Virus record (IMG/VR): IMGVR_UViG_3300023264_000002
Span: 1-52,065 of that record
Reading direction: 5' to 3' (one strand)
DNA from: a virus
Taxonomy: Duplodnaviria > Caudoviricetes
DNA: 52,065 nucleotides
In this document: piece after piece, positions 1 through 52,065 of the stretch
Layout: each line of letters opens with the position of its first letter
Position numbering within the stretch: position 1 is the stretch's first letter
Made by a program: the position numbers and the translations under genes
Notes under the pieces: model-generated
Databases searched by the model: none
What the model saw: the letters and a program-made list of their open reading frames with translations, nothing else
Told to the model about the DNA's origin: nothing

Positions 1-34
1 GGTGTGAGGCCACTCACTTTAGAAGGGAAAACTG

Positions 35-190
35 ATGCGGGAATTTGATTGGCTTCCTGAACACGCCCGCGAACATATGCGCGATTGGCTGAATAGGTAT
101 GCACCCGGCATGCCCGAAAAGATAAACGCTCTCGGTGATGAGGAATTGATCCTCTTTTTCATCGCGTACCATAAGATCGATAACGAATGA
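35..190 (+). CDS. Small hypothetical early protein (51 aa)
   Basis: ATG at 35 after AGAAGGG, open to TGA at 188-190; translated manually. Confidence 0.5.
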   Translation: MREFDWLPEHAREHMRDWLNRYAPGMPEKINALGDEELILFFIAYHKIDNE

Positions 191-222
191 AAATTCGTCA
201 GTAAGACCTAAAGGTAAATAAG

Positions 223-489
223 ATGTTTGGGTTTCGTACTCGTAAAGCTCTTTACTTGCTCGAACAAAATCGTTGGCTTAATTCCAGTTTTCCTCCTTCG
301 TCTATTACGTGGAAAAAAGCATCTAAAGGACTTTGGACTCCTTTTCCTCCTCCCTCACACTGTCCGAAATGTGGTAAAAGTTCAGTTATAACTTTTTGTG
401 ATTGGTGGGCCATTGAGGATAGTGGCCAGTATATGGTTCGCATTCATTCCTGTCCTATTGGACACGGTTATTCAATCTGGATTGCTTAA
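223..489 (+). CDS. Hypothetical protein, possible Zn-binding (CPKC...C..H)
   Basis: ORF track; AAGGT upstream; CxxC motif. Confidence 0.55.
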   Translation: MFGFRTRKALYLLEQNRWLNSSFPPSSITWKKASKGLWTPFPPPSHCPKCGKSSVITFCDWWAIEDSGQYMVRIHSCPIGHGYSIWIA

Positions 490-519
490 TCTATCATCGT
501 TCTTGGAGTAACTGGCGAA

Positions 520-669
520 ATGAGCAGATGGAAAACAGCGGCTTCTGCCGCTCGCTACAAAGCCTTTCAGGAGTTAGGCGTCTCTCCAAATACCGATCTA
601 TTAAAAGCTGCTGCGTATCTCAATGCAGCAGAACTTTTTGAACGTGAGGTAATTCGGTCAAAACTTTAA
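520..669 (+). CDS. Small hypothetical protein (49 aa)
   Basis: GGAG upstream; ATG 520 to TAA 669; translated manually. Confidence 0.5.
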   Translation: MSRWKTAASAARYKAFQELGVSPNTDLLKAAAYLNAAELFEREVIRSKL

Positions 670-837
670 TTGTGTTCATCGGAGTAAGTAACATGTCTCT
701 TCTCCATAGGTACGATGTCAAGATCATTGATGGACACTCTATGTGTCTGTCTTCTTCAGGCGTACGATTTGAAGTGGACATGGGTCTACTCATCAAGCGT
801 CTTGCGTGGCAGGGATATATGAGGAAGGGGTTTTAAG

Positions 838-1230
838 ATGAACAAAAAAGGAAAAGTTCTCTATGCCCTTCTTGCCAAAGAGATTTTGAAAAATCCTCTT
901 TTGTGGTCCTGTTATAGTAGGGGGGGTGACACGATTTTTCATCTTCAGAGAAACGGAAGAGACACTTTAAGATGTCGTTCTGGTTTTTTTAGGTGGATGG
1001 GCAGCGTCGAGTATAGAGGAAGCGTAGTTCCTCTGTCTGCTTCGGCTTTTTTTACTCTTTATAAAATTGTTGAGAATGCTTATATAGATGAAGTAAAAAA
1101 GAGAAAGAGAGAAAAGGAGAAACAAACGTTCTCAACTTTAATTTCCTCTCTTGCTGAAAATCAAGGGCTTCAAGAAAAGAAAATTGATCTCTTACTTTCC
1201 GACTTATTTAAGGAGAATGAACATGATTAA
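838..1230 (+). CDS. Hypothetical protein
   Basis: ORF track; GAGGAAGGGG upstream. Confidence 0.6.
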   Translation: MNKKGKVLYALLAKEILKNPLLWSCYSRGGDTIFHLQRNGRDTLRCRSGFFRWMGSVEYRGSVVPLSASAFFTLYKIVENAYIDEVKKRKREKEKQTFSTLISSLAENQGLQEKKIDLLLSDLFKENEHD

Positions 1231-1601
1231 GACCGATAAGATTTTCATTCATGTCACGAACCCGTTTGGTGAAACTTTCGCAGCCGCAGGTCTGACGACT
1301 TCTGTTCCCGTGAAGAGGGTTCCTCGTGTTTCCTATCCTTTAAGGATTCATGGGTGACCCATCGCCCTCAGCGAAAATCCCATGAAGGAAGAAACTCATG
1401 AGCGGGCTCCTCGACAAATCCAAAAGGTATTCGGCCTGCGCCTTGGACTTTGAGGACCGGCTGAAGCTTCCGGGTTGGTATCCAGGTCGTCGGATCGAAT
1501 GGCGTGACGGTGCCTGGAGGTACGCATGACCCCCGACTCTACCATGCTTAGGGGATTGGCCGAGAGGGTCGAGTCTGCCACCGGGGACCAGCCAGACAAG
1601 A

Positions 1602-1732
1602 CTGCTTTCAAGGACTGCGGCCTCTGATGGTCAAGCCGGGCTGCGCCGTAAGATAGGCTGCGGCGTCCGGTGGGCCGGATGTGAGATGGACACCCTTGCC
1701 TACATGGTGGCGTCCGCAGTCCTTGAAAGCAG
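1602..1732. repeat. Perfect 19-bp inverted repeat enclosing 93 nt
   Basis: CTGCTTTCAAGGACTGCGG (1602-1620) is the exact reverse complement of CCGCAGTCCTTGAAAGCAG (1714-1732). Confidence 0.9.
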
Positions 1733-2359
1733 CCACCCGAGGAGGACTGTAAGGTCCAAAGAACGATCTATCATTATTTGAAAATTGTGGTGGCTACCAT
1801 CATGGCGGGTAGATTAAATGTCGCGAATAAAATGTAACAAGAACAGCCACAAAATTTCTTCGCTAGAAGGATAATCTATCATGATCCGTAACCATCCTAT
1901 CTTTGGTGTTATTGGTTTCGTCGAGAGGATTAATCGGCATGTCCATTTCATCAACGAGGAAGGCCAGACAGGTCGTATTCACATTACGGCTTGGAGGAAA
2001 TTGACATGAGTAAAAGGACATATTTTAGAATCAGTACTTTTGCTTTAGGAAGCACTGATGGGGGTTATTGGGAGGCCGATGAAGTTGTTTCAGGCAACAC
2101 CCCTGAAGAAGCCTTTAAAAATGTTCTTTCATGGATTTCTTCATTGGGTTTTGCTTACGAAACAACGATAGCCCTTTGTAAGGCTAATGGGGAAGACTTT
2201 GATGAATAGTAAAAATCTTCCTCCTTTTCTTGTTTATCATGAAAGTATTATGGGAACGGGGGTGGATCGTTGCGATACATTAAGTAAAGCGGAAGCACTT
2301 CATCAAAACTATAAAAGAGTTGGTGTTGCAATTTCTGCTATCTATACAAGGAGTGGATC

Positions 2360-2776
2360 ATGATCCTCTTTGTTTATGGGTCTCTTCGTCGAGGTCTTCA
2401 TATGCACTCTGCGTTGGGGCTTGCAGAATATGCTACGTTTCAGGGGGAATTTAACCTAATTGGTTATTCAATGTATGATCTCGGGGCTTATCCGGGAATT
2501 ATCCACGATCCTTCGGGCGTCATTGTTGTTGAGAAGTATCAGATTCAGTCTTCAGAGATTCTCCATCTTTTAGATGAATATGAAGGATATGTTTCCCCTT
2601 TAAAGGCTTATAAGTCTAAGCATAATTATAAAGAGGTCTCTCTTTTTCTTCGAGAAAAAGTTTGGGATGGACCCCGCCTTCTTGGTTACATTTACGTTTA
2701 TAATCGTGATGTAGGTGCCGCACCTGTTATTGAAAATGGAGATTGGTGTGAATACAACTTGTCGAAAAGCAATTGA
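2360..2776 (+). CDS. Gamma-glutamylcyclotransferase (GGCT/AIG2-like)
   Basis: LFVYGSLRRG N-terminal motif, LGAYPG, LLDEYEG, YIYVYN, GDW. Confidence 0.9.
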   Translation: MILFVYGSLRRGLHMHSALGLAEYATFQGEFNLIGYSMYDLGAYPGIIHDPSGVIVVEKYQIQSSEILHLLDEYEGYVSPLKAYKSKHNYKEVSLFLREKVWDGPRLLGYIYVYNRDVGAAPVIENGDWCEYNLSKSN

Positions 2777-3641
2777 CCTTGCTCTCAATAATCTAAAGAC
2801 CGATCCTAAGAAATGGGAGGTAGGTATTTGTGCAGGATATCTGTACGGAACAGAGGGGGAGATCATTGCAAACGCCTCGTCTGGAGACATTTGTCATGCT
2901 TTTTATCACAGGGGTAAGCAATCTCGAACGGATGTAGAAGTGGCTACATCAACTCTTTCTGAAAGAAAGAGAAAAGTCGGTGAAGAAGAGCATCACCGTG
3001 AATTTATGAAGTATCTTGCTCAGGAAAATCCTGTTGGTCGCCAATTCATTATTAACAAAGATGATCTATCATCGATTTACGAGGGTGGTATTGTCATTGA
3101 TGCTCGTAGAGCCGGCCATAATCGGACTCTTTGGCTTGGTAAAGCCTTTCGTTATTGTAATGAAGAGCCTTACCGTGTTGAACATTGGATTAAGCTTGTT
3201 GAAAAAGGTGTTCATCCTCTTGTTGCTATGATTTCTGCATCCATTTATACACAAAACGGTTCTTTTACTGATGCAGGGTTGTTTACTCATGCACAGGTTT
3301 TTGCAAATCCAGAGAGTATAGAAGCTCTTTCTGAGGCCCTTTTTGTAAAAAAGTTTAACGATCTGAAAAATTATAGTGAAATTGGTCGGAAACCTAAAGA
3401 AGACACTTCCACTGTTTTTTGGGCACGACAATGGAAGGGAGACGGTTACGGTTTTAGACCTGAAAACAAGAGGGGAATTATTGAAAATTGTCTTAAAGAA
3501 AGACGTGAGAAAGTTTCTGATGGGTGGGGAGGTTATATAGAGAAGAAAACACCGGGAGATTTTAACTGTCTTGTTGAACATCTTCAGAAACTTACTTCGG
3601 AAGCTGAAAAAATTGGTCAGAAGAAAAAAGGAAATAAGTAA
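2715..3641 (+). CDS. Hypothetical protein within the amidoligase cluster (start uncertain)
   Basis: 308-aa ORF tightly packed between GGCT and GATase. Confidence 0.75.
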   Translation: MPHLLLKMEIGVNTTCRKAIDLALNNLKTDPKKWEVGICAGYLYGTEGEIIANASSGDICHAFYHRGKQSRTDVEVATSTLSERKRKVGEEEHHREFMKYLAQENPVGRQFIINKDDLSSIYEGGIVIDARRAGHNRTLWLGKAFRYCNEEPYRVEHWIKLVEKGVHPLVAMISASIYTQNGSFTDAGLFTHAQVFANPESIEALSEALFVKKFNDLKNYSEIGRKPKEDTSTVFWARQWKGDGYGFRPENKRGIIENCLKERREKVSDGWGGYIEKKTPGDFNCLVEHLQKLTSEAEKIGQKKKGNK

Positions 3642-4313
3642 ATGAAAAATGAAGAAAATTCCTCTCCGCGCGTCTATGTCATTGGGGGAGGTTATGACTA
3701 CATTCGTTTCCTCTTTGAACTAGGTTATAAAGGTGCGAAAGGCCTTGGAGACGCTGATTTTCTCCTTTTCACAGGAGGAGAGGACGTTTCTCCAGAACTT
3801 TATGGCGAAAAGCCCCTTCCGCGTACGAATAGTAGCGCTTATCGCGATGAACGTGAAAAGAAAATTTATGAAGAAGCTCTTCGTGCGAAGATTCCTATGG
3901 TTGGAATTTGTCGAGGTGGTCAATTCCTAAATGTGATGAATGGGGGTAAGATGTGGCAGCACGTCAATAACCATTGTGGAAATCACAAGATGACAATTCT
4001 TTTGGAAAAGCCTCCTCGAAGGATTGAAGTTACCTCTACGCATCATCAAATGATGATACCAAACGAGCCTAAGGCTTTGGTTCTTGCTGCTGCTGGTTTG
4101 GCCACCACTAAGATTGCGTTTGGAACAGAGATCGCTGTTGGAAATCCCGCAGATGACTCTGATGCTGAAGTAATTTGGTATGATGAGACGATGTGCCTTT
4201 GCTTCCAGCCCCATCCGGAATTTAAGACGGCTCCTCAGGCTTGTAAGGATTATTTTGAAGAATGCTTGAATGATTTTATCATCCCTTCTCTTGCTGTTAC
4301 AGGAAAGGCATAA
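3642..4313 (+). CDS. Class I glutamine amidotransferase / peptidase C26-like
   Basis: GGEDV, GICRGGQ (nucleophile Cys), HHQ, FQPHPE (His-Glu). Confidence 0.92.
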   Translation: MKNEENSSPRVYVIGGGYDYIRFLFELGYKGAKGLGDADFLLFTGGEDVSPELYGEKPLPRTNSSAYRDEREKKIYEEALRAKIPMVGICRGGQFLNVMNGGKMWQHVNNHCGNHKMTILLEKPPRRIEVTSTHHQMMIPNEPKALVLAAAGLATTKIAFGTEIAVGNPADDSDAEVIWYDETMCLCFQPHPEFKTAPQACKDYFEECLNDFIIPSLAVTGKA

Positions 4314-4317
4314 GTAA

Positions 4318-5496
4318 ATGTGTGGTTTGGTTGGAATGATGGGGGATTTCTTCGGCAAGCATAAGGATATGATGGGCGACCTTCTATATCTTGATACGCT
4401 TCGAGGACAGGATTCGACAGGCGTAGCCGCTCTTCGTCGTGACGGGACATTGGAATGGTATAAGATGACCATTCCGGGATATGAATATATCCAGTTGAAC
4501 GGATATAAAGACCTGTTGAAATTTAATGATCGCGTTTGGCTTGGGCATAATCGATATAAAACAGTCGGTAATGCGACAAGAGCTAATGCCCATCCTTTCG
4601 TAGTCGAAAACGAAAAGGAAAATACGTGGACCATTGTTGGAGCTCACAACGGAACGCTTAAAAATAAGAGTCAGATTGATCCAAAGAATCTGTATGGTAC
4701 TGACTCTGAAGCGTTGATTAATCTTATTTCGGAAGTAGGTCCGAAAGAAGCAATTGCTAAGATTGAAGGTGCGTGGGCGTTGGTTTGGTTCGATGGTGTT
4801 GAGGATCAGCTAAACATTATTCGAAATGAAGAACGCCCTATCACTTTTGCTTTTTCCGAAGATCGAAAAGTTCTTTTTTGGGCTTCAGAGTCGTGGATGC
4901 TTCGTGCCGCTGCCGCGCGACGAGATATAAAACTTTTGGATGGGGCTGTATGGCAGCCTCAACCAGATGAACTATACGTTTTTGATCTACCTGTTAAGAT
5001 AGGTGACCCCATTAAAGATGCGAAAATAACAGGAGGTATCTCGGGTAAAGTCCCCGTTACTCGATTTCCCGTCCAAGACAAAGGGTGGAGCAGCGACAAC
5101 AAACCAGAATTCCTCAAAGGATACTGGACAACCGATAATGGGCAGCGAAAATGGGTCGAATATACGGGGCCTCAGTCGAAAACAACTACGGAAGTTAAAA
5201 CGAAAAGCGAAACAAAGGCATCTTCGGACAATCTAATTGGATTTGAAGGAAAGGAAGTTTCTCGACAGGAAGTCGAAGAACTTAAAAAATGCGGATGTGG
5301 TTGGTGTGACAAACCTGTTGAAGGTGCTAATCCTATTTCATGGTTGAATGAAACAACCGTTCTTTGTTATTCATGTCAGTATGATCGACATTTCTATAAT
5401 GTGCAGGTGCCTGACAACGTAGTTGTAAAACTTACAGATCGCCAGACTAAAGCTCTTCTTACTGTAAAAGAAGCGCGTGAATCTGGAAAGAAGTAA
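4318..5496 (+). CDS. Class II (Ntn) glutamine amidotransferase with Cys-rich C-terminus
   Basis: MCGLVG start, RGQDSTG, GHNRYKT, NAHPF, HNGT, TDSE; CGWC...CYSC at C-terminus. Confidence 0.93.
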   Translation: MCGLVGMMGDFFGKHKDMMGDLLYLDTLRGQDSTGVAALRRDGTLEWYKMTIPGYEYIQLNGYKDLLKFNDRVWLGHNRYKTVGNATRANAHPFVVENEKENTWTIVGAHNGTLKNKSQIDPKNLYGTDSEALINLISEVGPKEAIAKIEGAWALVWFDGVEDQLNIIRNEERPITFAFSEDRKVLFWASESWMLRAAAARRDIKLLDGAVWQPQPDELYVFDLPVKIGDPIKDAKITGGISGKVPVTRFPVQDKGWSSDNKPEFLKGYWTTDNGQRKWVEYTGPQSKTTTEVKTKSETKASSDNLIGFEGKEVSRQEVEELKKCGCGWCDKPVEGANPISWLNETTVLCYSCQYDRHFYNVQVPDNVVVKLTDRQTKALLTVKEARESGKK

Positions 5497-5511
5497 TCTA
5501 TCATAAGGAGA

Positions 5512-6327
5512 ATGGATAAGATGGACATTTTGGTCGGGGCTGATCCTGAAGTTTTTGTTAAGGATCGACATGGACGTTTTAGGTCTGCTCATAAACTAAT
5601 TCCTGGTACGAAAAAGGAACCTTTTGTGGTTCCGAAAGGAGCTGTTCAGGTAGACGGAATGGCTCTTGAGTTTAATATTGATCCGGCATCATCGGAAGAT
5701 GAATTCGTTGAGAATATTGTGACAGTGATGGACGAACTTCGTCATATGATCCCTAACTATTATGAATTAGTTATTGAGCCTACGGCTCGTTTTCATGGTA
5801 ATCATTATCGAGTTCAGCCCGAAGAAGCCCTAGAATTGGGATGTGAGCCCGACTTTAATGCATATACCGGAGAAGAAAATCCTCGTCCTGATAATCGAAC
5901 GACTATGAGAACGGCGGCAGGACATATTCACCTCGGTTTTGGTGAAGGATTTGATCCTCGTTCTCCTGAACATATGGATCGATGTTGTACACTTGTGAAG
6001 CATCTTGATGCGTATCTTGGACTTCCTAGTCTTATGTGGGACAGTGACACGAAACGTCGATCTATGTATGGAAAGGCGGGAGCTTTTCGCCCTAAGTCAT
6101 ATGGACTTGAGTATCGTACATTGAGCAATAGGTGGCTTTCAGATGAACAGTTAATGCGTTATGTTTATCGTCAGTCTGTTCGAGCAATTGAAAAATTGAT
6201 TGAAGGTGAGCGTTTCGAAGAAGATGATTATAATCTATCACGACAGTATATAAATTCTTCTAGAGTTCATTGGGCTAAAGCAAGAATGAAGGCTCTTGAA
6301 ATTGATGCCCCTATTTTGAAAGGTTGA
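5512..6327 (+). CDS. phiEco32-like COOH-NH2 ligase type 2
   Basis: VGADPEVF, QVDGMALEFN, GCEPDFNAY, RTAAGHIHLG, RRSMYGKAG, YGLEYRTLSN. Confidence 0.9.
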   Translation: MDKMDILVGADPEVFVKDRHGRFRSAHKLIPGTKKEPFVVPKGAVQVDGMALEFNIDPASSEDEFVENIVTVMDELRHMIPNYYELVIEPTARFHGNHYRVQPEEALELGCEPDFNAYTGEENPRPDNRTTMRTAAGHIHLGFGEGFDPRSPEHMDRCCTLVKHLDAYLGLPSLMWDSDTKRRSMYGKAGAFRPKSYGLEYRTLSNRWLSDEQLMRYVYRQSVRAIEKLIEGERFEEDDYNLSRQYINSSRVHWAKARMKALEIDAPILKG

Positions 6328-6331
6328 GAAA

Positions 6332-6991
6332 ATGAGTCTTAAAGTTCCAGAGTTTGAAACTCTTCACGATGCAAAGCAGCGTCTTGAAGGGACTGTTGTT
6401 ATGTATGATAATGAACCTGTTTACATAACAAGAGTTATAGAAGCTGAACCAGATGAGGTAAAGCCTGATATTTTTCGAGTTATTGCTACTCCTCTTCCTC
6501 TTAATATGCGAGAAGACCCCCGCGATCTTAAATTTCGTAAGTATATCTCGTCAGGTAAATTTGATCTAGCTACAATTCCTATGGGATTTTTAAATTACGA
6601 GGGAAAAGCTTTATATTGTACTCGTATTCCTCGAAGGCAGTACAAGCAGGGAATTTCAGAGACAACTTTGAGTGTTGAATCTCTTGGTGAAAAAAGAGAA
6701 TATGCTCTAAATACACCAAAGCTTTCGAGACTTGTTCGTGAAAAATCATTTGTTGAAATGATTAAAGGTAAGTATCCTTCGTTTGCAGAATGTATTCTTC
6801 AGGCACAGAATGGAGGGTCTTATGCTTTTTCTCGACATTTTGCAGTATCTGTAGATGAGGACCTTGATGGTCTTGTTTACTTGTATCATAAGACTGAAAA
6901 AGTTGGTTTTATTTATGAAGAGAAAGTAAAATTAGCAAAGACAATGAGGTGTCTTGAAGAAGCGCTTAGAGAATTAGACATTCGCGTTTAA
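6332..6991 (+). CDS. Hypothetical phage protein in the amidoligase cluster
   Basis: 219-aa ORF between the two ligase genes. Confidence 0.8.
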   Translation: MSLKVPEFETLHDAKQRLEGTVVMYDNEPVYITRVIEAEPDEVKPDIFRVIATPLPLNMREDPRDLKFRKYISSGKFDLATIPMGFLNYEGKALYCTRIPRRQYKQGISETTLSVESLGEKREYALNTPKLSRLVREKSFVEMIKGKYPSFAECILQAQNGGSYAFSRHFAVSVDEDLDGLVYLYHKTEKVGFIYEEKVKLAKTMRCLEEALRELDIRV

Positions 6992-7001
6992 TCAACAGGA
7001 A

Positions 7002-8288
7002 ATGAAAATGGCTGACAATAATCTTATTCTACGAAATCTGTCTCAGTCTATTTGTTATGTGACAGGCTGTCGTCTCCACGAGGGAGAAAAATATGGGCTT
7101 GAATTAGAATTAGAAGGCAGGGGTGTTAAGTTGGAAGAAATTCCGACAAAAGGATGGCTTCGCCATGAAGACGGTTCTCTTCGAGGAGAAGCTATTGAAT
7201 TTGTTTCTTCGGCTCCTGTCACCAAGGAAGAAGCTCAAAAGAGGGTTAATACTTTGTTTGAGCTTTTTAAGAAACATGATGTAAAATTGAAAAATTCATA
7301 TCGATGCTCAACACATGTTCATATTAATTTCTCGGATCGAAAGCTTGGAGAAGTAGTAAACTTTTTCATATTGTTTACTGTCCTTGAGGAATTGTTAAAC
7401 TATCATTGCGGTCCTGATCGTTCAGGAAACCTCTTTTGTCTTTCAAATCGAGAAGTTGAAGGTGTTGTGAAGAATCTTCAAGAAGCTGTTCTAAGGGGAA
7501 ATTTTGGAGCTTTTGGTGAAGAACTTCGTTATTGTGGTATCAATCTATCAGCTCTCAATAAGTTCGGAACAATTGAAATTCGGACAATGAGAGGCGCTGA
7601 CTCCGCTGTTCAAATTACAGATTGGCTTGAAATTTTGAGTCAGATGTATTCGTTTGCTGTAAATAAAATGGAATCACCCGTTGCATTAATTGAAAGTCTT
7701 TCTAAATTAGGCCCTCTTAACTTTCTATCTGAAATTTTCAATGAAAAGACAATTAATCTTCTTTTGAAGAGTTGGGATGGGGACCTTCAAAGGTCGTTCT
7801 ATGATGGAGCTCGTCTTGTTCAGATTATGTCTTATCGTTTTGACGACGGTTACAAAAAGTATAAAGACAAAAACATTAATCGATTTGAAAAAGTTGAAGT
7901 AAAAAATAACGAAAAGGCTTTGAGATGGGTCTTGTATCGGGATAGGGTCGTTCAGGTTCCTATTCCTAAACGACACGGAGAACTTTATCATATTGATAAT
8001 CAAGAAGAAAGACAGATTTTTGTCTACAATCAAGACGTAAGTTGCTGGATTTGCAATAGAAAAGTCTTAACATGGTGTTCACCTGCTGGGGCTATAATTC
8101 CTTCTTTGAGAATTGTAGATAGAGGAAGAATTATAATTGTTCCTGGATATCCGTTTAACAGACAAAATGCGCCGCATCATCCTCATATTATTTGGAGGGA
8201 AGAAGACGGGAGGTGGTATAATGAAGATTTGCAGACGTTCTGTGGGTTTACACTTGAAGAGGAAGAGGAAAATGAAGATGAAGATTAA
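7002..8288 (+). CDS. Putative amidoligase (glutamine synthetase/GCS-fold) with C-terminal extension
   Basis: YGLELELE, HEDGSLRG, EFVS, CSTHVHIN, RYCGINL, GTIEIR. Confidence 0.88.
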   Translation: MKMADNNLILRNLSQSICYVTGCRLHEGEKYGLELELEGRGVKLEEIPTKGWLRHEDGSLRGEAIEFVSSAPVTKEEAQKRVNTLFELFKKHDVKLKNSYRCSTHVHINFSDRKLGEVVNFFILFTVLEELLNYHCGPDRSGNLFCLSNREVEGVVKNLQEAVLRGNFGAFGEELRYCGINLSALNKFGTIEIRTMRGADSAVQITDWLEILSQMYSFAVNKMESPVALIESLSKLGPLNFLSEIFNEKTINLLLKSWDGDLQRSFYDGARLVQIMSYRFDDGYKKYKDKNINRFEKVEVKNNEKALRWVLYRDRVVQVPIPKRHGELYHIDNQEERQIFVYNQDVSCWICNRKVLTWCSPAGAIIPSLRIVDRGRIIIVPGYPFNRQNAPHHPHIIWREEDGRWYNEDLQTFCGFTLEEEEENEDED

Positions 8289-9024
8289 GATTTATCCTTA
8301 TAAACAGGGTTCTGTTGGTGCGAAGAACTTGTCTAATGAACTTGGGTGCCGCGTTCTAAAACGTGTTGGGTCTAAGTACAAACACCGTGACGAAGATTTG
8401 ATTATCAATTGGGGAGCAGTTGATTGTCCTTTTGTTGGTGCAAAAGTTGCAAATCAGCCCGAAGCAATTAAGAACGCTTCAAATAAACTTACTGCATTTC
8501 AGAAAATGGAGGAAGCCAATGTTAACATTCCTGATTTTTGGACAACTTCCGCTAACATCCCAGCAGAAGCATACCCCGTTATGTGCAGGACTGTTCTTAA
8601 TGGTCACTCTGGTCGAGGTATCGTTGTGGCTAATGATCCTAATGAGGTTGTTCCCGCCCCCCTCTACACCCGGTATGTAAAGAAGAAGGACGAATACCGC
8701 ATTCATTGTTTTCGTAAACCGGGAGAAGAGACATCTATCATCAGCATTCAGCGAAAAGCCAAACGTCATGGTGAAGAGAATGTTGACTTTAAGGTCAGAA
8801 ATCTCGCTAATGGCTTTGTGTATGTCCGAGACGGCGTACAGCCTCCCCGAGCAGTTCTGGAAGAGTCTAAAAAGGCGCTTGAGGCTCTTGGTCTCGCCTT
8901 TGGAGCTGTAGACGTAATCTGGAACGACCATCAGCGTAAGGCGTACGTCCTAGAAATTAACACGGCTCCGGGGCTTGAAGGCCAGACTATTAAGGATTAT
9001 GCTAATGCCTTCCGAGACATCTAA
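8272..9024 (+). CDS. ATP-grasp ligase (RimK-like, phage type)
   Basis: IINWG, NKL, GHSGRGI, EYRIH, FGAVDVI, VLEINTAPGL; start moved to the ATG at 8272. Confidence 0.9.
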   Translation: MKMKIKIYPYKQGSVGAKNLSNELGCRVLKRVGSKYKHRDEDLIINWGAVDCPFVGAKVANQPEAIKNASNKLTAFQKMEEANVNIPDFWTTSANIPAEAYPVMCRTVLNGHSGRGIVVANDPNEVVPAPLYTRYVKKKDEYRIHCFRKPGEETSIISIQRKAKRHGEENVDFKVRNLANGFVYVRDGVQPPRAVLEESKKALEALGLAFGAVDVIWNDHQRKAYVLEINTAPGLEGQTIKDYANAFRDI

Positions 9025-9425
9025 AGAGGAAAGTCTTTTTCCTCCTACGGATAAACGCTATCGAATAGCACCAACAACCTCGTGGGGTGCATACATTGAA
9101 GATACATACACTATGGAAGAAGTTGCTTGTTGTGACAGTGAGGTTGACGCAGAGGTAATCTGTGACTGTCTCAATGCAATAGAGTATGTACGATGAGGGG
9201 TGATTATAAAGCTCAACATCGAAAGACTATGAAACGAATAATTAAGAAAATTGAAAAAGAAAAGAAAAATAACATCTGTCTTAAAGGAAAACTTTCTAAT
9301 GCCAAATCCAAATGAAATGATGCGAGATATTGAAGAACGGGCTGAATATTTGAGGCGTATTCTCACAGATAGAAATAGTAAGTTCGTTAAGCGAGCCGCT
9401 CTTCGGCAACTTCGACAGCTAGAAC

Positions 9426-9854
9426 GTGAATATGGTCTTGACCTGTATGGAAATTATAATGGATAAATATACTAAAAAAATTCACTCTTTAATAAAGAAA
9501 TTTTGGAACCAGCTTGATCCTGATAATGAACCAGAAGAAGGTTGGAAAAAAATTGAAGTTGATGCACATGAATTGATGGACTTGTTGTCGTGGAACCACC
9601 ATCTTTGGAATAAGGTAAACCCAGATAAAGAAATGGTGAATGCAGAGCGAATTATCAAAGAAGCGGCAAAATTGATTGAAAATCCCGGCGAAGGAAACGT
9701 TGTATTTACTCTTCGACTAACAGATAATAAGTCTACTCTTAATACAAAAGCCGGAAAAGGTGTTGACCCTAAAAAGGTTTTAGAAAAAGCTATAGATATT
9801 TTTTCGAAAGAATTGGAAGACCTAAAGAATTGTCCTGTTCATAACAACCGCTAA
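9426..9854 (+). CDS. Hypothetical protein (start possibly further downstream)
   Basis: ORF track, co-oriented with neighbours. Confidence 0.6.
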   Translation: MNMVLTCMEIIMDKYTKKIHSLIKKFWNQLDPDNEPEEGWKKIEVDAHELMDLLSWNHHLWNKVNPDKEMVNAERIIKEAAKLIENPGEGNVVFTLRLTDNKSTLNTKAGKGVDPKKVLEKAIDIFSKELEDLKNCPVHNNR

Positions 9855-9872
9855 TATAAGGAGAACATAATA

Positions 9873-10064
9873 ATGCGGTGTGCTATTTGTGACGGAATTA
9901 TTGATAAGCCCGTATGGAACCGTGATCGCGATACATGGGAGGACTGTGTGCCTTGCCTAGAAATTATCGCGGACGTTTTTCCGGACGAACCAGACAATGC
10001 AAAGGAGGCTTCAACGGATGATCCAGATACTCCTCTGCAAGATGTTGAAATTCCACTGGATTAA
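9873..10064 (+). CDS. Small Zn-finger-like protein
   Basis: MRCAICD...CVPC; AGGAG RBS. Confidence 0.7.
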   Translation: MRCAICDGIIDKPVWNRDRDTWEDCVPCLEIIADVFPDEPDNAKEASTDDPDTPLQDVEIPLD

Positions 10065-10072
10065 TTTTGTCC

Positions 10073-10101
10073 TTGACAAGGTTCGCAACCTGATATATAA
10101 T
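10073..10101 (+). promoter_or_regulatory. Sigma70-type promoter
   Basis: TTGACA (10073-10078), 17-nt spacer, TATAAT (10096-10101). Confidence 0.9.
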
Positions 10102-10146
10102 ATCTTTAAGAGGTTGCAGCCGGTAAACCTAAGAGGTAATTATAAG

Positions 10147-11031
10147 ATGCCTATTGATTATGTTGACGCATTGGCTAGATATGAGCGAAATGATTTATTG
10201 CCCATTAATAATGATGTACGGCTTATTCGTCCTTTTGGAAGGCCTATGATGGTCTATAGAGCCTTTGATGAAGTAATGGCCGGTATAAACTCTACAAAGC
10301 GTCCACTAATTGAAAATGGTCCTCCATACTGGAACAAACTTCTTTCTTCTGTTTCAGAGATTTTTGAAACCCGATGTTTCATCGGAGGAGGGGCCATACG
10401 AGATTTCCTTTTGGACATTCCTCCTAAGGACATTGATATTTTTGTAAATCCGTGTAAAGACACTGACATTGAGGGTTTGAAAACTCAGTGTGAAGAACTT
10501 GGTTGGGGACCTGCGCATCAGGTAAAAGGCTCTGGGTACGATGGGAAGGAAAGAGAAGGAATGGACGCTCTCTCTGTTTTTGATCTTCGTCCTTCGTCTT
10601 CTCCGTGGACTCTCCAGTTGATCTTTGTCAAAGGAGATGTGGAAAATTACGTACAGGATGTCGTGAGTCGTTTTGACCTTGACATTTGTAAGAGTGCGTA
10701 TTATAATGGTGATAATGGTCCCGAGATGTTTGACAGTGATCCTGCTCAGACTGATCGGAACAATAAGACCATTACATACTCTCTTGAAGGACCTCCTTTG
10801 AATAAGTCAATTCAAAGGGCAAAGAGAATTCAAGCTCGCTTTAAAGAATTTGGTCTAGAGTTTAAGTGTAAGAAACTTTCGCCACCTAGAAAGAAGAAGG
10901 AAGAGGGTCAAAAGATGAGTCTATCTTCCTTTGAAAAAATTGAAAAAGCGAAGAGGTTTGCGAAGCTTTATGGAATGGACGGGAAAAAAGTTCTCGTAGA
11001 TAACCCTTTTAATGAAAGGCCAGAATGGTAA
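10147..11031 (+). CDS. Nucleotidyltransferase (CCA-adding / poly(A) polymerase head-like)
   Basis: FIGGGAIRD, PKDIDIF, RFDLDIC; ATG at 10147 follows GAGGT and lies downstream of the promoter. Confidence 0.85.
   Translation: MPIDYVDALARYERNDLLPINNDVRLIRPFGRPMMVYRAFDEVMAGINSTKRPLIENGPPYWNKLLSSVSEIFETRCFIGGGAIRDFLLDIPPKDIDIFVNPCKDTDIEGLKTQCEELGWGPAHQVKGSGYDGKEREGMDALSVFDLRPSSSPWTLQLIFVKGDVENYVQDVVSRFDLDICKSAYYNGDNGPEMFDSDPAQTDRNNKTITYSLEGPPLNKSIQRAKRIQARFKEFGLEFKCKKLSPPRKKKEEGQKMSLSSFEKIEKAKRFAKLYGMDGKKVLVDNPFNERPEW
10158..10188 (+). repeat. 31-bp exact direct repeat, copy 1
   Basis: TTATGTTGACGCATTGGCTAGATATGAGCGA, identical to 13849-13879. Confidence 0.95.
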
Positions 11032-12653
11032 AAAATCAACATATTAGCTGCCCTAAGTGCCCCAGCTCGGATGGATATTCAATTGATCCTACAACCGGCT
11101 GGGGTCATTGTTTTGTATGTGATGTAAATATCCCGCCTGAGAAGGCCACTAATGAAAAGAATGAGGAGGAACCCATCATCGAAAAAAGAAACCCTGCCAA
11201 GCGTCGAGAGATTACTCCGCTACCTGAGGTTTATTCAGCCCTAGAAGATCGTAACATTTCTAAAGCCGCAGCCGAACGATATAAGATTTTTCGTGTAGGT
11301 GATAAAACCTATTTCCCTAATTTCAAAGATGGTAAGCACGTTGATAATAAAGTACGTGTTACAGACAATAAGGAGAAACAGTGGCATGAAGGTGAAGATG
11401 ATGGCCTTGAGTTGTTTGGACAAACTCTTTTTCCGCCGGGATCAGCAAAATCTATTACCTTGGTCGAAGGAGAATATGATGCTCCCTCCGGATTTGAGTT
11501 ATTGGGTTCGAAGTACCCCGTTGTGTCAACGATTAATGGAACGGGATCAGCAGAACGAGATGCACGAAACAACTTTGAGTACCTCAACAGTTTTCCAGAA
11601 GTTGTCATCAACTTCGATAATGACGAACCCGGACAGAAAGCTGCTAAGAAGGTGGCTGCTCTCTTTGCCCCCGGCAAAGTTAGAATTCTTAGCGGACGAA
11701 AGTTCAAGGATGCGAATGAATATCTAAATGATCGAGCGCACGGAGAATATACCAAGGAGTGGTGGCAGGCTCCTAAGTTCACACCGGACGGTCTAAAGTT
11801 TGGTACGGATATTTGGGACGAGATTGTCAATCGTCCTAATCATTTTCAGGTTCCGTATCCGTGGGAAGGATTGAATAAGCTTACGTATGGAATTCGTCTA
11901 TCTGAATTGACTGTTATTACGGCTGAGACAGGTAGAGGAAAAACATCTATCATCAAGGAAATTGAATATACACTCCTTACGAACCCTGATATTATCGAAA
12001 AAGGTTATGGAGTTGGGTTCATGCATCTCGAAGAGCCTAATTACGATACCGGTCTTGGTCTTATGTCTATCCATAATGGTAAACCTTATCACCTTCCTGA
12101 CACTGAACGTAACCACGATGAACTACGTGCCGCTTATGACGCTGTTGTTAATTCCAACCGCGTTATCATTTGGGATCACTTTGGAAGCAATTCTGTTGAT
12201 GCAGTTTTGGACAAGGTACGTCACATGCACGCTTTGGGTTGCAAGTATATTGTTCTTGACCATCTCAGTATCGTGGTTAGTGACCAATCTGGCGATGAGC
12301 GTAAACAGCTAGACGAGATTTCTACCAAACTTAAAACCTTGTGTATGGAGTTAAACATTGCCCTCATCTGTGTTATTCATCAGAACAGACAGGGGCAAAT
12401 TAGAGGAACAGCAGGTGTCGAGCAACTGGCTAACATTGTCATCAAAATCCGACGAGATATTACAGACCCTGATCCGTGGAGACGAAACATTACATCTGTC
12501 ATGGTCGAAAAGAACAGGTTTAGTGGTCGAGCTGGTCCGGCGGGATATTTATGGTATAATGAGATGACCGGACGATTAATGGAACTTAACGAGGAAGAAT
12601 CAAGGAGATTTGAAAATGGTGAAAGACAGAGAGATGATGAACGCCCTTTCTAA
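11025..12653 (+). CDS. T7 gp4-like DNA primase/helicase
   Basis: CPKC...HCFVC Zn domain, TOPRIM EGEYDA and FDNDEPG, Walker A-like AETGRGKT, LDHL, KNRFSG. Confidence 0.95.
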   Translation: MVKNQHISCPKCPSSDGYSIDPTTGWGHCFVCDVNIPPEKATNEKNEEEPIIEKRNPAKRREITPLPEVYSALEDRNISKAAAERYKIFRVGDKTYFPNFKDGKHVDNKVRVTDNKEKQWHEGEDDGLELFGQTLFPPGSAKSITLVEGEYDAPSGFELLGSKYPVVSTINGTGSAERDARNNFEYLNSFPEVVINFDNDEPGQKAAKKVAALFAPGKVRILSGRKFKDANEYLNDRAHGEYTKEWWQAPKFTPDGLKFGTDIWDEIVNRPNHFQVPYPWEGLNKLTYGIRLSELTVITAETGRGKTSIIKEIEYTLLTNPDIIEKGYGVGFMHLEEPNYDTGLGLMSIHNGKPYHLPDTERNHDELRAAYDAVVNSNRVIIWDHFGSNSVDAVLDKVRHMHALGCKYIVLDHLSIVVSDQSGDERKQLDEISTKLKTLCMELNIALICVIHQNRQGQIRGTAGVEQLANIVIKIRRDITDPDPWRRNITSVMVEKNRFSGRAGPAGYLWYNEMTGRLMELNEEESRRFENGERQRDDERPF

Positions 12654-12936
12654 CTATGTCGGATTGAATATTAGAGAATATCTCATTGCGGCAATTGAGA
12701 GTTTTGATTATGATCCACCGAGCTCTGATTATCAGGAAGGTTATCTAAGCGCTCTCAAAGATATTCGTCGAGAAATTTTTCATCTTGAAAAAGGTACAAG
12801 ATGATGAGCGACCATTCTAAATATCTTGATAACTTAATAAAGTACATTGAAGAACGATATTCTTCAACAGGGAAAAATGGAGTAGCTAGAGTTTATCTCT
12901 ATTATGAAGATATTCAAACATTAAAAGAGATTAAAG

Positions 12937-13191
12937 ATGTACTATACACACATAAATCGTAATGTAATTGATAGCAACAGAAAGCATGGAAGAAATGATC
13001 CGCCAGTACGTTTCCAGAAAGGTAAATACGGCAAGCCAACTTACGCTCATTCTGTTAGTTTGCCTGCTGGTTCTCGGGTGGTTTATGACCATAAGGGAAC
13101 TATACTACCTTGTGGTGCACGTCTTGTCATAATTTCAGAAGAGGAACCAACGATTGTATTTAACGCCAACGAAGAAACACTGGATAATTGA
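12937..13191 (+). CDS. Hypothetical phage protein
   Basis: 84-aa ORF, HINRNVI...LPCGAR. Confidence 0.7.
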   Translation: MYYTHINRNVIDSNRKHGRNDPPVRFQKGKYGKPTYAHSVSLPAGSRVVYDHKGTILPCGARLVIISEEEPTIVFNANEETLDN

Positions 13192-15010
13192 TATCGAAAC
13201 AGACAGCCTAGATGCAACCGTAATCTGGGTAATGTGTGCTAAAAACGCTAAAACAAAACAAGAAAAGACGTTTACAAGCTATGAAACAATTAGAGACTTC
13301 ATACAAGGAGAGCTTGCCCGAGGGTGTGTCTTTGTTGGGCAAAATATCCTCTCGTTCGACGCCCCTGTTCTCAATCGTCTTGCTGGTACTAGGATTGCCA
13401 GTGTACGTCTGGTGGATACTTTTCTCTTGTCTATGTTATATTCCCCTTCGTTGCGTGGAGGTCATAGCTTGGATGCTTGGGGTGAGAGACTCGGGGAAAG
13501 GAAAATTCTCTTCAAGGACTTCTCCCGTCTTACTGATGAGATGATTGAATACTGTCTACAGGATGTACGCGTCACTTGTAAGATGTATGAACGTTTGACA
13601 GCAAGAATGCGAGAAATCGGTTTCTCTGAGGATAGTGTTAAGATTGAGCATCTTTCTTGGAGGAATATTCAGAAGCAGAAGAAGAACGGCTTTAAGTTTG
13701 ACCAACCTAGAGCTCACGCTTTGTTTGCTCAACTTCGTGGACTTGAAGAAGAAATCAAAGAAGAAATCTATCATGCCTTCCCCCCTGTATTACTCCCCTT
13801 CAAAACGTACTCTAAAGCTTATAAGCTCGATGGATCACCAACTAAAAGTTATGTTGACGCATTGGCTAGATATGAGCGAGTTGAACTTATCGACGGAGGA
13901 GGGTATCAAACGTATGCGTTTGAGGAGTTCAATCTTGGATCACCTAAACAGCGAGTTGAGAAACTCCTTGAGCTTGGATGGGAACCTTATCCCGACGAAT
14001 ACACAAAAATAACTGAGAAAGGTGGCGGAGGAAATCCTACACCAACGTACAAAGGAGAGCTTGTTCCTTCTCTTATGAAATTTTGTGAGGAACATAACGT
14101 ACCTGAAGTGAAGCTTATTGCTGAATGGATGGCTTTTAACGGTCGAGCTAACATGATTGGAAACTGGCTTGATCTTTATAATGAAGAAACAGGATGTATT
14201 CATGGAAACTTGTGGCTTGCCAATACTCTTCGATATCGTCATTCTGATCCTAATACTGCTAACATTCCTGCTGTTCGTTTGGATAAAAACACTAAAGAAG
14301 TTTTGCGAGGACGACAAGGATTTTTCACCTATGAGTCGCGTGATTTGTGGACTACTCGGTGTCCCGCTACTCATAATTTAGTCGGTGTTGACGCTAAAGG
14401 TATTCAGCTTCGTGTACTCGCCCATCACCTAAACAATCCAAACTACACAGCGCAGGTTCTTGGAGGTGATCCCCATACTTATACACAAACAATCACAGAA
14501 ACAGGTACGCGAGCCCAAAACAAAAACTTCATTTATGCCTACCTTCTTGGTGGCGGTAATGCGAAGCTTGGTGCCCTTCTAGGTGTTAGTGCCCAAAAAG
14601 GCGCAAGGATTAAGAATAAGTTTACGAACAGCTTTCCCGGTCTTAAAGAGCTTCTTCAGAAAATTCAGGGAGAAGTAGATCGTACGGGACGATTGACTTT
14701 GTGTGATGGAGCAAAAGCTCTTGTACCTGAAGCGCGACTTGCTCTTGCTTATCTTTTGCAAGGCGATGAAAGTCGTATTATGAGACAAGCAGGAATTTAT
14801 GTAGATGAAGACGTTCGAAGAAAAGGATTGGATGTCCTTAAGGTTGGTGACATTCATGATGAATGGCAGTCTGATGTCAGCATCGGGGACACAGAAGAGT
14901 ATCTCAGAGTTTGTACAGAAGCGTTTAAACGAGCGGGAGAGACGTTTCGCTACAATCTCCCTATTGAATGTGACGGAAAGGTAGGAAAGACATGGGCAGA
15001 AACCCACTAG
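13154..15010 (+). CDS. DNA polymerase family A with 3'-5' exonuclease
   Basis: Exo motifs DIETD, NILSFD, YCLQDV; motif A DAKGIQLR, motif B KNFIYAYLLG, motif C HDE. Confidence 0.96.
   Translation: MYLTPTKKHWIIDIETDSLDATVIWVMCAKNAKTKQEKTFTSYETIRDFIQGELARGCVFVGQNILSFDAPVLNRLAGTRIASVRLVDTFLLSMLYSPSLRGGHSLDAWGERLGERKILFKDFSRLTDEMIEYCLQDVRVTCKMYERLTARMREIGFSEDSVKIEHLSWRNIQKQKKNGFKFDQPRAHALFAQLRGLEEEIKEEIYHAFPPVLLPFKTYSKAYKLDGSPTKSYVDALARYERVELIDGGGYQTYAFEEFNLGSPKQRVEKLLELGWEPYPDEYTKITEKGGGGNPTPTYKGELVPSLMKFCEEHNVPEVKLIAEWMAFNGRANMIGNWLDLYNEETGCIHGNLWLANTLRYRHSDPNTANIPAVRLDKNTKEVLRGRQGFFTYESRDLWTTRCPATHNLVGVDAKGIQLRVLAHHLNNPNYTAQVLGGDPHTYTQTITETGTRAQNKNFIYAYLLGGGNAKLGALLGVSAQKGARIKNKFTNSFPGLKELLQKIQGEVDRTGRLTLCDGAKALVPEARLALAYLLQGDESRIMRQAGIYVDEDVRRKGLDVLKVGDIHDEWQSDVSIGDTEEYLRVCTEAFKRAGETFRYNLPIECDGKVGKTWAETH
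13849..13879 (+). repeat. 31-bp exact direct repeat, copy 2
   Basis: Identical to 10158-10188 and read in the same frame (YVDALARYER). Confidence 0.95.
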
Positions 15011-15483
15011 CGTTTTCTGATGATTGGGCAGCTTGGTCATATCTTAGTAAGAAAGGATATGAAATGACAAATGGTGTTATTAAGTTTCGCCCGGAAAAAC
15101 TAGGAAATATGCCAAAGGATGAACAAGAAGCAATTGATTATCTTGTTTTTGAATGGGATTGGGCTTATGAATAAAGACTCATTAATTGAACGATTATACG
15201 AACGAAATGATATTTTAGCTGGAGAGGATGGGTTCTTTATTTTCTGGCCTACAAGAAATTACGGATCATTTACTGAAGAAGACCTTCGAGAAATTGCTGA
15301 CGAGCTTGAACGAAAAAACAAGATAGTTGAAATAACATTTTATGGAATGCTTTAAGAGTTGACAAGAGATGAACAAAGACACACTAAGAGATTCAATTAT
15401 TCACGGTTTAAGGATGGCAGGATGGTCTCGTATTGAGGCAGAACAGGAAGCAGATAATCGTATTTTAAGACAACATAAAAAGG

Positions 15484-15512
15484 TTGACAAGACCCCTTAA
15501 ACCTGTTATAAT
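15484..15512 (+). promoter_or_regulatory. Sigma70-type promoter
   Basis: TTGACA (15484-15489), 17-nt spacer, TATAAT (15507-15512). Confidence 0.9.
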
Positions 15513-15546
15513 ACCCTATTGAGCCAGAGATATAAGGAGAAAAATT

Positions 15547-16068
15547 TTGGCAAAAGATGGTACATACTACATTCGCGGTAAGGCTTTTTATGCGAAGGTT
15601 CTTGGCCGACCTGTTCCGAATTTTGGAAAGGATGGGTTTGAATGGACGATTGAGCTCGAACCTAATAAGGAAGGCAAGGCTCTTTTGAAGGACCTTGGTG
15701 TTGATGACCGTATCTCTAAGGGAGAAAAGGGTAATCGAATTCTCTTCCGACAGAAGGAGAAGCGTCTTGATGGAACGCCTAATAGGCCGATCACAGTGGT
15801 TGATGACAATAATCATCCGTGGCCACAAGATAAGTTGATTGGTAACGAGTCTATTGTTGATCTGAAGTTTAATTACAAGGATTACGGCAAGGGTAAGAAG
15901 GCGGGTCTTTATCCTCAGGGTATTCGAATTCTTGAACACGTTCCTTATGAACGTGTTGAGTTTGCGCCTCTGAAGGAAGATGATGAATTCTTCCGACGCG
16001 ATGATGATCCTGCTCCTGATTTCAGGAACGATTTTGACATCCCTGAAGACGACGATGACATTGCTTAA
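15547..16068 (+). CDS. Single-stranded DNA-binding protein (T7 gp2.5-like)
   Basis: IGNES motif, acidic C-terminal tail, position after PolA; TTG start with AGGAG. Confidence 0.8.
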   Translation: MAKDGTYYIRGKAFYAKVLGRPVPNFGKDGFEWTIELEPNKEGKALLKDLGVDDRISKGEKGNRILFRQKEKRLDGTPNRPITVVDDNNHPWPQDKLIGNESIVDLKFNYKDYGKGKKAGLYPQGIRILEHVPYERVEFAPLKEDDEFFRRDDDPAPDFRNDFDIPEDDDDIA

Positions 16069-16142
16069 GGCAGGTTGACAACTAGGGGGACTTAGTTGTC
16101 GAACGGGTGTTTTACCGAGCCCGTGTCATAATTCGGTATCCT

Positions 16143-16217
16143 GCGGTCAAGCACACGGATTGTGTCGTCGGTCTTCCAAACCGTACTGAGAAGGGTTCGA
16201 TTCCCTCTGGCCGCTCC
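16143..16217 (+). tRNA. tRNA-Gly(TCC), atypical; encodes CC but not the terminal A
   Basis: Acceptor GCGGTCA/TGGCCGC, U73, anticodon loop CTTCCAA, T-loop TTCGATT; irregular D-arm. Confidence 0.75.
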
Positions 16218-16291
16218 GCCGGTTTAGCTCAATGGTAGAGCAACACCTTTGTACGATGTAGATGTGGGTTCGATTCCTACAACCGGCTCCA
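16218..16291 (+). tRNA. tRNA-Thr(TGT)
   Basis: Acceptor GCCGGTT/AACCGGC, D-arm TAGCTCAATGGTAGAGC, loop TTTGTAC, GGTTCGATTCC, encoded CCA; one mismatch in the anticodon stem. Confidence 0.88.
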
Positions 16292-16404
16292 GTTTTAGAA
16301 TTAGATGCGGTGCCTGAACTGAGACGCATCGATGCCCCTAGTACAAGGAGTCCGGCACCAGAAAATATAGGAATGTACCACCGCATCTAAACATAGGAAA
16401 AAGT

Positions 16405-17274
16405 ATGCCAAGTATTGATACTCTTGTAGAGGATATTTATGCGCTATTTGACGACGAAAATCACCACGAGCCTAGTCAAGAGAACCTTGAGGAGCTTGGC
16501 CGTAACATTATTGATCTCGTTCGCTCACGAGTGGCTAAGAACGAAAGAGAAAGAGGCGCACTAAGATTTTCTTCGCTTGGTAAACCAGATCGTCAACTGT
16601 GGTACGAACATAATACACCCGAAGATGGTGAAAAGTTTTTACCTAAAACACAGTTTAAGTTTCTTTATGGCGATGTAATCGAACAGCTTCTTTTGTTTCT
16701 GGCAAAGGAAGCAGGACATGACGTACAGCGAGAGCAGGAGGAGATTGAAGTAGATGGAGTCAAAGGACACATCGATGCTATCATTGATGGAGTTACGACA
16801 GATGTCAAGTCGGCGTCTCCATTCTCTTTTAAAAAGTTCGAACAACGAAAATTATTCGATGACGATCCATTCGGTTATATTGGACAAATATGTGGCTACG
16901 CTGACACGCTTACTCCGAATGAAGGGGGTGCGTTTTTAGTAGCAGATAAGGTTCATGGTGATATCGGCCTCATGAAGGTCGATGAAGACACCGTGAGGCT
17001 TAATGAACCACAGAAGAGGATTACACACCTAAAAGACGTTATCGCGTCTCCTGAGCCTCCTCCGCGCTGTTATGAGCCTATTCCTGAAGGCAAGCAGGGC
17101 AACATGAAGCTTGGACTGAATTGTTCTTATTGTAAGTTTCGATTTAAGTGCTGGGACGATGCAAATAATGGTCATGGGCTTCGTACGTTTCTATATTATG
17201 GAGGACCTGTTTACTTTACTCATATTGAGAAAGAACCAATGGTTCCGGAGTTAAAAGAAAATGACGAAGAATGA
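16405..17274 (+). CDS. PD-(D/E)XK Cas4-like exonuclease
   Basis: LRFSSLGKPDRQLWY, GHIDAIID, DVKS, CSYCKFRFKCW. Confidence 0.85.
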   Translation: MPSIDTLVEDIYALFDDENHHEPSQENLEELGRNIIDLVRSRVAKNERERGALRFSSLGKPDRQLWYEHNTPEDGEKFLPKTQFKFLYGDVIEQLLLFLAKEAGHDVQREQEEIEVDGVKGHIDAIIDGVTTDVKSASPFSFKKFEQRKLFDDDPFGYIGQICGYADTLTPNEGGAFLVADKVHGDIGLMKVDEDTVRLNEPQKRITHLKDVIASPEPPPRCYEPIPEGKQGNMKLGLNCSYCKFRFKCWDDANNGHGLRTFLYYGGPVYFTHIEKEPMVPELKENDEE

Positions 17275-17399
17275 AGAAAAACTCATTCGTGAGAATGAAC
17301 GATTGAAAGCTTGTATTAGAGCTGTTAAAGGTTATGCAGTTTCTTCAACTTTCGGTAGTTGGAGGTTTGACATTGTAGAGATTATTAATAGGACAATAG

Positions 17400-17606
17400 A
17401 TGAATAACGAATTGAAAATTAAACCTTTGCTTGAATACCGAGTTGAATGGGGAAATGGAACACACATTAAGTTTACAGCCGATAGTCATTCAGATGACGG
17501 TGAAAAGCTTACATTTTTTCGTACAGGAAATGTGATTAGAGAAATCTATCATAAGAACGACCCCGTTACTCAGTTGATTGTGACACCTGTTGAGCAGGGG
17601 GAATAA
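17400..17606 (+). CDS. Hypothetical protein
   Basis: ORF track; AGGA upstream. Confidence 0.55.
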   Translation: MNNELKIKPLLEYRVEWGNGTHIKFTADSHSDDGEKLTFFRTGNVIREIYHKNDPVTQLIVTPVEQGE

Positions 17607-17994
17607 GACAAAACATCCTGACGGGATGACGTTTCGCTCCGATCTCGAACTCCGCGTCTATCAAGCGGCCAAAAGAAGCCGTAAGACGTTGGAGTACGAG
17701 CCGGGATTTATTCCGTACATTATCAAGGGAAACTATCTTCCTGATTTCATTCTTCCTAACGGAATTGTTATTGAAGCAAAAGGACGACTTGACGCAGGTA
17801 CGTGTCGTAAGATGCGTTGCGTAAAAGCTAGTAACCCTGATCTTGATATACGATTTGTATTTCAGGATGCCCGTCAGAAACTCAATAAGAGAAGTAAGCT
17901 TCGATATTGGGAATGGGCAGAACGATACGGATTTCAATGGGCCGAAGGAACAATTCCTCTGGCATGGTGGAAAGAGGAAAAGAAACTTGGATAA
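17590..17994 (+). CDS. T7 endonuclease I-like Holliday junction resolvase
   Basis: FRSDLE, YLPDFILPNGIVIEAKG, LDIRFVF, YWEWAERYGF. Confidence 0.92.
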   Translation: MSRGNKTKHPDGMTFRSDLELRVYQAAKRSRKTLEYEPGFIPYIIKGNYLPDFILPNGIVIEAKGRLDAGTCRKMRCVKASNPDLDIRFVFQDARQKLNKRSKLRYWEWAERYGFQWAEGTIPLAWWKEEKKLG

Positions 17995-18706
17995 ACCAAA
18001 AATTCTAGTCTTGGATATTGAGACACGACCTACGGTTGCCTATGTATGGCGATTGTTTAAGGAAAATATCGGGCTTCCTCAAATTATTGATCCAGGTGGC
18101 ATGATTTGTTTTTGTGCTAAGTGGTTTGGTGAAAAAGAAATGTTTACTTATAGTGATTGGGAACATGGTCATGACGAAATGGTTAGGCAGGCTCACCGGC
18201 TTATCAGTGATGCTGACGGTGTTGTCACTTATAATGGCGATAAGTTTGATCTTCCTAAACTCAGTGGAGAGTTCTTGGTGGCAGGGCTCGCCCCTCCTCC
18301 TCCCGTTACTAGCATCGACGTTTATAAGACTGTTCGGTATAAGCTTGGTTTTCTCAATAATCGTCTCGCTTTTGTGGGGCCATTACTCAGGGTGGGGTCG
18401 AAAGTCAAGCACGCGGGATTTGAATTGTGGGCGAAGGTAAATGATGGAGACCCTATTGCTCAGAAAAAGATGGAGAAGTATTGTGCACAGGACGTTCGAC
18501 TCCTTGAAAGAGTCTATAAGAAAATCCGTCCTTACATACACAATCATCCCCATATGGGTGAAGTCAAAGCTTTTGCCTGTGGTGCTTGCGGGTCTCATAA
18601 GATACAGAGTCGCGGTTATCGACGGACCAAGAGTTTCCGAATTCAGCGAATTCATTGTCAGACCTGCGGTAGTTGGCAGGACGGAAAGCGTGAGAAGGTA
18701 GTTTAA
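17987..18706 (+). CDS. DnaQ/RNase H-like 3'-5' exonuclease with C-terminal Zn ribbon
   Basis: LDIET, YNGDKFD, YCAQDV, CGACGS...CQTCG; TTG start at 17987 inferred. Confidence 0.88.
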   Translation: MDKPKILVLDIETRPTVAYVWRLFKENIGLPQIIDPGGMICFCAKWFGEKEMFTYSDWEHGHDEMVRQAHRLISDADGVVTYNGDKFDLPKLSGEFLVAGLAPPPPVTSIDVYKTVRYKLGFLNNRLAFVGPLLRVGSKVKHAGFELWAKVNDGDPIAQKKMEKYCAQDVRLLERVYKKIRPYIHNHPHMGEVKAFACGACGSHKIQSRGYRRTKSFRIQRIHCQTCGSWQDGKREKVV

Positions 18707-18949
18707 ATAATGCGTAAAGAACTAAGAGATCAGATTATCGATTTCTTTGATCCTTGGGACCTTGTAGAATATCTCAATATTCCCGTCGAAGACATTGTAG
18801 ATGCCTTTGAAGAGTATATTGAAACACTCGAAGAGGATATTGAGGAATTTATTGGAGTCGTACGGAATGAAGAGGGTATAGAATAATGTTTGGTTTGATA
18901 ATGACTTACTACTTTTGGCTAGGTTATGAGGCTGAGGAATTTCATAAAG

Positions 18950-19342
18950 ATGACTGAGGAAGAGTTTCGATATGGGACAAATAAAGAACAGGACCCGACA
19001 GGTAAACAGCCTAATGAACCCGGAGCTAAGCTCGATGCCGGGAAAATTGCGGTGTGGAGAGGGGCATTCAATTATTTTCCCTGTGCAATCGAGCAGGTTG
19101 CTGCCGTTTCTACTTTCGGAGCTCGAAAATATGCTTGGAAGGGATGGGAAACCGTACCGGATGGAATTAATCGTTACTCAGATGCAATGGCCCGACACTT
19201 AATTGAAGAAGGTCAAGGGCACGTCGACGATAAAGATAGTGGTTTGTTGATTGCTGCTCATACTGCGTGGAATGCTCTTGCCAGACTTGAACTTATGTTG
19301 AGGAAAGATAAGAATGTTGAAAATAATCCAGAAATGGTCTAA
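18950..19342 (+). CDS. dATP/dGTP diphosphohydrolase-like protein (DUF5664 type)
   Basis: GAKLDAGK, FGARKY...W, RYSDAMARH, DSGL..AH.AWNALA. Confidence 0.85.
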   Translation: MTEEEFRYGTNKEQDPTGKQPNEPGAKLDAGKIAVWRGAFNYFPCAIEQVAAVSTFGARKYAWKGWETVPDGINRYSDAMARHLIEEGQGHVDDKDSGLLIAAHTAWNALARLELMLRKDKNVENNPEMV

Positions 19343-19916
19343 AAATTACCGAGCTTCTCATAAACCAGATGTCATTATTGGAGCAGATAGAAATCCTCCT
19401 TACATGAAGCGTTGGTGGATTATTCCTCGTAATCGATGGTTTAACATTTATCTTCATGAAGTCGGGCAGGATGACGATGATCGTGCTCTTCATGACCATC
19501 CTTGGGTCAATATGTCATATGTGATTGAGGGTGGTTACAATGAACATACTATTGAGTATGGAGGTATTCATAGACGTGTTCCGAGGTTGCCGGGCGCAAT
19601 CAAATTTCGATTACCCTCTGCGGCTCATCGTCTTGAACTTAGAGGAGATAAAGCCGTAAGTTTGTTTATTACTGGCCCAAATATTAGGAAGTGGGGTTTC
19701 CACTGTCCTAAAGGTTGGAGGCGATATGAAGATTTTGTTACAATGGAAACACTCCCTGATGGGACGGTAGTATCTAATCAAGGAAAAGGATGTGGTGAAG
19801 GGAATACGAGCGTACGAAATGAAGAAACGTCGAGAAATCAGGAGAAGGAACGCGATAGCGCACGATCTAGGAAGTTCGAAGTACCGACAGAGGATTATGT
19901 CCCCGAAGGTACGTAA
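19314..19916 (+). CDS. Cupin-like hypothetical phage protein
   Basis: NIYLH...HDHPW...GGY.E...H; fold assignment is inferred. Confidence 0.65.
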   Translation: MLKIIQKWSKNYRASHKPDVIIGADRNPPYMKRWWIIPRNRWFNIYLHEVGQDDDDRALHDHPWVNMSYVIEGGYNEHTIEYGGIHRRVPRLPGAIKFRLPSAAHRLELRGDKAVSLFITGPNIRKWGFHCPKGWRRYEDFVTMETLPDGTVVSNQGKGCGEGNTSVRNEETSRNQEKERDSARSRKFEVPTEDYVPEGT

Positions 19917-20025
19917 GGAACCCGATATTGATGAATGGGACGATGAGGAAGAAATTCGCACCCTTCATACTAACGACGATATTTATTATCATGATTATGA
20001 TGGATCAATTAAAAGGTATTAACTA

Positions 20026-20379
20026 ATGCTTAAAGACGGTTGGGATAAAATTCAGCGCGAGTGTTTTGAAGTTTCGTATGATGCAGGTTGGTGGAACGAT
20101 GGAAAGGGTAAGTACGTTATTCCTACAAAGCTTTGTCTAATTCATAGTGAAATTTCTGAAGCTATGGAAGGTCATCGTAAGGATTTGATGGATAGTCATC
20201 TTCCTCATCGTAAGGCAGTAGAAGTTGAACTTGCTGACGCAATCATTCGAATTGCCGACCTTGCGGGCGCTCTTGGTCTTGATGTTGGCGGAGCTATTGA
20301 TGAGAAAATGGAATATAATTCTAATAGGAACGACCATAAGCTTGAAGTTCGAGCGTCCGAAGGTGGTAAATCTTACTAA
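20026..20379 (+). CDS. MazG-like NTP pyrophosphohydrolase
   Basis: LIHSEISEAMEGHRK, VELADAIIRI, EKMEYN. Confidence 0.88.
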   Translation: MLKDGWDKIQRECFEVSYDAGWWNDGKGKYVIPTKLCLIHSEISEAMEGHRKDLMDSHLPHRKAVEVELADAIIRIADLAGALGLDVGGAIDEKMEYNSNRNDHKLEVRASEGGKSY

Positions 20380-20527
20380 TGTTTAAATATGAGTTGATGC
20401 AAGAAGGACGAACAGTTGCTTTTGTTTCTTCAAGCTCTCAAGAGGATGCGCTACGAGAAATTCAGCATTATGCGTTTATGTATGGTCAGGATGGACCCGT
20501 TGAAATTCGAGAAGCTAAGGAGTGTAG

Positions 20528-22408
20528 ATGGACGACTATCAGGCAGTAATTCACAAGACCCGTTATGCACGGTGGAGGGATGATCTAGAGCGACGAGAGA
20601 CGTGGGAAGAGACGGTTGAACGTCTTGTGGATTATTATGCTAACACAACTGTGAATGTCGATCCACACGGTGAATGGGCCAATACTTTTGATGAGATAGA
20701 GGAAGCCATTCTAAACATGGAAGTCATGCCGTCTATGCGTTGTATGATGACGGCTGGGCCTGCTCTTGATCGTTGTAATGTTGCAGCTTATAATTGTGCG
20801 TATCTTCCTGTAGATAGTCCTCGCTCGTTTGATGAGGCTATGTACATTCTTATGTGTGGAACAGGGGTTGGTTTTTCTGTTGAGCAGAAGTATGTAGATC
20901 AACTTCCTCGTATATCGGAACATTTTGATGAAACAGACACTACTATTGTCGTTGGAGATAGTAAAGAAGGATGGGCCAAATCTTTTCGGGAACTGCTCAC
21001 CTTACTCATTGCAGGTCAAGTCCCAAAATGGGACGTTTCCCGTTTGCGTCCTGCGGGAGCAAGACTTGTTACATTTGGGGGTAGAGCCTCTGGACCTGCG
21101 CCGCTTATACGTCTGTTTCAATTCACTGTTGAACTTTTTAAACGAGCTTCGGGACGTAGACTAACATCTCTAGAATGTCATGACCTTATGTGCATGATTG
21201 CCGACGTTGTTGTTGTAGGAGGTGTACGTCGATCTGCAATGATTTCCTTGTCTGATCTTGGTTCCGAACCGATGGCAAGGGCTAAGTCAGGGCGTTGGTT
21301 TGATGATTATGTATATCGCCAGCTTGCGAACAACTCAGCTGTATATGAACAAAAACCCTCTGTTGGAGAGTTTTTAAAAGAATGGAAGGACCTTTATGAC
21401 AGTCATTCTGGAGAAAGGGGAATATTTAACCGAGAAGCAAGCCAACGAATTGTTGAACGTTCTGGACGGCGTGATCCGAATTATGACTTCGGTACAAATC
21501 CGTGCAGCGAAATCATCTTGCGACCCTTCCAATTCTGCAACCTCACAGAAGTTGTGGTTCGAGATGGAGACAGCCTCGACGATCTTAAGAGGAAGGTTCG
21601 ATTGGCTACGATCCTTGGTACGATCCAATCCACGTTTACCAATTTTAGATATCTCAGAAAAATCTGGCAACGAAATACAGAGGAAGAACGACTTTTAGGA
21701 GTTTCTCTTACAGGAATATCAGATCATAAAGCGGTCTTCTTTAATGAAGGAAATCTTTTAAATGTTCTTAAACAAGTTGCTATCGAGACTAATACAAAAT
21801 GGGCGGATAGGCTTGGCATCCCTTGCTCTGCTGCTATCACTTGTGTTAAGCCTTCCGGTACTGTTAGTCAGTTGGTTAACAGCGCTTCTGGTATTCACCC
21901 TCGTTGGTCTCACTTTTATATTCGCACGATTAGGAACGATGTTAAAGACCCTATTAGTCGGTTTCTTCAGGATAGCGGAATACCTTTCGAAGTCGATCAA
22001 CGGAACCAATCCTCATTGGTATTTAGTTTTCCTCAACGGGCTCCCGGGTCAGCTATTGTACGTTCCGATATTGAGGCTATTCCGTTCTTAGAACGCTGGA
22101 AGGATTTTCAAGAGAATTGGTGTGAACATAAACCTTCTGTAACAATCTCTGTTGCTGAAGATGAATGGATGGATGTGGCGGCTTGGTCTTACAATAACTT
22201 TGATCTTCTTAGTGGTGTAAGCTATCTTCCTTTTGATCCAACCGAATATCCACAAGCACCTTACCAGACAATTACTGAGGAAGAGTACGAGGAAATGATA
22301 AAGAAAATGCCCAAGCTTAATTGGGACAAGCTAAGTGAGTATGAGAAAGAAGATATGACTACCGGAAGTCAAGAGTTTGCGTGTGTCGGAGATAAATGTG
22401 AAATCTAA
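20528..22408 (+). CDS. nrdJ: Class II (adenosylcobalamin-dependent) ribonucleotide reductase
   Basis: RRETWEE, PSMR, YNC, GGVRRSA, TNPCSE, CVKPSGT, C-terminal CVGDKCEI; no beta subunit gene seen. Confidence 0.93.
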   Translation: MDDYQAVIHKTRYARWRDDLERRETWEETVERLVDYYANTTVNVDPHGEWANTFDEIEEAILNMEVMPSMRCMMTAGPALDRCNVAAYNCAYLPVDSPRSFDEAMYILMCGTGVGFSVEQKYVDQLPRISEHFDETDTTIVVGDSKEGWAKSFRELLTLLIAGQVPKWDVSRLRPAGARLVTFGGRASGPAPLIRLFQFTVELFKRASGRRLTSLECHDLMCMIADVVVVGGVRRSAMISLSDLGSEPMARAKSGRWFDDYVYRQLANNSAVYEQKPSVGEFLKEWKDLYDSHSGERGIFNREASQRIVERSGRRDPNYDFGTNPCSEIILRPFQFCNLTEVVVRDGDSLDDLKRKVRLATILGTIQSTFTNFRYLRKIWQRNTEEERLLGVSLTGISDHKAVFFNEGNLLNVLKQVAIETNTKWADRLGIPCSAAITCVKPSGTVSQLVNSASGIHPRWSHFYIRTIRNDVKDPISRFLQDSGIPFEVDQRNQSSLVFSFPQRAPGSAIVRSDIEAIPFLERWKDFQENWCEHKPSVTISVAEDEWMDVAAWSYNNFDLLSGVSYLPFDPTEYPQAPYQTITEEEYEEMIKKMPKLNWDKLSEYEKEDMTTGSQEFACVGDKCEI

Positions 22409-22432
22409 CCCCTATATAGGAGAATAAAACTA

Positions 22433-22681
22433 ATGGCTAAGAACGATATTGTTACTGTTAACGAAGGCGGTACGTACGAGAATAACGCTACTAAGGATCG
22501 TGTTGTTGCGTGGCATGTAGATATGGGCCGAGTGGTCCGTTATAGCCCGCAGTCGATCGGTTCTGGTCGCGAATATCGTATGCCGGTAGGTGAGTTTCTT
22601 GAAAACTTCACGGAAGTTGAAGAGAAGCAGCCTGCTGCTAAGATTAACAACCCTGATGGAACGGAGAAAAATAGTAAGTAA
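22433..22681 (+). CDS. Hypothetical protein
   Basis: AGGAG RBS; ORF track. Confidence 0.7.
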   Translation: MAKNDIVTVNEGGTYENNATKDRVVAWHVDMGRVVRYSPQSIGSGREYRMPVGEFLENFTEVEEKQPAAKINNPDGTEKNSK

Positions 22682-22881
22682 TGAACGACATTGATCTGAA
22701 CGGAGCTACTGAGCTTCGTGAAGGTCGTCGAGAGATGGTGTCCGGGCAGATCAAAATCACACCTTATGGCGAGATTAAGTTCAAGCTTAAGGTGGATATG
22801 CCCGGACGCGTCTCGGAAGACGACTTTAAGAAGTATATGCGTGAGTATGGTGAAATCATAACGGAGGCTTTTAAGAAATGA
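22681..22881 (+). CDS. Hypothetical protein
   Basis: TAATG coupling with the upstream ORF. Confidence 0.7.
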   Translation: MNDIDLNGATELREGRREMVSGQIKITPYGEIKFKLKVDMPGRVSEDDFKKYMREYGEIITEAFKK

Positions 22882-23135
22882 ATGACAATGAAAATGTAAT
22901 TGATTTTCCTAAGATTTTTCCTATTTCTGTTGGTGATGTCATCGACGGTGTGATAGACGATGATCCTGAAGCTGTCTTTATTATTAGTCGTAATCGTGAT
23001 GGACAGGTGAATATTTATTCAAATCTTGAAGCTGAATATGCTGATGATCTTCTCGATGAAGGTGTTGAAGTGTACGAAAGGTTGTTTGAATATTCTGAGG
23101 AGGACGATGATCGTGGCGGAAATATTCCGGCTTGA
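22878..23135 (+). CDS. Acidic hypothetical protein
   Basis: ATGA overlap; GGAGG RBS. Confidence 0.7.
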   Translation: MNDNENVIDFPKIFPISVGDVIDGVIDDDPEAVFIISRNRDGQVNIYSNLEAEYADDLLDEGVEVYERLFEYSEEDDDRGGNIPA

Positions 23136-23672
23136 AGCTAAAGAACTTCTTGATCGGGAGTGGGAAGACGGATACGCTTCCGGTGTACATGATGTTTGTA
23201 ACGAATTGAGATATTCTATTGAAGATACTGAGCGATCTCTTATTCTTCTCAGAGAAAAGTATTTAAAGGATAAATATGGAAAACGATAAAGGTGCTTTCT
23301 TTCTAGCTGATTTTGGAGATGGAAGAGTCCTTTCATACGACAACGCCGAGGCTGCTAGGAAAGTTCTTCGCGCTGATGCGGAAGTTAGTCCTGACATGCC
23401 TCGTCGTCTATGGAAGGTTCTACCTTACCATGATCCCGTAGAAATTATGATCTAATGAAACAGTTCTTTAATGACTACGGATGGATCATCGCTTTTCTTG
23501 CTTTGTTTATGATTATCTGTAGTCTTCCAATGATTGGATCAAAGTAATGAAACCAGATGAAATTGAACGTATTCGCGACTATCTGAATCTTTTATCAGAA
23601 AAACCTCTAAAAGATTTTACTGAAAAAGATGTCGATTTCCTTCTTAAGTATGCTTCTAGATATGTAATGATG

Positions 23673-24266
23673 TTAGACTAATCGTCCAATCTTCTTAAAG
23701 ATTGATTTTGACTTCTTTTTTGGTGTATCTTCTCCACTAGAAGAGGAATCAATAGTGACCTCAGCGTTGGGTTCTCCCTGTACTTTTACAGTGGTTGAAC
23801 CTGATGCTGAGGTTTCTTTTTGTGTAATCGACCCACGCTCAACACCTTTAACCTTCTCATATGTACGAAGACCGCCGAAGCCAAGCATACCCATCATAAT
23901 AGTCATGATGTATTCCATGGGCAACTCAGGAAACGATCCTTTATACATAAAGGCCGTACGAGCGAAGAATTCCATGAAAGGATTGAGAACAAATGAATAT
24001 CCAAGAGCTGATGCTCCAATCCATCCAACAGCCGGTCGCCAACCCGCTACGAATAGAGAGTCGGATTTTGCTTCCTCAGTGTTTACAGCAATCTGACCCA
24101 TCTGTTCATCATGGGCTCTCTGAGAAAGCTTGTCTTCGAGTTCAGCTAATTTATAGTTGATCTCCATTCTCTTGTCTTTATCGACAACAACCTCAGAAAC
24201 AATATCTTTTACAGGGGAAAGAATTCCACCAATAATGTCACCTAAACCAAAAGCCATTTTATTCAA
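23673..24266 (-). CDS. Holin (3TM / GTA holin-like)
   Basis: FVAGWRPAVGW, GMLGFGGLRTYEKVKG; adjacent to the endolysin. Confidence 0.85.
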   Translation of the reverse strand: MNKMAFGLGDIIGGILSPVKDIVSEVVVDKDKRMEINYKLAELEDKLSQRAHDEQMGQIAVNTEEAKSDSLFVAGWRPAVGWIGASALGYSFVLNPFMEFFARTAFMYKGSFPELPMEYIMTIMMGMLGFGGLRTYEKVKGVERGSITQKETSASGSTTVKVQGEPNAEVTIDSSSSGEDTPKKKSKSIFKKIGRLV

Positions 24267-24807
24267 CTCCTAAAGAAAGGGCAGCACGAAGTTGGACACG
24301 AAGCAAACGACGCATCCAACCATTGAGAAAAGCAAGCTGGCTTGGCTTGCGTTTGATAAGGCTTACGAGGAACTGGAGTCTCGCATCTATGATGCGGAAT
24401 ATCAAGACCCCGGGTTCATTGGAAAGTACATCATTGAGAGCCTTGAGCGTCTTAGGGCCGAGTTTACCGTCCTGCGTGACATGGAGAGCCTCTTGGAGCC
24501 ACTTCGATCCCCGTGAGGGACCAGAGTTAACTGCGGCGTCAAATACCATATAATTGACAGGCCAAGGTAGCTTATCACAACCAGCCTCGTCCCAATACAT
24601 AGACTTATAAAGCCTAAACGCTTCCTCTTTTGTAATCTTAGACACAGCCTGAGGGCTAGCCTTAATAGCTTTCCTCCAACCATTATAGGTCGCCTGTGTC
24701 ACACCGTACATCGTGGCTCCGCCCGTGTCCGAAGGATGATTACTAAATCCCCCCTCCTCTTCAAGTAACCACTCTAGACTCTGTTCTAGTGCTTCATCGT
24801 TAGTCAT
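24259..24807 (-). CDS. Endolysin, glycoside hydrolase family 108
   Basis: EEGGFSNHPSDTGGATMYGVT, FDAAVNSG, DGKLGPKT, FLNGWMRR. Confidence 0.93.
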   Translation of the reverse strand: MTNDEALEQSLEWLLEEEGGFSNHPSDTGGATMYGVTQATYNGWRKAIKASPQAVSKITKEEAFRLYKSMYWDEAGCDKLPWPVNYMVFDAAVNSGPSRGSKWLQEALHVTQDGKLGPKTLKALNDVLSNEPGVLIFRIIDARLQFLVSLIKRKPSQLAFLNGWMRRLLRVQLRAALSLGVE

Positions 24808-24965
24808 TTTCCAACCCTATGCTTTAGACCCTGAGGATCAATCGTTTTAATTCGTGTAGCAGGATCATACGGATTAGGCGTACGAGAAGCTGCCGCTACA
24901 CGAGCTGGTCTTGTCTTTATTGCCCAACGGTCTAAGAACTTGGCGCGTTTATCGCTGTTTGGCAT
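24804..24965 (-). CDS. Small basic hypothetical protein (53 aa)
   Basis: GGAGG RBS; ATGA overlap with the endolysin start; translated manually. Confidence 0.55.
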   Translation of the reverse strand: MPNSDKRAKFLDRWAIKTRPARVAAASRTPNPYDPATRIKTIDPQGLKHRVGK

Positions 24966-25089
24966 TGTGGATGGCCTCCCTTACTTTGCTGTAATGGACA
25001 GGATGACGGTGATAAAGAATACTAAACAACTTATCCGGATGATAGATTCCCGCCTTCATCAATGTTAGAGTTTCTCTTTCAAGGTTCAT
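24949..25089 (-). CDS. Small hypothetical protein (46 aa)
   Basis: TAATG coupling to the upstream gene; translated manually (MNLERETL...). Confidence 0.5.
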   Translation of the reverse strand: MNLERETLTLMKAGIYHPDKLFSILYHRHPVHYSKVREAIHNAKQR

Positions 25090-27566
25090 TATGCCGATTC
25101 TCCTTTAATAATAATATCTCGGGCTTCTTCCCACGAACTATTCATAAGCTTTGCCGCTTCATCTCTAGAAAGGGAAACCCACCTACGTCTGAGGGCTGTA
25201 GGGCCTTTAGACTTAGCATCATTAAAGATTGCACGAGCGACCGCTTCCTGATTTTCAGGGGTCAAGGGCGCATTTCTCCAATTCTTACCAAGGGCCTGTT
25301 CTCCAAACTCTTCGTAAGTACTCTGCGTGATTTGGAACAAACCAGACGCTGTAGACGAAACACCGTGATTGTTAATCAGTCCTTTTCCCCATGTGACAAG
25401 ATCACCAAGGGTTTGAATGCTAGCAGGAACATGGGTAATACCCGTCTTTCCTTTAGCTTCGTAATTAACTACTCGGTCTTGTCCGTGTCCAAGGGTAAAC
25501 TGACCCGGAGTGAATTCTTCATTATTGATTGCGTCCATCGTTTCTTTAATGGCTCGATCAACATTCTCACCCCAAGTAGCAACCTTCTTAGACGAAGGAG
25601 AACCTGCGTTTTCTTTTTGACGAAGCTTTTCAGGAACTTCTCCAAGACCGTACAAACGACGACGTTCAATATCTGTAAGACCAAGATTAGCAGGAACGTC
25701 TTTATCATAACCATTTGACTGCCTTCCAGACATCCAATCTAGAGCCATATTCAGTGCTTTGACCTTCATTTGGGTTAATTCATTGGGTCCATAGTTTTCA
25801 CTTGTTGGCCCAATCTTACCGATCATATTATTGCCAGCACGAGGACGAGGACGACCAGTAGGCTCCGCAACAACGCGACCTGTACGATTGTCCATAGCAA
25901 TGCGGAAGAACTGATCTCCTGTCGGGGCTTTCCGAAGAGATTCAATAACATTCTGCATTCCCGGTAGAGCAACATCACGGACAACAGGAACAAGGTCTCC
26001 GTTAGCCTTTGGAGGCCCACTAAAGAGAAGCTGGTTTACATTACGATTAGCTGTACGCATTACAAGACCTGTGAGGTTGCGAACACCCCACTCAGGAACG
26101 GCATCACCCATACCATCAAAGACAGCACCAGCAGCAAGAACCGCCTGTCGGTGAGCTGTAGCATTGACCCCTGTTCTAACAGCTTCATTCTGTGTAAGCT
26201 GCTCCATATGTCCGAGCATGCTAGGAAGCTGCTGACGAGCCTCAGCCGGGGTCAAATCCTTAAGGTTCTTTTCTCCTTTAAGAATAGCGACAGCATTAGC
26301 AATATGCCTTCGTGCATCTCCCCGATCATTAAAGTTAAAACCCTGAAGCTCTTTCTTCAATGCAGCAGCGTTCGGACCACCAAGAACAGTATTCTTAATA
26401 AAAGATTCCATCTCCGTACCCGACACCATTCCTAGACCAAAGCTTTCCTTAAGCTGATTGAAAAGAGGAAGGGCCGTAGTTACATTCATCTTAAGTTCAT
26501 TCTGCATAAGCTGAAGGCCACGCATAGACGCTTGCACATCGCCAAGAGGGCCTGTGTACATCTGAGTAATGTTATTAAGCTGATTGGTGAGAGTCTTCCG
26601 AAGTTCTTCTCGACGCTCAGGTTTCATTGATCCGCCTGCACGAGCCATGATATTCTCAATGCGCTGCTGACCAAGAGTCTGAATAGACCTTACCATCTCC
26701 GTCATACGAGGTTCTTTCTCAGAGGGAGGAATGTTTGGGTCCATCATCATGTTAAAGACAGTACGATGAGCAGCCTGAAACTGCGGACTAGCGAAATTAA
26801 TCGCAGCCTGATACGTCTCTTCACTTGTATCATCCCTTGCGTCTTCCGATTGTGTTCGAGCCGTAGAGACAAGTGTTGCGTTCAAATTAGCGTTCTTGAC
26901 TTTAAGGTCAAGCATATGCTCTGCTTCAAGAGCCTGCCGCCCCAAAGTAAGAAACTCGGTTTCAGGCATTGTTGAAGGATCAAGACCAAGTTCGACAGAC
27001 TTGTTATACCACGTTTCGTATGTTTTCTGTCGAAGTTCTTCGTCTTCACTAACAGCTTTACTTGCACGATTGTAGTCTGCCATGATAGGAGACATCAATC
27101 CGTGCTTATCAAACTGCCCAAGAATAGCCGCTCTTTGATTAGGATACTTAGCAAACAATCGACGAAGAGCAGCCTGAGTACGGACTTCTACTTGGTCACG
27201 ACGAGCCCTTCCCTGCTGAACCGCCGAAGCATGTGTAGCAAGACTTCCGGCTTCCTCAGCAGCAGCAACCGTAGCAGCCTGTTCCCCGGGGTCTACAACA
27301 GCATCAATTTCCTCAGCAGCAGCTTCGTTAAGAGCAGAGTCCTCTTCTGCCTTCTGTGCATCTAATCGCGCCTGACGAGCGTCCTGCGCCCTCTGACGAG
27401 CCCTTGCATTCATCCTATCCCTCGTCTGTTGTCCACCTTCATAGGTATCAACAGCTGTACCGACAGCACCGAGAAGACTAGAAAAGATACCCGGGCCTGT
27501 TTTAGGGGGAGCAAGAGTTTCTTTGCCAGACATAGGAACAGAAAGGGTTTCAGTAAGATCAGCCAT
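25089..27566 (-). CDS. Internal virion (ejection) protein with C-terminal lysozyme-like domain
   Basis: Ala/Gln-rich helical body; C-terminal STASGLFQIT..TY, PENQ, RRWVSL resembling lambda R-type muramidase. Confidence 0.8.
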   Translation of the reverse strand: MADLTETLSVPMSGKETLAPPKTGPGIFSSLLGAVGTAVDTYEGGQQTRDRMNARARQRAQDARQARLDAQKAEEDSALNEAAAEEIDAVVDPGEQAATVAAAEEAGSLATHASAVQQGRARRDQVEVRTQAALRRLFAKYPNQRAAILGQFDKHGLMSPIMADYNRASKAVSEDEELRQKTYETWYNKSVELGLDPSTMPETEFLTLGRQALEAEHMLDLKVKNANLNATLVSTARTQSEDARDDTSEETYQAAINFASPQFQAAHRTVFNMMMDPNIPPSEKEPRMTEMVRSIQTLGQQRIENIMARAGGSMKPERREELRKTLTNQLNNITQMYTGPLGDVQASMRGLQLMQNELKMNVTTALPLFNQLKESFGLGMVSGTEMESFIKNTVLGGPNAAALKKELQGFNFNDRGDARRHIANAVAILKGEKNLKDLTPAEARQQLPSMLGHMEQLTQNEAVRTGVNATAHRQAVLAAGAVFDGMGDAVPEWGVRNLTGLVMRTANRNVNQLLFSGPPKANGDLVPVVRDVALPGMQNVIESLRKAPTGDQFFRIAMDNRTGRVVAEPTGRPRPRAGNNMIGKIGPTSENYGPNELTQMKVKALNMALDWMSGRQSNGYDKDVPANLGLTDIERRRLYGLGEVPEKLRQKENAGSPSSKKVATWGENVDRAIKETMDAINNEEFTPGQFTLGHGQDRVVNYEAKGKTGITHVPASIQTLGDLVTWGKGLINNHGVSSTASGLFQITQSTYEEFGEQALGKNWRNAPLTPENQEAVARAIFNDAKSKGPTALRRRWVSLSRDEAAKLMNSSWEEARDIIIKGESA

Positions 27567-30500
27567 TATTTAGCACTCTTTCCTTCTTTGATGTATCTTT
27601 TATCACGATTACGAATTAGCGAGGTATAAAGAGAAGGGTCTGTAACCTTATGAGCTTCCTTAAGAACATCTTCACGAAGCTCCGGGGGAATCATATTAAC
27701 AAGAACATTTACCTTCTTAGCGTTAGTTTCAAACAGAGACGGAATTGCAACAGCTTCCTGACGAAGATTTGTAATCTCTCTAGCAAGCTCCTTAATGTCT
27801 TCCTTTCTGTTTTGGTTGTACGCCATCATGACACCGATTTCAGTGATTTCCGCTGGAGGAACACCAAGAGCAATCCATATAGCATCTTCAGGAGGAAGAC
27901 CAGAAGCAGTCACGCCGCCTTTCTGTGATTTATAGACTCCGTACTGCCAAACCATCCGAGCTTTAAGAGCGTTATTAACTGTTGAAATATTCTTAGCCAG
28001 TTCAATAACTTCATCTTCAGACAAACCAACATTATCTTCAGAACCGCTCTCGTGTGTCATCCAATACGTTGCAGCTTCAATGGCTGAACCAAGCGCTGTA
28101 CCCATAATAGAATAAGTAGCACCACCAGCGATATCAGCAAAAGACTTTTCATTATGAGCCGACATACCAAAGAGATCGCGGACAAGATCAGAAGACCAGT
28201 TACCCGTTCCCCACCTCTGAGAGACTTCAACATCGGCTCCAAAGAGTTCTTTAATCATGAAGTCAGCAACACCACGATCCGCGACTCCAAGGATAGACTC
28301 AATATCTGGTTTAACTCCATAATGTTCCTTTACCATTTCTGAAATACCCGCAATGATTGGAAGACCGGCTGTTCCGGCCATACCCATCTGAGCCGCTGCA
28401 AGACGAAGCTTTTGAGCGGCTGTAAAATTACCACCAACAAGAGCCTCAATCATTCGAACATTATAAGCCCAAAACTGAGTAGGAATTGACATCAAACCTG
28501 TCTGCCAAGCAGCTTTAGACTCGTTACTCATATTGAAGGCGTAGTTCTCAGCGCGACCAGAAAGGAAGTTGTTGAATTCAAATGTTCCAACTTTGTCCTT
28601 ACCGAGACGTTCGATAGCCTCACCGTACGCAATTCTCCAAGCAGTCAGCCGGTTCCAAACTTCGGCTTCATAGAAGAAGAATCGACCCATTTCTCTTGCA
28701 CTTGAAATACCGCCCTTAAAAGAACCAAAGGTATTCGCAGGGCCAATATTATTAACAAGAGCGTGAGTGTCGCCAAGATCAAAGAAACCTGACCTAGCAG
28801 CTTCTCGAACATAATTCTTGAATTCTGTAATATCGTCAAAACCAGATAGCTTAGCGCCTCCACGCTTGACAACAGTATCAAGAACGTTCTCTGCAACTTC
28901 CTTACCCATACGAGCAGCAGTAAAATAAGCACGGACGAACGGAACAGAGGCAATACCTCTTGCTCCCAACTTAGGACTAAGAGCCATAGCAGAAATCATT
29001 GTTGAAGACTGAAGAAGTAGCTGTCCCGGGTTCAACATACCAAGCTTCATATCAAAGGCCATACCACGAAGGAACCCAATAGGGCTTCGATCCTGAAGCC
29101 AGTAGACACCCTTTGACAACTGCTGACGAAGAACACTGTCCGAGTCACCAACAATCCATTCAGCTGTCGAGCGCATGAAGTTTCTCAAGCCTCGATCAAA
29201 GTCACTTTCAAAACCAAGGATACGTTTAATAGACTCTCTCTGCGCTTCGATCTGCTGACGAAGCGACACAGGAGTAGAACGCTTAACTGTCGCCGAGTTG
29301 AAGATATGAACAGGTGACTGAGCAATATCCTCAGGTAGGTCACGAATGTTCAACTCACCCTTGTACTCTCTGTACCAACGGTCAATTGAAGAGACCTTGA
29401 AGTCAGAGAAGGACGACATCTGAGCAACGTTGTTCAAAGCTTTTGACTGAGCCTCGAAAGGATCAATTGTTGGAGCCCATTCACCTGTGTAGTCCTTAAG
29501 AGCTTCGCCCTTAGAACTTGTGAACATCTTACCTGTCGTACGATAATAGCCGTTAAAGCCAACCTCTTCTTCATCAATGAAGTTTTCAATGTCTTCTGAT
29601 TTGTTATATGCAGATGGCATCTCACGATCAAAGACGGCTTCAAACGGTTCATCTTTATCAATATGACCGGCTTCAAGGTCTTTAATAAACTGTTCACCGT
29701 CAGGAAAACCCTTTTGCGCCCTGAAGATGTTCTCATCAAGATACACCGCACTCTTACCGTCATTGACAGCAAGACGAGCAGCATTCATAGTCTCAGCCCA
29801 ATCACGCGCTATCTTAACATTCGGAGCCGTGATATGAACGTTCGGGTTCTTTAGAAACTTCTTCCCTGTGTCCGGCTGAGTTCCATACACAGCCTGCTTG
29901 ACGAAATATTTGTCTGCATACAGACGATGACCGCCCGCCTTATAGGGGAGCTGAACAGTTTTCAAAGGCTTACGAAGAACATCATTCCTCTTTGCAATGA
30001 ACCAATCAATTGTTGTTCCGTCCTTAAGCTTCATCGCTTCTTCCATACGGAACATAACGTAACCCTGTGCCTTCAGATCATGAAGACGATCATTTGTTAA
30101 GTTTCCAATCTCACCGTGAATATCACTATTTGTGTAGTGAATGTCGTCGGAAATATTATAAATACGAGCCTTCGGTGCGTTACCCATTTCATAGAAACGA
30201 ATGTTCGCCTCCACAGGATCACCCATTACAGAGAATTCACCTGTTTCAAACCCACGAATAACCTTCTGACGATACACATCAGCATTTCGAAGCTGATATT
30301 CTAGGTCATTGTTAAGCCGGAATTGCTTATAGGCATTAACAACACGTTCTGAAGGAAGTTTTCCTGTCGCTCGCTCGTATAGAACGTTGAACTCTGACGG
30401 CTTAAACCAAACAGAACGCTTATCTCCTTCAGCAAGAACCTGATTAAGCCACAGGCGTTCTTTCTTATCAAGCGCTCTGTAGGCTTTGGTGAGATTACCT

Positions 30501-32893
30501 TGAATAAGACTGTAAAGACGATTACGCTTCTGTCCCGAACGAGCCGCCTGTTCAAACAATCGACGATCAAGGATATTAGAAGTTGTCTCCCAAAACTTAC
30601 TAGCAAAGTTCTGACGAGGAGGGTTAATTGGTGTTGTGTACAAACCTGTCTCAGGAATGTCTACATCAATACGACCGAAGTACTGTTCGGAAATATCCTT
30701 GATAATCTGACGATCAAAAACGGATCGGATATTGTCCGGTTTAAAGATAGCATACTCAACATCGCCCCACATATTTCCAGCAATACCGTGATAACCAAGC
30801 TCTTCGAGACGACGGTTCAGCCCTTCACCAATAGACAACATTCCTTCAATTTCTTCATCATTAAAAGAACGCTGAAGAAACTTAGTAAATGTCTGGCTAT
30901 CTAGTTTTGCAGATTTACGTTTTGCAAGACTATCTTTAGCTTCCTTTAGAAACGCTTCGGCTTTATCTTTAGGTACACCAAGTTCTTTGACAGCTTTCCT
31001 CATTTGAGGAAGAGTCCATCCTTCAATGTTGTTTACACCAAAAAGTTTCTCGTTGTTAATCAAATAAGGACGTATATGAGGTGATCCATAAGAAGGTCCC
31101 GCATTCCCCGCTAGATCAGGAATACCTTTAATATCCCCTGCATAAGAAGCCGCAACTTCTGCTTCAGGAGTAGCATAAACTCCCGGGCCAAGTTTACCTG
31201 CATAAGAAGGCTTGATTTCATCAAAAATAAAATTTGTACCGTGAAAAACAGGCTTAGTATATCCTAAATCCTGAGGTTTAATGTCAGAGACAATGTTCTC
31301 AACTTCACGAATAAGTGTGTCTTCTTCAGTTGTATAGAATCCATGACTCTGCATGTAACCAACAAACTCCTGACGAGTAGCGAAGCCACCCCCTTCAGGG
31401 TGTCCAATGGTTGCACGAACACGATAAGTTGTCGTACCGTCAGGAAGATTATGGGGAAGAAGCTCGACATCCTTAACTACATCCCCAAGCTCAGCACGAA
31501 GCTGTGTCGTACGAGCTTCCATGGCTGCGTCGAGTTCTTCCTGAGAAGTAAAGCGAGAGGTATCCGAGAGACGCATGTCCTCGATTACTTTTTCAGCAAC
31601 TTTCAAGCCATCATTAGTATCACCAGCAAGAGATACCGCCGGGAAATTAAGAGGGCGTCCGGGGTTAATAATTGTTGGCAGAATTTCATCCGTAGCTTCG
31701 GCAGCTGTAATACCGGTTCTTTCAGCAGCAACTTCTGCACCTTCACGAATAGTAAGTTCTACCGCATTACGAACAGAGTCTTCAGCAGCCTTACGCGCCC
31801 CAGACGAAAGAAGAATTGACGGAACAGAAAGCATCTTACGAGCTGTGCCGAACGGCAGAAGACCTATTGCATCAGCCATCGCCCACAAGTTTCGCTGCCC
31901 CTGTTCAACATCAGTGAGACCTTCATCAACATCTGTAATAAGATTGTTGATACGTCCCGGATCAGTCAAACCAAGAGTAGTAGCGTTAGACTTAAAAGAC
32001 TCTTCGAGTTCAGGAGCGTACTTAGCAAAGTCCTCCGCTGACATTCCCTGTATGGCTTCAATCTGCTTCGACCAATCGGAACCCGGGGTAAAGAGACGAT
32101 GCCAAGCGCCCGTATAACCGTTCGTCCCTTCTTTAACATTGCCAAGATGATAAAAAGATTCACCTAAAAGAATAGTTTCAGGAACAGAGATAATTGAAGA
32201 AATGATATTATGAATCCATCCTTCATTCTCTACACCAGCTTCAGCTCTTTCTCGCATCTGAGAAATAAGCATACGTTTAAGTGCATGATCCCGAAGAACT
32301 CGGAGAGTAGAGCCTTTATCTTCGCTAAACTGCTTAAGCATGAGACGAGCTTCAGTAGAACGCCCTGCACCAGACAACTCTCTAATCTGATGAAAAGCCT
32401 CTTCTTCCGCCGCAATCTTCGCTTTGTCTTCAATATTCTGCGCATAGTGAACATCCAAAGAATCTCGAACCGCCTGAGCGAGGGCGGGATCAACAAGATG
32501 AGAAGGAATTCCTTCTGTTAACTGCTTGATGTTCTTTGCTTGATTAATCATCTGTTCGCCCGCGATACGATAGCGAACCATCTCTTCTTGCTGAAGGTCA
32601 AGCAACTCAGAAGCCGTCTTATTAGCCTCCATGAGAGCCATATAAGCTCCATTCTCAGTCGTCGGTGTTTTAGACATCGTGGCCAGACCAAGAATCTGTG
32701 TACGGACAGGCGTAGCCGGAACCTTAGAAGGAAGGCTAGAATCAGTTACAGCGAGATCATTATCTGGGAAAGGATTCTCTTCCGGATTAATATCAGGCGC
32801 ATCCTCTGAAGGAGGAATATCAACTTCTTGAATAGGGGTGAGAGACTGTTCCCAATCACCTTCATGCAAATTAATTGTTGGCGTGCTTGCCAT
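27566..32893 (-). CDS. Large internal virion (ejection) protein with an embedded ART-like domain
   Basis: 1775 aa, in the usual podovirus ejection-protein position; FHGT...GVYAT...EYAIF segment. Confidence 0.8.
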   Translation of the reverse strand: MASTPTINLHEGDWEQSLTPIQEVDIPPSEDAPDINPEENPFPDNDLAVTDSSLPSKVPATPVRTQILGLATMSKTPTTENGAYMALMEANKTASELLDLQQEEMVRYRIAGEQMINQAKNIKQLTEGIPSHLVDPALAQAVRDSLDVHYAQNIEDKAKIAAEEEAFHQIRELSGAGRSTEARLMLKQFSEDKGSTLRVLRDHALKRMLISQMRERAEAGVENEGWIHNIISSIISVPETILLGESFYHLGNVKEGTNGYTGAWHRLFTPGSDWSKQIEAIQGMSAEDFAKYAPELEESFKSNATTLGLTDPGRINNLITDVDEGLTDVEQGQRNLWAMADAIGLLPFGTARKMLSVPSILLSSGARKAAEDSVRNAVELTIREGAEVAAERTGITAAEATDEILPTIINPGRPLNFPAVSLAGDTNDGLKVAEKVIEDMRLSDTSRFTSQEELDAAMEARTTQLRAELGDVVKDVELLPHNLPDGTTTYRVRATIGHPEGGGFATRQEFVGYMQSHGFYTTEEDTLIREVENIVSDIKPQDLGYTKPVFHGTNFIFDEIKPSYAGKLGPGVYATPEAEVAASYAGDIKGIPDLAGNAGPSYGSPHIRPYLINNEKLFGVNNIEGWTLPQMRKAVKELGVPKDKAEAFLKEAKDSLAKRKSAKLDSQTFTKFLQRSFNDEEIEGMLSIGEGLNRRLEELGYHGIAGNMWGDVEYAIFKPDNIRSVFDRQIIKDISEQYFGRIDVDIPETGLYTTPINPPRQNFASKFWETTSNILDRRLFEQAARSGQKRNRLYSLIQGNLTKAYRALDKKERLWLNQVLAEGDKRSVWFKPSEFNVLYERATGKLPSERVVNAYKQFRLNNDLEYQLRNADVYRQKVIRGFETGEFSVMGDPVEANIRFYEMGNAPKARIYNISDDIHYTNSDIHGEIGNLTNDRLHDLKAQGYVMFRMEEAMKLKDGTTIDWFIAKRNDVLRKPLKTVQLPYKAGGHRLYADKYFVKQAVYGTQPDTGKKFLKNPNVHITAPNVKIARDWAETMNAARLAVNDGKSAVYLDENIFRAQKGFPDGEQFIKDLEAGHIDKDEPFEAVFDREMPSAYNKSEDIENFIDEEEVGFNGYYRTTGKMFTSSKGEALKDYTGEWAPTIDPFEAQSKALNNVAQMSSFSDFKVSSIDRWYREYKGELNIRDLPEDIAQSPVHIFNSATVKRSTPVSLRQQIEAQRESIKRILGFESDFDRGLRNFMRSTAEWIVGDSDSVLRQQLSKGVYWLQDRSPIGFLRGMAFDMKLGMLNPGQLLLQSSTMISAMALSPKLGARGIASVPFVRAYFTAARMGKEVAENVLDTVVKRGGAKLSGFDDITEFKNYVREAARSGFFDLGDTHALVNNIGPANTFGSFKGGISSAREMGRFFFYEAEVWNRLTAWRIAYGEAIERLGKDKVGTFEFNNFLSGRAENYAFNMSNESKAAWQTGLMSIPTQFWAYNVRMIEALVGGNFTAAQKLRLAAAQMGMAGTAGLPIIAGISEMVKEHYGVKPDIESILGVADRGVADFMIKELFGADVEVSQRWGTGNWSSDLVRDLFGMSAHNEKSFADIAGGATYSIMGTALGSAIEAATYWMTHESGSEDNVGLSEDEVIELAKNISTVNNALKARMVWQYGVYKSQKGGVTASGLPPEDAIWIALGVPPAEITEIGVMMAYNQNRKEDIKELAREITNLRQEAVAIPSLFETNAKKVNVLVNMIPPELREDVLKEAHKVTDPSLYTSLIRNRDKRYIKEGKSAK

Positions 32894-33339
32894 TATTTTC
32901 CTTTTCCTCCAAATCCGCCGGACATTTCATAAGCCTTCTCACCGATCTGAGCGACCTGTCCCCACATTGAAGCGTTATTTTGAGCCGACTGCATCTTACC
33001 AAGAGCCTTAGAGGCTTGATCGGACATAAAACCGTATTGATCTAGAAATGATAGATTGCCGCCCATTTGAGAGATGATCGATCCTGAACCACCCTCAGCT
33101 ACAGACGTTGAAGCAACACCCTGATTTTCAGCCGCTTGCTGAGCCTTCCCGTACGCTGATCTTGCTTCGCGAATAGCTGTAGTTTTTTGTCGAGCTGAAG
33201 CTAATTCATTCTTCTGTCTCTCAAATTTGTTAGCAAGTTTTGCTTGTTTATTTGCTTTCTTTTGCTCTTTGATTGACATGGCTGTACCAACAGCAGCGAC
33301 ACCTACACCAATAGCAGCGATAATGGGAAGAGCAGGCAT
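32893..33339 (-). CDS. Small internal virion protein
   Basis: Hydrophobic N-terminus, Ala/Gln/Ser-rich; synteny. Confidence 0.75.
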   Translation of the reverse strand: MPALPIIAAIGVGVAAVGTAMSIKEQKKANKQAKLANKFERQKNELASARQKTTAIREARSAYGKAQQAAENQGVASTSVAEGGSGSIISQMGGNLSFLDQYGFMSDQASKALGKMQSAQNNASMWGQVAQIGEKAYEMSGGFGGKGK

Positions 33340-33779
33340 TATTCAGTTTCGTCCTCTAATGGAAAAACAAGAAGCATTTCTGCCATTGTTCTTTCTTGAC
33401 CGTCTTCAAGTTCAAGAAACTTCATGAAACCTGTAGTTTCAAAACCAAAGAATTCGGCCATTCGTTTTTGTTTGTCATCACCGTAGTTAACCCACGTTGT
33501 AAGAGAAGTCATTCCCTTATCTGCAAGAAGAGCAATTAGTGTCCAAAAGACTTTATCAAAATGCTTCATACGAGAAAGAGTAATTTCTCCTTGAATATCC
33601 GCATGAAACTGAATCTCACCATCTCCTACATCTATAAGGAAAAGAGAAAGACCGGGCTCCTCATAAACTTTATTAAGGGACGGTTGCGCCGGTAACTGCC
33701 ACTGACCAACCGTGGAGATCAAAGTTCTTTCCGGGTTCATCGGTTCCAAATCTAAACTGGATTGATTTTCCATTACCAC
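33339..33779 (-). CDS. Hypothetical protein, possibly GNAT-like (start probably downstream of 33779)
   Basis: RMAEFFGFE motif; position between nozzle and ejection genes. Confidence 0.55.
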   Translation of the reverse strand: MVMENQSSLDLEPMNPERTLISTVGQWQLPAQPSLNKVYEEPGLSLFLIDVGDGEIQFHADIQGEITLSRMKHFDKVFWTLIALLADKGMTSLTTWVNYGDDKQKRMAEFFGFETTGFMKFLELEDGQERTMAEMLLVFPLEDETE

Positions 33780-35187
33780 GCACCTTATTCTTTGTGATTA
33801 CAATAGGAAAGCCAGTATCATACTCTGGCCCATCTTGAAGGATAAGACGACTCTGTCGATAAACTTGAACAGGCGTCGTCCATTTGTTTGAGAAAGTGGA
33901 AGAAGCCCAATCCCATTTTACTGTCATATAACAGCTAGAGGGATCATCAAATTCTTCTTCGTCTACGAAACGTGTTTCGGTTCTTCGCAAGTAAGTAAAA
34001 ACATACGTAAGGGCTTTCTTTCTCATTGCATCGTTGAACAGCTCGTACCCTGCTTCTACGTATGAATTATACCCAACACCTGTTCCGTCTTCTGTCTCCC
34101 AATCTTTGAAGTCAATATTTCTAACTTGAGCAAAGCGAAGAGACTCATTTTTCATTGTTGTGTATTCAATGGATGAAGGGCTGATATCTGTAATAGTTGG
34201 ATTATCAGGATCACCAATTGTATTTAAACGTTCAGAGATAAAGTAACCCTTAACAACAGGGGCATCTTCATCATCAATCTTAGAGAACTTCCAAGGATAA
34301 AAGGCTTTTAGTGAAACATCAAGAATCAAAACTTTATTGTACTGATGTTCGTCTACATCTTCATCCCGAAACAACCATGTAATTGTATTAGATTTCGCGT
34401 CAAATAACCCTTTTGCTTCCTCTTTAATCTCATCAGGAATACTGTTATAGTATGTTTGAATTGTTAATTCGCTAATATTACTTCGATCAAACTGTCCCGG
34501 AACAGGGCCATACATACCCATTGCCTGCGACATCGCAAGAATGCCTACATCAGACCACCAGTAAACACCTGCATCGGTTTCAACAATTGACATTGGAGAA
34601 TGACAGCCAACAGGAGATACCTTATTTACAGAGATATCAAGAGCAGAAAAACCTGCATTTGTTCCGGTAATATTCCATACACCGTTCAGCGCAAAAACAA
34701 GAATACCTCCGGCGTTCGGAAGAATTCGAATGATTTTACTTGCTTCAGGAATAGGGATAACCCCCCCATCCGTAGCAATCAAATCAGAAACATCCTCAGA
34801 TGTAGGGTCGGCTTCTTGATAACAAAGACCGGCTTTAAAACGATCAGTCAAAAGCTGACTAAAATAAACGGTAGAATTACAAGCGAACCAAATACGTCCC
34901 GCAAAAAAACACGTAGTATTTGGTCGTTCAGTCGTAACTTCTGTCGTAAGGCCAACAACACCTGACACCGCTGAACGATTCTTGTTAAAAGCATCAAGAA
35001 TATAGTGTCCACGAGGAGCGTGGTTATTACCAGAGAATAGCTTATCAAGAATAGCCGGTAAAAAATCACCAGCCTTGATGCTATTATCGTCGTCATCTAC
35101 TTCAGCACGAGCAATCCACCACTGCTTGTTATTGCCCGGATACCTCCCCATCTTTTGATAGTAGGTATTAATAGGATTAATAGCCAT
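33673..35187 (-). CDS. Tail tubular protein B / nozzle, C-terminal part
   Basis: FFAGRIWF, YQEADPTSE, LIATDGG, KNKVRGNGK; synteny. Confidence 0.8.
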   Translation of the reverse strand: MAINPINTYYQKMGRYPGNNKQWWIARAEVDDDDNSIKAGDFLPAILDKLFSGNNHAPRGHYILDAFNKNRSAVSGVVGLTTEVTTERPNTTCFFAGRIWFACNSTVYFSQLLTDRFKAGLCYQEADPTSEDVSDLIATDGGVIPIPEASKIIRILPNAGGILVFALNGVWNITGTNAGFSALDISVNKVSPVGCHSPMSIVETDAGVYWWSDVGILAMSQAMGMYGPVPGQFDRSNISELTIQTYYNSIPDEIKEEAKGLFDAKSNTITWLFRDEDVDEHQYNKVLILDVSLKAFYPWKFSKIDDEDAPVVKGYFISERLNTIGDPDNPTITDISPSSIEYTTMKNESLRFAQVRNIDFKDWETEDGTGVGYNSYVEAGYELFNDAMRKKALTYVFTYLRRTETRFVDEEEFDDPSSCYMTVKWDWASSTFSNKWTTPVQVYRQSRLILQDGPEYDTGFPIVITKNKVRGNGKSIQFRFGTDEPGKNFDLHGWSVAVTGATVP

Positions 35188-35969
35188 TAGGGCTCAACCT
35201 CATTGTTAAAGTACCTCACATGGATTTCTCCTGTGTATGGATCATAACTTTCAGTTGTGTCAGCATCAGGCGACCCACCTCCACCAGAGTAATCGCCACC
35301 GCTTCCTCCGTCTTCACCTTCCGCATAATTCGGAATAGTTCCCGGTTCAACCCAACCTTGGTTACGAAGATTGTAATGATGTTCTTTACTTAGCGTCGCG
35401 GGTTCCTCGTCATTAGCGAGTCCGTCGTTTACACCGTCAAAATCACGCATTTGAATACGTACACGAACAACAAGGATCGTATCAGAATCTGGATCATAAT
35501 CTACAACAATAGGATCAATAAACTCTTGAACGATGAATAAATACCCTTTACCCGCTGACATTTGAATCCGGTTTTGTTGAACCTGTTCATCTGTTGCTGT
35601 CGGTGATTTATAATCCGTCAAGTCAATTGTGAAGTCTTTTTTCCCGCTTGAAATAGGGGTTTCACTTACATCAAAGAAATGAACAATGTTTCCAACCTGA
35701 ACAGCAAGATAATTATACTCCGGTTTATTCGCCGCCGCCTTCCAAAGATATTCTGTTGTAACTTCTGTCGAATTAAACAGTTCAAGGGGAACAGCCGTGG
35801 ACTCAGGCTCATAATCAAGCCCAAATCTTCGTGACCTGTTCCCCTTTCTATGGATAACTGTATTTAACTCGTCAGTACTCGCGTCTTCAGGGTACGTAAG
35901 GAACCCAGCCTCAGTAATGAGACCTTTGTTAAACGTACGATAAAGTTTGTTAAGTTGACCGCGAGCCAT
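35187..35969 (-). CDS. Tail tubular protein B / nozzle, N-terminal part
   Basis: TFNKGLITEAG.LTYPEDAS.DELN, RSRRFGLDYE, HHYNLRNQGW. Confidence 0.78.
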   Translation of the reverse strand: MARGQLNKLYRTFNKGLITEAGFLTYPEDASTDELNTVIHRKGNRSRRFGLDYEPESTAVPLELFNSTEVTTEYLWKAAANKPEYNYLAVQVGNIVHFFDVSETPISSGKKDFTIDLTDYKSPTATDEQVQQNRIQMSAGKGYLFIVQEFIDPIVVDYDPDSDTILVVRVRIQMRDFDGVNDGLANDEEPATLSKEHHYNLRNQGWVEPGTIPNYAEGEDGGSGGDYSGGGGSPDADTTESYDPYTGEIHVRYFNNEVEP

Positions 35970-36289
35970 TAATTACCATTGACTGTCTTGTTAAGTTCAC
36001 CGTTCTTAAGTTCAGCAGCAACTTTACGACGTTCGATCCCGGCTGCCATAATTTCTTTTTTTCGAATTGTCGGGCTATTTTCCGCGACGAATCGACGGAT
36101 AGCTTCTTTCGCTTTATTAAGGTTAGTAAATAACTGTTCACTGAGCCTAGGGTTTGCGCCTGGTCCGTCAGCGATGATACGATATAGACCCGTGGGCGTA
36201 GAGATAATTTTAAGTTCAGCCCCACCGATTGTGCGTTCTCCGGAAGACACTACGCCCTCCTCGGTTTCTTGAGTAGTCATGTCGAGCAA
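35969..36289 (-). CDS. Hypothetical protein
   Basis: GAAGGAG RBS; TAATG coupling. Confidence 0.7.
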   Translation of the reverse strand: MLDMTTQETEEGVVSSGERTIGGAELKIISTPTGLYRIIADGPGANPRLSEQLFTNLNKAKEAIRRFVAENSPTIRKKEIMAAGIERRKVAAELKNGELNKTVNGN

Positions 36290-37028
36290 AAACTCCTTCT
36301 CGTTGATCTAAGGTTTTATTTAAACGTGTTTGAGAACGAACAAGCTGTCTCCTTGCTCTCTGCTCTTCTTTTGAATTTGCAACTTCTTTCACATTAATGA
36401 AACAAGCTGATTTTGCTTCCGCAAGAAGATGAGGAAAAAGTCCTGCATCAATTGGGGGAACAGCATCGTCTTCTAAATCAAAATCTGCCGCAGAAATACC
36501 CCACGCGATAGCGTTACTTCCTGTGAGATAACTCTCTTCATCAGCATCGTACGAATCAAAGACCAGTGTATTATCCTGATCAAAGATCGTATAAAAACTA
36601 GGACAAGAATTATTCTTAATTGAGTATGTTATTGGAGAGGTTGAAACAAGAGGAACATCAATGTAATTGTTATTATCATTACTCATATCAATGATGCGTC
36701 GAATGAATTCTTCCGGAGGAAGATAATCAATCGTTTCAAACTTGGCTGCATCTGAGGTTCTGTAGTTTCGATACTTAAGCCATTTAATGTGAAGAACATT
36801 CAAAGGAAGAATAAGACGATTCGGTGTTGTGGGATCGGCAACCGATTCGAGATTTACAAGACTCTCAAATTCTGTAATGTCTCTGTTACTGTAAAGATCG
36901 TAGAAAGTATTTCGAATTTCTTCTGCAACCTGCATAGACTCTATAGTATCACCAATAGAATTTACCTCGTCAGAGTTCATACTCGACAAGATATTCTGTG
37001 TCATTTCAAGAAGAGTCATCTTGCGCAT
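36216..37028 (-). CDS. Tail tubular protein A / adaptor
   Basis: MTLLEMTQNILSSMNSDEVNSI, FDSYD, LLAEAKS; synteny. Confidence 0.82.
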   Translation of the reverse strand: MRKMTLLEMTQNILSSMNSDEVNSIGDTIESMQVAEEIRNTFYDLYSNRDITEFESLVNLESVADPTTPNRLILPLNVLHIKWLKYRNYRTSDAAKFETIDYLPPEEFIRRIIDMSNDNNNYIDVPLVSTSPITYSIKNNSCPSFYTIFDQDNTLVFDSYDADEESYLTGSNAIAWGISAADFDLEDDAVPPIDAGLFPHLLAEAKSACFINVKEVANSKEEQRARRQLVRSQTRLNKTLDQREGVFARHDYSRNRGGRSVFRRTHNRWG

Positions 37029-37483
37029 TAAGGGGTAACTCCAATGAAAGTTCTAATTTGATTTCCGAATACAGCCCACGCTGCAAATAGAACAACAAGA
37101 ATACCAGAGAATTTAGCTACAATAGCCGTTTTCCAATTTTCCAAGGCTTCAATTTTTGTTTCAAGATTATCAACAGAAACAATTCGACGCTCAATTGAAT
37201 CAATAGCATTGAGTCGTTTTTCAACAGCATCAATTCGACTACGCTTTAAAAGAAAGCGAGCGTCAACCGAACTTTCTAAACGGTTTATACGATCATTTGT
37301 TTCAATTTGATTTTCATGAAGATCGCTCTGAAATCGGTCCATCTTCTCGTCTAGTCTTCGAAATCCTGATTGAACTGCGGCATCTAAAGCAGCAATCTTG
37401 TAAATAAGCTGTTCAGGAAGACTCATAAAAGGAGAAGGGGTTTCTGAGTTCTTTTTATTCTCGTTAGAGTCCATAGAATACAT
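37028..37483 (-). CDS. Coiled-coil protein with C-terminal transmembrane helix
   Basis: Heptad-like middle region; FSGILVVLFAAWAVF. Confidence 0.7.
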   Translation of the reverse strand: MYSMDSNENKKNSETPSPFMSLPEQLIYKIAALDAAVQSGFRRLDEKMDRFQSDLHENQIETNDRINRLESSVDARFLLKRSRIDAVEKRLNAIDSIERRIVSVDNLETKIEALENWKTAIVAKFSGILVVLFAAWAVFGNQIRTFIGVTP

Positions 37484-37500
37484 TAAACCACCGTTTTAGT

Positions 37501-37535
37501 TAAAGTGGGGAGTAGCCACAAAGACCACTCCCCAC
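37501..37535 (-). terminator. Probable intrinsic terminator after the capsid/decoration genes
   Basis: 9-bp stem GTGGGGAGT/ACTCCCCAC followed by a short T run on the - strand. Confidence 0.6.
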
Positions 37536-37562
37536 CTGTTCACAACCATATAGATTGTGAGA

Positions 37563-38027
37563 TTAACGAATCATATACTTGATTACAACCTTAACCTGTC
37601 CAGCGGTATAAGTGCCGACCGTCTTAGCTGTAACATACAAGTCCTGAGACGCCTGAGTACCAATCTGAGCGCCAGCAGCACCAGCTGTCGTCAAGATACC
37701 GTCATCGTCAACCGCAGTACCAGTGAGGGTGTACGTACCAACCTGATACGATGTACCTCCCGCCGGAGTCACAACAGTAATAACGTCAACCGAGAGAATC
37801 TTGGAGCCCGCCGGAATGGGGGTATCCAGACCACTAAAGCCGTCATTAGTATTGTCGTTATTGCGGTCAGTCGAATAGAGCGTACGGGCGACACCCGCAA
37901 GATCAATCGTCATGACCATCTCATTCGTCTTAGTCGTATCAGTTGTCACGGCGGTCTTAGCACCACGAAGACCCTGAGATCGACCGAAACGGACAAGCTG
38001 GCCGTCGCTATTCATAAAAGCAGCCAT
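37563..38027 (-). CDS. Putative head decoration / minor capsid protein
   Basis: Directly follows the MCP; NSDGQLVRFG, IPAGSKI; Thr/Gly/Ala-rich. Confidence 0.7.
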   Translation of the reverse strand: MAAFMNSDGQLVRFGRSQGLRGAKTAVTTDTTKTNEMVMTIDLAGVARTLYSTDRNNDNTNDGFSGLDTPIPAGSKILSVDVITVVTPAGGTSYQVGTYTLTGTAVDDDGILTTAGAAGAQIGTQASQDLYVTAKTVGTYTAGQVKVVIKYMIR

Positions 38028-38045
38028 TATATTAAGTCCTTTCGA

Positions 38046-39026
38046 TTAGTCGTGAACCACGACGCCGGTCTGAGTCAGAACCGTGACGAAGTTCTCAGGA
38101 CGATAAAGCTTAATACCGTAACGAGCAGTTGTAACATACTCCTCACGCTGCCTGTCCTTATTGAACTCAGCATCCACCTTCGGATACTGTCGCCACGCGC
38201 CAATGAACGGCTTCATATCCGCCGAAGCAGAGAAGAAGAGGTTCGCTACCGCATTCGTGCCAGAAGCAACACCATTAATGGTCTCACCCGCAGCAATCGT
38301 CGGCAGATACTCAGACGTGTAGATGTCAAAACCGAAGATGTTCCGGCTGAACTTCATACCTGTCGCAATAGAATCCGACACGATACCTTCCCACTGAGGG
38401 TTATAGGTAACGTCAAGAGTCGGGGCCTGCGTGTTAAACACAAACTCGACCGAAGGATCAACAATAGCAACAAGGTCCCGCATCGGAACGTGGGCTCGCT
38501 TCAGCGCATGACGCGCCATCGCAAAGTCCTCGAAGCCGAGAGTACGGACAGAGTTAACAGTCGCTCCACCAACCCAACGGTGCGCTTCACCATTGTAGAG
38601 ATTGAGGCTGTTAGCCGTCTGACCGTTCGGAGTACCGGGCTGACCCTGATCGAGAATATCACTCTCGACGCGGACCTGAATAGCACGGTTTTCCTTCGGA
38701 ACAAAGCCAGCTTCAAGACGAGCCGCATACATCGAGTCCTGACGGGCCTTCATCGTAATGTAGGTCGCGGAACTCACGTACTCGGTAATCGAGAACTGGA
38801 ACTCACCAGTAGCAAGAGGCGTGTACTCGATAGCCGAGTCTTCCTCGTAGTCCGAAACGTCCATATCACCGACGCTCGGGATGGTCATCGTCTCACCGTC
38901 CGGGAAGCTGATCCAATCAACGTACTGCTGAGCAGCAAGTTCGTCCTGAAGGGTATCCTTCAACTGATTAGACCAAACCTCGGCACGGATGAGAAGACCC
39001 ATATTAAGGGTATTCATACCAGCCAT
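38046..39026 (-). CDS. Major capsid protein
   Basis: LIRAEVWS, FPDGETMTIPSVG, IFGFDIYTS, TARYG...RPEN; follows the scaffold. Confidence 0.92.
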   Translation of the reverse strand: MAGMNTLNMGLLIRAEVWSNQLKDTLQDELAAQQYVDWISFPDGETMTIPSVGDMDVSDYEEDSAIEYTPLATGEFQFSITEYVSSATYITMKARQDSMYAARLEAGFVPKENRAIQVRVESDILDQGQPGTPNGQTANSLNLYNGEAHRWVGGATVNSVRTLGFEDFAMARHALKRAHVPMRDLVAIVDPSVEFVFNTQAPTLDVTYNPQWEGIVSDSIATGMKFSRNIFGFDIYTSEYLPTIAAGETINGVASGTNAVANLFFSASADMKPFIGAWRQYPKVDAEFNKDRQREEYVTTARYGIKLYRPENFVTVLTQTGVVVHD

Positions 39027-39043
39027 TAAATTAAACTCCTAGT

Positions 39044-39814
39044 TTAACGTTTGAAGAAGTCGTTCCCCAATCGCATGGCATCGGCCATAAGAGCCTGTTG
39101 AAGCTCCGGAGATCGATACCGCTTTGGGTCTGTACGACGAATGTTATCGTACCAAGCATAGGTGTTCGGCTTGGGTCCGCCAAACTTCTGTTCAATAGTA
39201 CGAGGGTTAACATCAGAAGACGCGTTAGGAGTGCTAGTAGAGCGAGGAGTCTCTTCAGAAATACCCATTACACCAAAGAAAGCTTTAGGACTTTGGAAAG
39301 CTGAATCAGCCAACCACTGCGGAGAAACATTAAGTTCTTCCGCCTTTACCCTAATTGCTTCCACAGCCGCTTCTTTCGAACCGTAATGTTTCAGCATAGC
39401 TTCTTCTGTAATCTTAGCATTTTCCTTGAGACGCTTCTCTGTGTCGCGTTCCTCAAGCGCCTGCTTGATTCGCTCGTTCAGATCAACTTCCTCACGTTCC
39501 TTAGGAGGAGCCGGGTTCGCGGGGTTAGGATGCGAACCGTCTCGTTCGTTCGGATTAAGGGGAGGATCAGGTTGATTTGGATTCGATGCGTTGGCCCGAC
39601 TAGCCAGTTGTTCAAGAGTGAATTCCTTGAGCGCTTCCATATCAGCTTTTAGAGTAGGGATAAAAGCATTCGCGTTATCATAAGCCTTTGCAAGCTCTTC
39701 GACATCCTTATACTTCTTTCCTTCTCCTACGTACTTCTCTAGAAACGAGTCGGAGGGGGTGTTCGTTGGTGCGCCGGGGTCAGTGTTGGCGACTTCTTCG
39801 AACATTGTTGCCAT
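39044..39814 (-). CDS. Capsid scaffolding protein
   Basis: VGEGKKYKDVEELAKAY; position between portal and MCP. Confidence 0.85.
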   Translation of the reverse strand: MATMFEEVANTDPGAPTNTPSDSFLEKYVGEGKKYKDVEELAKAYDNANAFIPTLKADMEALKEFTLEQLASRANASNPNQPDPPLNPNERDGSHPNPANPAPPKEREEVDLNERIKQALEERDTEKRLKENAKITEEAMLKHYGSKEAAVEAIRVKAEELNVSPQWLADSAFQSPKAFFGVMGISEETPRSTSTPNASSDVNPRTIEQKFGGPKPNTYAWYDNIRRTDPKRYRSPELQQALMADAMRLGNDFFKR

Positions 39815-39838
39815 TGGTCATGGTCCTTTTTGTAGGGG

Positions 39839-40099
39839 TTAAGCGGGGTCTCGCTCTTTTGCAGGGGTGCAAAGCTCGATAACTTTTGCTAACGCCCTAC
39901 GATAACCAATTGAGTCTGCTTGTCTAAGAGCCCAATTGGGAGAGTCAAAGTCATTAGAAGTTTTCTCTGACTCTTTACACATATTATAACATATCTCAAC
40001 TAGTCTGTCAAGTACTTTATTGTTAATTCCAATTATTTCTTCAAAACGGGACTTTTCTTCATTTGAAAGACCCGCTGTCCATCTTCCTGAATACTTCAT
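39839..40099 (-). CDS. Hypothetical protein
   Basis: FDSPNWAL.QAD..GY.RA; between portal and scaffold. Confidence 0.75.
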   Translation of the reverse strand: MKYSGRWTAGLSNEEKSRFEEIIGINNKVLDRLVEICYNMCKESEKTSNDFDSPNWALRQADSIGYRRALAKVIELCTPAKERDPA

Positions 40100-40102
40100 T
40101 TG

Positions 40103-41929
40103 TTACCTTGTATTCTGATCCATTGTTGTCGGTTGTGGTGTCTGTTCAGGATCAGGCTGATACAGACCTTCAGGATCAGAAGCCTGCTGCTCCTGCGCCA
40201 TCATTTCCTTCGCCGCCTCCATCATCTTCTGTGTTTCAATCTGTTCAATGAGACGAATGTTCTCGCTTACAAGACCATAACGTTCAAAGCCAAGAAGATG
40301 TTCGAGGGTTTCTGCAATCTTCTTACCGCTGAGGTGGACAGTAACAGCCGGGTCTTGTCCGATTGCTGATCCATAGAGCTGAGTAAGGTTCTGAACCATC
40401 GTAGCATTCTGAGCAAAGTGACGGGCACCCACCGGACGAATCTTGCCGTTGGCAGTAAGGTCTTCCTTACGGACGTTCTTGAATACAATCGCACCCGTAT
40501 CTCCATCAAGAACTCGAATAGAATCCTCTTCATTGAAGTTTCGACGAGCCATTTCTAGCATGTCGTTCAGGAGGGGCTCAAGAAATATCTCTTCGAAATA
40601 CGCAGTCTTGTTCAAGAAGATGCGATTTGCACCATTCTCAAGAACCTGAATTTCATAGGCTGTCTTTTCACCCGGAGTACGGAAACCCATGGCTTGCTTA
40701 GGAGCGCCAGCCATTTCTTCCATCTTCGCTTCATACATAGCAATCTGTGTATCGGCATTAAGCATTGTTGTATCGGGGGCCATAAACTCTACGTCCCCTT
40801 CGTCGCCTACATAAATCTCTTCGCCCGGTCCATAACTAAACTTTTCAACAAAACCTCTAATCTTCATTACAGGTTGAATGATTAGATCAAAAGCGTCTGA
40901 TTTGGCGTTTTCGAGATGATCGATCCTGTATTGCATTCCGACAAGGTTTTCAAGGGGACCCATTGCATATAGATTGTCCTGCCGGGGCCTCCATCCACAG
41001 TGTCTAATCGGCGGGCTACCCAACCATGACTCATCCGCATGATCTCGGACGATGAATGTCCTGTCAACAACGGAGATAAGATGATTTCTCTTAAGTTCAT
41101 TGGCTTCGCTGTCATAAATATCTCCATAAAAATCGAGAACTTCAACATAACTAGAATTGAAGTAATTCCACCAAGAAGTGAACCCTTCCATGATAAAAGC
41201 ATCATTCTTAGCAAAATCACCTTCAGTATACCCAGCAAGCTTCTGACGAGTCTCTCGCATCTTATTAATCCCGTCTTCGAGATAACGAAGTTCAGGTTTT
41301 GATTCAATCTCGCTCAAGAAAGAACCAATACTTTTAACAGTCCGAACTATCTTAGGAGCAGATTCAAAGTTATTTGCTGTCGGATCAAAAACAATATCAA
41401 GAGGACTAATTCTTTGAAGCTTCGGTCCAATATAAACAGGATAAATTTCCCCGTCGTTCGGGTCTTTCTTATAATCAGCTACGAACTGAGGCATAGCAAA
41501 AACATTACCAAAATCAATATAATCATACAAAAGTTTAGAAACTTCCGTACGAAACTTTGATTGCCTCATTTTATTCTGCATGTACTGTTCAATAATGAGA
41601 CGTTTATCTTTGTTCTCACTATCTTTATCATCTCCTTCCCACTGAATTGCATACTCAGAAGGAAAAAGGGCTGCCATGTAATTAGCATGAAGGTTGTCAC
41701 GAATCTGACAAAGCTTTGGAATATGCACCTTATTCTTCCACGGAAGAGACGCATTGGTCGTATTGTTCGTGTCTGTCGCAAAAACATACTCACGAATTTC
41801 TTTAATTGTATCAAGCCAATTAGACCTGAACATTGACCATTCATGGTACTGATTAGAAATAATCTTAGCCAGATTATCGGGCGGTCCAATTACTTCATTG
41901 ATTTGAAGGGCATTAGCCATTGAGTACAT
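40103..41929 (-). CDS. Portal protein
   Basis: LPWKN...PKLCQIRDNLHANY, RISPLDIVF, MGFRTPGEKTA; follows TerL. Confidence 0.93.
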   Translation of the reverse strand: MYSMANALQINEVIGPPDNLAKIISNQYHEWSMFRSNWLDTIKEIREYVFATDTNNTTNASLPWKNKVHIPKLCQIRDNLHANYMAALFPSEYAIQWEGDDKDSENKDKRLIIEQYMQNKMRQSKFRTEVSKLLYDYIDFGNVFAMPQFVADYKKDPNDGEIYPVYIGPKLQRISPLDIVFDPTANNFESAPKIVRTVKSIGSFLSEIESKPELRYLEDGINKMRETRQKLAGYTEGDFAKNDAFIMEGFTSWWNYFNSSYVEVLDFYGDIYDSEANELKRNHLISVVDRTFIVRDHADESWLGSPPIRHCGWRPRQDNLYAMGPLENLVGMQYRIDHLENAKSDAFDLIIQPVMKIRGFVEKFSYGPGEEIYVGDEGDVEFMAPDTTMLNADTQIAMYEAKMEEMAGAPKQAMGFRTPGEKTAYEIQVLENGANRIFLNKTAYFEEIFLEPLLNDMLEMARRNFNEEDSIRVLDGDTGAIVFKNVRKEDLTANGKIRPVGARHFAQNATMVQNLTQLYGSAIGQDPAVTVHLSGKKIAETLEHLLGFERYGLVSENIRLIEQIETQKMMEAAKEMMAQEQQASDPEGLYQPDPEQTPQPTTMDQNTR

Positions 41930-42098
41930 TCTCCAAAATATGTTCAGCTAGCCCATGAAAAATCTTATAAGTATCAAGAGGCGATAGCGTAGATTCGTAA
42001 TTAATACTTCCATCTCCGCGAAGAGCAATACCAATGACAGGAGTTCCCTCGTCATGATTAATTTCTTCAATAAAGATATGGTCATCATCAATAATCAT
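41913..42098 (-). CDS. Hypothetical protein
   Basis: TAATG coupling to TerL. Confidence 0.6.
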   Translation of the reverse strand: MIIDDDHIFIEEINHDEGTPVIGIALRGDGSINYESTLSPLDTYKIFHGLAEHILENVLNG

Positions 42099-43645
42099 TA
42101 TGCGGCTACTCCACCAAAACGAGGGTGATACACAATATTTCCTTGTCCTGCTGGGCGATCTCTGCCCATAATACCTTGAGGAGGAACAGCAATAGAGATC
42201 GCTGAAGCAAGAGCGTCTTTACAATCGTCGTGAGGAGGATGCCTCATAACAAGTTCATCTTCAAGTGTCTGGCAAAACCCTCCTCGATAATGCCAGACTG
42301 CTTGATTATTATATCTAGGCTCTAGAATTGCTTCCATTCGTTCTTCTTTAGAACCTTGATGTTTTGTTGGCTTCAATTCAATAATTGAAATATACAAACC
42401 ATTTGGACGAAAGTAATTATCTTTTAGGTCGTTGACGATTTGCTTTTGGAAAGCTGTGACTTCCGCGCCGAGTTTCCTGAAGCCCCACTTTTTGTGGAGG
42501 TCGAGAATATGTTTATAATATTCCGAAATCCTATCGGTTTTAAATCGATCGACATCGAGAACGTAGACGTTGTTTTCTCTATCGACACCAACGACGACAA
42601 TCGCCGTATAGTCTGACCGAACACCTGTAGACGCCGCGAAATCGACTGAGGCGAAAAGATTGAGTTTTCTTCCATTTATAAACCAGCTCCCTTGATCGTT
42701 GATTAAACCTTTTGGTGAATAGTATTGAAAGTTATCTCTACTAATACCTACATCACCGCCTCTATTGGGGTTATTGTAATACTGCGCATAGAATTGAGCT
42801 TTATCAATATACTTAGCTCTTTTCTTAGCAAGGATTCCTGCGTCGAACCCAAACCATTTTCCATCATCTCTCTGCTGACGCGGCCACAAAAACACACCTG
42901 AGCCGTCACCGATGTCCTCTACCTTTCGCTCGAAAGTATCGTACACCGAAGATTTATGGATCACCTCCCCTCGATTATTGTAAATCTCTTCCTCCATCTC
43001 CAACATTTTGGAATAGAGGTCTTTGGGATGATAACGAGTGCCAACAACCCACTCTTCCATATCTGCGCCCTCAATGGACGAAAGAAGAGAGTATTGACGT
43101 TCAACTTTGTCACGACCTTCTTCTGTGTAAGCATTCTCTGGAACAACAACGTCATCCAGAACAGCTACATCACAGTGAAGACCCGTTAGACCCGTGGTGA
43201 GGCCCCCGGTAAATACTGTCGGATCGCGAACACCTTCCGCTTTACGCTTTGGATGATCGACCGAAATTTCGCTCGAAGTCCACCGTTCTCGGTCATTCTC
43301 GTTCTCCTTTACCATTTCAGGCCAATATCGCCTGTAAATGTTTGATGTGATTAAATCTTTAATAAACTTTAACTGTTTCTCAGCAAGATTACTAGTAGCA
43401 GAAATATACAGAATGCGTACATCTGGTTGCTTAGTGAGTCTCCATGCTACTCTAAACGCAATCATACGGCTCTTCCCGTGATCTCGGGGAAGAAGAGTAA
43501 GCTGATGATTAGATGTATCTTGAGAAGTTGCCCACCGACACCATTCCTGATGTACGGCACCAAGAACTTGGTAAGGAGCGACGAGACGAATAAATGTCTC
43601 TAAGTCTGCTTCAGCCGCTTCTCTAATTTCTTTAATCGATGACAA
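42098..43645 (-). CDS. terL: Terminase large subunit
   Basis: PRDHGKS Walker A, VLDDVV Walker B, GTRY, VDFA..DYT, HDDCKDA. Confidence 0.95.
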   Translation of the reverse strand: MSSIKEIREAAEADLETFIRLVAPYQVLGAVHQEWCRWATSQDTSNHQLTLLPRDHGKSRMIAFRVAWRLTKQPDVRILYISATSNLAEKQLKFIKDLITSNIYRRYWPEMVKENENDRERWTSSEISVDHPKRKAEGVRDPTVFTGGLTTGLTGLHCDVAVLDDVVVPENAYTEEGRDKVERQYSLLSSIEGADMEEWVVGTRYHPKDLYSKMLEMEEEIYNNRGEVIHKSSVYDTFERKVEDIGDGSGVFLWPRQQRDDGKWFGFDAGILAKKRAKYIDKAQFYAQYYNNPNRGGDVGISRDNFQYYSPKGLINDQGSWFINGRKLNLFASVDFAASTGVRSDYTAIVVVGVDRENNVYVLDVDRFKTDRISEYYKHILDLHKKWGFRKLGAEVTAFQKQIVNDLKDNYFRPNGLYISIIELKPTKHQGSKEERMEAILEPRYNNQAVWHYRGGFCQTLEDELVMRHPPHDDCKDALASAISIAVPPQGIMGRDRPAGQGNIVYHPRFGGVAA

Positions 43646-43690
43646 AAATGCTAACCTTTAAATGGATAATCTGAACCGCTGAAATATTTC

Positions 43691-43945
43691 TTACTTTCTT
43701 TTTCGATGGGCATTTTTTGTTCTTGGAAAACTTCTGTTTTTTGCTTTCGATTGGACCGCAAGATTACTACGAGAATTATTAGCTGGATTGTTATTAAGGT
43801 GTGCAACATCTTTACCATCTCCCTTTCTAACTTTACCGGCTTTCATCATCTTCCGACGAGCAGCATTTCTTTGAGCTCGACGCTTCTTCTGTTCAGGTTT
43901 ACTATTATATTTTGCTTGTGCCCTTCGGCGTGCTTCAGTAGCCAT
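43691..43945 (-). CDS. Small basic HNH-like protein
   Basis: RNAARR...KGDGKDVAH...N...NL...NRS. Confidence 0.7.
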   Translation of the reverse strand: MATEARRRAQAKYNSKPEQKKRRAQRNAARRKMMKAGKVRKGDGKDVAHLNNNPANNSRSNLAVQSKAKNRSFPRTKNAHRKRK

Positions 43946-45855
43946 TAAATACTCCGATAACTAATAGCAGACAAATCTGCTTTCATTGTAACCTGTGATC
44001 CAGAGACCTCAGACGCGAACACCAATTGAACCGTACCTCCCGTAACCCCTACAGATATAATTGCTCGCCCAATTAGAGGGATATTCGTATTTGAGTTAGA
44101 GACGGCTGTAGTTGTATTGACTGCTACCGCGTCTGCTCTCTGAACAGTACCAATAATACTGCTCGCTGTTCCAAATGAATAATTACCTCCGGATACCGAA
44201 CCTGAAGGAATATCCCAAGCAACACCAATACCTGTTGTTGTCGCAGCAGTTTGATAGGTCAAGATATAATCAATAATGTATGTAGTACTTGCCGTCGCCG
44301 TAAAGGAGAGACCAGTAACATTTACATACCCAGCCGTAGGGTCATTAGTTGTGGAAACATCAGCAGTAAGCTTTACCCATGTCCAAGGGTCAGAACCACC
44401 GCCTCCGGTCGCACTAAGCGTCGTACCCGACATAGAAAGACCACTACCTACCGTGATCTCTTCAAAATCTCCCGCGCCTGAAGCGGAGCCTCGACCAACA
44501 AGCTTAGACGCAGCAGAAGAATTCTGTATTTTTGCGAACGTTACTGCATCATTAACTAAACCGGCTGTAGGAAGACCTGTACAATTAGTTAGTGTTCCTG
44601 ACGAAGGTGTTCCTAGAGGTCCGGCGTCATACAAAAGAGTTGCATTGGCATTAGGAAGTGTAAAAGTCTTTTCAGATGTTGCCGGACCACTGAATTTAGT
44701 AAACCCGTTTCCTGTTCCTCCTCGCGAAGAAGCCAGTGTTCCTGTCCACCCTACAGTAACTGATGTGGCCTGTAAAAGAGCTGTTGCCGGAGTTCCACCT
44801 AAAGTTAATGTAACATTGGTGTCATCTGTTTTGGTCAGAGCTGCCGGGGTAACACTACTACCGGGAGGTGCCGCCCATGTTCCATCCGCTCTAAGGAAAT
44901 TAGTTGTACCTCCTCCTGAAGCAGGAGCAAGACCTTTTAGAGCAGACGTAAACGTATCAAGAAGAGTAGTTGCCTGTGTCCCTGTTAAAGCCTCAGGAAC
45001 ACCTGTCGCTGCTGTAACACGCCCAATGAAGCGAGCCGTAGCAATGTCCGCCATTTTAGCAAGGGTAACAACCCCCGATTGAATTGTTCCTGCCGCTGTG
45101 ACGTTACTAGAACCATTAAAGGAAGGACTTGTCCAAACAACGTCCCCTGTCATTCCAATTGTACGACCAGTGGTCAGTGTAGCCGCTGACCCTGTTGTAT
45201 TCTGGTTAAGAGTTGGGAAATCCGCAGCAACAGCAATAGACGGAACACCTGTTCCTGTCGTATTCTTTAAAATACCTGTCGTAAGACCTGAAAGAGCAAC
45301 GCCGTTAATCTTTCCAACGGTTACTGCAAAACTTCCAGTTCCTGAGCCAGTTGCATCTCCTGTAAGCGTAATCGTTTGATCTCCGCTATTCGTACCAGAA
45401 AGACCAAGGTCCGTTTTTAACGTAGCAAGACTTTGTACCTCAGGAGAGCCCGTACCCGCTGTTTTACGATAAAACACCGTTCCTGTAGCAACGTCAGCCA
45501 TCTTAGAAAGAGTTACAGACCCTGCATCAATTGTATAAACAGATGCAGAACTTGAGATGGTGATGTCGCCTTTGTCACCATCAGTGACTCCAGGTCCAGC
45601 AGGCCCAGTGGCTCCTGTTAATCCTGTAGGTCCGGTGGGACCAGCGGGTCCTGTAGCGCCTGTAGGACCTGCCGGACCGATTGTAGCCACATAAGGTAAT
45701 ACAGACCAAAGACTCGTTCCGTCTCCAATTTTAAGTTTAGGCGGAGAGCTGTCTGTCTCAATACCCAACTCACCAACGGCAAGAATCGGATCGACGGATG
45801 TCCAGTTCGCCGCTGTATCTCGGCGTGGCCTTATTCTTGCATTCTCGCTACTCAA
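43945..45855 (-). CDS. Tail fibre protein with collagen-like and VTxAK repeats
   Basis: N-terminal RRDTAANW..DPILAVGELGIETD..KIGDG; GPTGATGPAG repeats; Thr/Gly/Ser-rich. Confidence 0.82.
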   Translation of the reverse strand: MSSENARIRPRRDTAANWTSVDPILAVGELGIETDSSPPKLKIGDGTSLWSVLPYVATIGPAGPTGATGPAGPTGPTGLTGATGPAGPGVTDGDKGDITISSSASVYTIDAGSVTLSKMADVATGTVFYRKTAGTGSPEVQSLATLKTDLGLSGTNSGDQTITLTGDATGSGTGSFAVTVGKINGVALSGLTTGILKNTTGTGVPSIAVAADFPTLNQNTTGSAATLTTGRTIGMTGDVVWTSPSFNGSSNVTAAGTIQSGVVTLAKMADIATARFIGRVTAATGVPEALTGTQATTLLDTFTSALKGLAPASGGGTTNFLRADGTWAAPPGSSVTPAALTKTDDTNVTLTLGGTPATALLQATSVTVGWTGTLASSRGGTGNGFTKFSGPATSEKTFTLPNANATLLYDAGPLGTPSSGTLTNCTGLPTAGLVNDAVTFAKIQNSSAASKLVGRGSASGAGDFEEITVGSGLSMSGTTLSATGGGGSDPWTWVKLTADVSTTNDPTAGYVNVTGLSFTATASTTYIIDYILTYQTAATTTGIGVAWDIPSGSVSGGNYSFGTASSIIGTVQRADAVAVNTTTAVSNSNTNIPLIGRAIISVGVTGGTVQLVFASEVSGSQVTMKADLSAISYRSI

Positions 45856-46109
45856 GCGCCGCCTCCGTCTACATCAATTAAAAAAGAAGAACCTGCATTT
45901 GCATCTCCACCGTCTAGATCAAGAGAAGTTGAAGAACCGCCGATTGAATCTAGTGCTGCTTGCAAATCAAGTTGGTCTGACAACGTACCAGTAATATCTC
46001 CCCAGGTGGAGGAACCAATACCCCCAACAACATCACCTTGAGTAACATTTGGTCCGTATGCACGACGGACTTTTCGCCCTGAAGGAAGGGGGAATCTTGA
46101 AAAAGCCAT
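45852..46109 (-). CDS. Small virion-associated protein
   Basis: WGDITGTLSDQLDLQAALD and LDGG/VDGG motifs typical of fibre-associated proteins. Confidence 0.65.
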   Translation of the reverse strand: MAFSRFPLPSGRKVRRAYGPNVTQGDVVGGIGSSTWGDITGTLSDQLDLQAALDSIGGSSTSLDLDGGDANAGSSFLIDVDGGGA

Positions 46110-46621
46110 TATTTAACCGCTTGAATCCTTTTAAAGTCGTCAGCTAGCTGTTTTTCAACTTCAGCCGCTTCACGAGCCTGTCGAGTGACCTCCGCATTCG
46201 ACGGACGGCCTTTCGAAGCAGACTTATCTTTACGATATTCTTTATTAGCAAGGTACTTAGCTGCCGCAAGTTGCTGAGCAGGGAGACCCTCTTTCAAAAG
46301 CAAGCGAATCATCGCCATAGCTTCAGATGCAAGCGCTGCGTCTAGCTCTCTATCCCATACTTCTTTAGCCGCTACAAACCAACGGCAATTCATAAGAGCC
46401 GTCCAAAGATTATAATCACCAAGAAGCTCTTGAGCAACAGCATATCCTGTAGGGTCACGATGCTCAACGTACTTCTTACCGAAGTTAATCAGATTCGGCT
46501 TATCTTTATACAGGCTAAAAGAAGGTTCAATTATCCGAAGATCAATAGGAAGATTAATCCACTCTTCCCAAAAGAGCTGTTTCGTATAATATTTACCGTT
46601 TGTTGCTTTGAAGTTCTTCAT
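46109..46621 (-). CDS. Putative terminase small subunit
   Basis: DPTGY..A..LLG, AAAKYL, KGRPS; position upstream of TerL. Confidence 0.65.
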   Translation of the reverse strand: MKNFKATNGKYYTKQLFWEEWINLPIDLRIIEPSFSLYKDKPNLINFGKKYVEHRDPTGYAVAQELLGDYNLWTALMNCRWFVAAKEVWDRELDAALASEAMAMIRLLLKEGLPAQQLAAAKYLANKEYRKDKSASKGRPSNAEVTRQAREAAEVEKQLADDFKRIQAVK

Positions 46622-46633
46622 TCTCTTTCCTAC

Positions 46634-48610
46634 TTAAGCCGCAAGAGTTCCGAAGGTTTTCCAACCTGAAGCTGTCATTCCCCAACCAATATTTCCTCCG
46701 GCAGTCGGGACGCTGTTGTAAACTTTACGACCAATTGCCCATGTTCCAAGGGAAGGGGTTGTGGAAGCTTCATCGACACCCGAAGCAGATACAGTCCAGC
46801 CATTATTGAGACCGTCCCAACGGAAAGTCAATGTACGATTAGAACCAGAAAAAGGATATCCTGTTAGACCGGGTGAACCATTAACAAGAGTTGCGTCATC
46901 CGTTGTCTTAACAAGAAGAGTCTTATTATTTGTATTAGCCATGTGAATTGTGAATGTTTCAGGCAAAGTCGGATTCAGCGGAGCATTTGGAATAATAACC
47001 GAACCGTCATTTGTCATTGTCACAATAAGCGTTTTAACGTAGTAAGTAACGTAAAGCGTAGCTTCCATTACCGGATAATTGACCGGATTGTGAACAGCCT
47101 TACTTGCTTCCGCTGTGACAGCGCCATCAAAAGAGACTAGACCAATAGTAACCCTAATTCCTTCAGACGAAGCCGGGACAGGATCGTGAACAGTGTAATA
47201 AGCTCCGTTTTTAACCCATTCACTACCAGCACCATTGAACTCGCTGTATTCGCCCGTACTGGTCGAACTAAAGACAAGCTCACTAGAACCCTGAATCTTT
47301 CCGTAACAACCGTTACCTTCAAAAAGATTACCTCTTCCCTGCGCGCCATACAAGGAAAAGTCCATCAAGCCCGCCGTCGAGTTAGCCAAGAAAATACAGT
47401 TAGCAATCTCCCAAACGTTGTTATCACTTCCTCGGGCAATATTCATACCCGACCCCTTAAAGATCGTGAATTTTGTATTTGCAGGAATCGAGGGAAGGGC
47501 AGGGCTTACAGTCAGAATCTGGCCTGCAACCGCAGTAATCATTGAAGGATCGTAGCCCTCCACCCAAATAATGTCCTTACCTACTTCAATATCGAAAGTA
47601 GAAGGAACAGCGCCAGAAATCGTTACAGAAGTTCCTGAAGCAGAGCAGCGGGCAGGAGTTGAGATGTAGTTAATTCCGTTGAAGAAAGCGGTTCCCGCGT
47701 TGATTACCGTTCCATTTTCTTTAAAAACACAGTTACGAAAAGAAATTGTATTGTTGTTATCACTGGCAGCAAGAGGACGAAGACCGTCTCTTTTCACACC
47801 CCGGACAACTACTCTCTCAAAAAGAGAACCTTTCATCGCAATTGGGCAAATACCGTCTGTGGCGAGAGCGTTTCCGTTAAAAGTAATCCCAGCGACTCGA
47901 AGATTAGCAGCAAGGTATCCGGTAGCACCTCCTTGGAACGTCGCCATTACGGCCATGGGGGCTAGAGCTTTAATTGTCGCTCCTTCTGATCCCTCAATAC
48001 CCGCTGTAAACGTAAGACCTGAAGTGATTCCAAAGGTTCCGGTAAAGTAAAGCTTTATACCAAGACTTGCAGCGGCTTCAATAGCGTCCGTATCGTCTGT
48101 ACTTCCATCCCCTTTGGCTCCGAACATATAAGGAGTAATAAACTGTTCTAGAGAAAGCTTAAAACCTCTCCCGTTCTGGTCAATAAAAGAAGTAAGGGGG
48201 TTATTATCTACGTAATCTTCATCTACATCTTCGTCGTAGAAGTAGAAAGCAGCCCCTTTCCCGCTTTCACTGAAACCAGATGTACGAATATTGTCCGTAC
48301 CCTCGCCGATCTCATAATTTGAAAGGTCATTAAAAAGCCCGACAGAGGTTACATTTCCGCCGGGATCACCTTTTGGTCCTGAAAGACTTTGAGCCTGAGC
48401 AAGGTTTACTGCATCTTTAGCATTAACTGCATCCCCCACGTTCCTAATACGGTTGTGGTTCATGTTAAGCTGCGATAGCATCTCATTAGGAGAAGACCCA
48501 TCCCTTGACAGAGTATTGTCAAAGCCCTCTTCGATCCTATCGAAATTCTGGTTGATCTTTGTTACTGCGTTCAAGTTCGCAGAAATGGGGGGCAAGTTAA
48601 CCTTAGACAA
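46634..48610 (-). CDS. Tailspike / tail fibre with pectate-lyase-like beta-helix
   Basis: NTLSRDG..PN.M...MN..RI.N anchor; FGAKGDGSTDDTDAI; TTG start with AAGGAG. Confidence 0.85.
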   Translation of the reverse strand: MSKVNLPPISANLNAVTKINQNFDRIEEGFDNTLSRDGSSPNEMLSQLNMNHNRIRNVGDAVNAKDAVNLAQAQSLSGPKGDPGGNVTSVGLFNDLSNYEIGEGTDNIRTSGFSESGKGAAFYFYDEDVDEDYVDNNPLTSFIDQNGRGFKLSLEQFITPYMFGAKGDGSTDDTDAIEAAASLGIKLYFTGTFGITSGLTFTAGIEGSEGATIKALAPMAVMATFQGGATGYLAANLRVAGITFNGNALATDGICPIAMKGSLFERVVVRGVKRDGLRPLAASDNNNTISFRNCVFKENGTVINAGTAFFNGINYISTPARCSASGTSVTISGAVPSTFDIEVGKDIIWVEGYDPSMITAVAGQILTVSPALPSIPANTKFTIFKGSGMNIARGSDNNVWEIANCIFLANSTAGLMDFSLYGAQGRGNLFEGNGCYGKIQGSSELVFSSTSTGEYSEFNGAGSEWVKNGAYYTVHDPVPASSEGIRVTIGLVSFDGAVTAEASKAVHNPVNYPVMEATLYVTYYVKTLIVTMTNDGSVIIPNAPLNPTLPETFTIHMANTNNKTLLVKTTDDATLVNGSPGLTGYPFSGSNRTLTFRWDGLNNGWTVSASGVDEASTTPSLGTWAIGRKVYNSVPTAGGNIGWGMTASGWKTFGTLAA

Positions 48611-48640
48611 GTAATAGAACTCCTTCTAACTATTAACGGT

Positions 48641-48669
48641 ATTATAACATGATTACGTACGAATGTCAA
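48641..48669 (-). promoter_or_regulatory. Sigma70-type promoter for the structural arm
   Basis: On the - strand: TTGACA (48669-48664), 17-nt spacer, TATAAT (48646-48641). Confidence 0.9.
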
Positions 48670-48697
48670 GAAAAAAGACCTGCAAATACGATTTTAC

Positions 48698-48726
48698 TTG
48701 ACAAGGTAGGCAAAATACAGTATAAT
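48698..48726 (+). promoter_or_regulatory. Divergent sigma70-type promoter
   Basis: TTGACA (48698-48703), 17-nt spacer, TATAAT (48721-48726). Confidence 0.9.
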
Positions 48727-48732
48727 ACTATT

Positions 48733-48890
48733 AAGAGTCTCGCCGGGGGTAAATGTATATGTATTCTATGTTTGAATGTTAGGGGGTAGGGGCGAGTAAA
48801 TACGAGCCCCGGGGGAACAACTCGTCAACGGTGGGCGAGACAGTTATAGACATTATAAGGCTCCGCCGTGGTTGGTGAGAGCCTTTTCTT
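48733..48890 (+). ncRNA. Candidate small structured RNA
   Basis: Lies between a perfect promoter and a terminator; closing stem GTCTCGCC/GGCGAGAC. Confidence 0.55.
48857..48890 (+). terminator. Intrinsic terminator
   Basis: AAGGCTC.CGCC/GGTG.A.GAGCCTT hairpin followed by TTCTT. Confidence 0.65.
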
Positions 48891-49062
48891 ATATATGGGC
48901 GGGAAATATATTTGTCAACTGTACTTGTCCAAGACGAGCGATAGATTTCAATATTTTCTCCTAGCGAATTTTAAGGGGTAGTATGCATAAACGAAGGCAC
49001 CCCCACACCCCCCGGGCACCCCGTCACGATATATTGTCACAATCTCCTCATCATTTGATATT

Positions 49063-49081
49063 GCTACTCATTCTCATTATC
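49063..49081. promoter_or_regulatory. Fur-box-like site
   Basis: Reverse complement GATAATGAGAATGAGTAGC matches 15/19 of GATAATGATAATCATTATC. Confidence 0.45.
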
Positions 49082-49160
49082 AATTGTGTAAGGTTTGCTT
49101 GACACCTCTGCTATTGAGAGTCAACCTCAACAGGCTGTCCTATCCAGCTAACACACTGAT

Positions 49161-49177
49161 CTGGCACGATTCTTGCT
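49161..49177 (+). promoter_or_regulatory. Sigma54 (-24/-12) promoter consensus
   Basis: CTGGCACG-ATTC-TTGCT with correct GG-N10-GC spacing. Confidence 0.6.
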
Positions 49178-49450
49178 CCTCACGTGCGCGGGTTCCTCCT
49201 CTCTCGCGACAGACCATCTCTTAACCTATGTTAGTATCTTTTTTCTCACCTTCCTTGGAACCATCTAACCCCTCTCTCGTTTTGCTTGCATCGGTTGGTT
49301 GATTGCGTCCGCCCCTCTCTGGCGTTGACCCGCACTCAGGACTAACCACACGGCTAGAAAGTTTCTTTGGAACCTTTCCTTTGACCACTTGTTTAGCCAT
49401 CACATAGTCACACAGGGTAGCACTAGCGGCCCGTCTCGAAAGGGAATAAA

Positions 49451-49690
49451 ATGACACGCCATCAAAGGCGTAAGGCTTCGGCACAGCGTAAGCTTGCTAA
49501 GTCTCACGCTGAGATAGTCCGGCGCAACCTCTCTTCACCCCGTCCTATGGACATCCGGGTGCGCGGTCGCCAGATTAGCCCGGTCTATGATAACAACATG
49601 GACCGTGCGAGGGGTCGGGGAACTACTCCGATCCATCCGTTGGTGGAACGAGTAATCAAGCGCGAGCTTGTGAACTGGAACCCCTACTGA
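49451..49690 (+). CDS. Small basic early protein
   Basis: AAGGGA RBS; Arg-rich 79 aa. Confidence 0.7.
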   Translation: MTRHQRRKASAQRKLAKSHAEIVRRNLSSPRPMDIRVRGRQISPVYDNNMDRARGRGTTPIHPLVERVIKRELVNWNPY

Positions 49691-50286
49691 TTGTTAAAGA
49701 GGGTTGAGGCAGGTATATCCTACGTCTCGCTTTAACCGCCTAGCCAGCGCAAGCGGCTTATAATAGCGGCTCTGTCTGCCGCACTTGGTAGCGCCTTGCC
49801 GGTGCTATTCTCCTACCCCTTACAGGGTCGAGAATAAAGCTGGCGTACGGGTTAGCGGCCCTTGTCCTAACGATAGTAAGGGCAAGAATGGATGCACTCT
49901 AGGGAGTGATGAGGGAGGTAGCAATCTATCATCACGTCTAGCGTCCGCTTCTTTGCGGGTGACTAGTTTACCTGTAGTCCAACCTAGTCACGACAGTGGC
50001 GTCAAAAGGGGGGAGTGTATCTTAGACGAGGGCACCTTGCTGTGCCTACGTCATCCTGTTAAGCTGTAAGGTGAGGCAGGTGAGCGTAGGGTGACACACA
50101 GTTGATTGCATAAGTCCCGGTAGTAAACCCGGCCTTGTCACTGAATTACGCTACTCACTGTAGCGTTGAAGAGTGGTCTAGCTAAGCTGGTTACTTAGTG
50201 AAGCGGACAAATGATTAACCTAAAAGTCTGGCGAATAAATAAACGTCCACTCTTCTACCCTACAGTGACTAACCGGAGTTACTCCG
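49691..50286 (+). ncRNA. Candidate large (~600 nt) structured non-coding RNA
   Basis: No credible ORF; more than 10 local hairpins plus crossing long-range helices (see findings); strand inferred from neighbours. Confidence 0.6.
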
Positions 50287-50472
50287 ATGTATGAATATTT
50301 TCAATTGGCCGACGGTCAATGGGTTGTCACTAATAAAGTGACAGGTAATCTTCAAGAGAAAAAAGTTTTCTCAAACGGGAGATGGAGGTATTCCCTCTGT
50401 GAGTATTCGGATGTCAATGACTTGCTCATGGATTATCCGGGTGCAACTATCTGCAAGGAGATGATGCTATGA
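50287..50472 (+). CDS. Hypothetical early protein
   Basis: GGAG upstream; ORF track. Confidence 0.6.
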   Translation: MYEYFQLADGQWVVTNKVTGNLQEKKVFSNGRWRYSLCEYSDVNDLLMDYPGATICKEMML

Positions 50473-50575
50473 GTCTCCGTAATCGCCTCAATGACATGGG
50501 GATTGATGGACTCATGTGCGAAGAGCTTATCCGTGAGTACCTCGAACTCACTCGCATCGATCCATCCGTGGAGAT

Positions 50576-50767
50576 GTGGGCCTTTCTTCAAACAGTGAAG
50601 GACAGCATAAAATGATAATCGGTGCTCTCATCGGTGTCGTGTTCGTAACACTCATAAACAGCTATAAAGAGCATGTGGTGAACAACGTTATCTCTTTCAA
50701 ACATTTTGTCATTGACTGGGTCTTCTTCGGATCAGCAGGGGCATTGTTTGGATTTGTCCTTACTTAA
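50576..50767 (+). CDS. Small two-TM membrane protein (start probably at MIIGAL)
   Basis: Two hydrophobic segments. Confidence 0.55.
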   Translation: MGLSSNSEGQHKMIIGALIGVVFVTLINSYKEHVVNNVISFKHFVIDWVFFGSAGALFGFVLT

Positions 50768-51174
50768 AGTAATCTATCATCATCAACAATGGAGGAAACT
50801 ATGAAGTTGTTCAAACAGCGTCGCCGTGAACGAGCTCTTGCTCGTTTTGCCGTTCGTGCTCAACGTCCCGACGAAGAGGATGTTCAGTACGAAGCGTATC
50901 TTTTCCGCAAGAAAGCGGAGAAGGATTCTCTTGCTCAGACGAGGTCGGCGTGAATTGGCAAGGCTATCCTAGCGACGAGCCTTGTCGCGTTTGTGGGCTT
51001 CATAATGAAAATGAGATCGAGCCGCGCTTTGGCTACACTGTCTGCGCGGAACATAAAGACACACCTCCGGTAAAAATTCCGCCGAGGATTGTGGCTCGCA
51101 AGCATAAGAAGTAAGACCGGTTAGACCGTCGCCGGATTACAAGTACGGATGACCAGAAAAATGGAGTTGAGAAA

Positions 51175-51708
51175 ATGGAACTTAAGGCAATTAACAGGAA
51201 TATCGGTCTCGTCGCGAAGGCGGGAACGAAGTTCAATGAACTGGTGCAGACGACTGCCGTCGGCATTCTCGTTCATGCGCAGGCGACCGGCGATTGCACG
51301 GCTGCTCTGCGTCTCGTTCAGGCGATGCCGAAGTCGGCTCGTCGTGGACTTCTCATCAATTTCTTCGCGGCCTATTCGCCCATCGGCATGAACGTCGGCA
51401 CTGGCAAGGTGGCCTTTCACAAGCCGACGGCGAAGAGCTACAAACCCTTTGACATCGAGGGCGCGACCAACAATCCGTGGTACAACTCGGCAGAAGCGAA
51501 CAATGAGGACCTTCCGGATACCACGCTGGAACAGACCAACAAGATGATCTTCGGCCTCGCTTCGCGTCTTCAGAAGCAGCTCGACGAGGGTCATGTTGCG
51601 GCCAATGACCGTGAGACGGTGGCCGAACAGGTCGCTCAGCTCAAGGCGCTCGGGCGCACGGTTGCCAAGGTCGCTGCCCCGGCGGGGCCTGTCGCTATCG
51701 CCGCCTAA
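51175..51708 (+). CDS. Hypothetical early protein with GC-rich codon usage
   Basis: GGAG RBS; 177 aa; strong third-position C/G bias. Confidence 0.85.
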   Translation: MELKAINRNIGLVAKAGTKFNELVQTTAVGILVHAQATGDCTAALRLVQAMPKSARRGLLINFFAAYSPIGMNVGTGKVAFHKPTAKSYKPFDIEGATNNPWYNSAEANNEDLPDTTLEQTNKMIFGLASRLQKQLDEGHVAANDRETVAEQVAQLKALGRTVAKVAAPAGPVAIAA

Positions 51709-52065
51709 CATGAGATTATCTCTCTTTAGGCGTGGAAAAATCGTCGCCATCCTACCAGAAATAACCCCGGTTTGGAATGATCGAGATCAACTGGTAGGAT
51801 GGCGTTTAAGGTGGAAGATAATTCGAGAATAATCTATCTAAAAGATGGGGTCCTTGCACCGGATGTAAGGCTAAGTCATTTATAACGTGTGAGAAATGAG
51901 CCCCTAACAATCTATCATCATGCCGTGTGGCAAGTAGAGACCTGAGAAGGCGTCGTAAGGAGGCGGTATAATGCGTTGAAATGAAATAGGTCGTTAAGTT
52001 CAGCGGACGATCTTTGTTAGGAAAAAAGAGAGTAGATGTATTTAGGTTGTTAGAGGTGTTACAAG

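What the first reader, a model, noticed from the sequence alone, without database searches (positions are those of the whole stretch)
488..51919. Genome-wide, transcription-oriented motif AATCTATCAT(C)
Seen (by eye, so possibly incomplete): exact AATCTATCAT on + at 488, 1873, 5495, 13765, 17543, 49923, 50771 and 51909, and on - at 25039-25048 and 33048-33057. Core variants on + are GATCTATCAT (1765, 3063), AATCTATCA (6232, 7542), CATCTATCATC (8732, 11944) and AATCTATCT (51831). A rough base-composition estimate gives well under one expected copy of the 10-mer, against 10 observed. Every listed copy is on the locally transcribed strand, and density is highest in the early region. Several overlap stop codons (488, 5495, 51831) or a start codon (1873), one sits in a hairpin of the large RNA, and others lie inside ORFs. 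Inference: programmed single-strand nick sites (as known for T5 and Pseudomonas phage tf), a Chi-like protective site, or an RNA-level processing or protein-binding signal.
Basis: partly seen in the sequence, partly recalled or inferred. Interest (0 to 1): 0.8.

Follow-up and report, generated by a model that had tools for sequence, protein, structure and literature searches.

The report
Predicted DNA nick-site motif in phage
A ten-letter DNA word is kept many times on one strand of this uncultured phage and its relatives, in the same pattern as the sites where related Pseudomonas phages carry unexplained single-strand nicks, and a tiny nuclease-like gene shared with those phages is a candidate for the enzyme that makes them.

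Summary
AATCTATCAT occurs 10 times against 0.2 expected. The core ATCTATCA occurs 16 times. It is the most enriched word of the genome under an order-3 Markov background and under synonymous-codon shuffles (8 copies inside genes against 0.97; 0 of 1000 shuffles reach 8).

The word recurs in related uncultured podoviruses. Over 10 genomes or contigs there are 76 copies: 70 on the sense strand of the early block, 0 antisense there, and 3 of each orientation in the late block. So "transcription-oriented" fits this window but not three relatives.

No phage RNA polymerase or sigma factor was found.

The early and middle gene order matches Pseudomonas phage tf. The 14 mapped nicks of tf (TACT/RTGMC) show the same number, strand, early-region bias, overlap with start and stop codons, and gene slots.

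Best reading (about 0.5): sites of programmed single-strand nicks, a new variant of a known kind. It is unproven, because no raw reads or virion DNA were available.

A lead: an 84-residue HNH-like protein (43691-43945, minus strand) has homologues in all complete motif-bearing relatives and in tf.

This scan earlier noted a tf-like nick motif in another phage (e1-122837).

The parts
488..497 (+). AATCTATCAT copy; its TAA prefix is the stop codon of ORF 223-489; 23 nt upstream of the ATG at 520
1765..1774 (+). GATCTATCAT variant in the early region
1873..1882 (+). AATCTATCAT copy lying between a GAAGGA ribosome-binding site and the ATG at 1881
3063..3072 (+). GATCTATCAT variant inside ORF 2715-3641
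5495..5504 (+). AATCTATCAT copy overlapping the stop codon of the glutamine amidotransferase gene, just upstream of the COOH-NH2 ligase gene
6232..6240 (+). AATCTATCA variant inside the COOH-NH2 ligase gene (codons NLS)
7542..7550 (+). AATCTATCA variant inside the amidoligase gene (codons NLS)
8732..8742 (+). CATCTATCATC variant inside the ATP-grasp gene (codons TSII). A copy lies in or beside this gene in all 9 relatives mapped, and tf nick sci8 lies in the tf ATP-grasp gene
11944..11954 (+). CATCTATCATC variant in the Walker A codons (GKTSII) of the primase-helicase gene; the same letters stand at this place in G011
13765..13774 (+). AATCTATCAT copy inside the DNA polymerase A gene (codons IYH); the same letters stand at this place in L033
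17543..17552 (+). AATCTATCAT copy inside ORF 17400-17606
25039..25048 (-). AATCTATCAT copy in the late block, 41 nt past the stop of the 825-residue virion protein gene. This slot is conserved near the point where the two gene blocks converge; the orientation is flipped relative to G003, G016 and G018
33048..33057 (-). AATCTATCAT copy inside late ORF 32893-33339, sense orientation
49923..49932 (+). AATCTATCAT copy in a predicted hairpin of the early leader region
50771..50780 (+). AATCTATCAT copy between two small early ORFs, upstream of a GGAGG ribosome-binding site and an ATG
51831..51839 (+). AATCTATCT weak variant overlapping the stop codon of ORF 51593-51832
51909..51918 (+). AATCTATCAT copy, between genes
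43691..43945 (-). 84-residue basic HNH-like (beta-beta-alpha-metal type) protein directly upstream of the large terminase gene; candidate nicking enzyme (inference)

Best explanation
[quoted passage not shown] If so, the packaged DNA of this phage and its relatives carries about 8-16 localized single-strand interruptions, mostly on the coding strand of the early and middle gene block, as shown by experiment for Pseudomonas phages tf and Rembedalsseter.

Shown here:
- The word is selected for at the DNA level: it lies in all three reading frames, goes beyond codon usage, and sits on one strand.
- It is conserved as a word, and in its approximate gene slots, across relatives.
- Its layout matches that of the mapped tf nicks.

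Inferred:
- That nicks exist at these sites.
- That the cut lies at ATCT/ATCAT, by aligning the shared CT/AT core with TACT/ATGAC.
- That the small HNH-like protein next to the large terminase gene makes the nicks, perhaps while DNA is packaged.

The biological purpose of such nicks is unknown even in the model phages.
For: (1) Enrichment. AATCTATCAT occurs 10 times against 0.2 expected. It is the top word under an order-3 Markov background. Copies inside genes number 8 against 0.97 in codon shuffles, with 0 of 1000 shuffles reaching 8, and they use all three frames.

(2) Conservation. ATCTATCA counts on the two strands are G001 8/0, G003 0/8, G006 6/1, G009 6/0, G010 0/4, G011 3/0, G016 10/0, G017 12/0 and G018 3/0. 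It is the top dispersed word in W, G001, G003, G009, G016 and G017, and second in G006. In 80 loci centred on the DNA polymerase gene (1.09 Mb), ATCTATCAT stands 21 times on the polymerase-sense strand and 0 times on the other.

(3) Strand rule. Of 76 copies in 10 genomes or contigs, 70 are sense in the early block and 0 are antisense there. Of the late-block copies, 3 are sense and 3 are antisense. So the word follows a DNA strand rather than strictly following transcription.

(4) The tf parallel. The same k-mer test recovers tf's validated nick motif as its top word (TACTGTGAC 11 copies against 0.16 expected). tf has 14 nicks. Twelve lie on the sense strand of the early block, several overlap start or stop codons, one is in the ATP-grasp gene, one is near the end of the early block, and 2 are antisense in the late block (PMC3517423, passages read). 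Copies at gene boundaries: 27 of 47 here against 11.9 expected (p 3e-6); tf 6 of 12 against 3 expected. Gene slots recur across relatives.

(5) Kinship. Seven W proteins hit tf by tblastn, and the amidoligase cluster, primase-helicase, polymerase and exonuclease follow in the same order.

(6) In LUZ24, a relative of tf, transcription-start mapping found sigma70-like promoters and no further motif (PMC10914365, passages read).

(7) No T7-type RNA polymerase, sigma region 2 or phiEco32 gp36-like sigma was found in W or its relatives, and no DxDGD motif in the large proteins.

(8) Candidate enzyme. The HNH_3 match scores 25.6 bits against a cut-off of 24.8. Homologues are present in W, G001, G003, G006, G016, G017 and G018. 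G006 has a late gene module like those of G007, G014 and G015, which lack both the gene and the motif. A homologue lies in tf (phrog_4590, E 5e-38; hhalign probability 91%). Homologues lie in about 105 LUZ24-like phages and in the Cronobacter phage vB_CsaP_009, where CTACTGTGAC is the top word. Small phage HNH proteins encoded beside terminase genes are known site-specific nickases (PMC3592412, abstract read).
Against: - There is no physical evidence. The only public run that holds this DNA is kept as contigs. Their breaks lie at a 31-bp repeat, not at motif copies.
- The word differs from TACTRTGMC: it matches the LUZ24 variant at 5 of 9 positions in the best register, which is not significant by itself.
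- W has 2 exact copies on the other DNA strand, whereas all of tf's lie on one strand.
- The excess at gene boundaries, and the 21 of 76 copies that end in an ATG, would also fit a role in gene expression.
- The HNH-like gene is not sufficient. Homologues lie in ICP2, G020 and G002, where I found no comparable dispersed word, and in phiEco32-like coliphages; the 35-kb part of phiEco32 that I held shows none.
- The fold search for the HNH-like model was inconclusive (best E 0.67).
Confidence: 0.5

Rival explanations
1. A phage-specific single-element promoter. The word contains a -10-like TATCAT. An unrecognised phage factor would redirect host RNA polymerase to it, as gp36 of phiEco32 does at tAATGTAtA.
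For: - tAATCTATC matches tAATGTAtA at 7 of 9 positions (PMC8948821, passages read).
- The phage shares the amidoligase gene cluster with phiEco32-like phages.
- In the early blocks, 70 copies are sense and 0 antisense.
- 27 of 47 copies lie at gene boundaries.
- Some copies lie 10-25 nt upstream of a ribosome-binding site.
Against: - No sigma-like gene or RNA polymerase was found.
- 20 of 47 copies lie deep inside genes.
- Nearness to downstream start codons is not significant (12 of 47 against 8.8 expected, p 0.16).
- Many copies sit between the ribosome-binding site and the ATG, or overlap the ATG. A start 6-8 nt downstream would lose that start codon.
- Three relatives have an antisense copy in the late block.
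- The late block has only 2 copies, and a perfect sigma70 promoter already heads it.
- In LUZ24 the nick motif did not emerge as a promoter motif.
Confidence: 0.18
2. A polar DNA signal read by a host or replication machine: a Chi-like site that tames the host's end-processing nuclease, or a preferred priming or loading site on the lagging-strand template of forks that move away from the early end.
For: - The one-strand rule, co-oriented with GC skew.
- The motif is patchy among phages with equally similar replication genes: G006 has it, while G007, G014 and G015 do not.
- A CTATCA core recurs on one strand in the unrelated T7-like genomes G019 (18 to 0) and G025 (27 to 0), which would fit a shared host factor.
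Against: - Known Chi sites are 5-8 nt long and G-rich (recalled, not tested here); this word is 10-12 nt and AT-rich.
- Density falls from the early end and is near zero in the late half, which is unlike a genome-wide protective signal.
- The host is unknown, so enrichment in the host genome could not be tested.
- Known phage primases read trinucleotides (recalled).
Confidence: 0.12
3. An RNA-level signal in early mRNAs: a binding site for a translational regulator like T4 RegA, or an RNA processing site.
For: - All early-block copies are on the mRNA-sense strand.
- 21 of 76 copies end in an ATG, and many of these have a ribosome-binding site just upstream.
- One copy lies in a predicted hairpin.
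Against: - The position relative to the ribosome-binding site varies: before it, after it, over stop codons, or deep in genes.
- G after ATCTATCAT is no more frequent than chance (19 of 76).
- Three relatives have antisense copies in the late block.
- No RNA run holds this phage, so expression data are lacking.
Confidence: 0.08

Closest known systems
Localized single-strand interruptions of Pseudomonas phage tf and LUZ24-like phages (TACT/RTGMC; WACTRTGAC in Rembedalsseter)
   Same: - A short word that is the most enriched word of the genome.
- 8-16 copies, on one DNA strand.
- Most copies on the coding strand of the early and middle block, often over start or stop codons.
- A copy in the ATP-grasp gene and one near the end of the early block.
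- The same early and middle gene order, and a homologous small HNH-like gene (PMC3517423 and PMC11780129, passages and section 3.9 read).
   Different: - The word itself: AATCTATCAT against TACTRTGMC, sharing only a CTAT..A core.
- The structural genes show no tblastn match to tf.
- W has two copies on the other strand.
- The HNH-like gene lies beside the terminase gene here and in the replication module in tf.
- No nick has been shown here.
[quoted passage not shown]
   Same: Site-specific interruptions on one strand, of unknown purpose (as summarised in PMC3517423, passages read).
   Different: Unrelated phages and unrelated consensus sequences, with fewer sites in phiKMV-like phages. I made no direct comparison here.
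phiEco32 gp36-dependent middle and late promoters (tAATGTAtA)
   Same: A single short element that resembles the word at 7 of 9 positions, in a phage that shares the amidoligase cluster (PMC8948821, passages).
   Different: No gp36-like sigma. [quoted passage not shown]
Phage HNH nicking endonucleases encoded beside terminase genes (N.phiGamma and relatives)
   Same: A small HNH-type protein next to the large terminase gene. That class is site-specific and strand-specific, and a 76-residue domain is enough for nicking (PMC3592412, abstract).
   Different: The protein here has no CxxC zinc sites and belongs to another subfamily (HNH_3-like, phrog_4590). The known enzymes read 3-7 bp; this word is about 10 bp. 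Activity is untested.

Membership tests
Nick-associated motifs of tf/LUZ24-like phages | A physical single-strand break at the motif in virion DNA | not testable with these tools
   Only contigs of one DNA run were available; there were no raw reads.
Nick-associated motifs of tf/LUZ24-like phages | A short word far above expectation that is the top word of the genome | tested here: met
   The tf control gives the same result.
Nick-associated motifs of tf/LUZ24-like phages | All copies on one DNA strand | tested here: inconclusive
   Met in G001 (8/0), G003 (0/8), G016 (10/0) and G017 (12/0). W has 14 on one strand and 2 on the other; G006 has 6 and 1.
Nick-associated motifs of tf/LUZ24-like phages | Consensus TACTRTGMC / WACTRTGAC | tested here: not met
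   The word is AATCTATCAT, matching TACTATGAC at 5 of 9 positions in the best register (sequences).
Nick-associated motifs of tf/LUZ24-like phages | Copies concentrated in the early half; positions similar among relatives | tested here: met
   70 of 76 copies lie in early blocks. Recurrent slots: the ATP-grasp, primase-helicase and amidotransferase genes, and the end of the block.
Nick-associated motifs of tf/LUZ24-like phages | Genome of the LUZ24-like type (two convergent blocks, amidoligase cluster, primase-helicase, polymerase A) | tested here: met
   The structural genes are not detectably related to tf.
Promoters of a phage-encoded sigma factor (phiEco32 gp36 type) | A phage sigma-like gene | tested here: not met
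   PF04542 and phrog_1740 gave no match at E up to 10 in W; phrog_1740 gave none in G001, G002 or G003.
Promoters of a phage-encoded sigma factor (phiEco32 gp36 type) | Element upstream of genes, with the transcript start 6-8 nt downstream | tested here: inconclusive
   27 of 47 copies lie at gene boundaries, but 20 of 47 lie deep in genes and nearness to start codons is not significant. Transcript starts are not testable.
Promoters of single-subunit (T7-type) RNA polymerases | A T7-type RNA polymerase gene | tested here: not met
   PF00940 is absent from W, G003 and G016. It was found in G019, which serves as a positive case.
HNH (beta-beta-alpha-metal) nicking endonucleases | HNH domain with the conserved His and Asn residues | tested here: met
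   PF13392 scores 25.6 bits against a cut-off of 24.8. H49 and N70 are invariant in 29 homologues.
HNH (beta-beta-alpha-metal) nicking endonucleases | Beta-beta-alpha-metal fold | tested here: inconclusive
   The model has pLDDT 79 with two strands and a helix after two long helices. The best PDB match is I-PpoI at E 0.67.
HNH (beta-beta-alpha-metal) nicking endonucleases | Site-specific nicking activity | not testable with these tools
   This needs purified protein and substrate DNA.
Chi sites | Recognised by the host RecBCD or AddAB and enriched in the host genome | not tested
   The host is unknown.

The most novel reading that the evidence does not exclude
The small basic HNH-like protein family phrog_4590 is the long-sought enzyme that writes the 'enigmatic' localized nicks of podovirus genomes. 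Members seen here: W 43691-43945; LUZ24 gp26; and an ORF of phage tf at 16129-16416 that the record annotates in another reading frame. On this reading, the enzyme's specificity has drifted between lineages: TACTRTGMC in LUZ24-like and 7-11-like phages, AATCTATCAT in this clade, and possibly ACTATCAY in some T7-like phages. The gene and its motif would then move together between otherwise unrelated phage backbones, as G006 suggests.
Probability: 0.25. Interest if true: 0.75.

Novelty: new variant of a known kind. Interest (0 to 1): 0.58.

Why it matters
Site-specific nicks in packaged phage DNA have been known for about 50 years (T5, then phiKMV-like and tf/LUZ24-like phages). According to the two papers read here, neither their purpose nor the enzyme of the tf group is established. 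This clade adds a second, clearly different word with the same genomic behaviour in a related genome layout. That shows the trait is wider than Pseudomonas phages and that its specificity evolves. It also points to one small conserved gene that can be tested directly in vitro and in the harmless tf / Pseudomonas putida system. If the gene is the nickase, it would also be a compact natural nicking enzyme with a specificity of about 10 bp.

Tried and rejected
- Megablast of 20 kb against the phage collection found no match.
- A single-protein search with the primase-helicase in viral contigs confirmed no relative. The DNA polymerase alignment worked instead.
- Rfam found only one tRNA match (ARAGORN finds two tRNA genes there), and no family at any motif copy.
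- Sigma and RNA polymerase searches were negative. A DxDGD scan gave two irrelevant hits.
- The look-up of sequencing runs listed no RNA holder and one DNA holder kept as contigs.
- Read laying laid contigs only. They break at the 31-bp duplication (10158/13849), not at motif copies, so it says nothing about nicks.
- Enrichment upstream of credible start codons was not significant (12 of 47 against 8.8 expected, p 0.16).
- Positional conservation of copies inside genes at the codon level is weak: primase-helicase in W and G011 only; ATP-grasp in W, G008/G009 and G013; polymerase in W and L033.
- CTATGAC in G014 and G007 at first looked like a bridge to the LUZ24 motif. It lies on both strands and at homologous coding positions, so I dropped it.
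- The top word of G007 is a terminal tandem repeat.
- CTTGNGGAC in ICP2 is a collagen-like coding repeat in one tail-fibre gene.
- TGTTCCG in G020 is a weak skew in a GC-rich genome.
- For G021, G022 and G023 I only counted CTATCA (no skew) and did not analyse them for new motifs.
- G019 and G025 (T7-like; RNA polymerase gene found in G019 only, G025 judged from its gene layout, not searched) carry a one-strand ACTATCA(Y) word. I could not decide whether it is a polymerase promoter core or a relative of this motif.
- phmmer of the HNH-like protein against PDB sequences found nothing. The fold search was inconclusive.
- The full-text search for the word and its reverse complement found only primers and unrelated sequences among the 25 of 603 papers listed. 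A search for 'Zobellviridae' with 'nicks' found one unrelated paper. A search for a named nickase of Bruynoghevirus found none among the 10 papers listed.
- The supplements of PMC10914365 (LUZ24 transcript-start table) and PMC11780129 were closed. They could show directly whether LUZ24 transcript starts coincide with its nick motif.

Full report
OBSERVATION. The window is a whole 52,065-bp IMG/VR virus record. AATCTATCAT occurs 10 times, 8 on + and 2 on -, against 0.20 expected from dinucleotide-preserving shuffles. The core ATCTATCA occurs 16 times against 2.46 expected. ATCTATC occurs 18 times, 15 on + and 3 on -.

Read in the local direction of transcription, ATCTATCA is the commonest 8-mer (16 against 0 on the opposite strand) and AATCTATCAT the commonest 10-mer. 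Under an order-3 Markov background they are the most enriched words (p 2e-12 and 3e-14).

In 38 genes (40,818 nt), synonymous-codon shuffles give 0.97 +/- 0.94 sense copies of ATCTATCA against 8 observed; 0 of 1000 shuffles reach 8, and there are no antisense copies. The copies inside genes use all three reading frames (and coordinates). The excess is therefore selected at the nucleotide level.

THE GENOME. Genes run on + from about 48.7 kb across the record's ends to 23.5 kb. This block holds small early genes, a gamma-glutamyl/amidoligase/amidotransferase/ATP-grasp cluster, primase-helicase, DNA polymerase A, a Cas4-like exonuclease, a flap exonuclease and ribonucleotide reductase. Genes run on - from 48.6 to 23.6 kb. 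That block holds tail fibres, the large terminase, portal, capsid, tail and internal virion proteins, and lysis genes.

Two perfect sigma70-type promoters stand back to back at 48641-48726. No T7-type RNA polymerase, sigma region 2 or phiEco32 gp36-like sigma is detectable, and the large proteins have no DxDGD motif. The portal and polymerase are nearest to SIO1-like and ICP2-like podoviruses, at 30-51% identity.

RELATIVES. ATCTATCA counts on the two strands:
- G001: 8/0
- G003: 0/8
- G006: 6/1
- G009: 6/0
- G010: 0/4
- G011: 3/0
- G016: 10/0
- G017: 12/0
- G018: 3/0
- G002, G007, G014 and G015: 0 or 1 copy each

It is the top dispersed word in W, G001, G003, G009, G016 and G017, and second in G006, where the preferred form is GATCTATCA.

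Over 80 loci centred on the polymerase gene (1.09 Mb), ATCTATCAT stands 21 times on the polymerase-sense strand and never on the other.

Pooled over 10 genomes or contigs there are 76 copies. Seventy are sense in the early block and none antisense there. Three are sense in the late block (W twice, G006 once), and three are antisense in the late block (G003, G016, G018). The wider consensus is about ggYA-ATCTATCA-TCa. So 'transcription-oriented' describes this window but is not a rule of the clade. The better rule is one DNA strand, namely the coding strand of the early block.

WHERE THE COPIES SIT. 27 of 47 early-block copies lie between genes or within a few tens of bases of a gene end, against 11.9 expected (p 3e-6). 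Still, 20 of 47 lie deep in genes. Nearness to a downstream start codon with a ribosome-binding site is not significant (12 of 47 against 8.8 expected).

Copies are placed before ribosome-binding sites, between the ribosome-binding site and the ATG, over stop codons (25 of 76 begin with TAA), or in coding sequence. This looks like a word fitted wherever the sequence allows, not one held at a fixed distance from a gene feature.

The exact codon positions are rarely conserved, but the gene slots recur. A copy lies in or beside the ATP-grasp gene in W and all 9 relatives mapped. Copies also recur in the primase-helicase and amidotransferase genes. One copy lies near the point where the two blocks converge in W, G001, G003, G016 and G018.

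COMPARISON WITH PHAGE tf. The tf record has the same order of early small genes, COOH-NH2 ligase, amidoligase, amidotransferase, ATP-grasp, AIG2-like protein, MazG, primase-helicase, exonuclease, polymerase, single-strand binding protein, flap exonuclease and nucleotidyltransferase, followed by a convergent late block. Seven W proteins hit tf by tblastn.

Its 14 experimentally mapped nicks (TACT/RTGMC; PMC3517423, passages read) lie as follows:
- Twelve are on the coding strand of the early block.
- Three are exactly at start codons, and two overlap stop codons.
- One is in the ATP-grasp gene.
- One is about 370 nt from the end of the early block.
- Two are antisense in the late block.

My k-mer test recovers this motif as tf's top word. 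Its excess at gene boundaries is similar (6 of 12).

A survey of 61 relatives reports about 9 copies per genome on one strand, concentrated on one side, often at the beginning of genes, and mostly on the coding strand (PMC11780129, section 3.9 read). In LUZ24, transcript-start mapping found 16 promoters, most of them sigma70-like, and no extra motif (PMC10914365, passages read).

The two words share only a CTAT..A core. The likeness lies in behaviour and genome context, not in sequence.

A CANDIDATE ENZYME. Of 55 small or unassigned W proteins scanned, one matched HNH_3. It is the 84-residue, very basic product of 43691-43945 (-), directly upstream of the large terminase gene (phrog_4590, E 1e-16).

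- H49 and N70 are invariant in 29 homologues.
- The model has pLDDT 79.
- The fold search is inconclusive.
- Homologues are present in W, G001, G003, G006, G016, G017 and G018.

G006 is informative. Its structural module is of the G007/G014/G015 type (terminase 65-70% identical) and unrelated to W's. Yet it alone of the four has the HNH-like gene (70-74% identical to the W clade), and it alone has the motif.

tf has a member of the same family (E 5e-38) at 16129-16416, in a reading frame other than the annotated tf_29. hhalign against the W family gives probability 91%, E 1e-6. That ORF is 81-85% conserved in about 105 LUZ24-like Pseudomonas phages. It also occurs in 7-11-like phages, and in the Cronobacter phage vB_CsaP_009 the top 10-mer is CTACTGTGAC on the early-sense strand.

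Small phage HNH proteins encoded beside terminase genes are known site-specific and strand-specific nickases (PMC3592412, abstract).

Against the lead: homologues also occur in ICP2, G020, G002 and phiEco32-like coliphages. In the parts I examined I found no comparable dispersed word there. So the gene is at most necessary, not sufficient.

VERDICT. The motif is real, selected and conserved. Its most likely meaning is a nick-site word of the tf/LUZ24 kind with a new sequence (confidence about 0.5). A phage-specific promoter (0.18), a host-read or replication-read polar signal (0.12) and an RNA-level signal (0.08) remain open. Nothing physical could be tested. The only run that holds this DNA is kept as contigs, which break at an unrelated 31-bp repeat.

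Noticed in passing
L130 (phage tf, HE611333) 16129-16416 +: A 95-residue ORF with a TTG start that matches phrog_4590 (E 5e-38) lies in a different reading frame from the annotated tf_29 (16115-16429). The annotation probably names the wrong frame. The ORF is conserved in about 105 LUZ24-like phages.
   Followed up: partly
L232 (Cronobacter phage vB_CsaP_009, NC_048664) 1-50000: CTACTGTGAC, which is the tf nick word, occurs 4 times on the early-sense strand and 0 times on the other (0.01 expected). It is the top 10-mer of this 7-11-like phage.
   Followed up: partly
G019 (L221-L223) and G025 (L226-L228): Two T7-like genomes (an RNA polymerase gene was found in G019; G025 was not searched) carry ACTATCA(Y) on one strand only (CTATCA 18 to 0 and 27 to 0). 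The word often sits between the ribosome-binding site and the ATG. Both also carry an HNH-like homologue. I could not decide whether this is a promoter core or a relative of the motif studied here.
   Followed up: partly
G002 (L030-L032) 26560-50865: TATTCTCTA (6 copies plus 2 one-letter variants) occurs only on the + strand inside the minus-strand late block of this relative, which otherwise lacks the motif.
   Followed up: no
window 10158-10188 and 13849-13879; window ends 1 and 52065: Contigs of the public run break at the exact 31-bp duplication. Independently assembled contigs also stop at the window's own two ends. This may mean real physical ends inside the early block, or a shared break in the assembly.
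   Followed up: partly
window 48641-48726: Two perfect TTGACA-17-TATAAT promoters stand back to back at the point where the two gene blocks diverge. One faces the late block.
   Followed up: partly
window 25039-25048; G003 28689-28696; G016 37552-37559; G018 11239-11246; G001 23839-23846: One motif copy is kept near the point where the two blocks converge, just past the gene for the roughly 830-870-residue virion protein. Only in the window is it on the other DNA strand.
   Followed up: partly
L086 1-24: The contig starts with what looks like an Illumina adapter remnant running into ATCTATC. I did not count this match as a motif copy.
   Followed up: no

Follow-up and report, generated by a model that had tools for sequence, protein, structure and literature searches.

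To our knowledge, only a handful of structured RNAs larger than 400 nt and without an assigned function have been described in bacteria and phages, namely OLE, GOLLD, ROOL, raiA and HEARO. All five have led to new biology, and recent work showed that GOLLD and ROOL form cages made solely of RNA. Bacterial Y RNAs of the YrlA type, in which the two ends form a long stem capped by a tRNA-like module, are bound by Ro/Rsr. As set out in a preprint (bioRxiv 10.1101/2024.12.08.627333), GOLLD and ROOL are phage or prophage RNAs of ~500-800 nt, rich in helices and with strongly conserved loops, and often lie near tRNA islands; conserved kissing loops matter for their architecture, and both contain a linker of low conservation, where GOLLD in some cases carries a tRNA. 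Here, a 596 nt stretch (49691-50286) of a phage genome is reported that very probably encodes a conserved plus-strand RNA structure of a new family. The window analysed is the complete 52,065-bp IMG/VR virus record, and its own locus is referred to as W.

The portal protein encoded in the window is ~51% identical to SIO1-, Lentibacter- and ICP2-type podovirus portals, and the source phage is an uncultured SIO1/ICP2-like podovirus with probably Gram-negative hosts. Genes are on the plus strand from position 1 to ~23,000, on the minus strand from ~23,000 to 48,610, and on the plus strand again from 49,451. The genome had been described as tightly packed around the gap; the gap itself is indeed gene-free, but its flank is not tightly packed, as almost no genes lie in 48611-49450 either, a stretch with two divergent sigma70 promoters (Table 1). 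From the position of the rightward promoter and of the first plus-strand gene, the structured gap lies ~960 nt into the rightward early transcript, directly 3′ of the first early ORF and followed by a run of small ORFs, which places it in an early sigma70-driven transcription unit (promoter 48698..48726) and bears out its previous assignment to the early region. No plus-strand terminator was predicted in 48,500-50,500, and no promoter or terminator of its own was found bounding the structured RNA, indicating that it is transcribed as a segment of the early mRNA. A search of RNA data sets for the stretch listed no holder, and one DNA run, from a leaf litter metagenome that is the probable source sample, contains it.

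In order to identify relatives, the locus and its neighbouring proteins were used as queries. Neither blastn with 48600-50700 nor tblastn with the 79-aa product of the first early gene matched any of 50,697 phage records, and this protein has no Pfam, PHROG or Atlas match. Eight homologues (P0001-P0008, 47-81% identity) were present in a large protein collection (ENA, Logan, JGI), all sharing the MTRHQRRK N-terminus and most of them the DRARGRG motif. Scans of IMG/VR, JGI metagenomes and GTDB genomes with protein alignments A2 and A3 recovered only L002 and the nearly identical L003 (IMG/VR), L004 and L005 (metagenomes), and L012, a 50-kb contig binned with a Cellvibrionaceae metagenome-assembled genome, from which the hosts appear to be Gram-negative. 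In all five lineages (W, L002=L003, L004, L005 and L012) a gene-free gap (596 nt in W; 534, 508, 669 and 431 nt in the other four, a range of 431-669 nt) directly follows a conserved Arg-rich first early ORF of 72-86 aa. A further scan (A4) gave 17 distant phiKMV-like loci (L013-L029), all of which are without the small Arg-rich protein. The 177-aa neighbour protein as a lone query had no homologues in IMG/VR, and a 177-aa ORF in L002 was found not to be a homologue of the one in W. The 6 and 24 loci obtained in two DNA-pattern scans of IMG/VR were matches by chance, none of them related by blastn or tblastn. Short identical words are shared between the gaps: a 16-mer between W and L004 and a 14-mer between W and L005 (0/100 shuffles each), a 12-mer between W and L002 (1/100 shuffles), and GUAAGGUG, from the invariant loop of hairpin H7, in four of the five lineages (W, L004, L002 and L012; 0/500 shuffles).

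The absence of a credible gene from the ~600 nt stretch, claimed in the first-pass annotation, was borne out. The sole sizeable plus-strand ORF (49785..50069, 94 aa) has a TTG start, and tblastx among the five syntenic gaps revealed no conserved reading frame, only tiny matches in mixed frames and on both strands, the best of which (E 3.6e-4, 26 codons) lies in minus frames around an invariant nucleotide island. The longest stop-free stretches of the lineages likewise fall on differing strands and in differing frames. An unannotated protein gene, to which the open plus-strand frame of 94-100 codons would correspond, is therefore close to refuted, given that no frame is kept between lineages. 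A small ORF following the Shine-Dalgarno-like H7 loop was also considered and rejected; read by eye, it has 4 codons in W and 22 in L004 and is not conserved.

The stretch is predicted to fold well beyond chance. The minimum free energy (MFE) of W is -227.5 kcal/mol compared to -195.8 ± 7.0 kcal/mol for 100 dinucleotide shuffles (z -4.52), none of which was as good, in agreement with its earlier description as highly structured. In the MFE structure 63% of bases are paired, and W contains three perfect stems of at least 9 bp where 0.58 are expected, a number reached by 3/200 shuffles. The gaps of all five lineages beat their shuffles on the plus strand, with z values on the plus and minus strand of -4.52 and -3.78 for W, -3.13 and -0.97 for L004, -3.1 and -1.96 for L002, -3.56 and -2.82 for L005, and -2.44 and -1.36 for L012. 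The minus strand of W thus also folds well, and the plus-strand z is the lower of the two in 5/5 lineages.

Comparison with Rfam 15 by cmscan gave no match at the gathering score across the whole window, and none at E<=10 in 48600-50400, consistent with the first-pass reading that known families are absent from the stretch. At E<=1, no family matched in the loci L001, L002, L004 and L005, except for a tRNA-like cap in L004 and a weak match in L002, both of which are described below. Covariance models of ROOL and GOLLD, both of which we take to be included in Rfam, gave no match in the gathering-score, E<=1 or E<=10 scans, nor did those of group I and II introns, RNase P, riboswitches and small ribozymes. 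There was no Rfam tmRNA match and ARAGORN called no tmRNA gene in L001-L005, while neither Rfam nor ARAGORN matched a tRNA in the window region. A CRISPR-repeat-like match on the minus strand of L002 (25.3 bits, E 0.31) was regarded as noise. The described families compared here are those of Rfam 15; according to a 2023 article (PMC10690425), 8,495 candidate structured RNAs were predicted from IMG/VR, and that catalogue might list a fragment of the W RNA.

The RNA family is tiny: W and L004 are the only pair that can be aligned over most of the length, and in the stalk only L005 can be added. The identical islands common to W and L004 are short and collinear, with diverged sequence between them. 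When the two were aligned naively by sequence from anchors, the helix strands fell out of register (SCI 0.40), and covariance-model alignments (Infernal, models built from W alone) were therefore used. Model R1 matched L004 590-688 (38.9 bits, E 1.8e-8) and model R2 matched L004 792-881 (33.3 bits, E 4.5e-5); across 52 sources (475 kb), neither had a credible match other than L004. In the R1 alignment (A11, 49785-49890), 93.2% of cells in 24 pairs are paired (30-48% when slid) and nine pairs are changed on both sides; the shuffle control gave 2/500. In the R2 alignment (A12, 50035-50136), the corresponding values are 97.3% of cells in 19 pairs (24-42% when slid) and seven pairs changed on both sides, with 4/500 in the shuffle control. 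Both are two-sequence alignments (W and L004) fitted to the structure of W, which favours that structure. The terminal stalk has its strands in register in a plain MAFFT alignment of three sequences, W, L004 and L005 (A10), where 50/51 cells of 17 pairs are paired and six pairs are changed on both sides. Shuffle controls for A10 reached the observed value in 0/500 cases for cells paired, cells changed on both sides and covariation score, in 1/500 for pairs changed on both sides, and in 9/500 for further pair types. In total, 22 pairs are changed on both sides in the three tool-counted alignments, and a further seven were counted by script (two in H2, two in H4 and three in H5); these compensatory changes among W and its alignable relatives support the structure. 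In the 5′ domain (domain A), unpaired columns are 73% identical compared to 49% for paired columns.

The same models were applied to the more distant lineages. R1, R2 and R3 on L002 and L012, and R1 and R2 on L005, gave nothing significant, the best distant-lineage score being 12.9 bits (E 0.11) at L002 4673-4755. All 17 phiKMV-like loci searched were without a match to R1 or R2, and L013, L014, L015 and L017 had none to R3 with filters off. Homology of the more distant lineages is suggested by synteny and shared words. On reading of the folds, W and L002 share a hairpin with the loop AACCUAAA, the stems of which differ by two compensatory pairs. Its position relative to GUAAGGUG differs between W and L002, indicating that domain order may differ between lineages.

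The strand on which the structure acts is informative with regard to a DNA-level element, such as a replication origin, packaging signal or promoter cluster in which the inverted repeats would act in DNA. The stretch adjoins a divergent promoter region, contains one promoter-like AATCTATCAT copy and, as noted, folds well on the minus strand too. The tool-counted helices contain seven G-U cells but not one A-C cell, as would be expected of a plus-strand RNA, and the terminal-stalk model scores 98-121 bits on the plus strand and 31-42 bits on the minus strand. Together with the better plus-strand folding in 5/5 lineages, these observations argue against a DNA-level element, which we consider very unlikely, and for an RNA structure.

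Twelve helices had been listed in the first-pass annotation, and recomputation of their arm positions placed all of them where they had been located. Three are supported by compensatory changes: TATTCTC/GAGAATA (H3, alignment A11), the CCTACG...GCGTAGG hairpin (H7, alignment A12) and GAAGAGTGG/CCACTCTTC (50168-76/50247-55, the terminal stalk of A10). One, GCCCTTG/TAAGGGC, is partly supported, over its inner five pairs, two of which are changed on both sides. Three others are not supported and are contradicted by L004, the nearest relative: GGCAC/GTGCC shares bases with the covarying CTGTG/CACAG and does not occur in L004, GTCACTG/CAGTGAC likewise conflicts with a covarying arm (CUACAG) and is left unpartnered in L004, and GGTTAG lacks a CTAACC partner there. 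The other five are ambiguous or lie in segments that are variable or missing from L004; GTGATGA/TCATCAC, GTGACTAG/CTAGTCAC, CTAAG/CTTAG and GTCCGCTTC/GAAGCGGAC are in such segments, and ACGCTAC/GTAGCGT competes with the covarying stalk extension. The long-range pseudoknot that had been proposed depends on the 9-bp pair GTCCGCTTC/GAAGCGGAC, both arms of which are in segments that L004 lacks, and is not supported.

Table 1 Features of the early region and of the structured RNA in the window, 5′ to 3′
Feature	Position	Strand	Remarks
Back-to-back pair of perfect (12/12) sigma70 promoters	48641-48726	divergent	
Perfect sigma70-type promoter (12/12)	48698..48726	+	expected start of the early transcript that includes small ORF and RNA
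First early gene, 79-aa Arg-rich protein	49451..49690	+	N-terminus MTRHQRRK, later DRARGRG
Structured RNA, whole	49691..50270	+	begins at conserved GUUAAAGA, immediately past the stop of the first ORF; ends with the terminal stalk's 3′ arm
Hairpin H2, GCGGC/GCCGC	49766..49782	+	aligned with L004 GCCCC/GGGGC; 2 pairs changed on both sides
Second conserved block GGUAGCGCC	49787-49795	+	
Three-tier hairpin H3 (GCCGGT/GCTGGC, TATTCTC/GAGAATA, ACCC/GGGT)	49798..49844	+	17 pairs, 9 changed on both sides
Invariant H3 apical loop CUUACA	49819-49824	+	
Conserved single-stranded block UACGGGUUAGCGGCC	49846..49860	+	words shared with L004
Hairpin H4, GCCCTTG/TAAGGGC	49858..49883	+	inner 5 bp compared to L004: 2 pairs changed on both sides
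Central domain, closed by long-range helix H5	49891..50021	+	H5 arms 49891-49899 with 50013-50021
Hairpin C	49906-49935		within central domain
AATCTATCAT copy, promoter-like motif	49923-49932		within central domain
Hairpin GTGACTAG/CTAGTCAC			within central domain
Long hairpin H7 (CTGTG/CACAG, CCTACG/CGTAGG, CCTG/CAGG)	50040..50101	+	15 pairs, 6 changed on both sides
Hairpin H8, CCGG/CCGG, loop UAGUAAAC	50117..50132	+	1 pair changed on both sides in L004 (G-C to A-U)
Terminal domain, stalk and variable three-hairpin cap	50158..50265	+	A10 pair counts and fold z in text
Stalk arms	50158-50176 with 50247-50265		CUGUAG.GU.GAAGAGUGG with CCACUCUUC.AC.CUACAG
Three-hairpin, cloverleaf-like stalk cap	50177-50246		variable between lineages
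Small hairpin CGGAG-UUA-CUCCG	50274..50286	+	includes GGAG before the ATG (50287) of the next ORF

In H3, 94% of cells are paired between W and L004. The inner CCUUG/UAAGG of H4 corresponds to CCUAC-GAAA-GUAGG in L004, although four of seven H4 pairs are gapped in the model-based alignment. H5 has nine pairs compared to L004, of which three are changed on both sides and three on one side, and the interior of the central domain that it closes is variable, with ~48 nt missing from L004. The H7 loop is 18 nt long, and sixteen of its bases (50061-50076, AAGCUGUAAGGUGAGG) are identical in L004. For the overall arrangement, the unconstrained fold of L004 (-194.6 kcal/mol) hardly differs from the one obtained when the supported helices are imposed (-192.5 kcal/mol): a helix P1 closes a junction comprising a first small hairpin (32-51 of the gap), H1, H2, the H3 domain, H4 and the H5 domain, followed by H7, H8 and finally the stalk with its cap. 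Forcing this plan on W costs 21.7 kcal/mol relative to its MFE, and P1 contains a single mismatch in W and lacks pairs changed on both sides, which makes the junction as a whole tentative.

A long stalk with a three-hairpin cap makes up the folded terminal domain in W, L004 and L005, with fold z values of -3.85, -2.59 and -4.96, respectively. The L004 cap (918-985) matches the Rfam tRNA model with 45.9 bits (gathering score 29), including acceptor, D and T arms; it has only 10 nt where the model has 15 (the anticodon arm), its acceptor stem runs on into the long stalk, and ARAGORN does not report it. For the W and L005 caps there is no Rfam tRNA match, in the W region even at E<=10, and ARAGORN found no genes in L001-L005. 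The tRNA-like score of the L004 element, the cloverleaf shape of the W and L005 caps and, by reading, the resemblance of the CUUACA loop to an anticodon loop would be consistent with a decayed tRNA island in which hairpins persist without a collective function. This is most improbable, given that no full or partial tRNA is matched in the window region (E<=10) or called by ARAGORN in the five loci, and that decaying genes would not be expected to preserve 22 pairs by two-sided changes or to leave a loop of 16 nt invariant.

Two of the conserved loops are complementary to each other. The H3 loop (within CCUUACAG) can pair with CUGUAAGG in the H7 loop over 8/8 positions in W and 7/8 in L004, and CUUACA/UGUAAG is the only loop-loop 6-mer complementarity in the RNA of either lineage. 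Shuffling of the loops yields a 6-mer complementarity in 24% (W) and 7% (L004) of cases; this is not rare by chance, and the CUUACA/UGUAAG contact is accordingly put forward as hypothetical.

As the structured RNA lacks its own promoter and terminator and forms part of the operon in 5/5 lineages, a cis-acting role in the early mRNA is a live rival. Such an intercistronic leader could shield the untranslated stretch from Rho and RNases, provide an RNase III-type processing stalk between genes 1 and 2, and set translation of the small genes that follow. A hairpin in W covers the GGAG before the next ATG, and the stalk is a helix of ~20 bp with conserved mismatches and a helix geometry like that of known RNase III sites, such as those of T7 early mRNA. 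The first early gene also encodes a small Arg-rich protein, which might act on the RNA in the manner of a lambda-N-type antiterminator. However, the hairpin over the ribosome-binding site is not seen in L004, and no terminators that an antiterminator could read through were found in 48500-50500. The RNA is also out of proportion to known nut, put and RNase III elements, which are far smaller: it measures 430-670 nt and has invariant apical loops and several domains that covary independently. We consider a cis-acting leader rather unlikely, if still to be reckoned with; if the RNA is only that, it is an unusually elaborate one.

The best explanation overall, and one that we regard as reasonably probable, is a conserved multi-domain folded RNA module of no described family within the early transcript. 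Such an RNA would work as a folded module rather than as a spacer, and its invariant loops may be recognition surfaces, with the CUUACA loop potentially contacting UGUAAG in the loop of H7, either intramolecularly or between two copies of the RNA. The scaffold, decoy or ribozyme roles proposed in the first-pass annotation would be candidate functions. The most likely protein partner would be the Arg-rich product of the gene that immediately precedes the RNA in all lineages, and the long imperfect stalk is a plausible processing site at which the RNA or its cap could be freed from the mRNA. That the module is a discrete RNA or RNP acting in trans is plausible, although we stop short of calling it probable. 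A more elaborate and considerably more speculative scenario is a new class of ornate phage RNA, produced within minutes of infection, that like ROOL and GOLLD assembles a higher-order particle, through intermolecular CUUACA/UGUAAG pairing, carries a tRNA-like or cloverleaf cargo on its conserved stalk and, as an RNP with the co-inherited Arg-rich protein, captures a host machine during takeover, for which the ribosome, RNase P or III, or a tRNA-directed defence nuclease would be candidate targets; we give this a low probability. The compensatory-pair evidence (22 + 7) is sufficient to justify synthesis, probing and structural work.

Compared to known systems, the W RNA shows partial likenesses to several. 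The W cap has no match to tRNA, and the L004 cap matches the tRNA model with a shortened anticodon arm. The 3′ domain has the topology of Y RNAs of the YrlA type, a long stem with a tRNA-like cap, but the stalk makes up just the final fifth of a far larger RNA, and there is no Rfam match; a Y RNA/Ro system was considered and rejected, as no TROVE (PF05731) protein was found in the phage, whereas positive controls were found in two control genomes. As in lambda N/nut, a small Arg-rich first early protein, with a conserved ARM-like N-terminus, adjoins a structured RNA in the same transcript, and W contains a CUUUAAC string followed by a GCAA-capped hairpin, which we take to resemble boxA/boxB. 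Unlike lambda nut, the GNRA hairpin is present in W only (the L004 loop is 9 nt) and the RNA is approximately ten times larger, and unlike lambda N, the 79-aa protein has no Pfam or PHROG similarity and no terminators are predicted nearby. The W RNA is similar in kind to GOLLD and ROOL, although the model of neither matches it: like them it is large, with a cap that varies between lineages and an invariant complementary loop pair, and the variable cap, tRNA-like in one of three alignable lineages (L004), may be compared by analogy only with the tRNA-holding linker of GOLLD. Unlike GOLLD and ROOL, the W RNA matches no Rfam model, its hosts appear to be Gram-negative, and it lies inside an early operon after a small Arg-rich gene rather than in a tRNA island. 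This different setting, an immediate-early operon in which the RNA is always paired with a small Arg-rich protein, makes it a candidate early-acting phage RNP.

DNA conservation between lineages amounts to 69-73% in the leader that lies immediately 5′ of the small Arg-rich ORF, the first early gene, and the ORF and its leader are about equally conserved at this level. The leader possibly serves as a regulatory 5′ UTR, or else is an additional part of the candidate large structured RNA in the downstream gap. A stretch of ~900 nt (L002 ~3800-4760) that runs from the leader through the small ORF and across the entire structured gap is identical in the IMG/VR phages L002 and L003, the flanks of which differ, indicating either strong constraint on, or recent exchange of, the leader/ORF/gap module.

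The RNAs of the window and L002 share a small hairpin: its 8-nt loop, AACCUAAA, is identical in the two, and its stems are distinguished by two compensatory pairs. The place of this hairpin relative to the GUAAGGUG motif differs between the two RNAs, which suggests a domain rearrangement between them. In the metagenomic relative L004, the ~20-bp stalk extends the acceptor stem of a tRNA-like element that scores 45.9 bits to the tRNA model, has only 10 nt in place of the model's anticodon arm (15 nt), lacks an encoded CCA and was not called by ARAGORN.

The motif AATCTATCAT occurs 17 times in the window (≤1 mismatch) versus 5.2 copies expected, and all copies are oriented with the local genes; many are intergenic or immediately 5′ of a start codon, and others are within long ORFs. 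One copy is held by hairpin C of the RNA's central domain in the window and is absent there in L004. AATCTATCAT resembles a -10-like promoter element specific to the phage, or some other signal in transcripts. Of the predicted back-to-back sigma70 promoters, both perfect (12/12), the leftward one is directed to the structural operon and the rightward one to the early operon.

Locations of features in the window and its relatives
Feature	Window	Strand	Relatives
Small-ORF leader	49246-49476		L004 47-114; L005 1457-1683
AACCUAAA-loop hairpin	50213-50228		L002 4599-4614
tRNA-like element			L004 918-985
AATCTATCAT, examples (≤1 mismatch)	488, 1873, 5495, 13765, 17543, 49923, 50771, 51909	+	
AATCTATCAT, examples (≤1 mismatch)	25039, 33048	-	
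AATCTATCAT in relatives			L002 6331, 6890; L004 1420, 2040; L005 1428, 2981
Predicted sigma70 promoter pair	48641-48726		
177-aa early protein (phrog_1448)	51175-51708		
Long ORF-free stretches		+	L013 1778-3218; L014 2079-2799

The 177-aa early protein has relatives (28-34%) in phiKMV-like Pseudomonas, Acinetobacter and Caulobacter phages, encoded at a distance of ~1.5-2 kb from the genome's left end. In two distant IMG/VR relatives, long stretches that are ORF-free on the + strand lie upstream and might harbour other structured RNAs.
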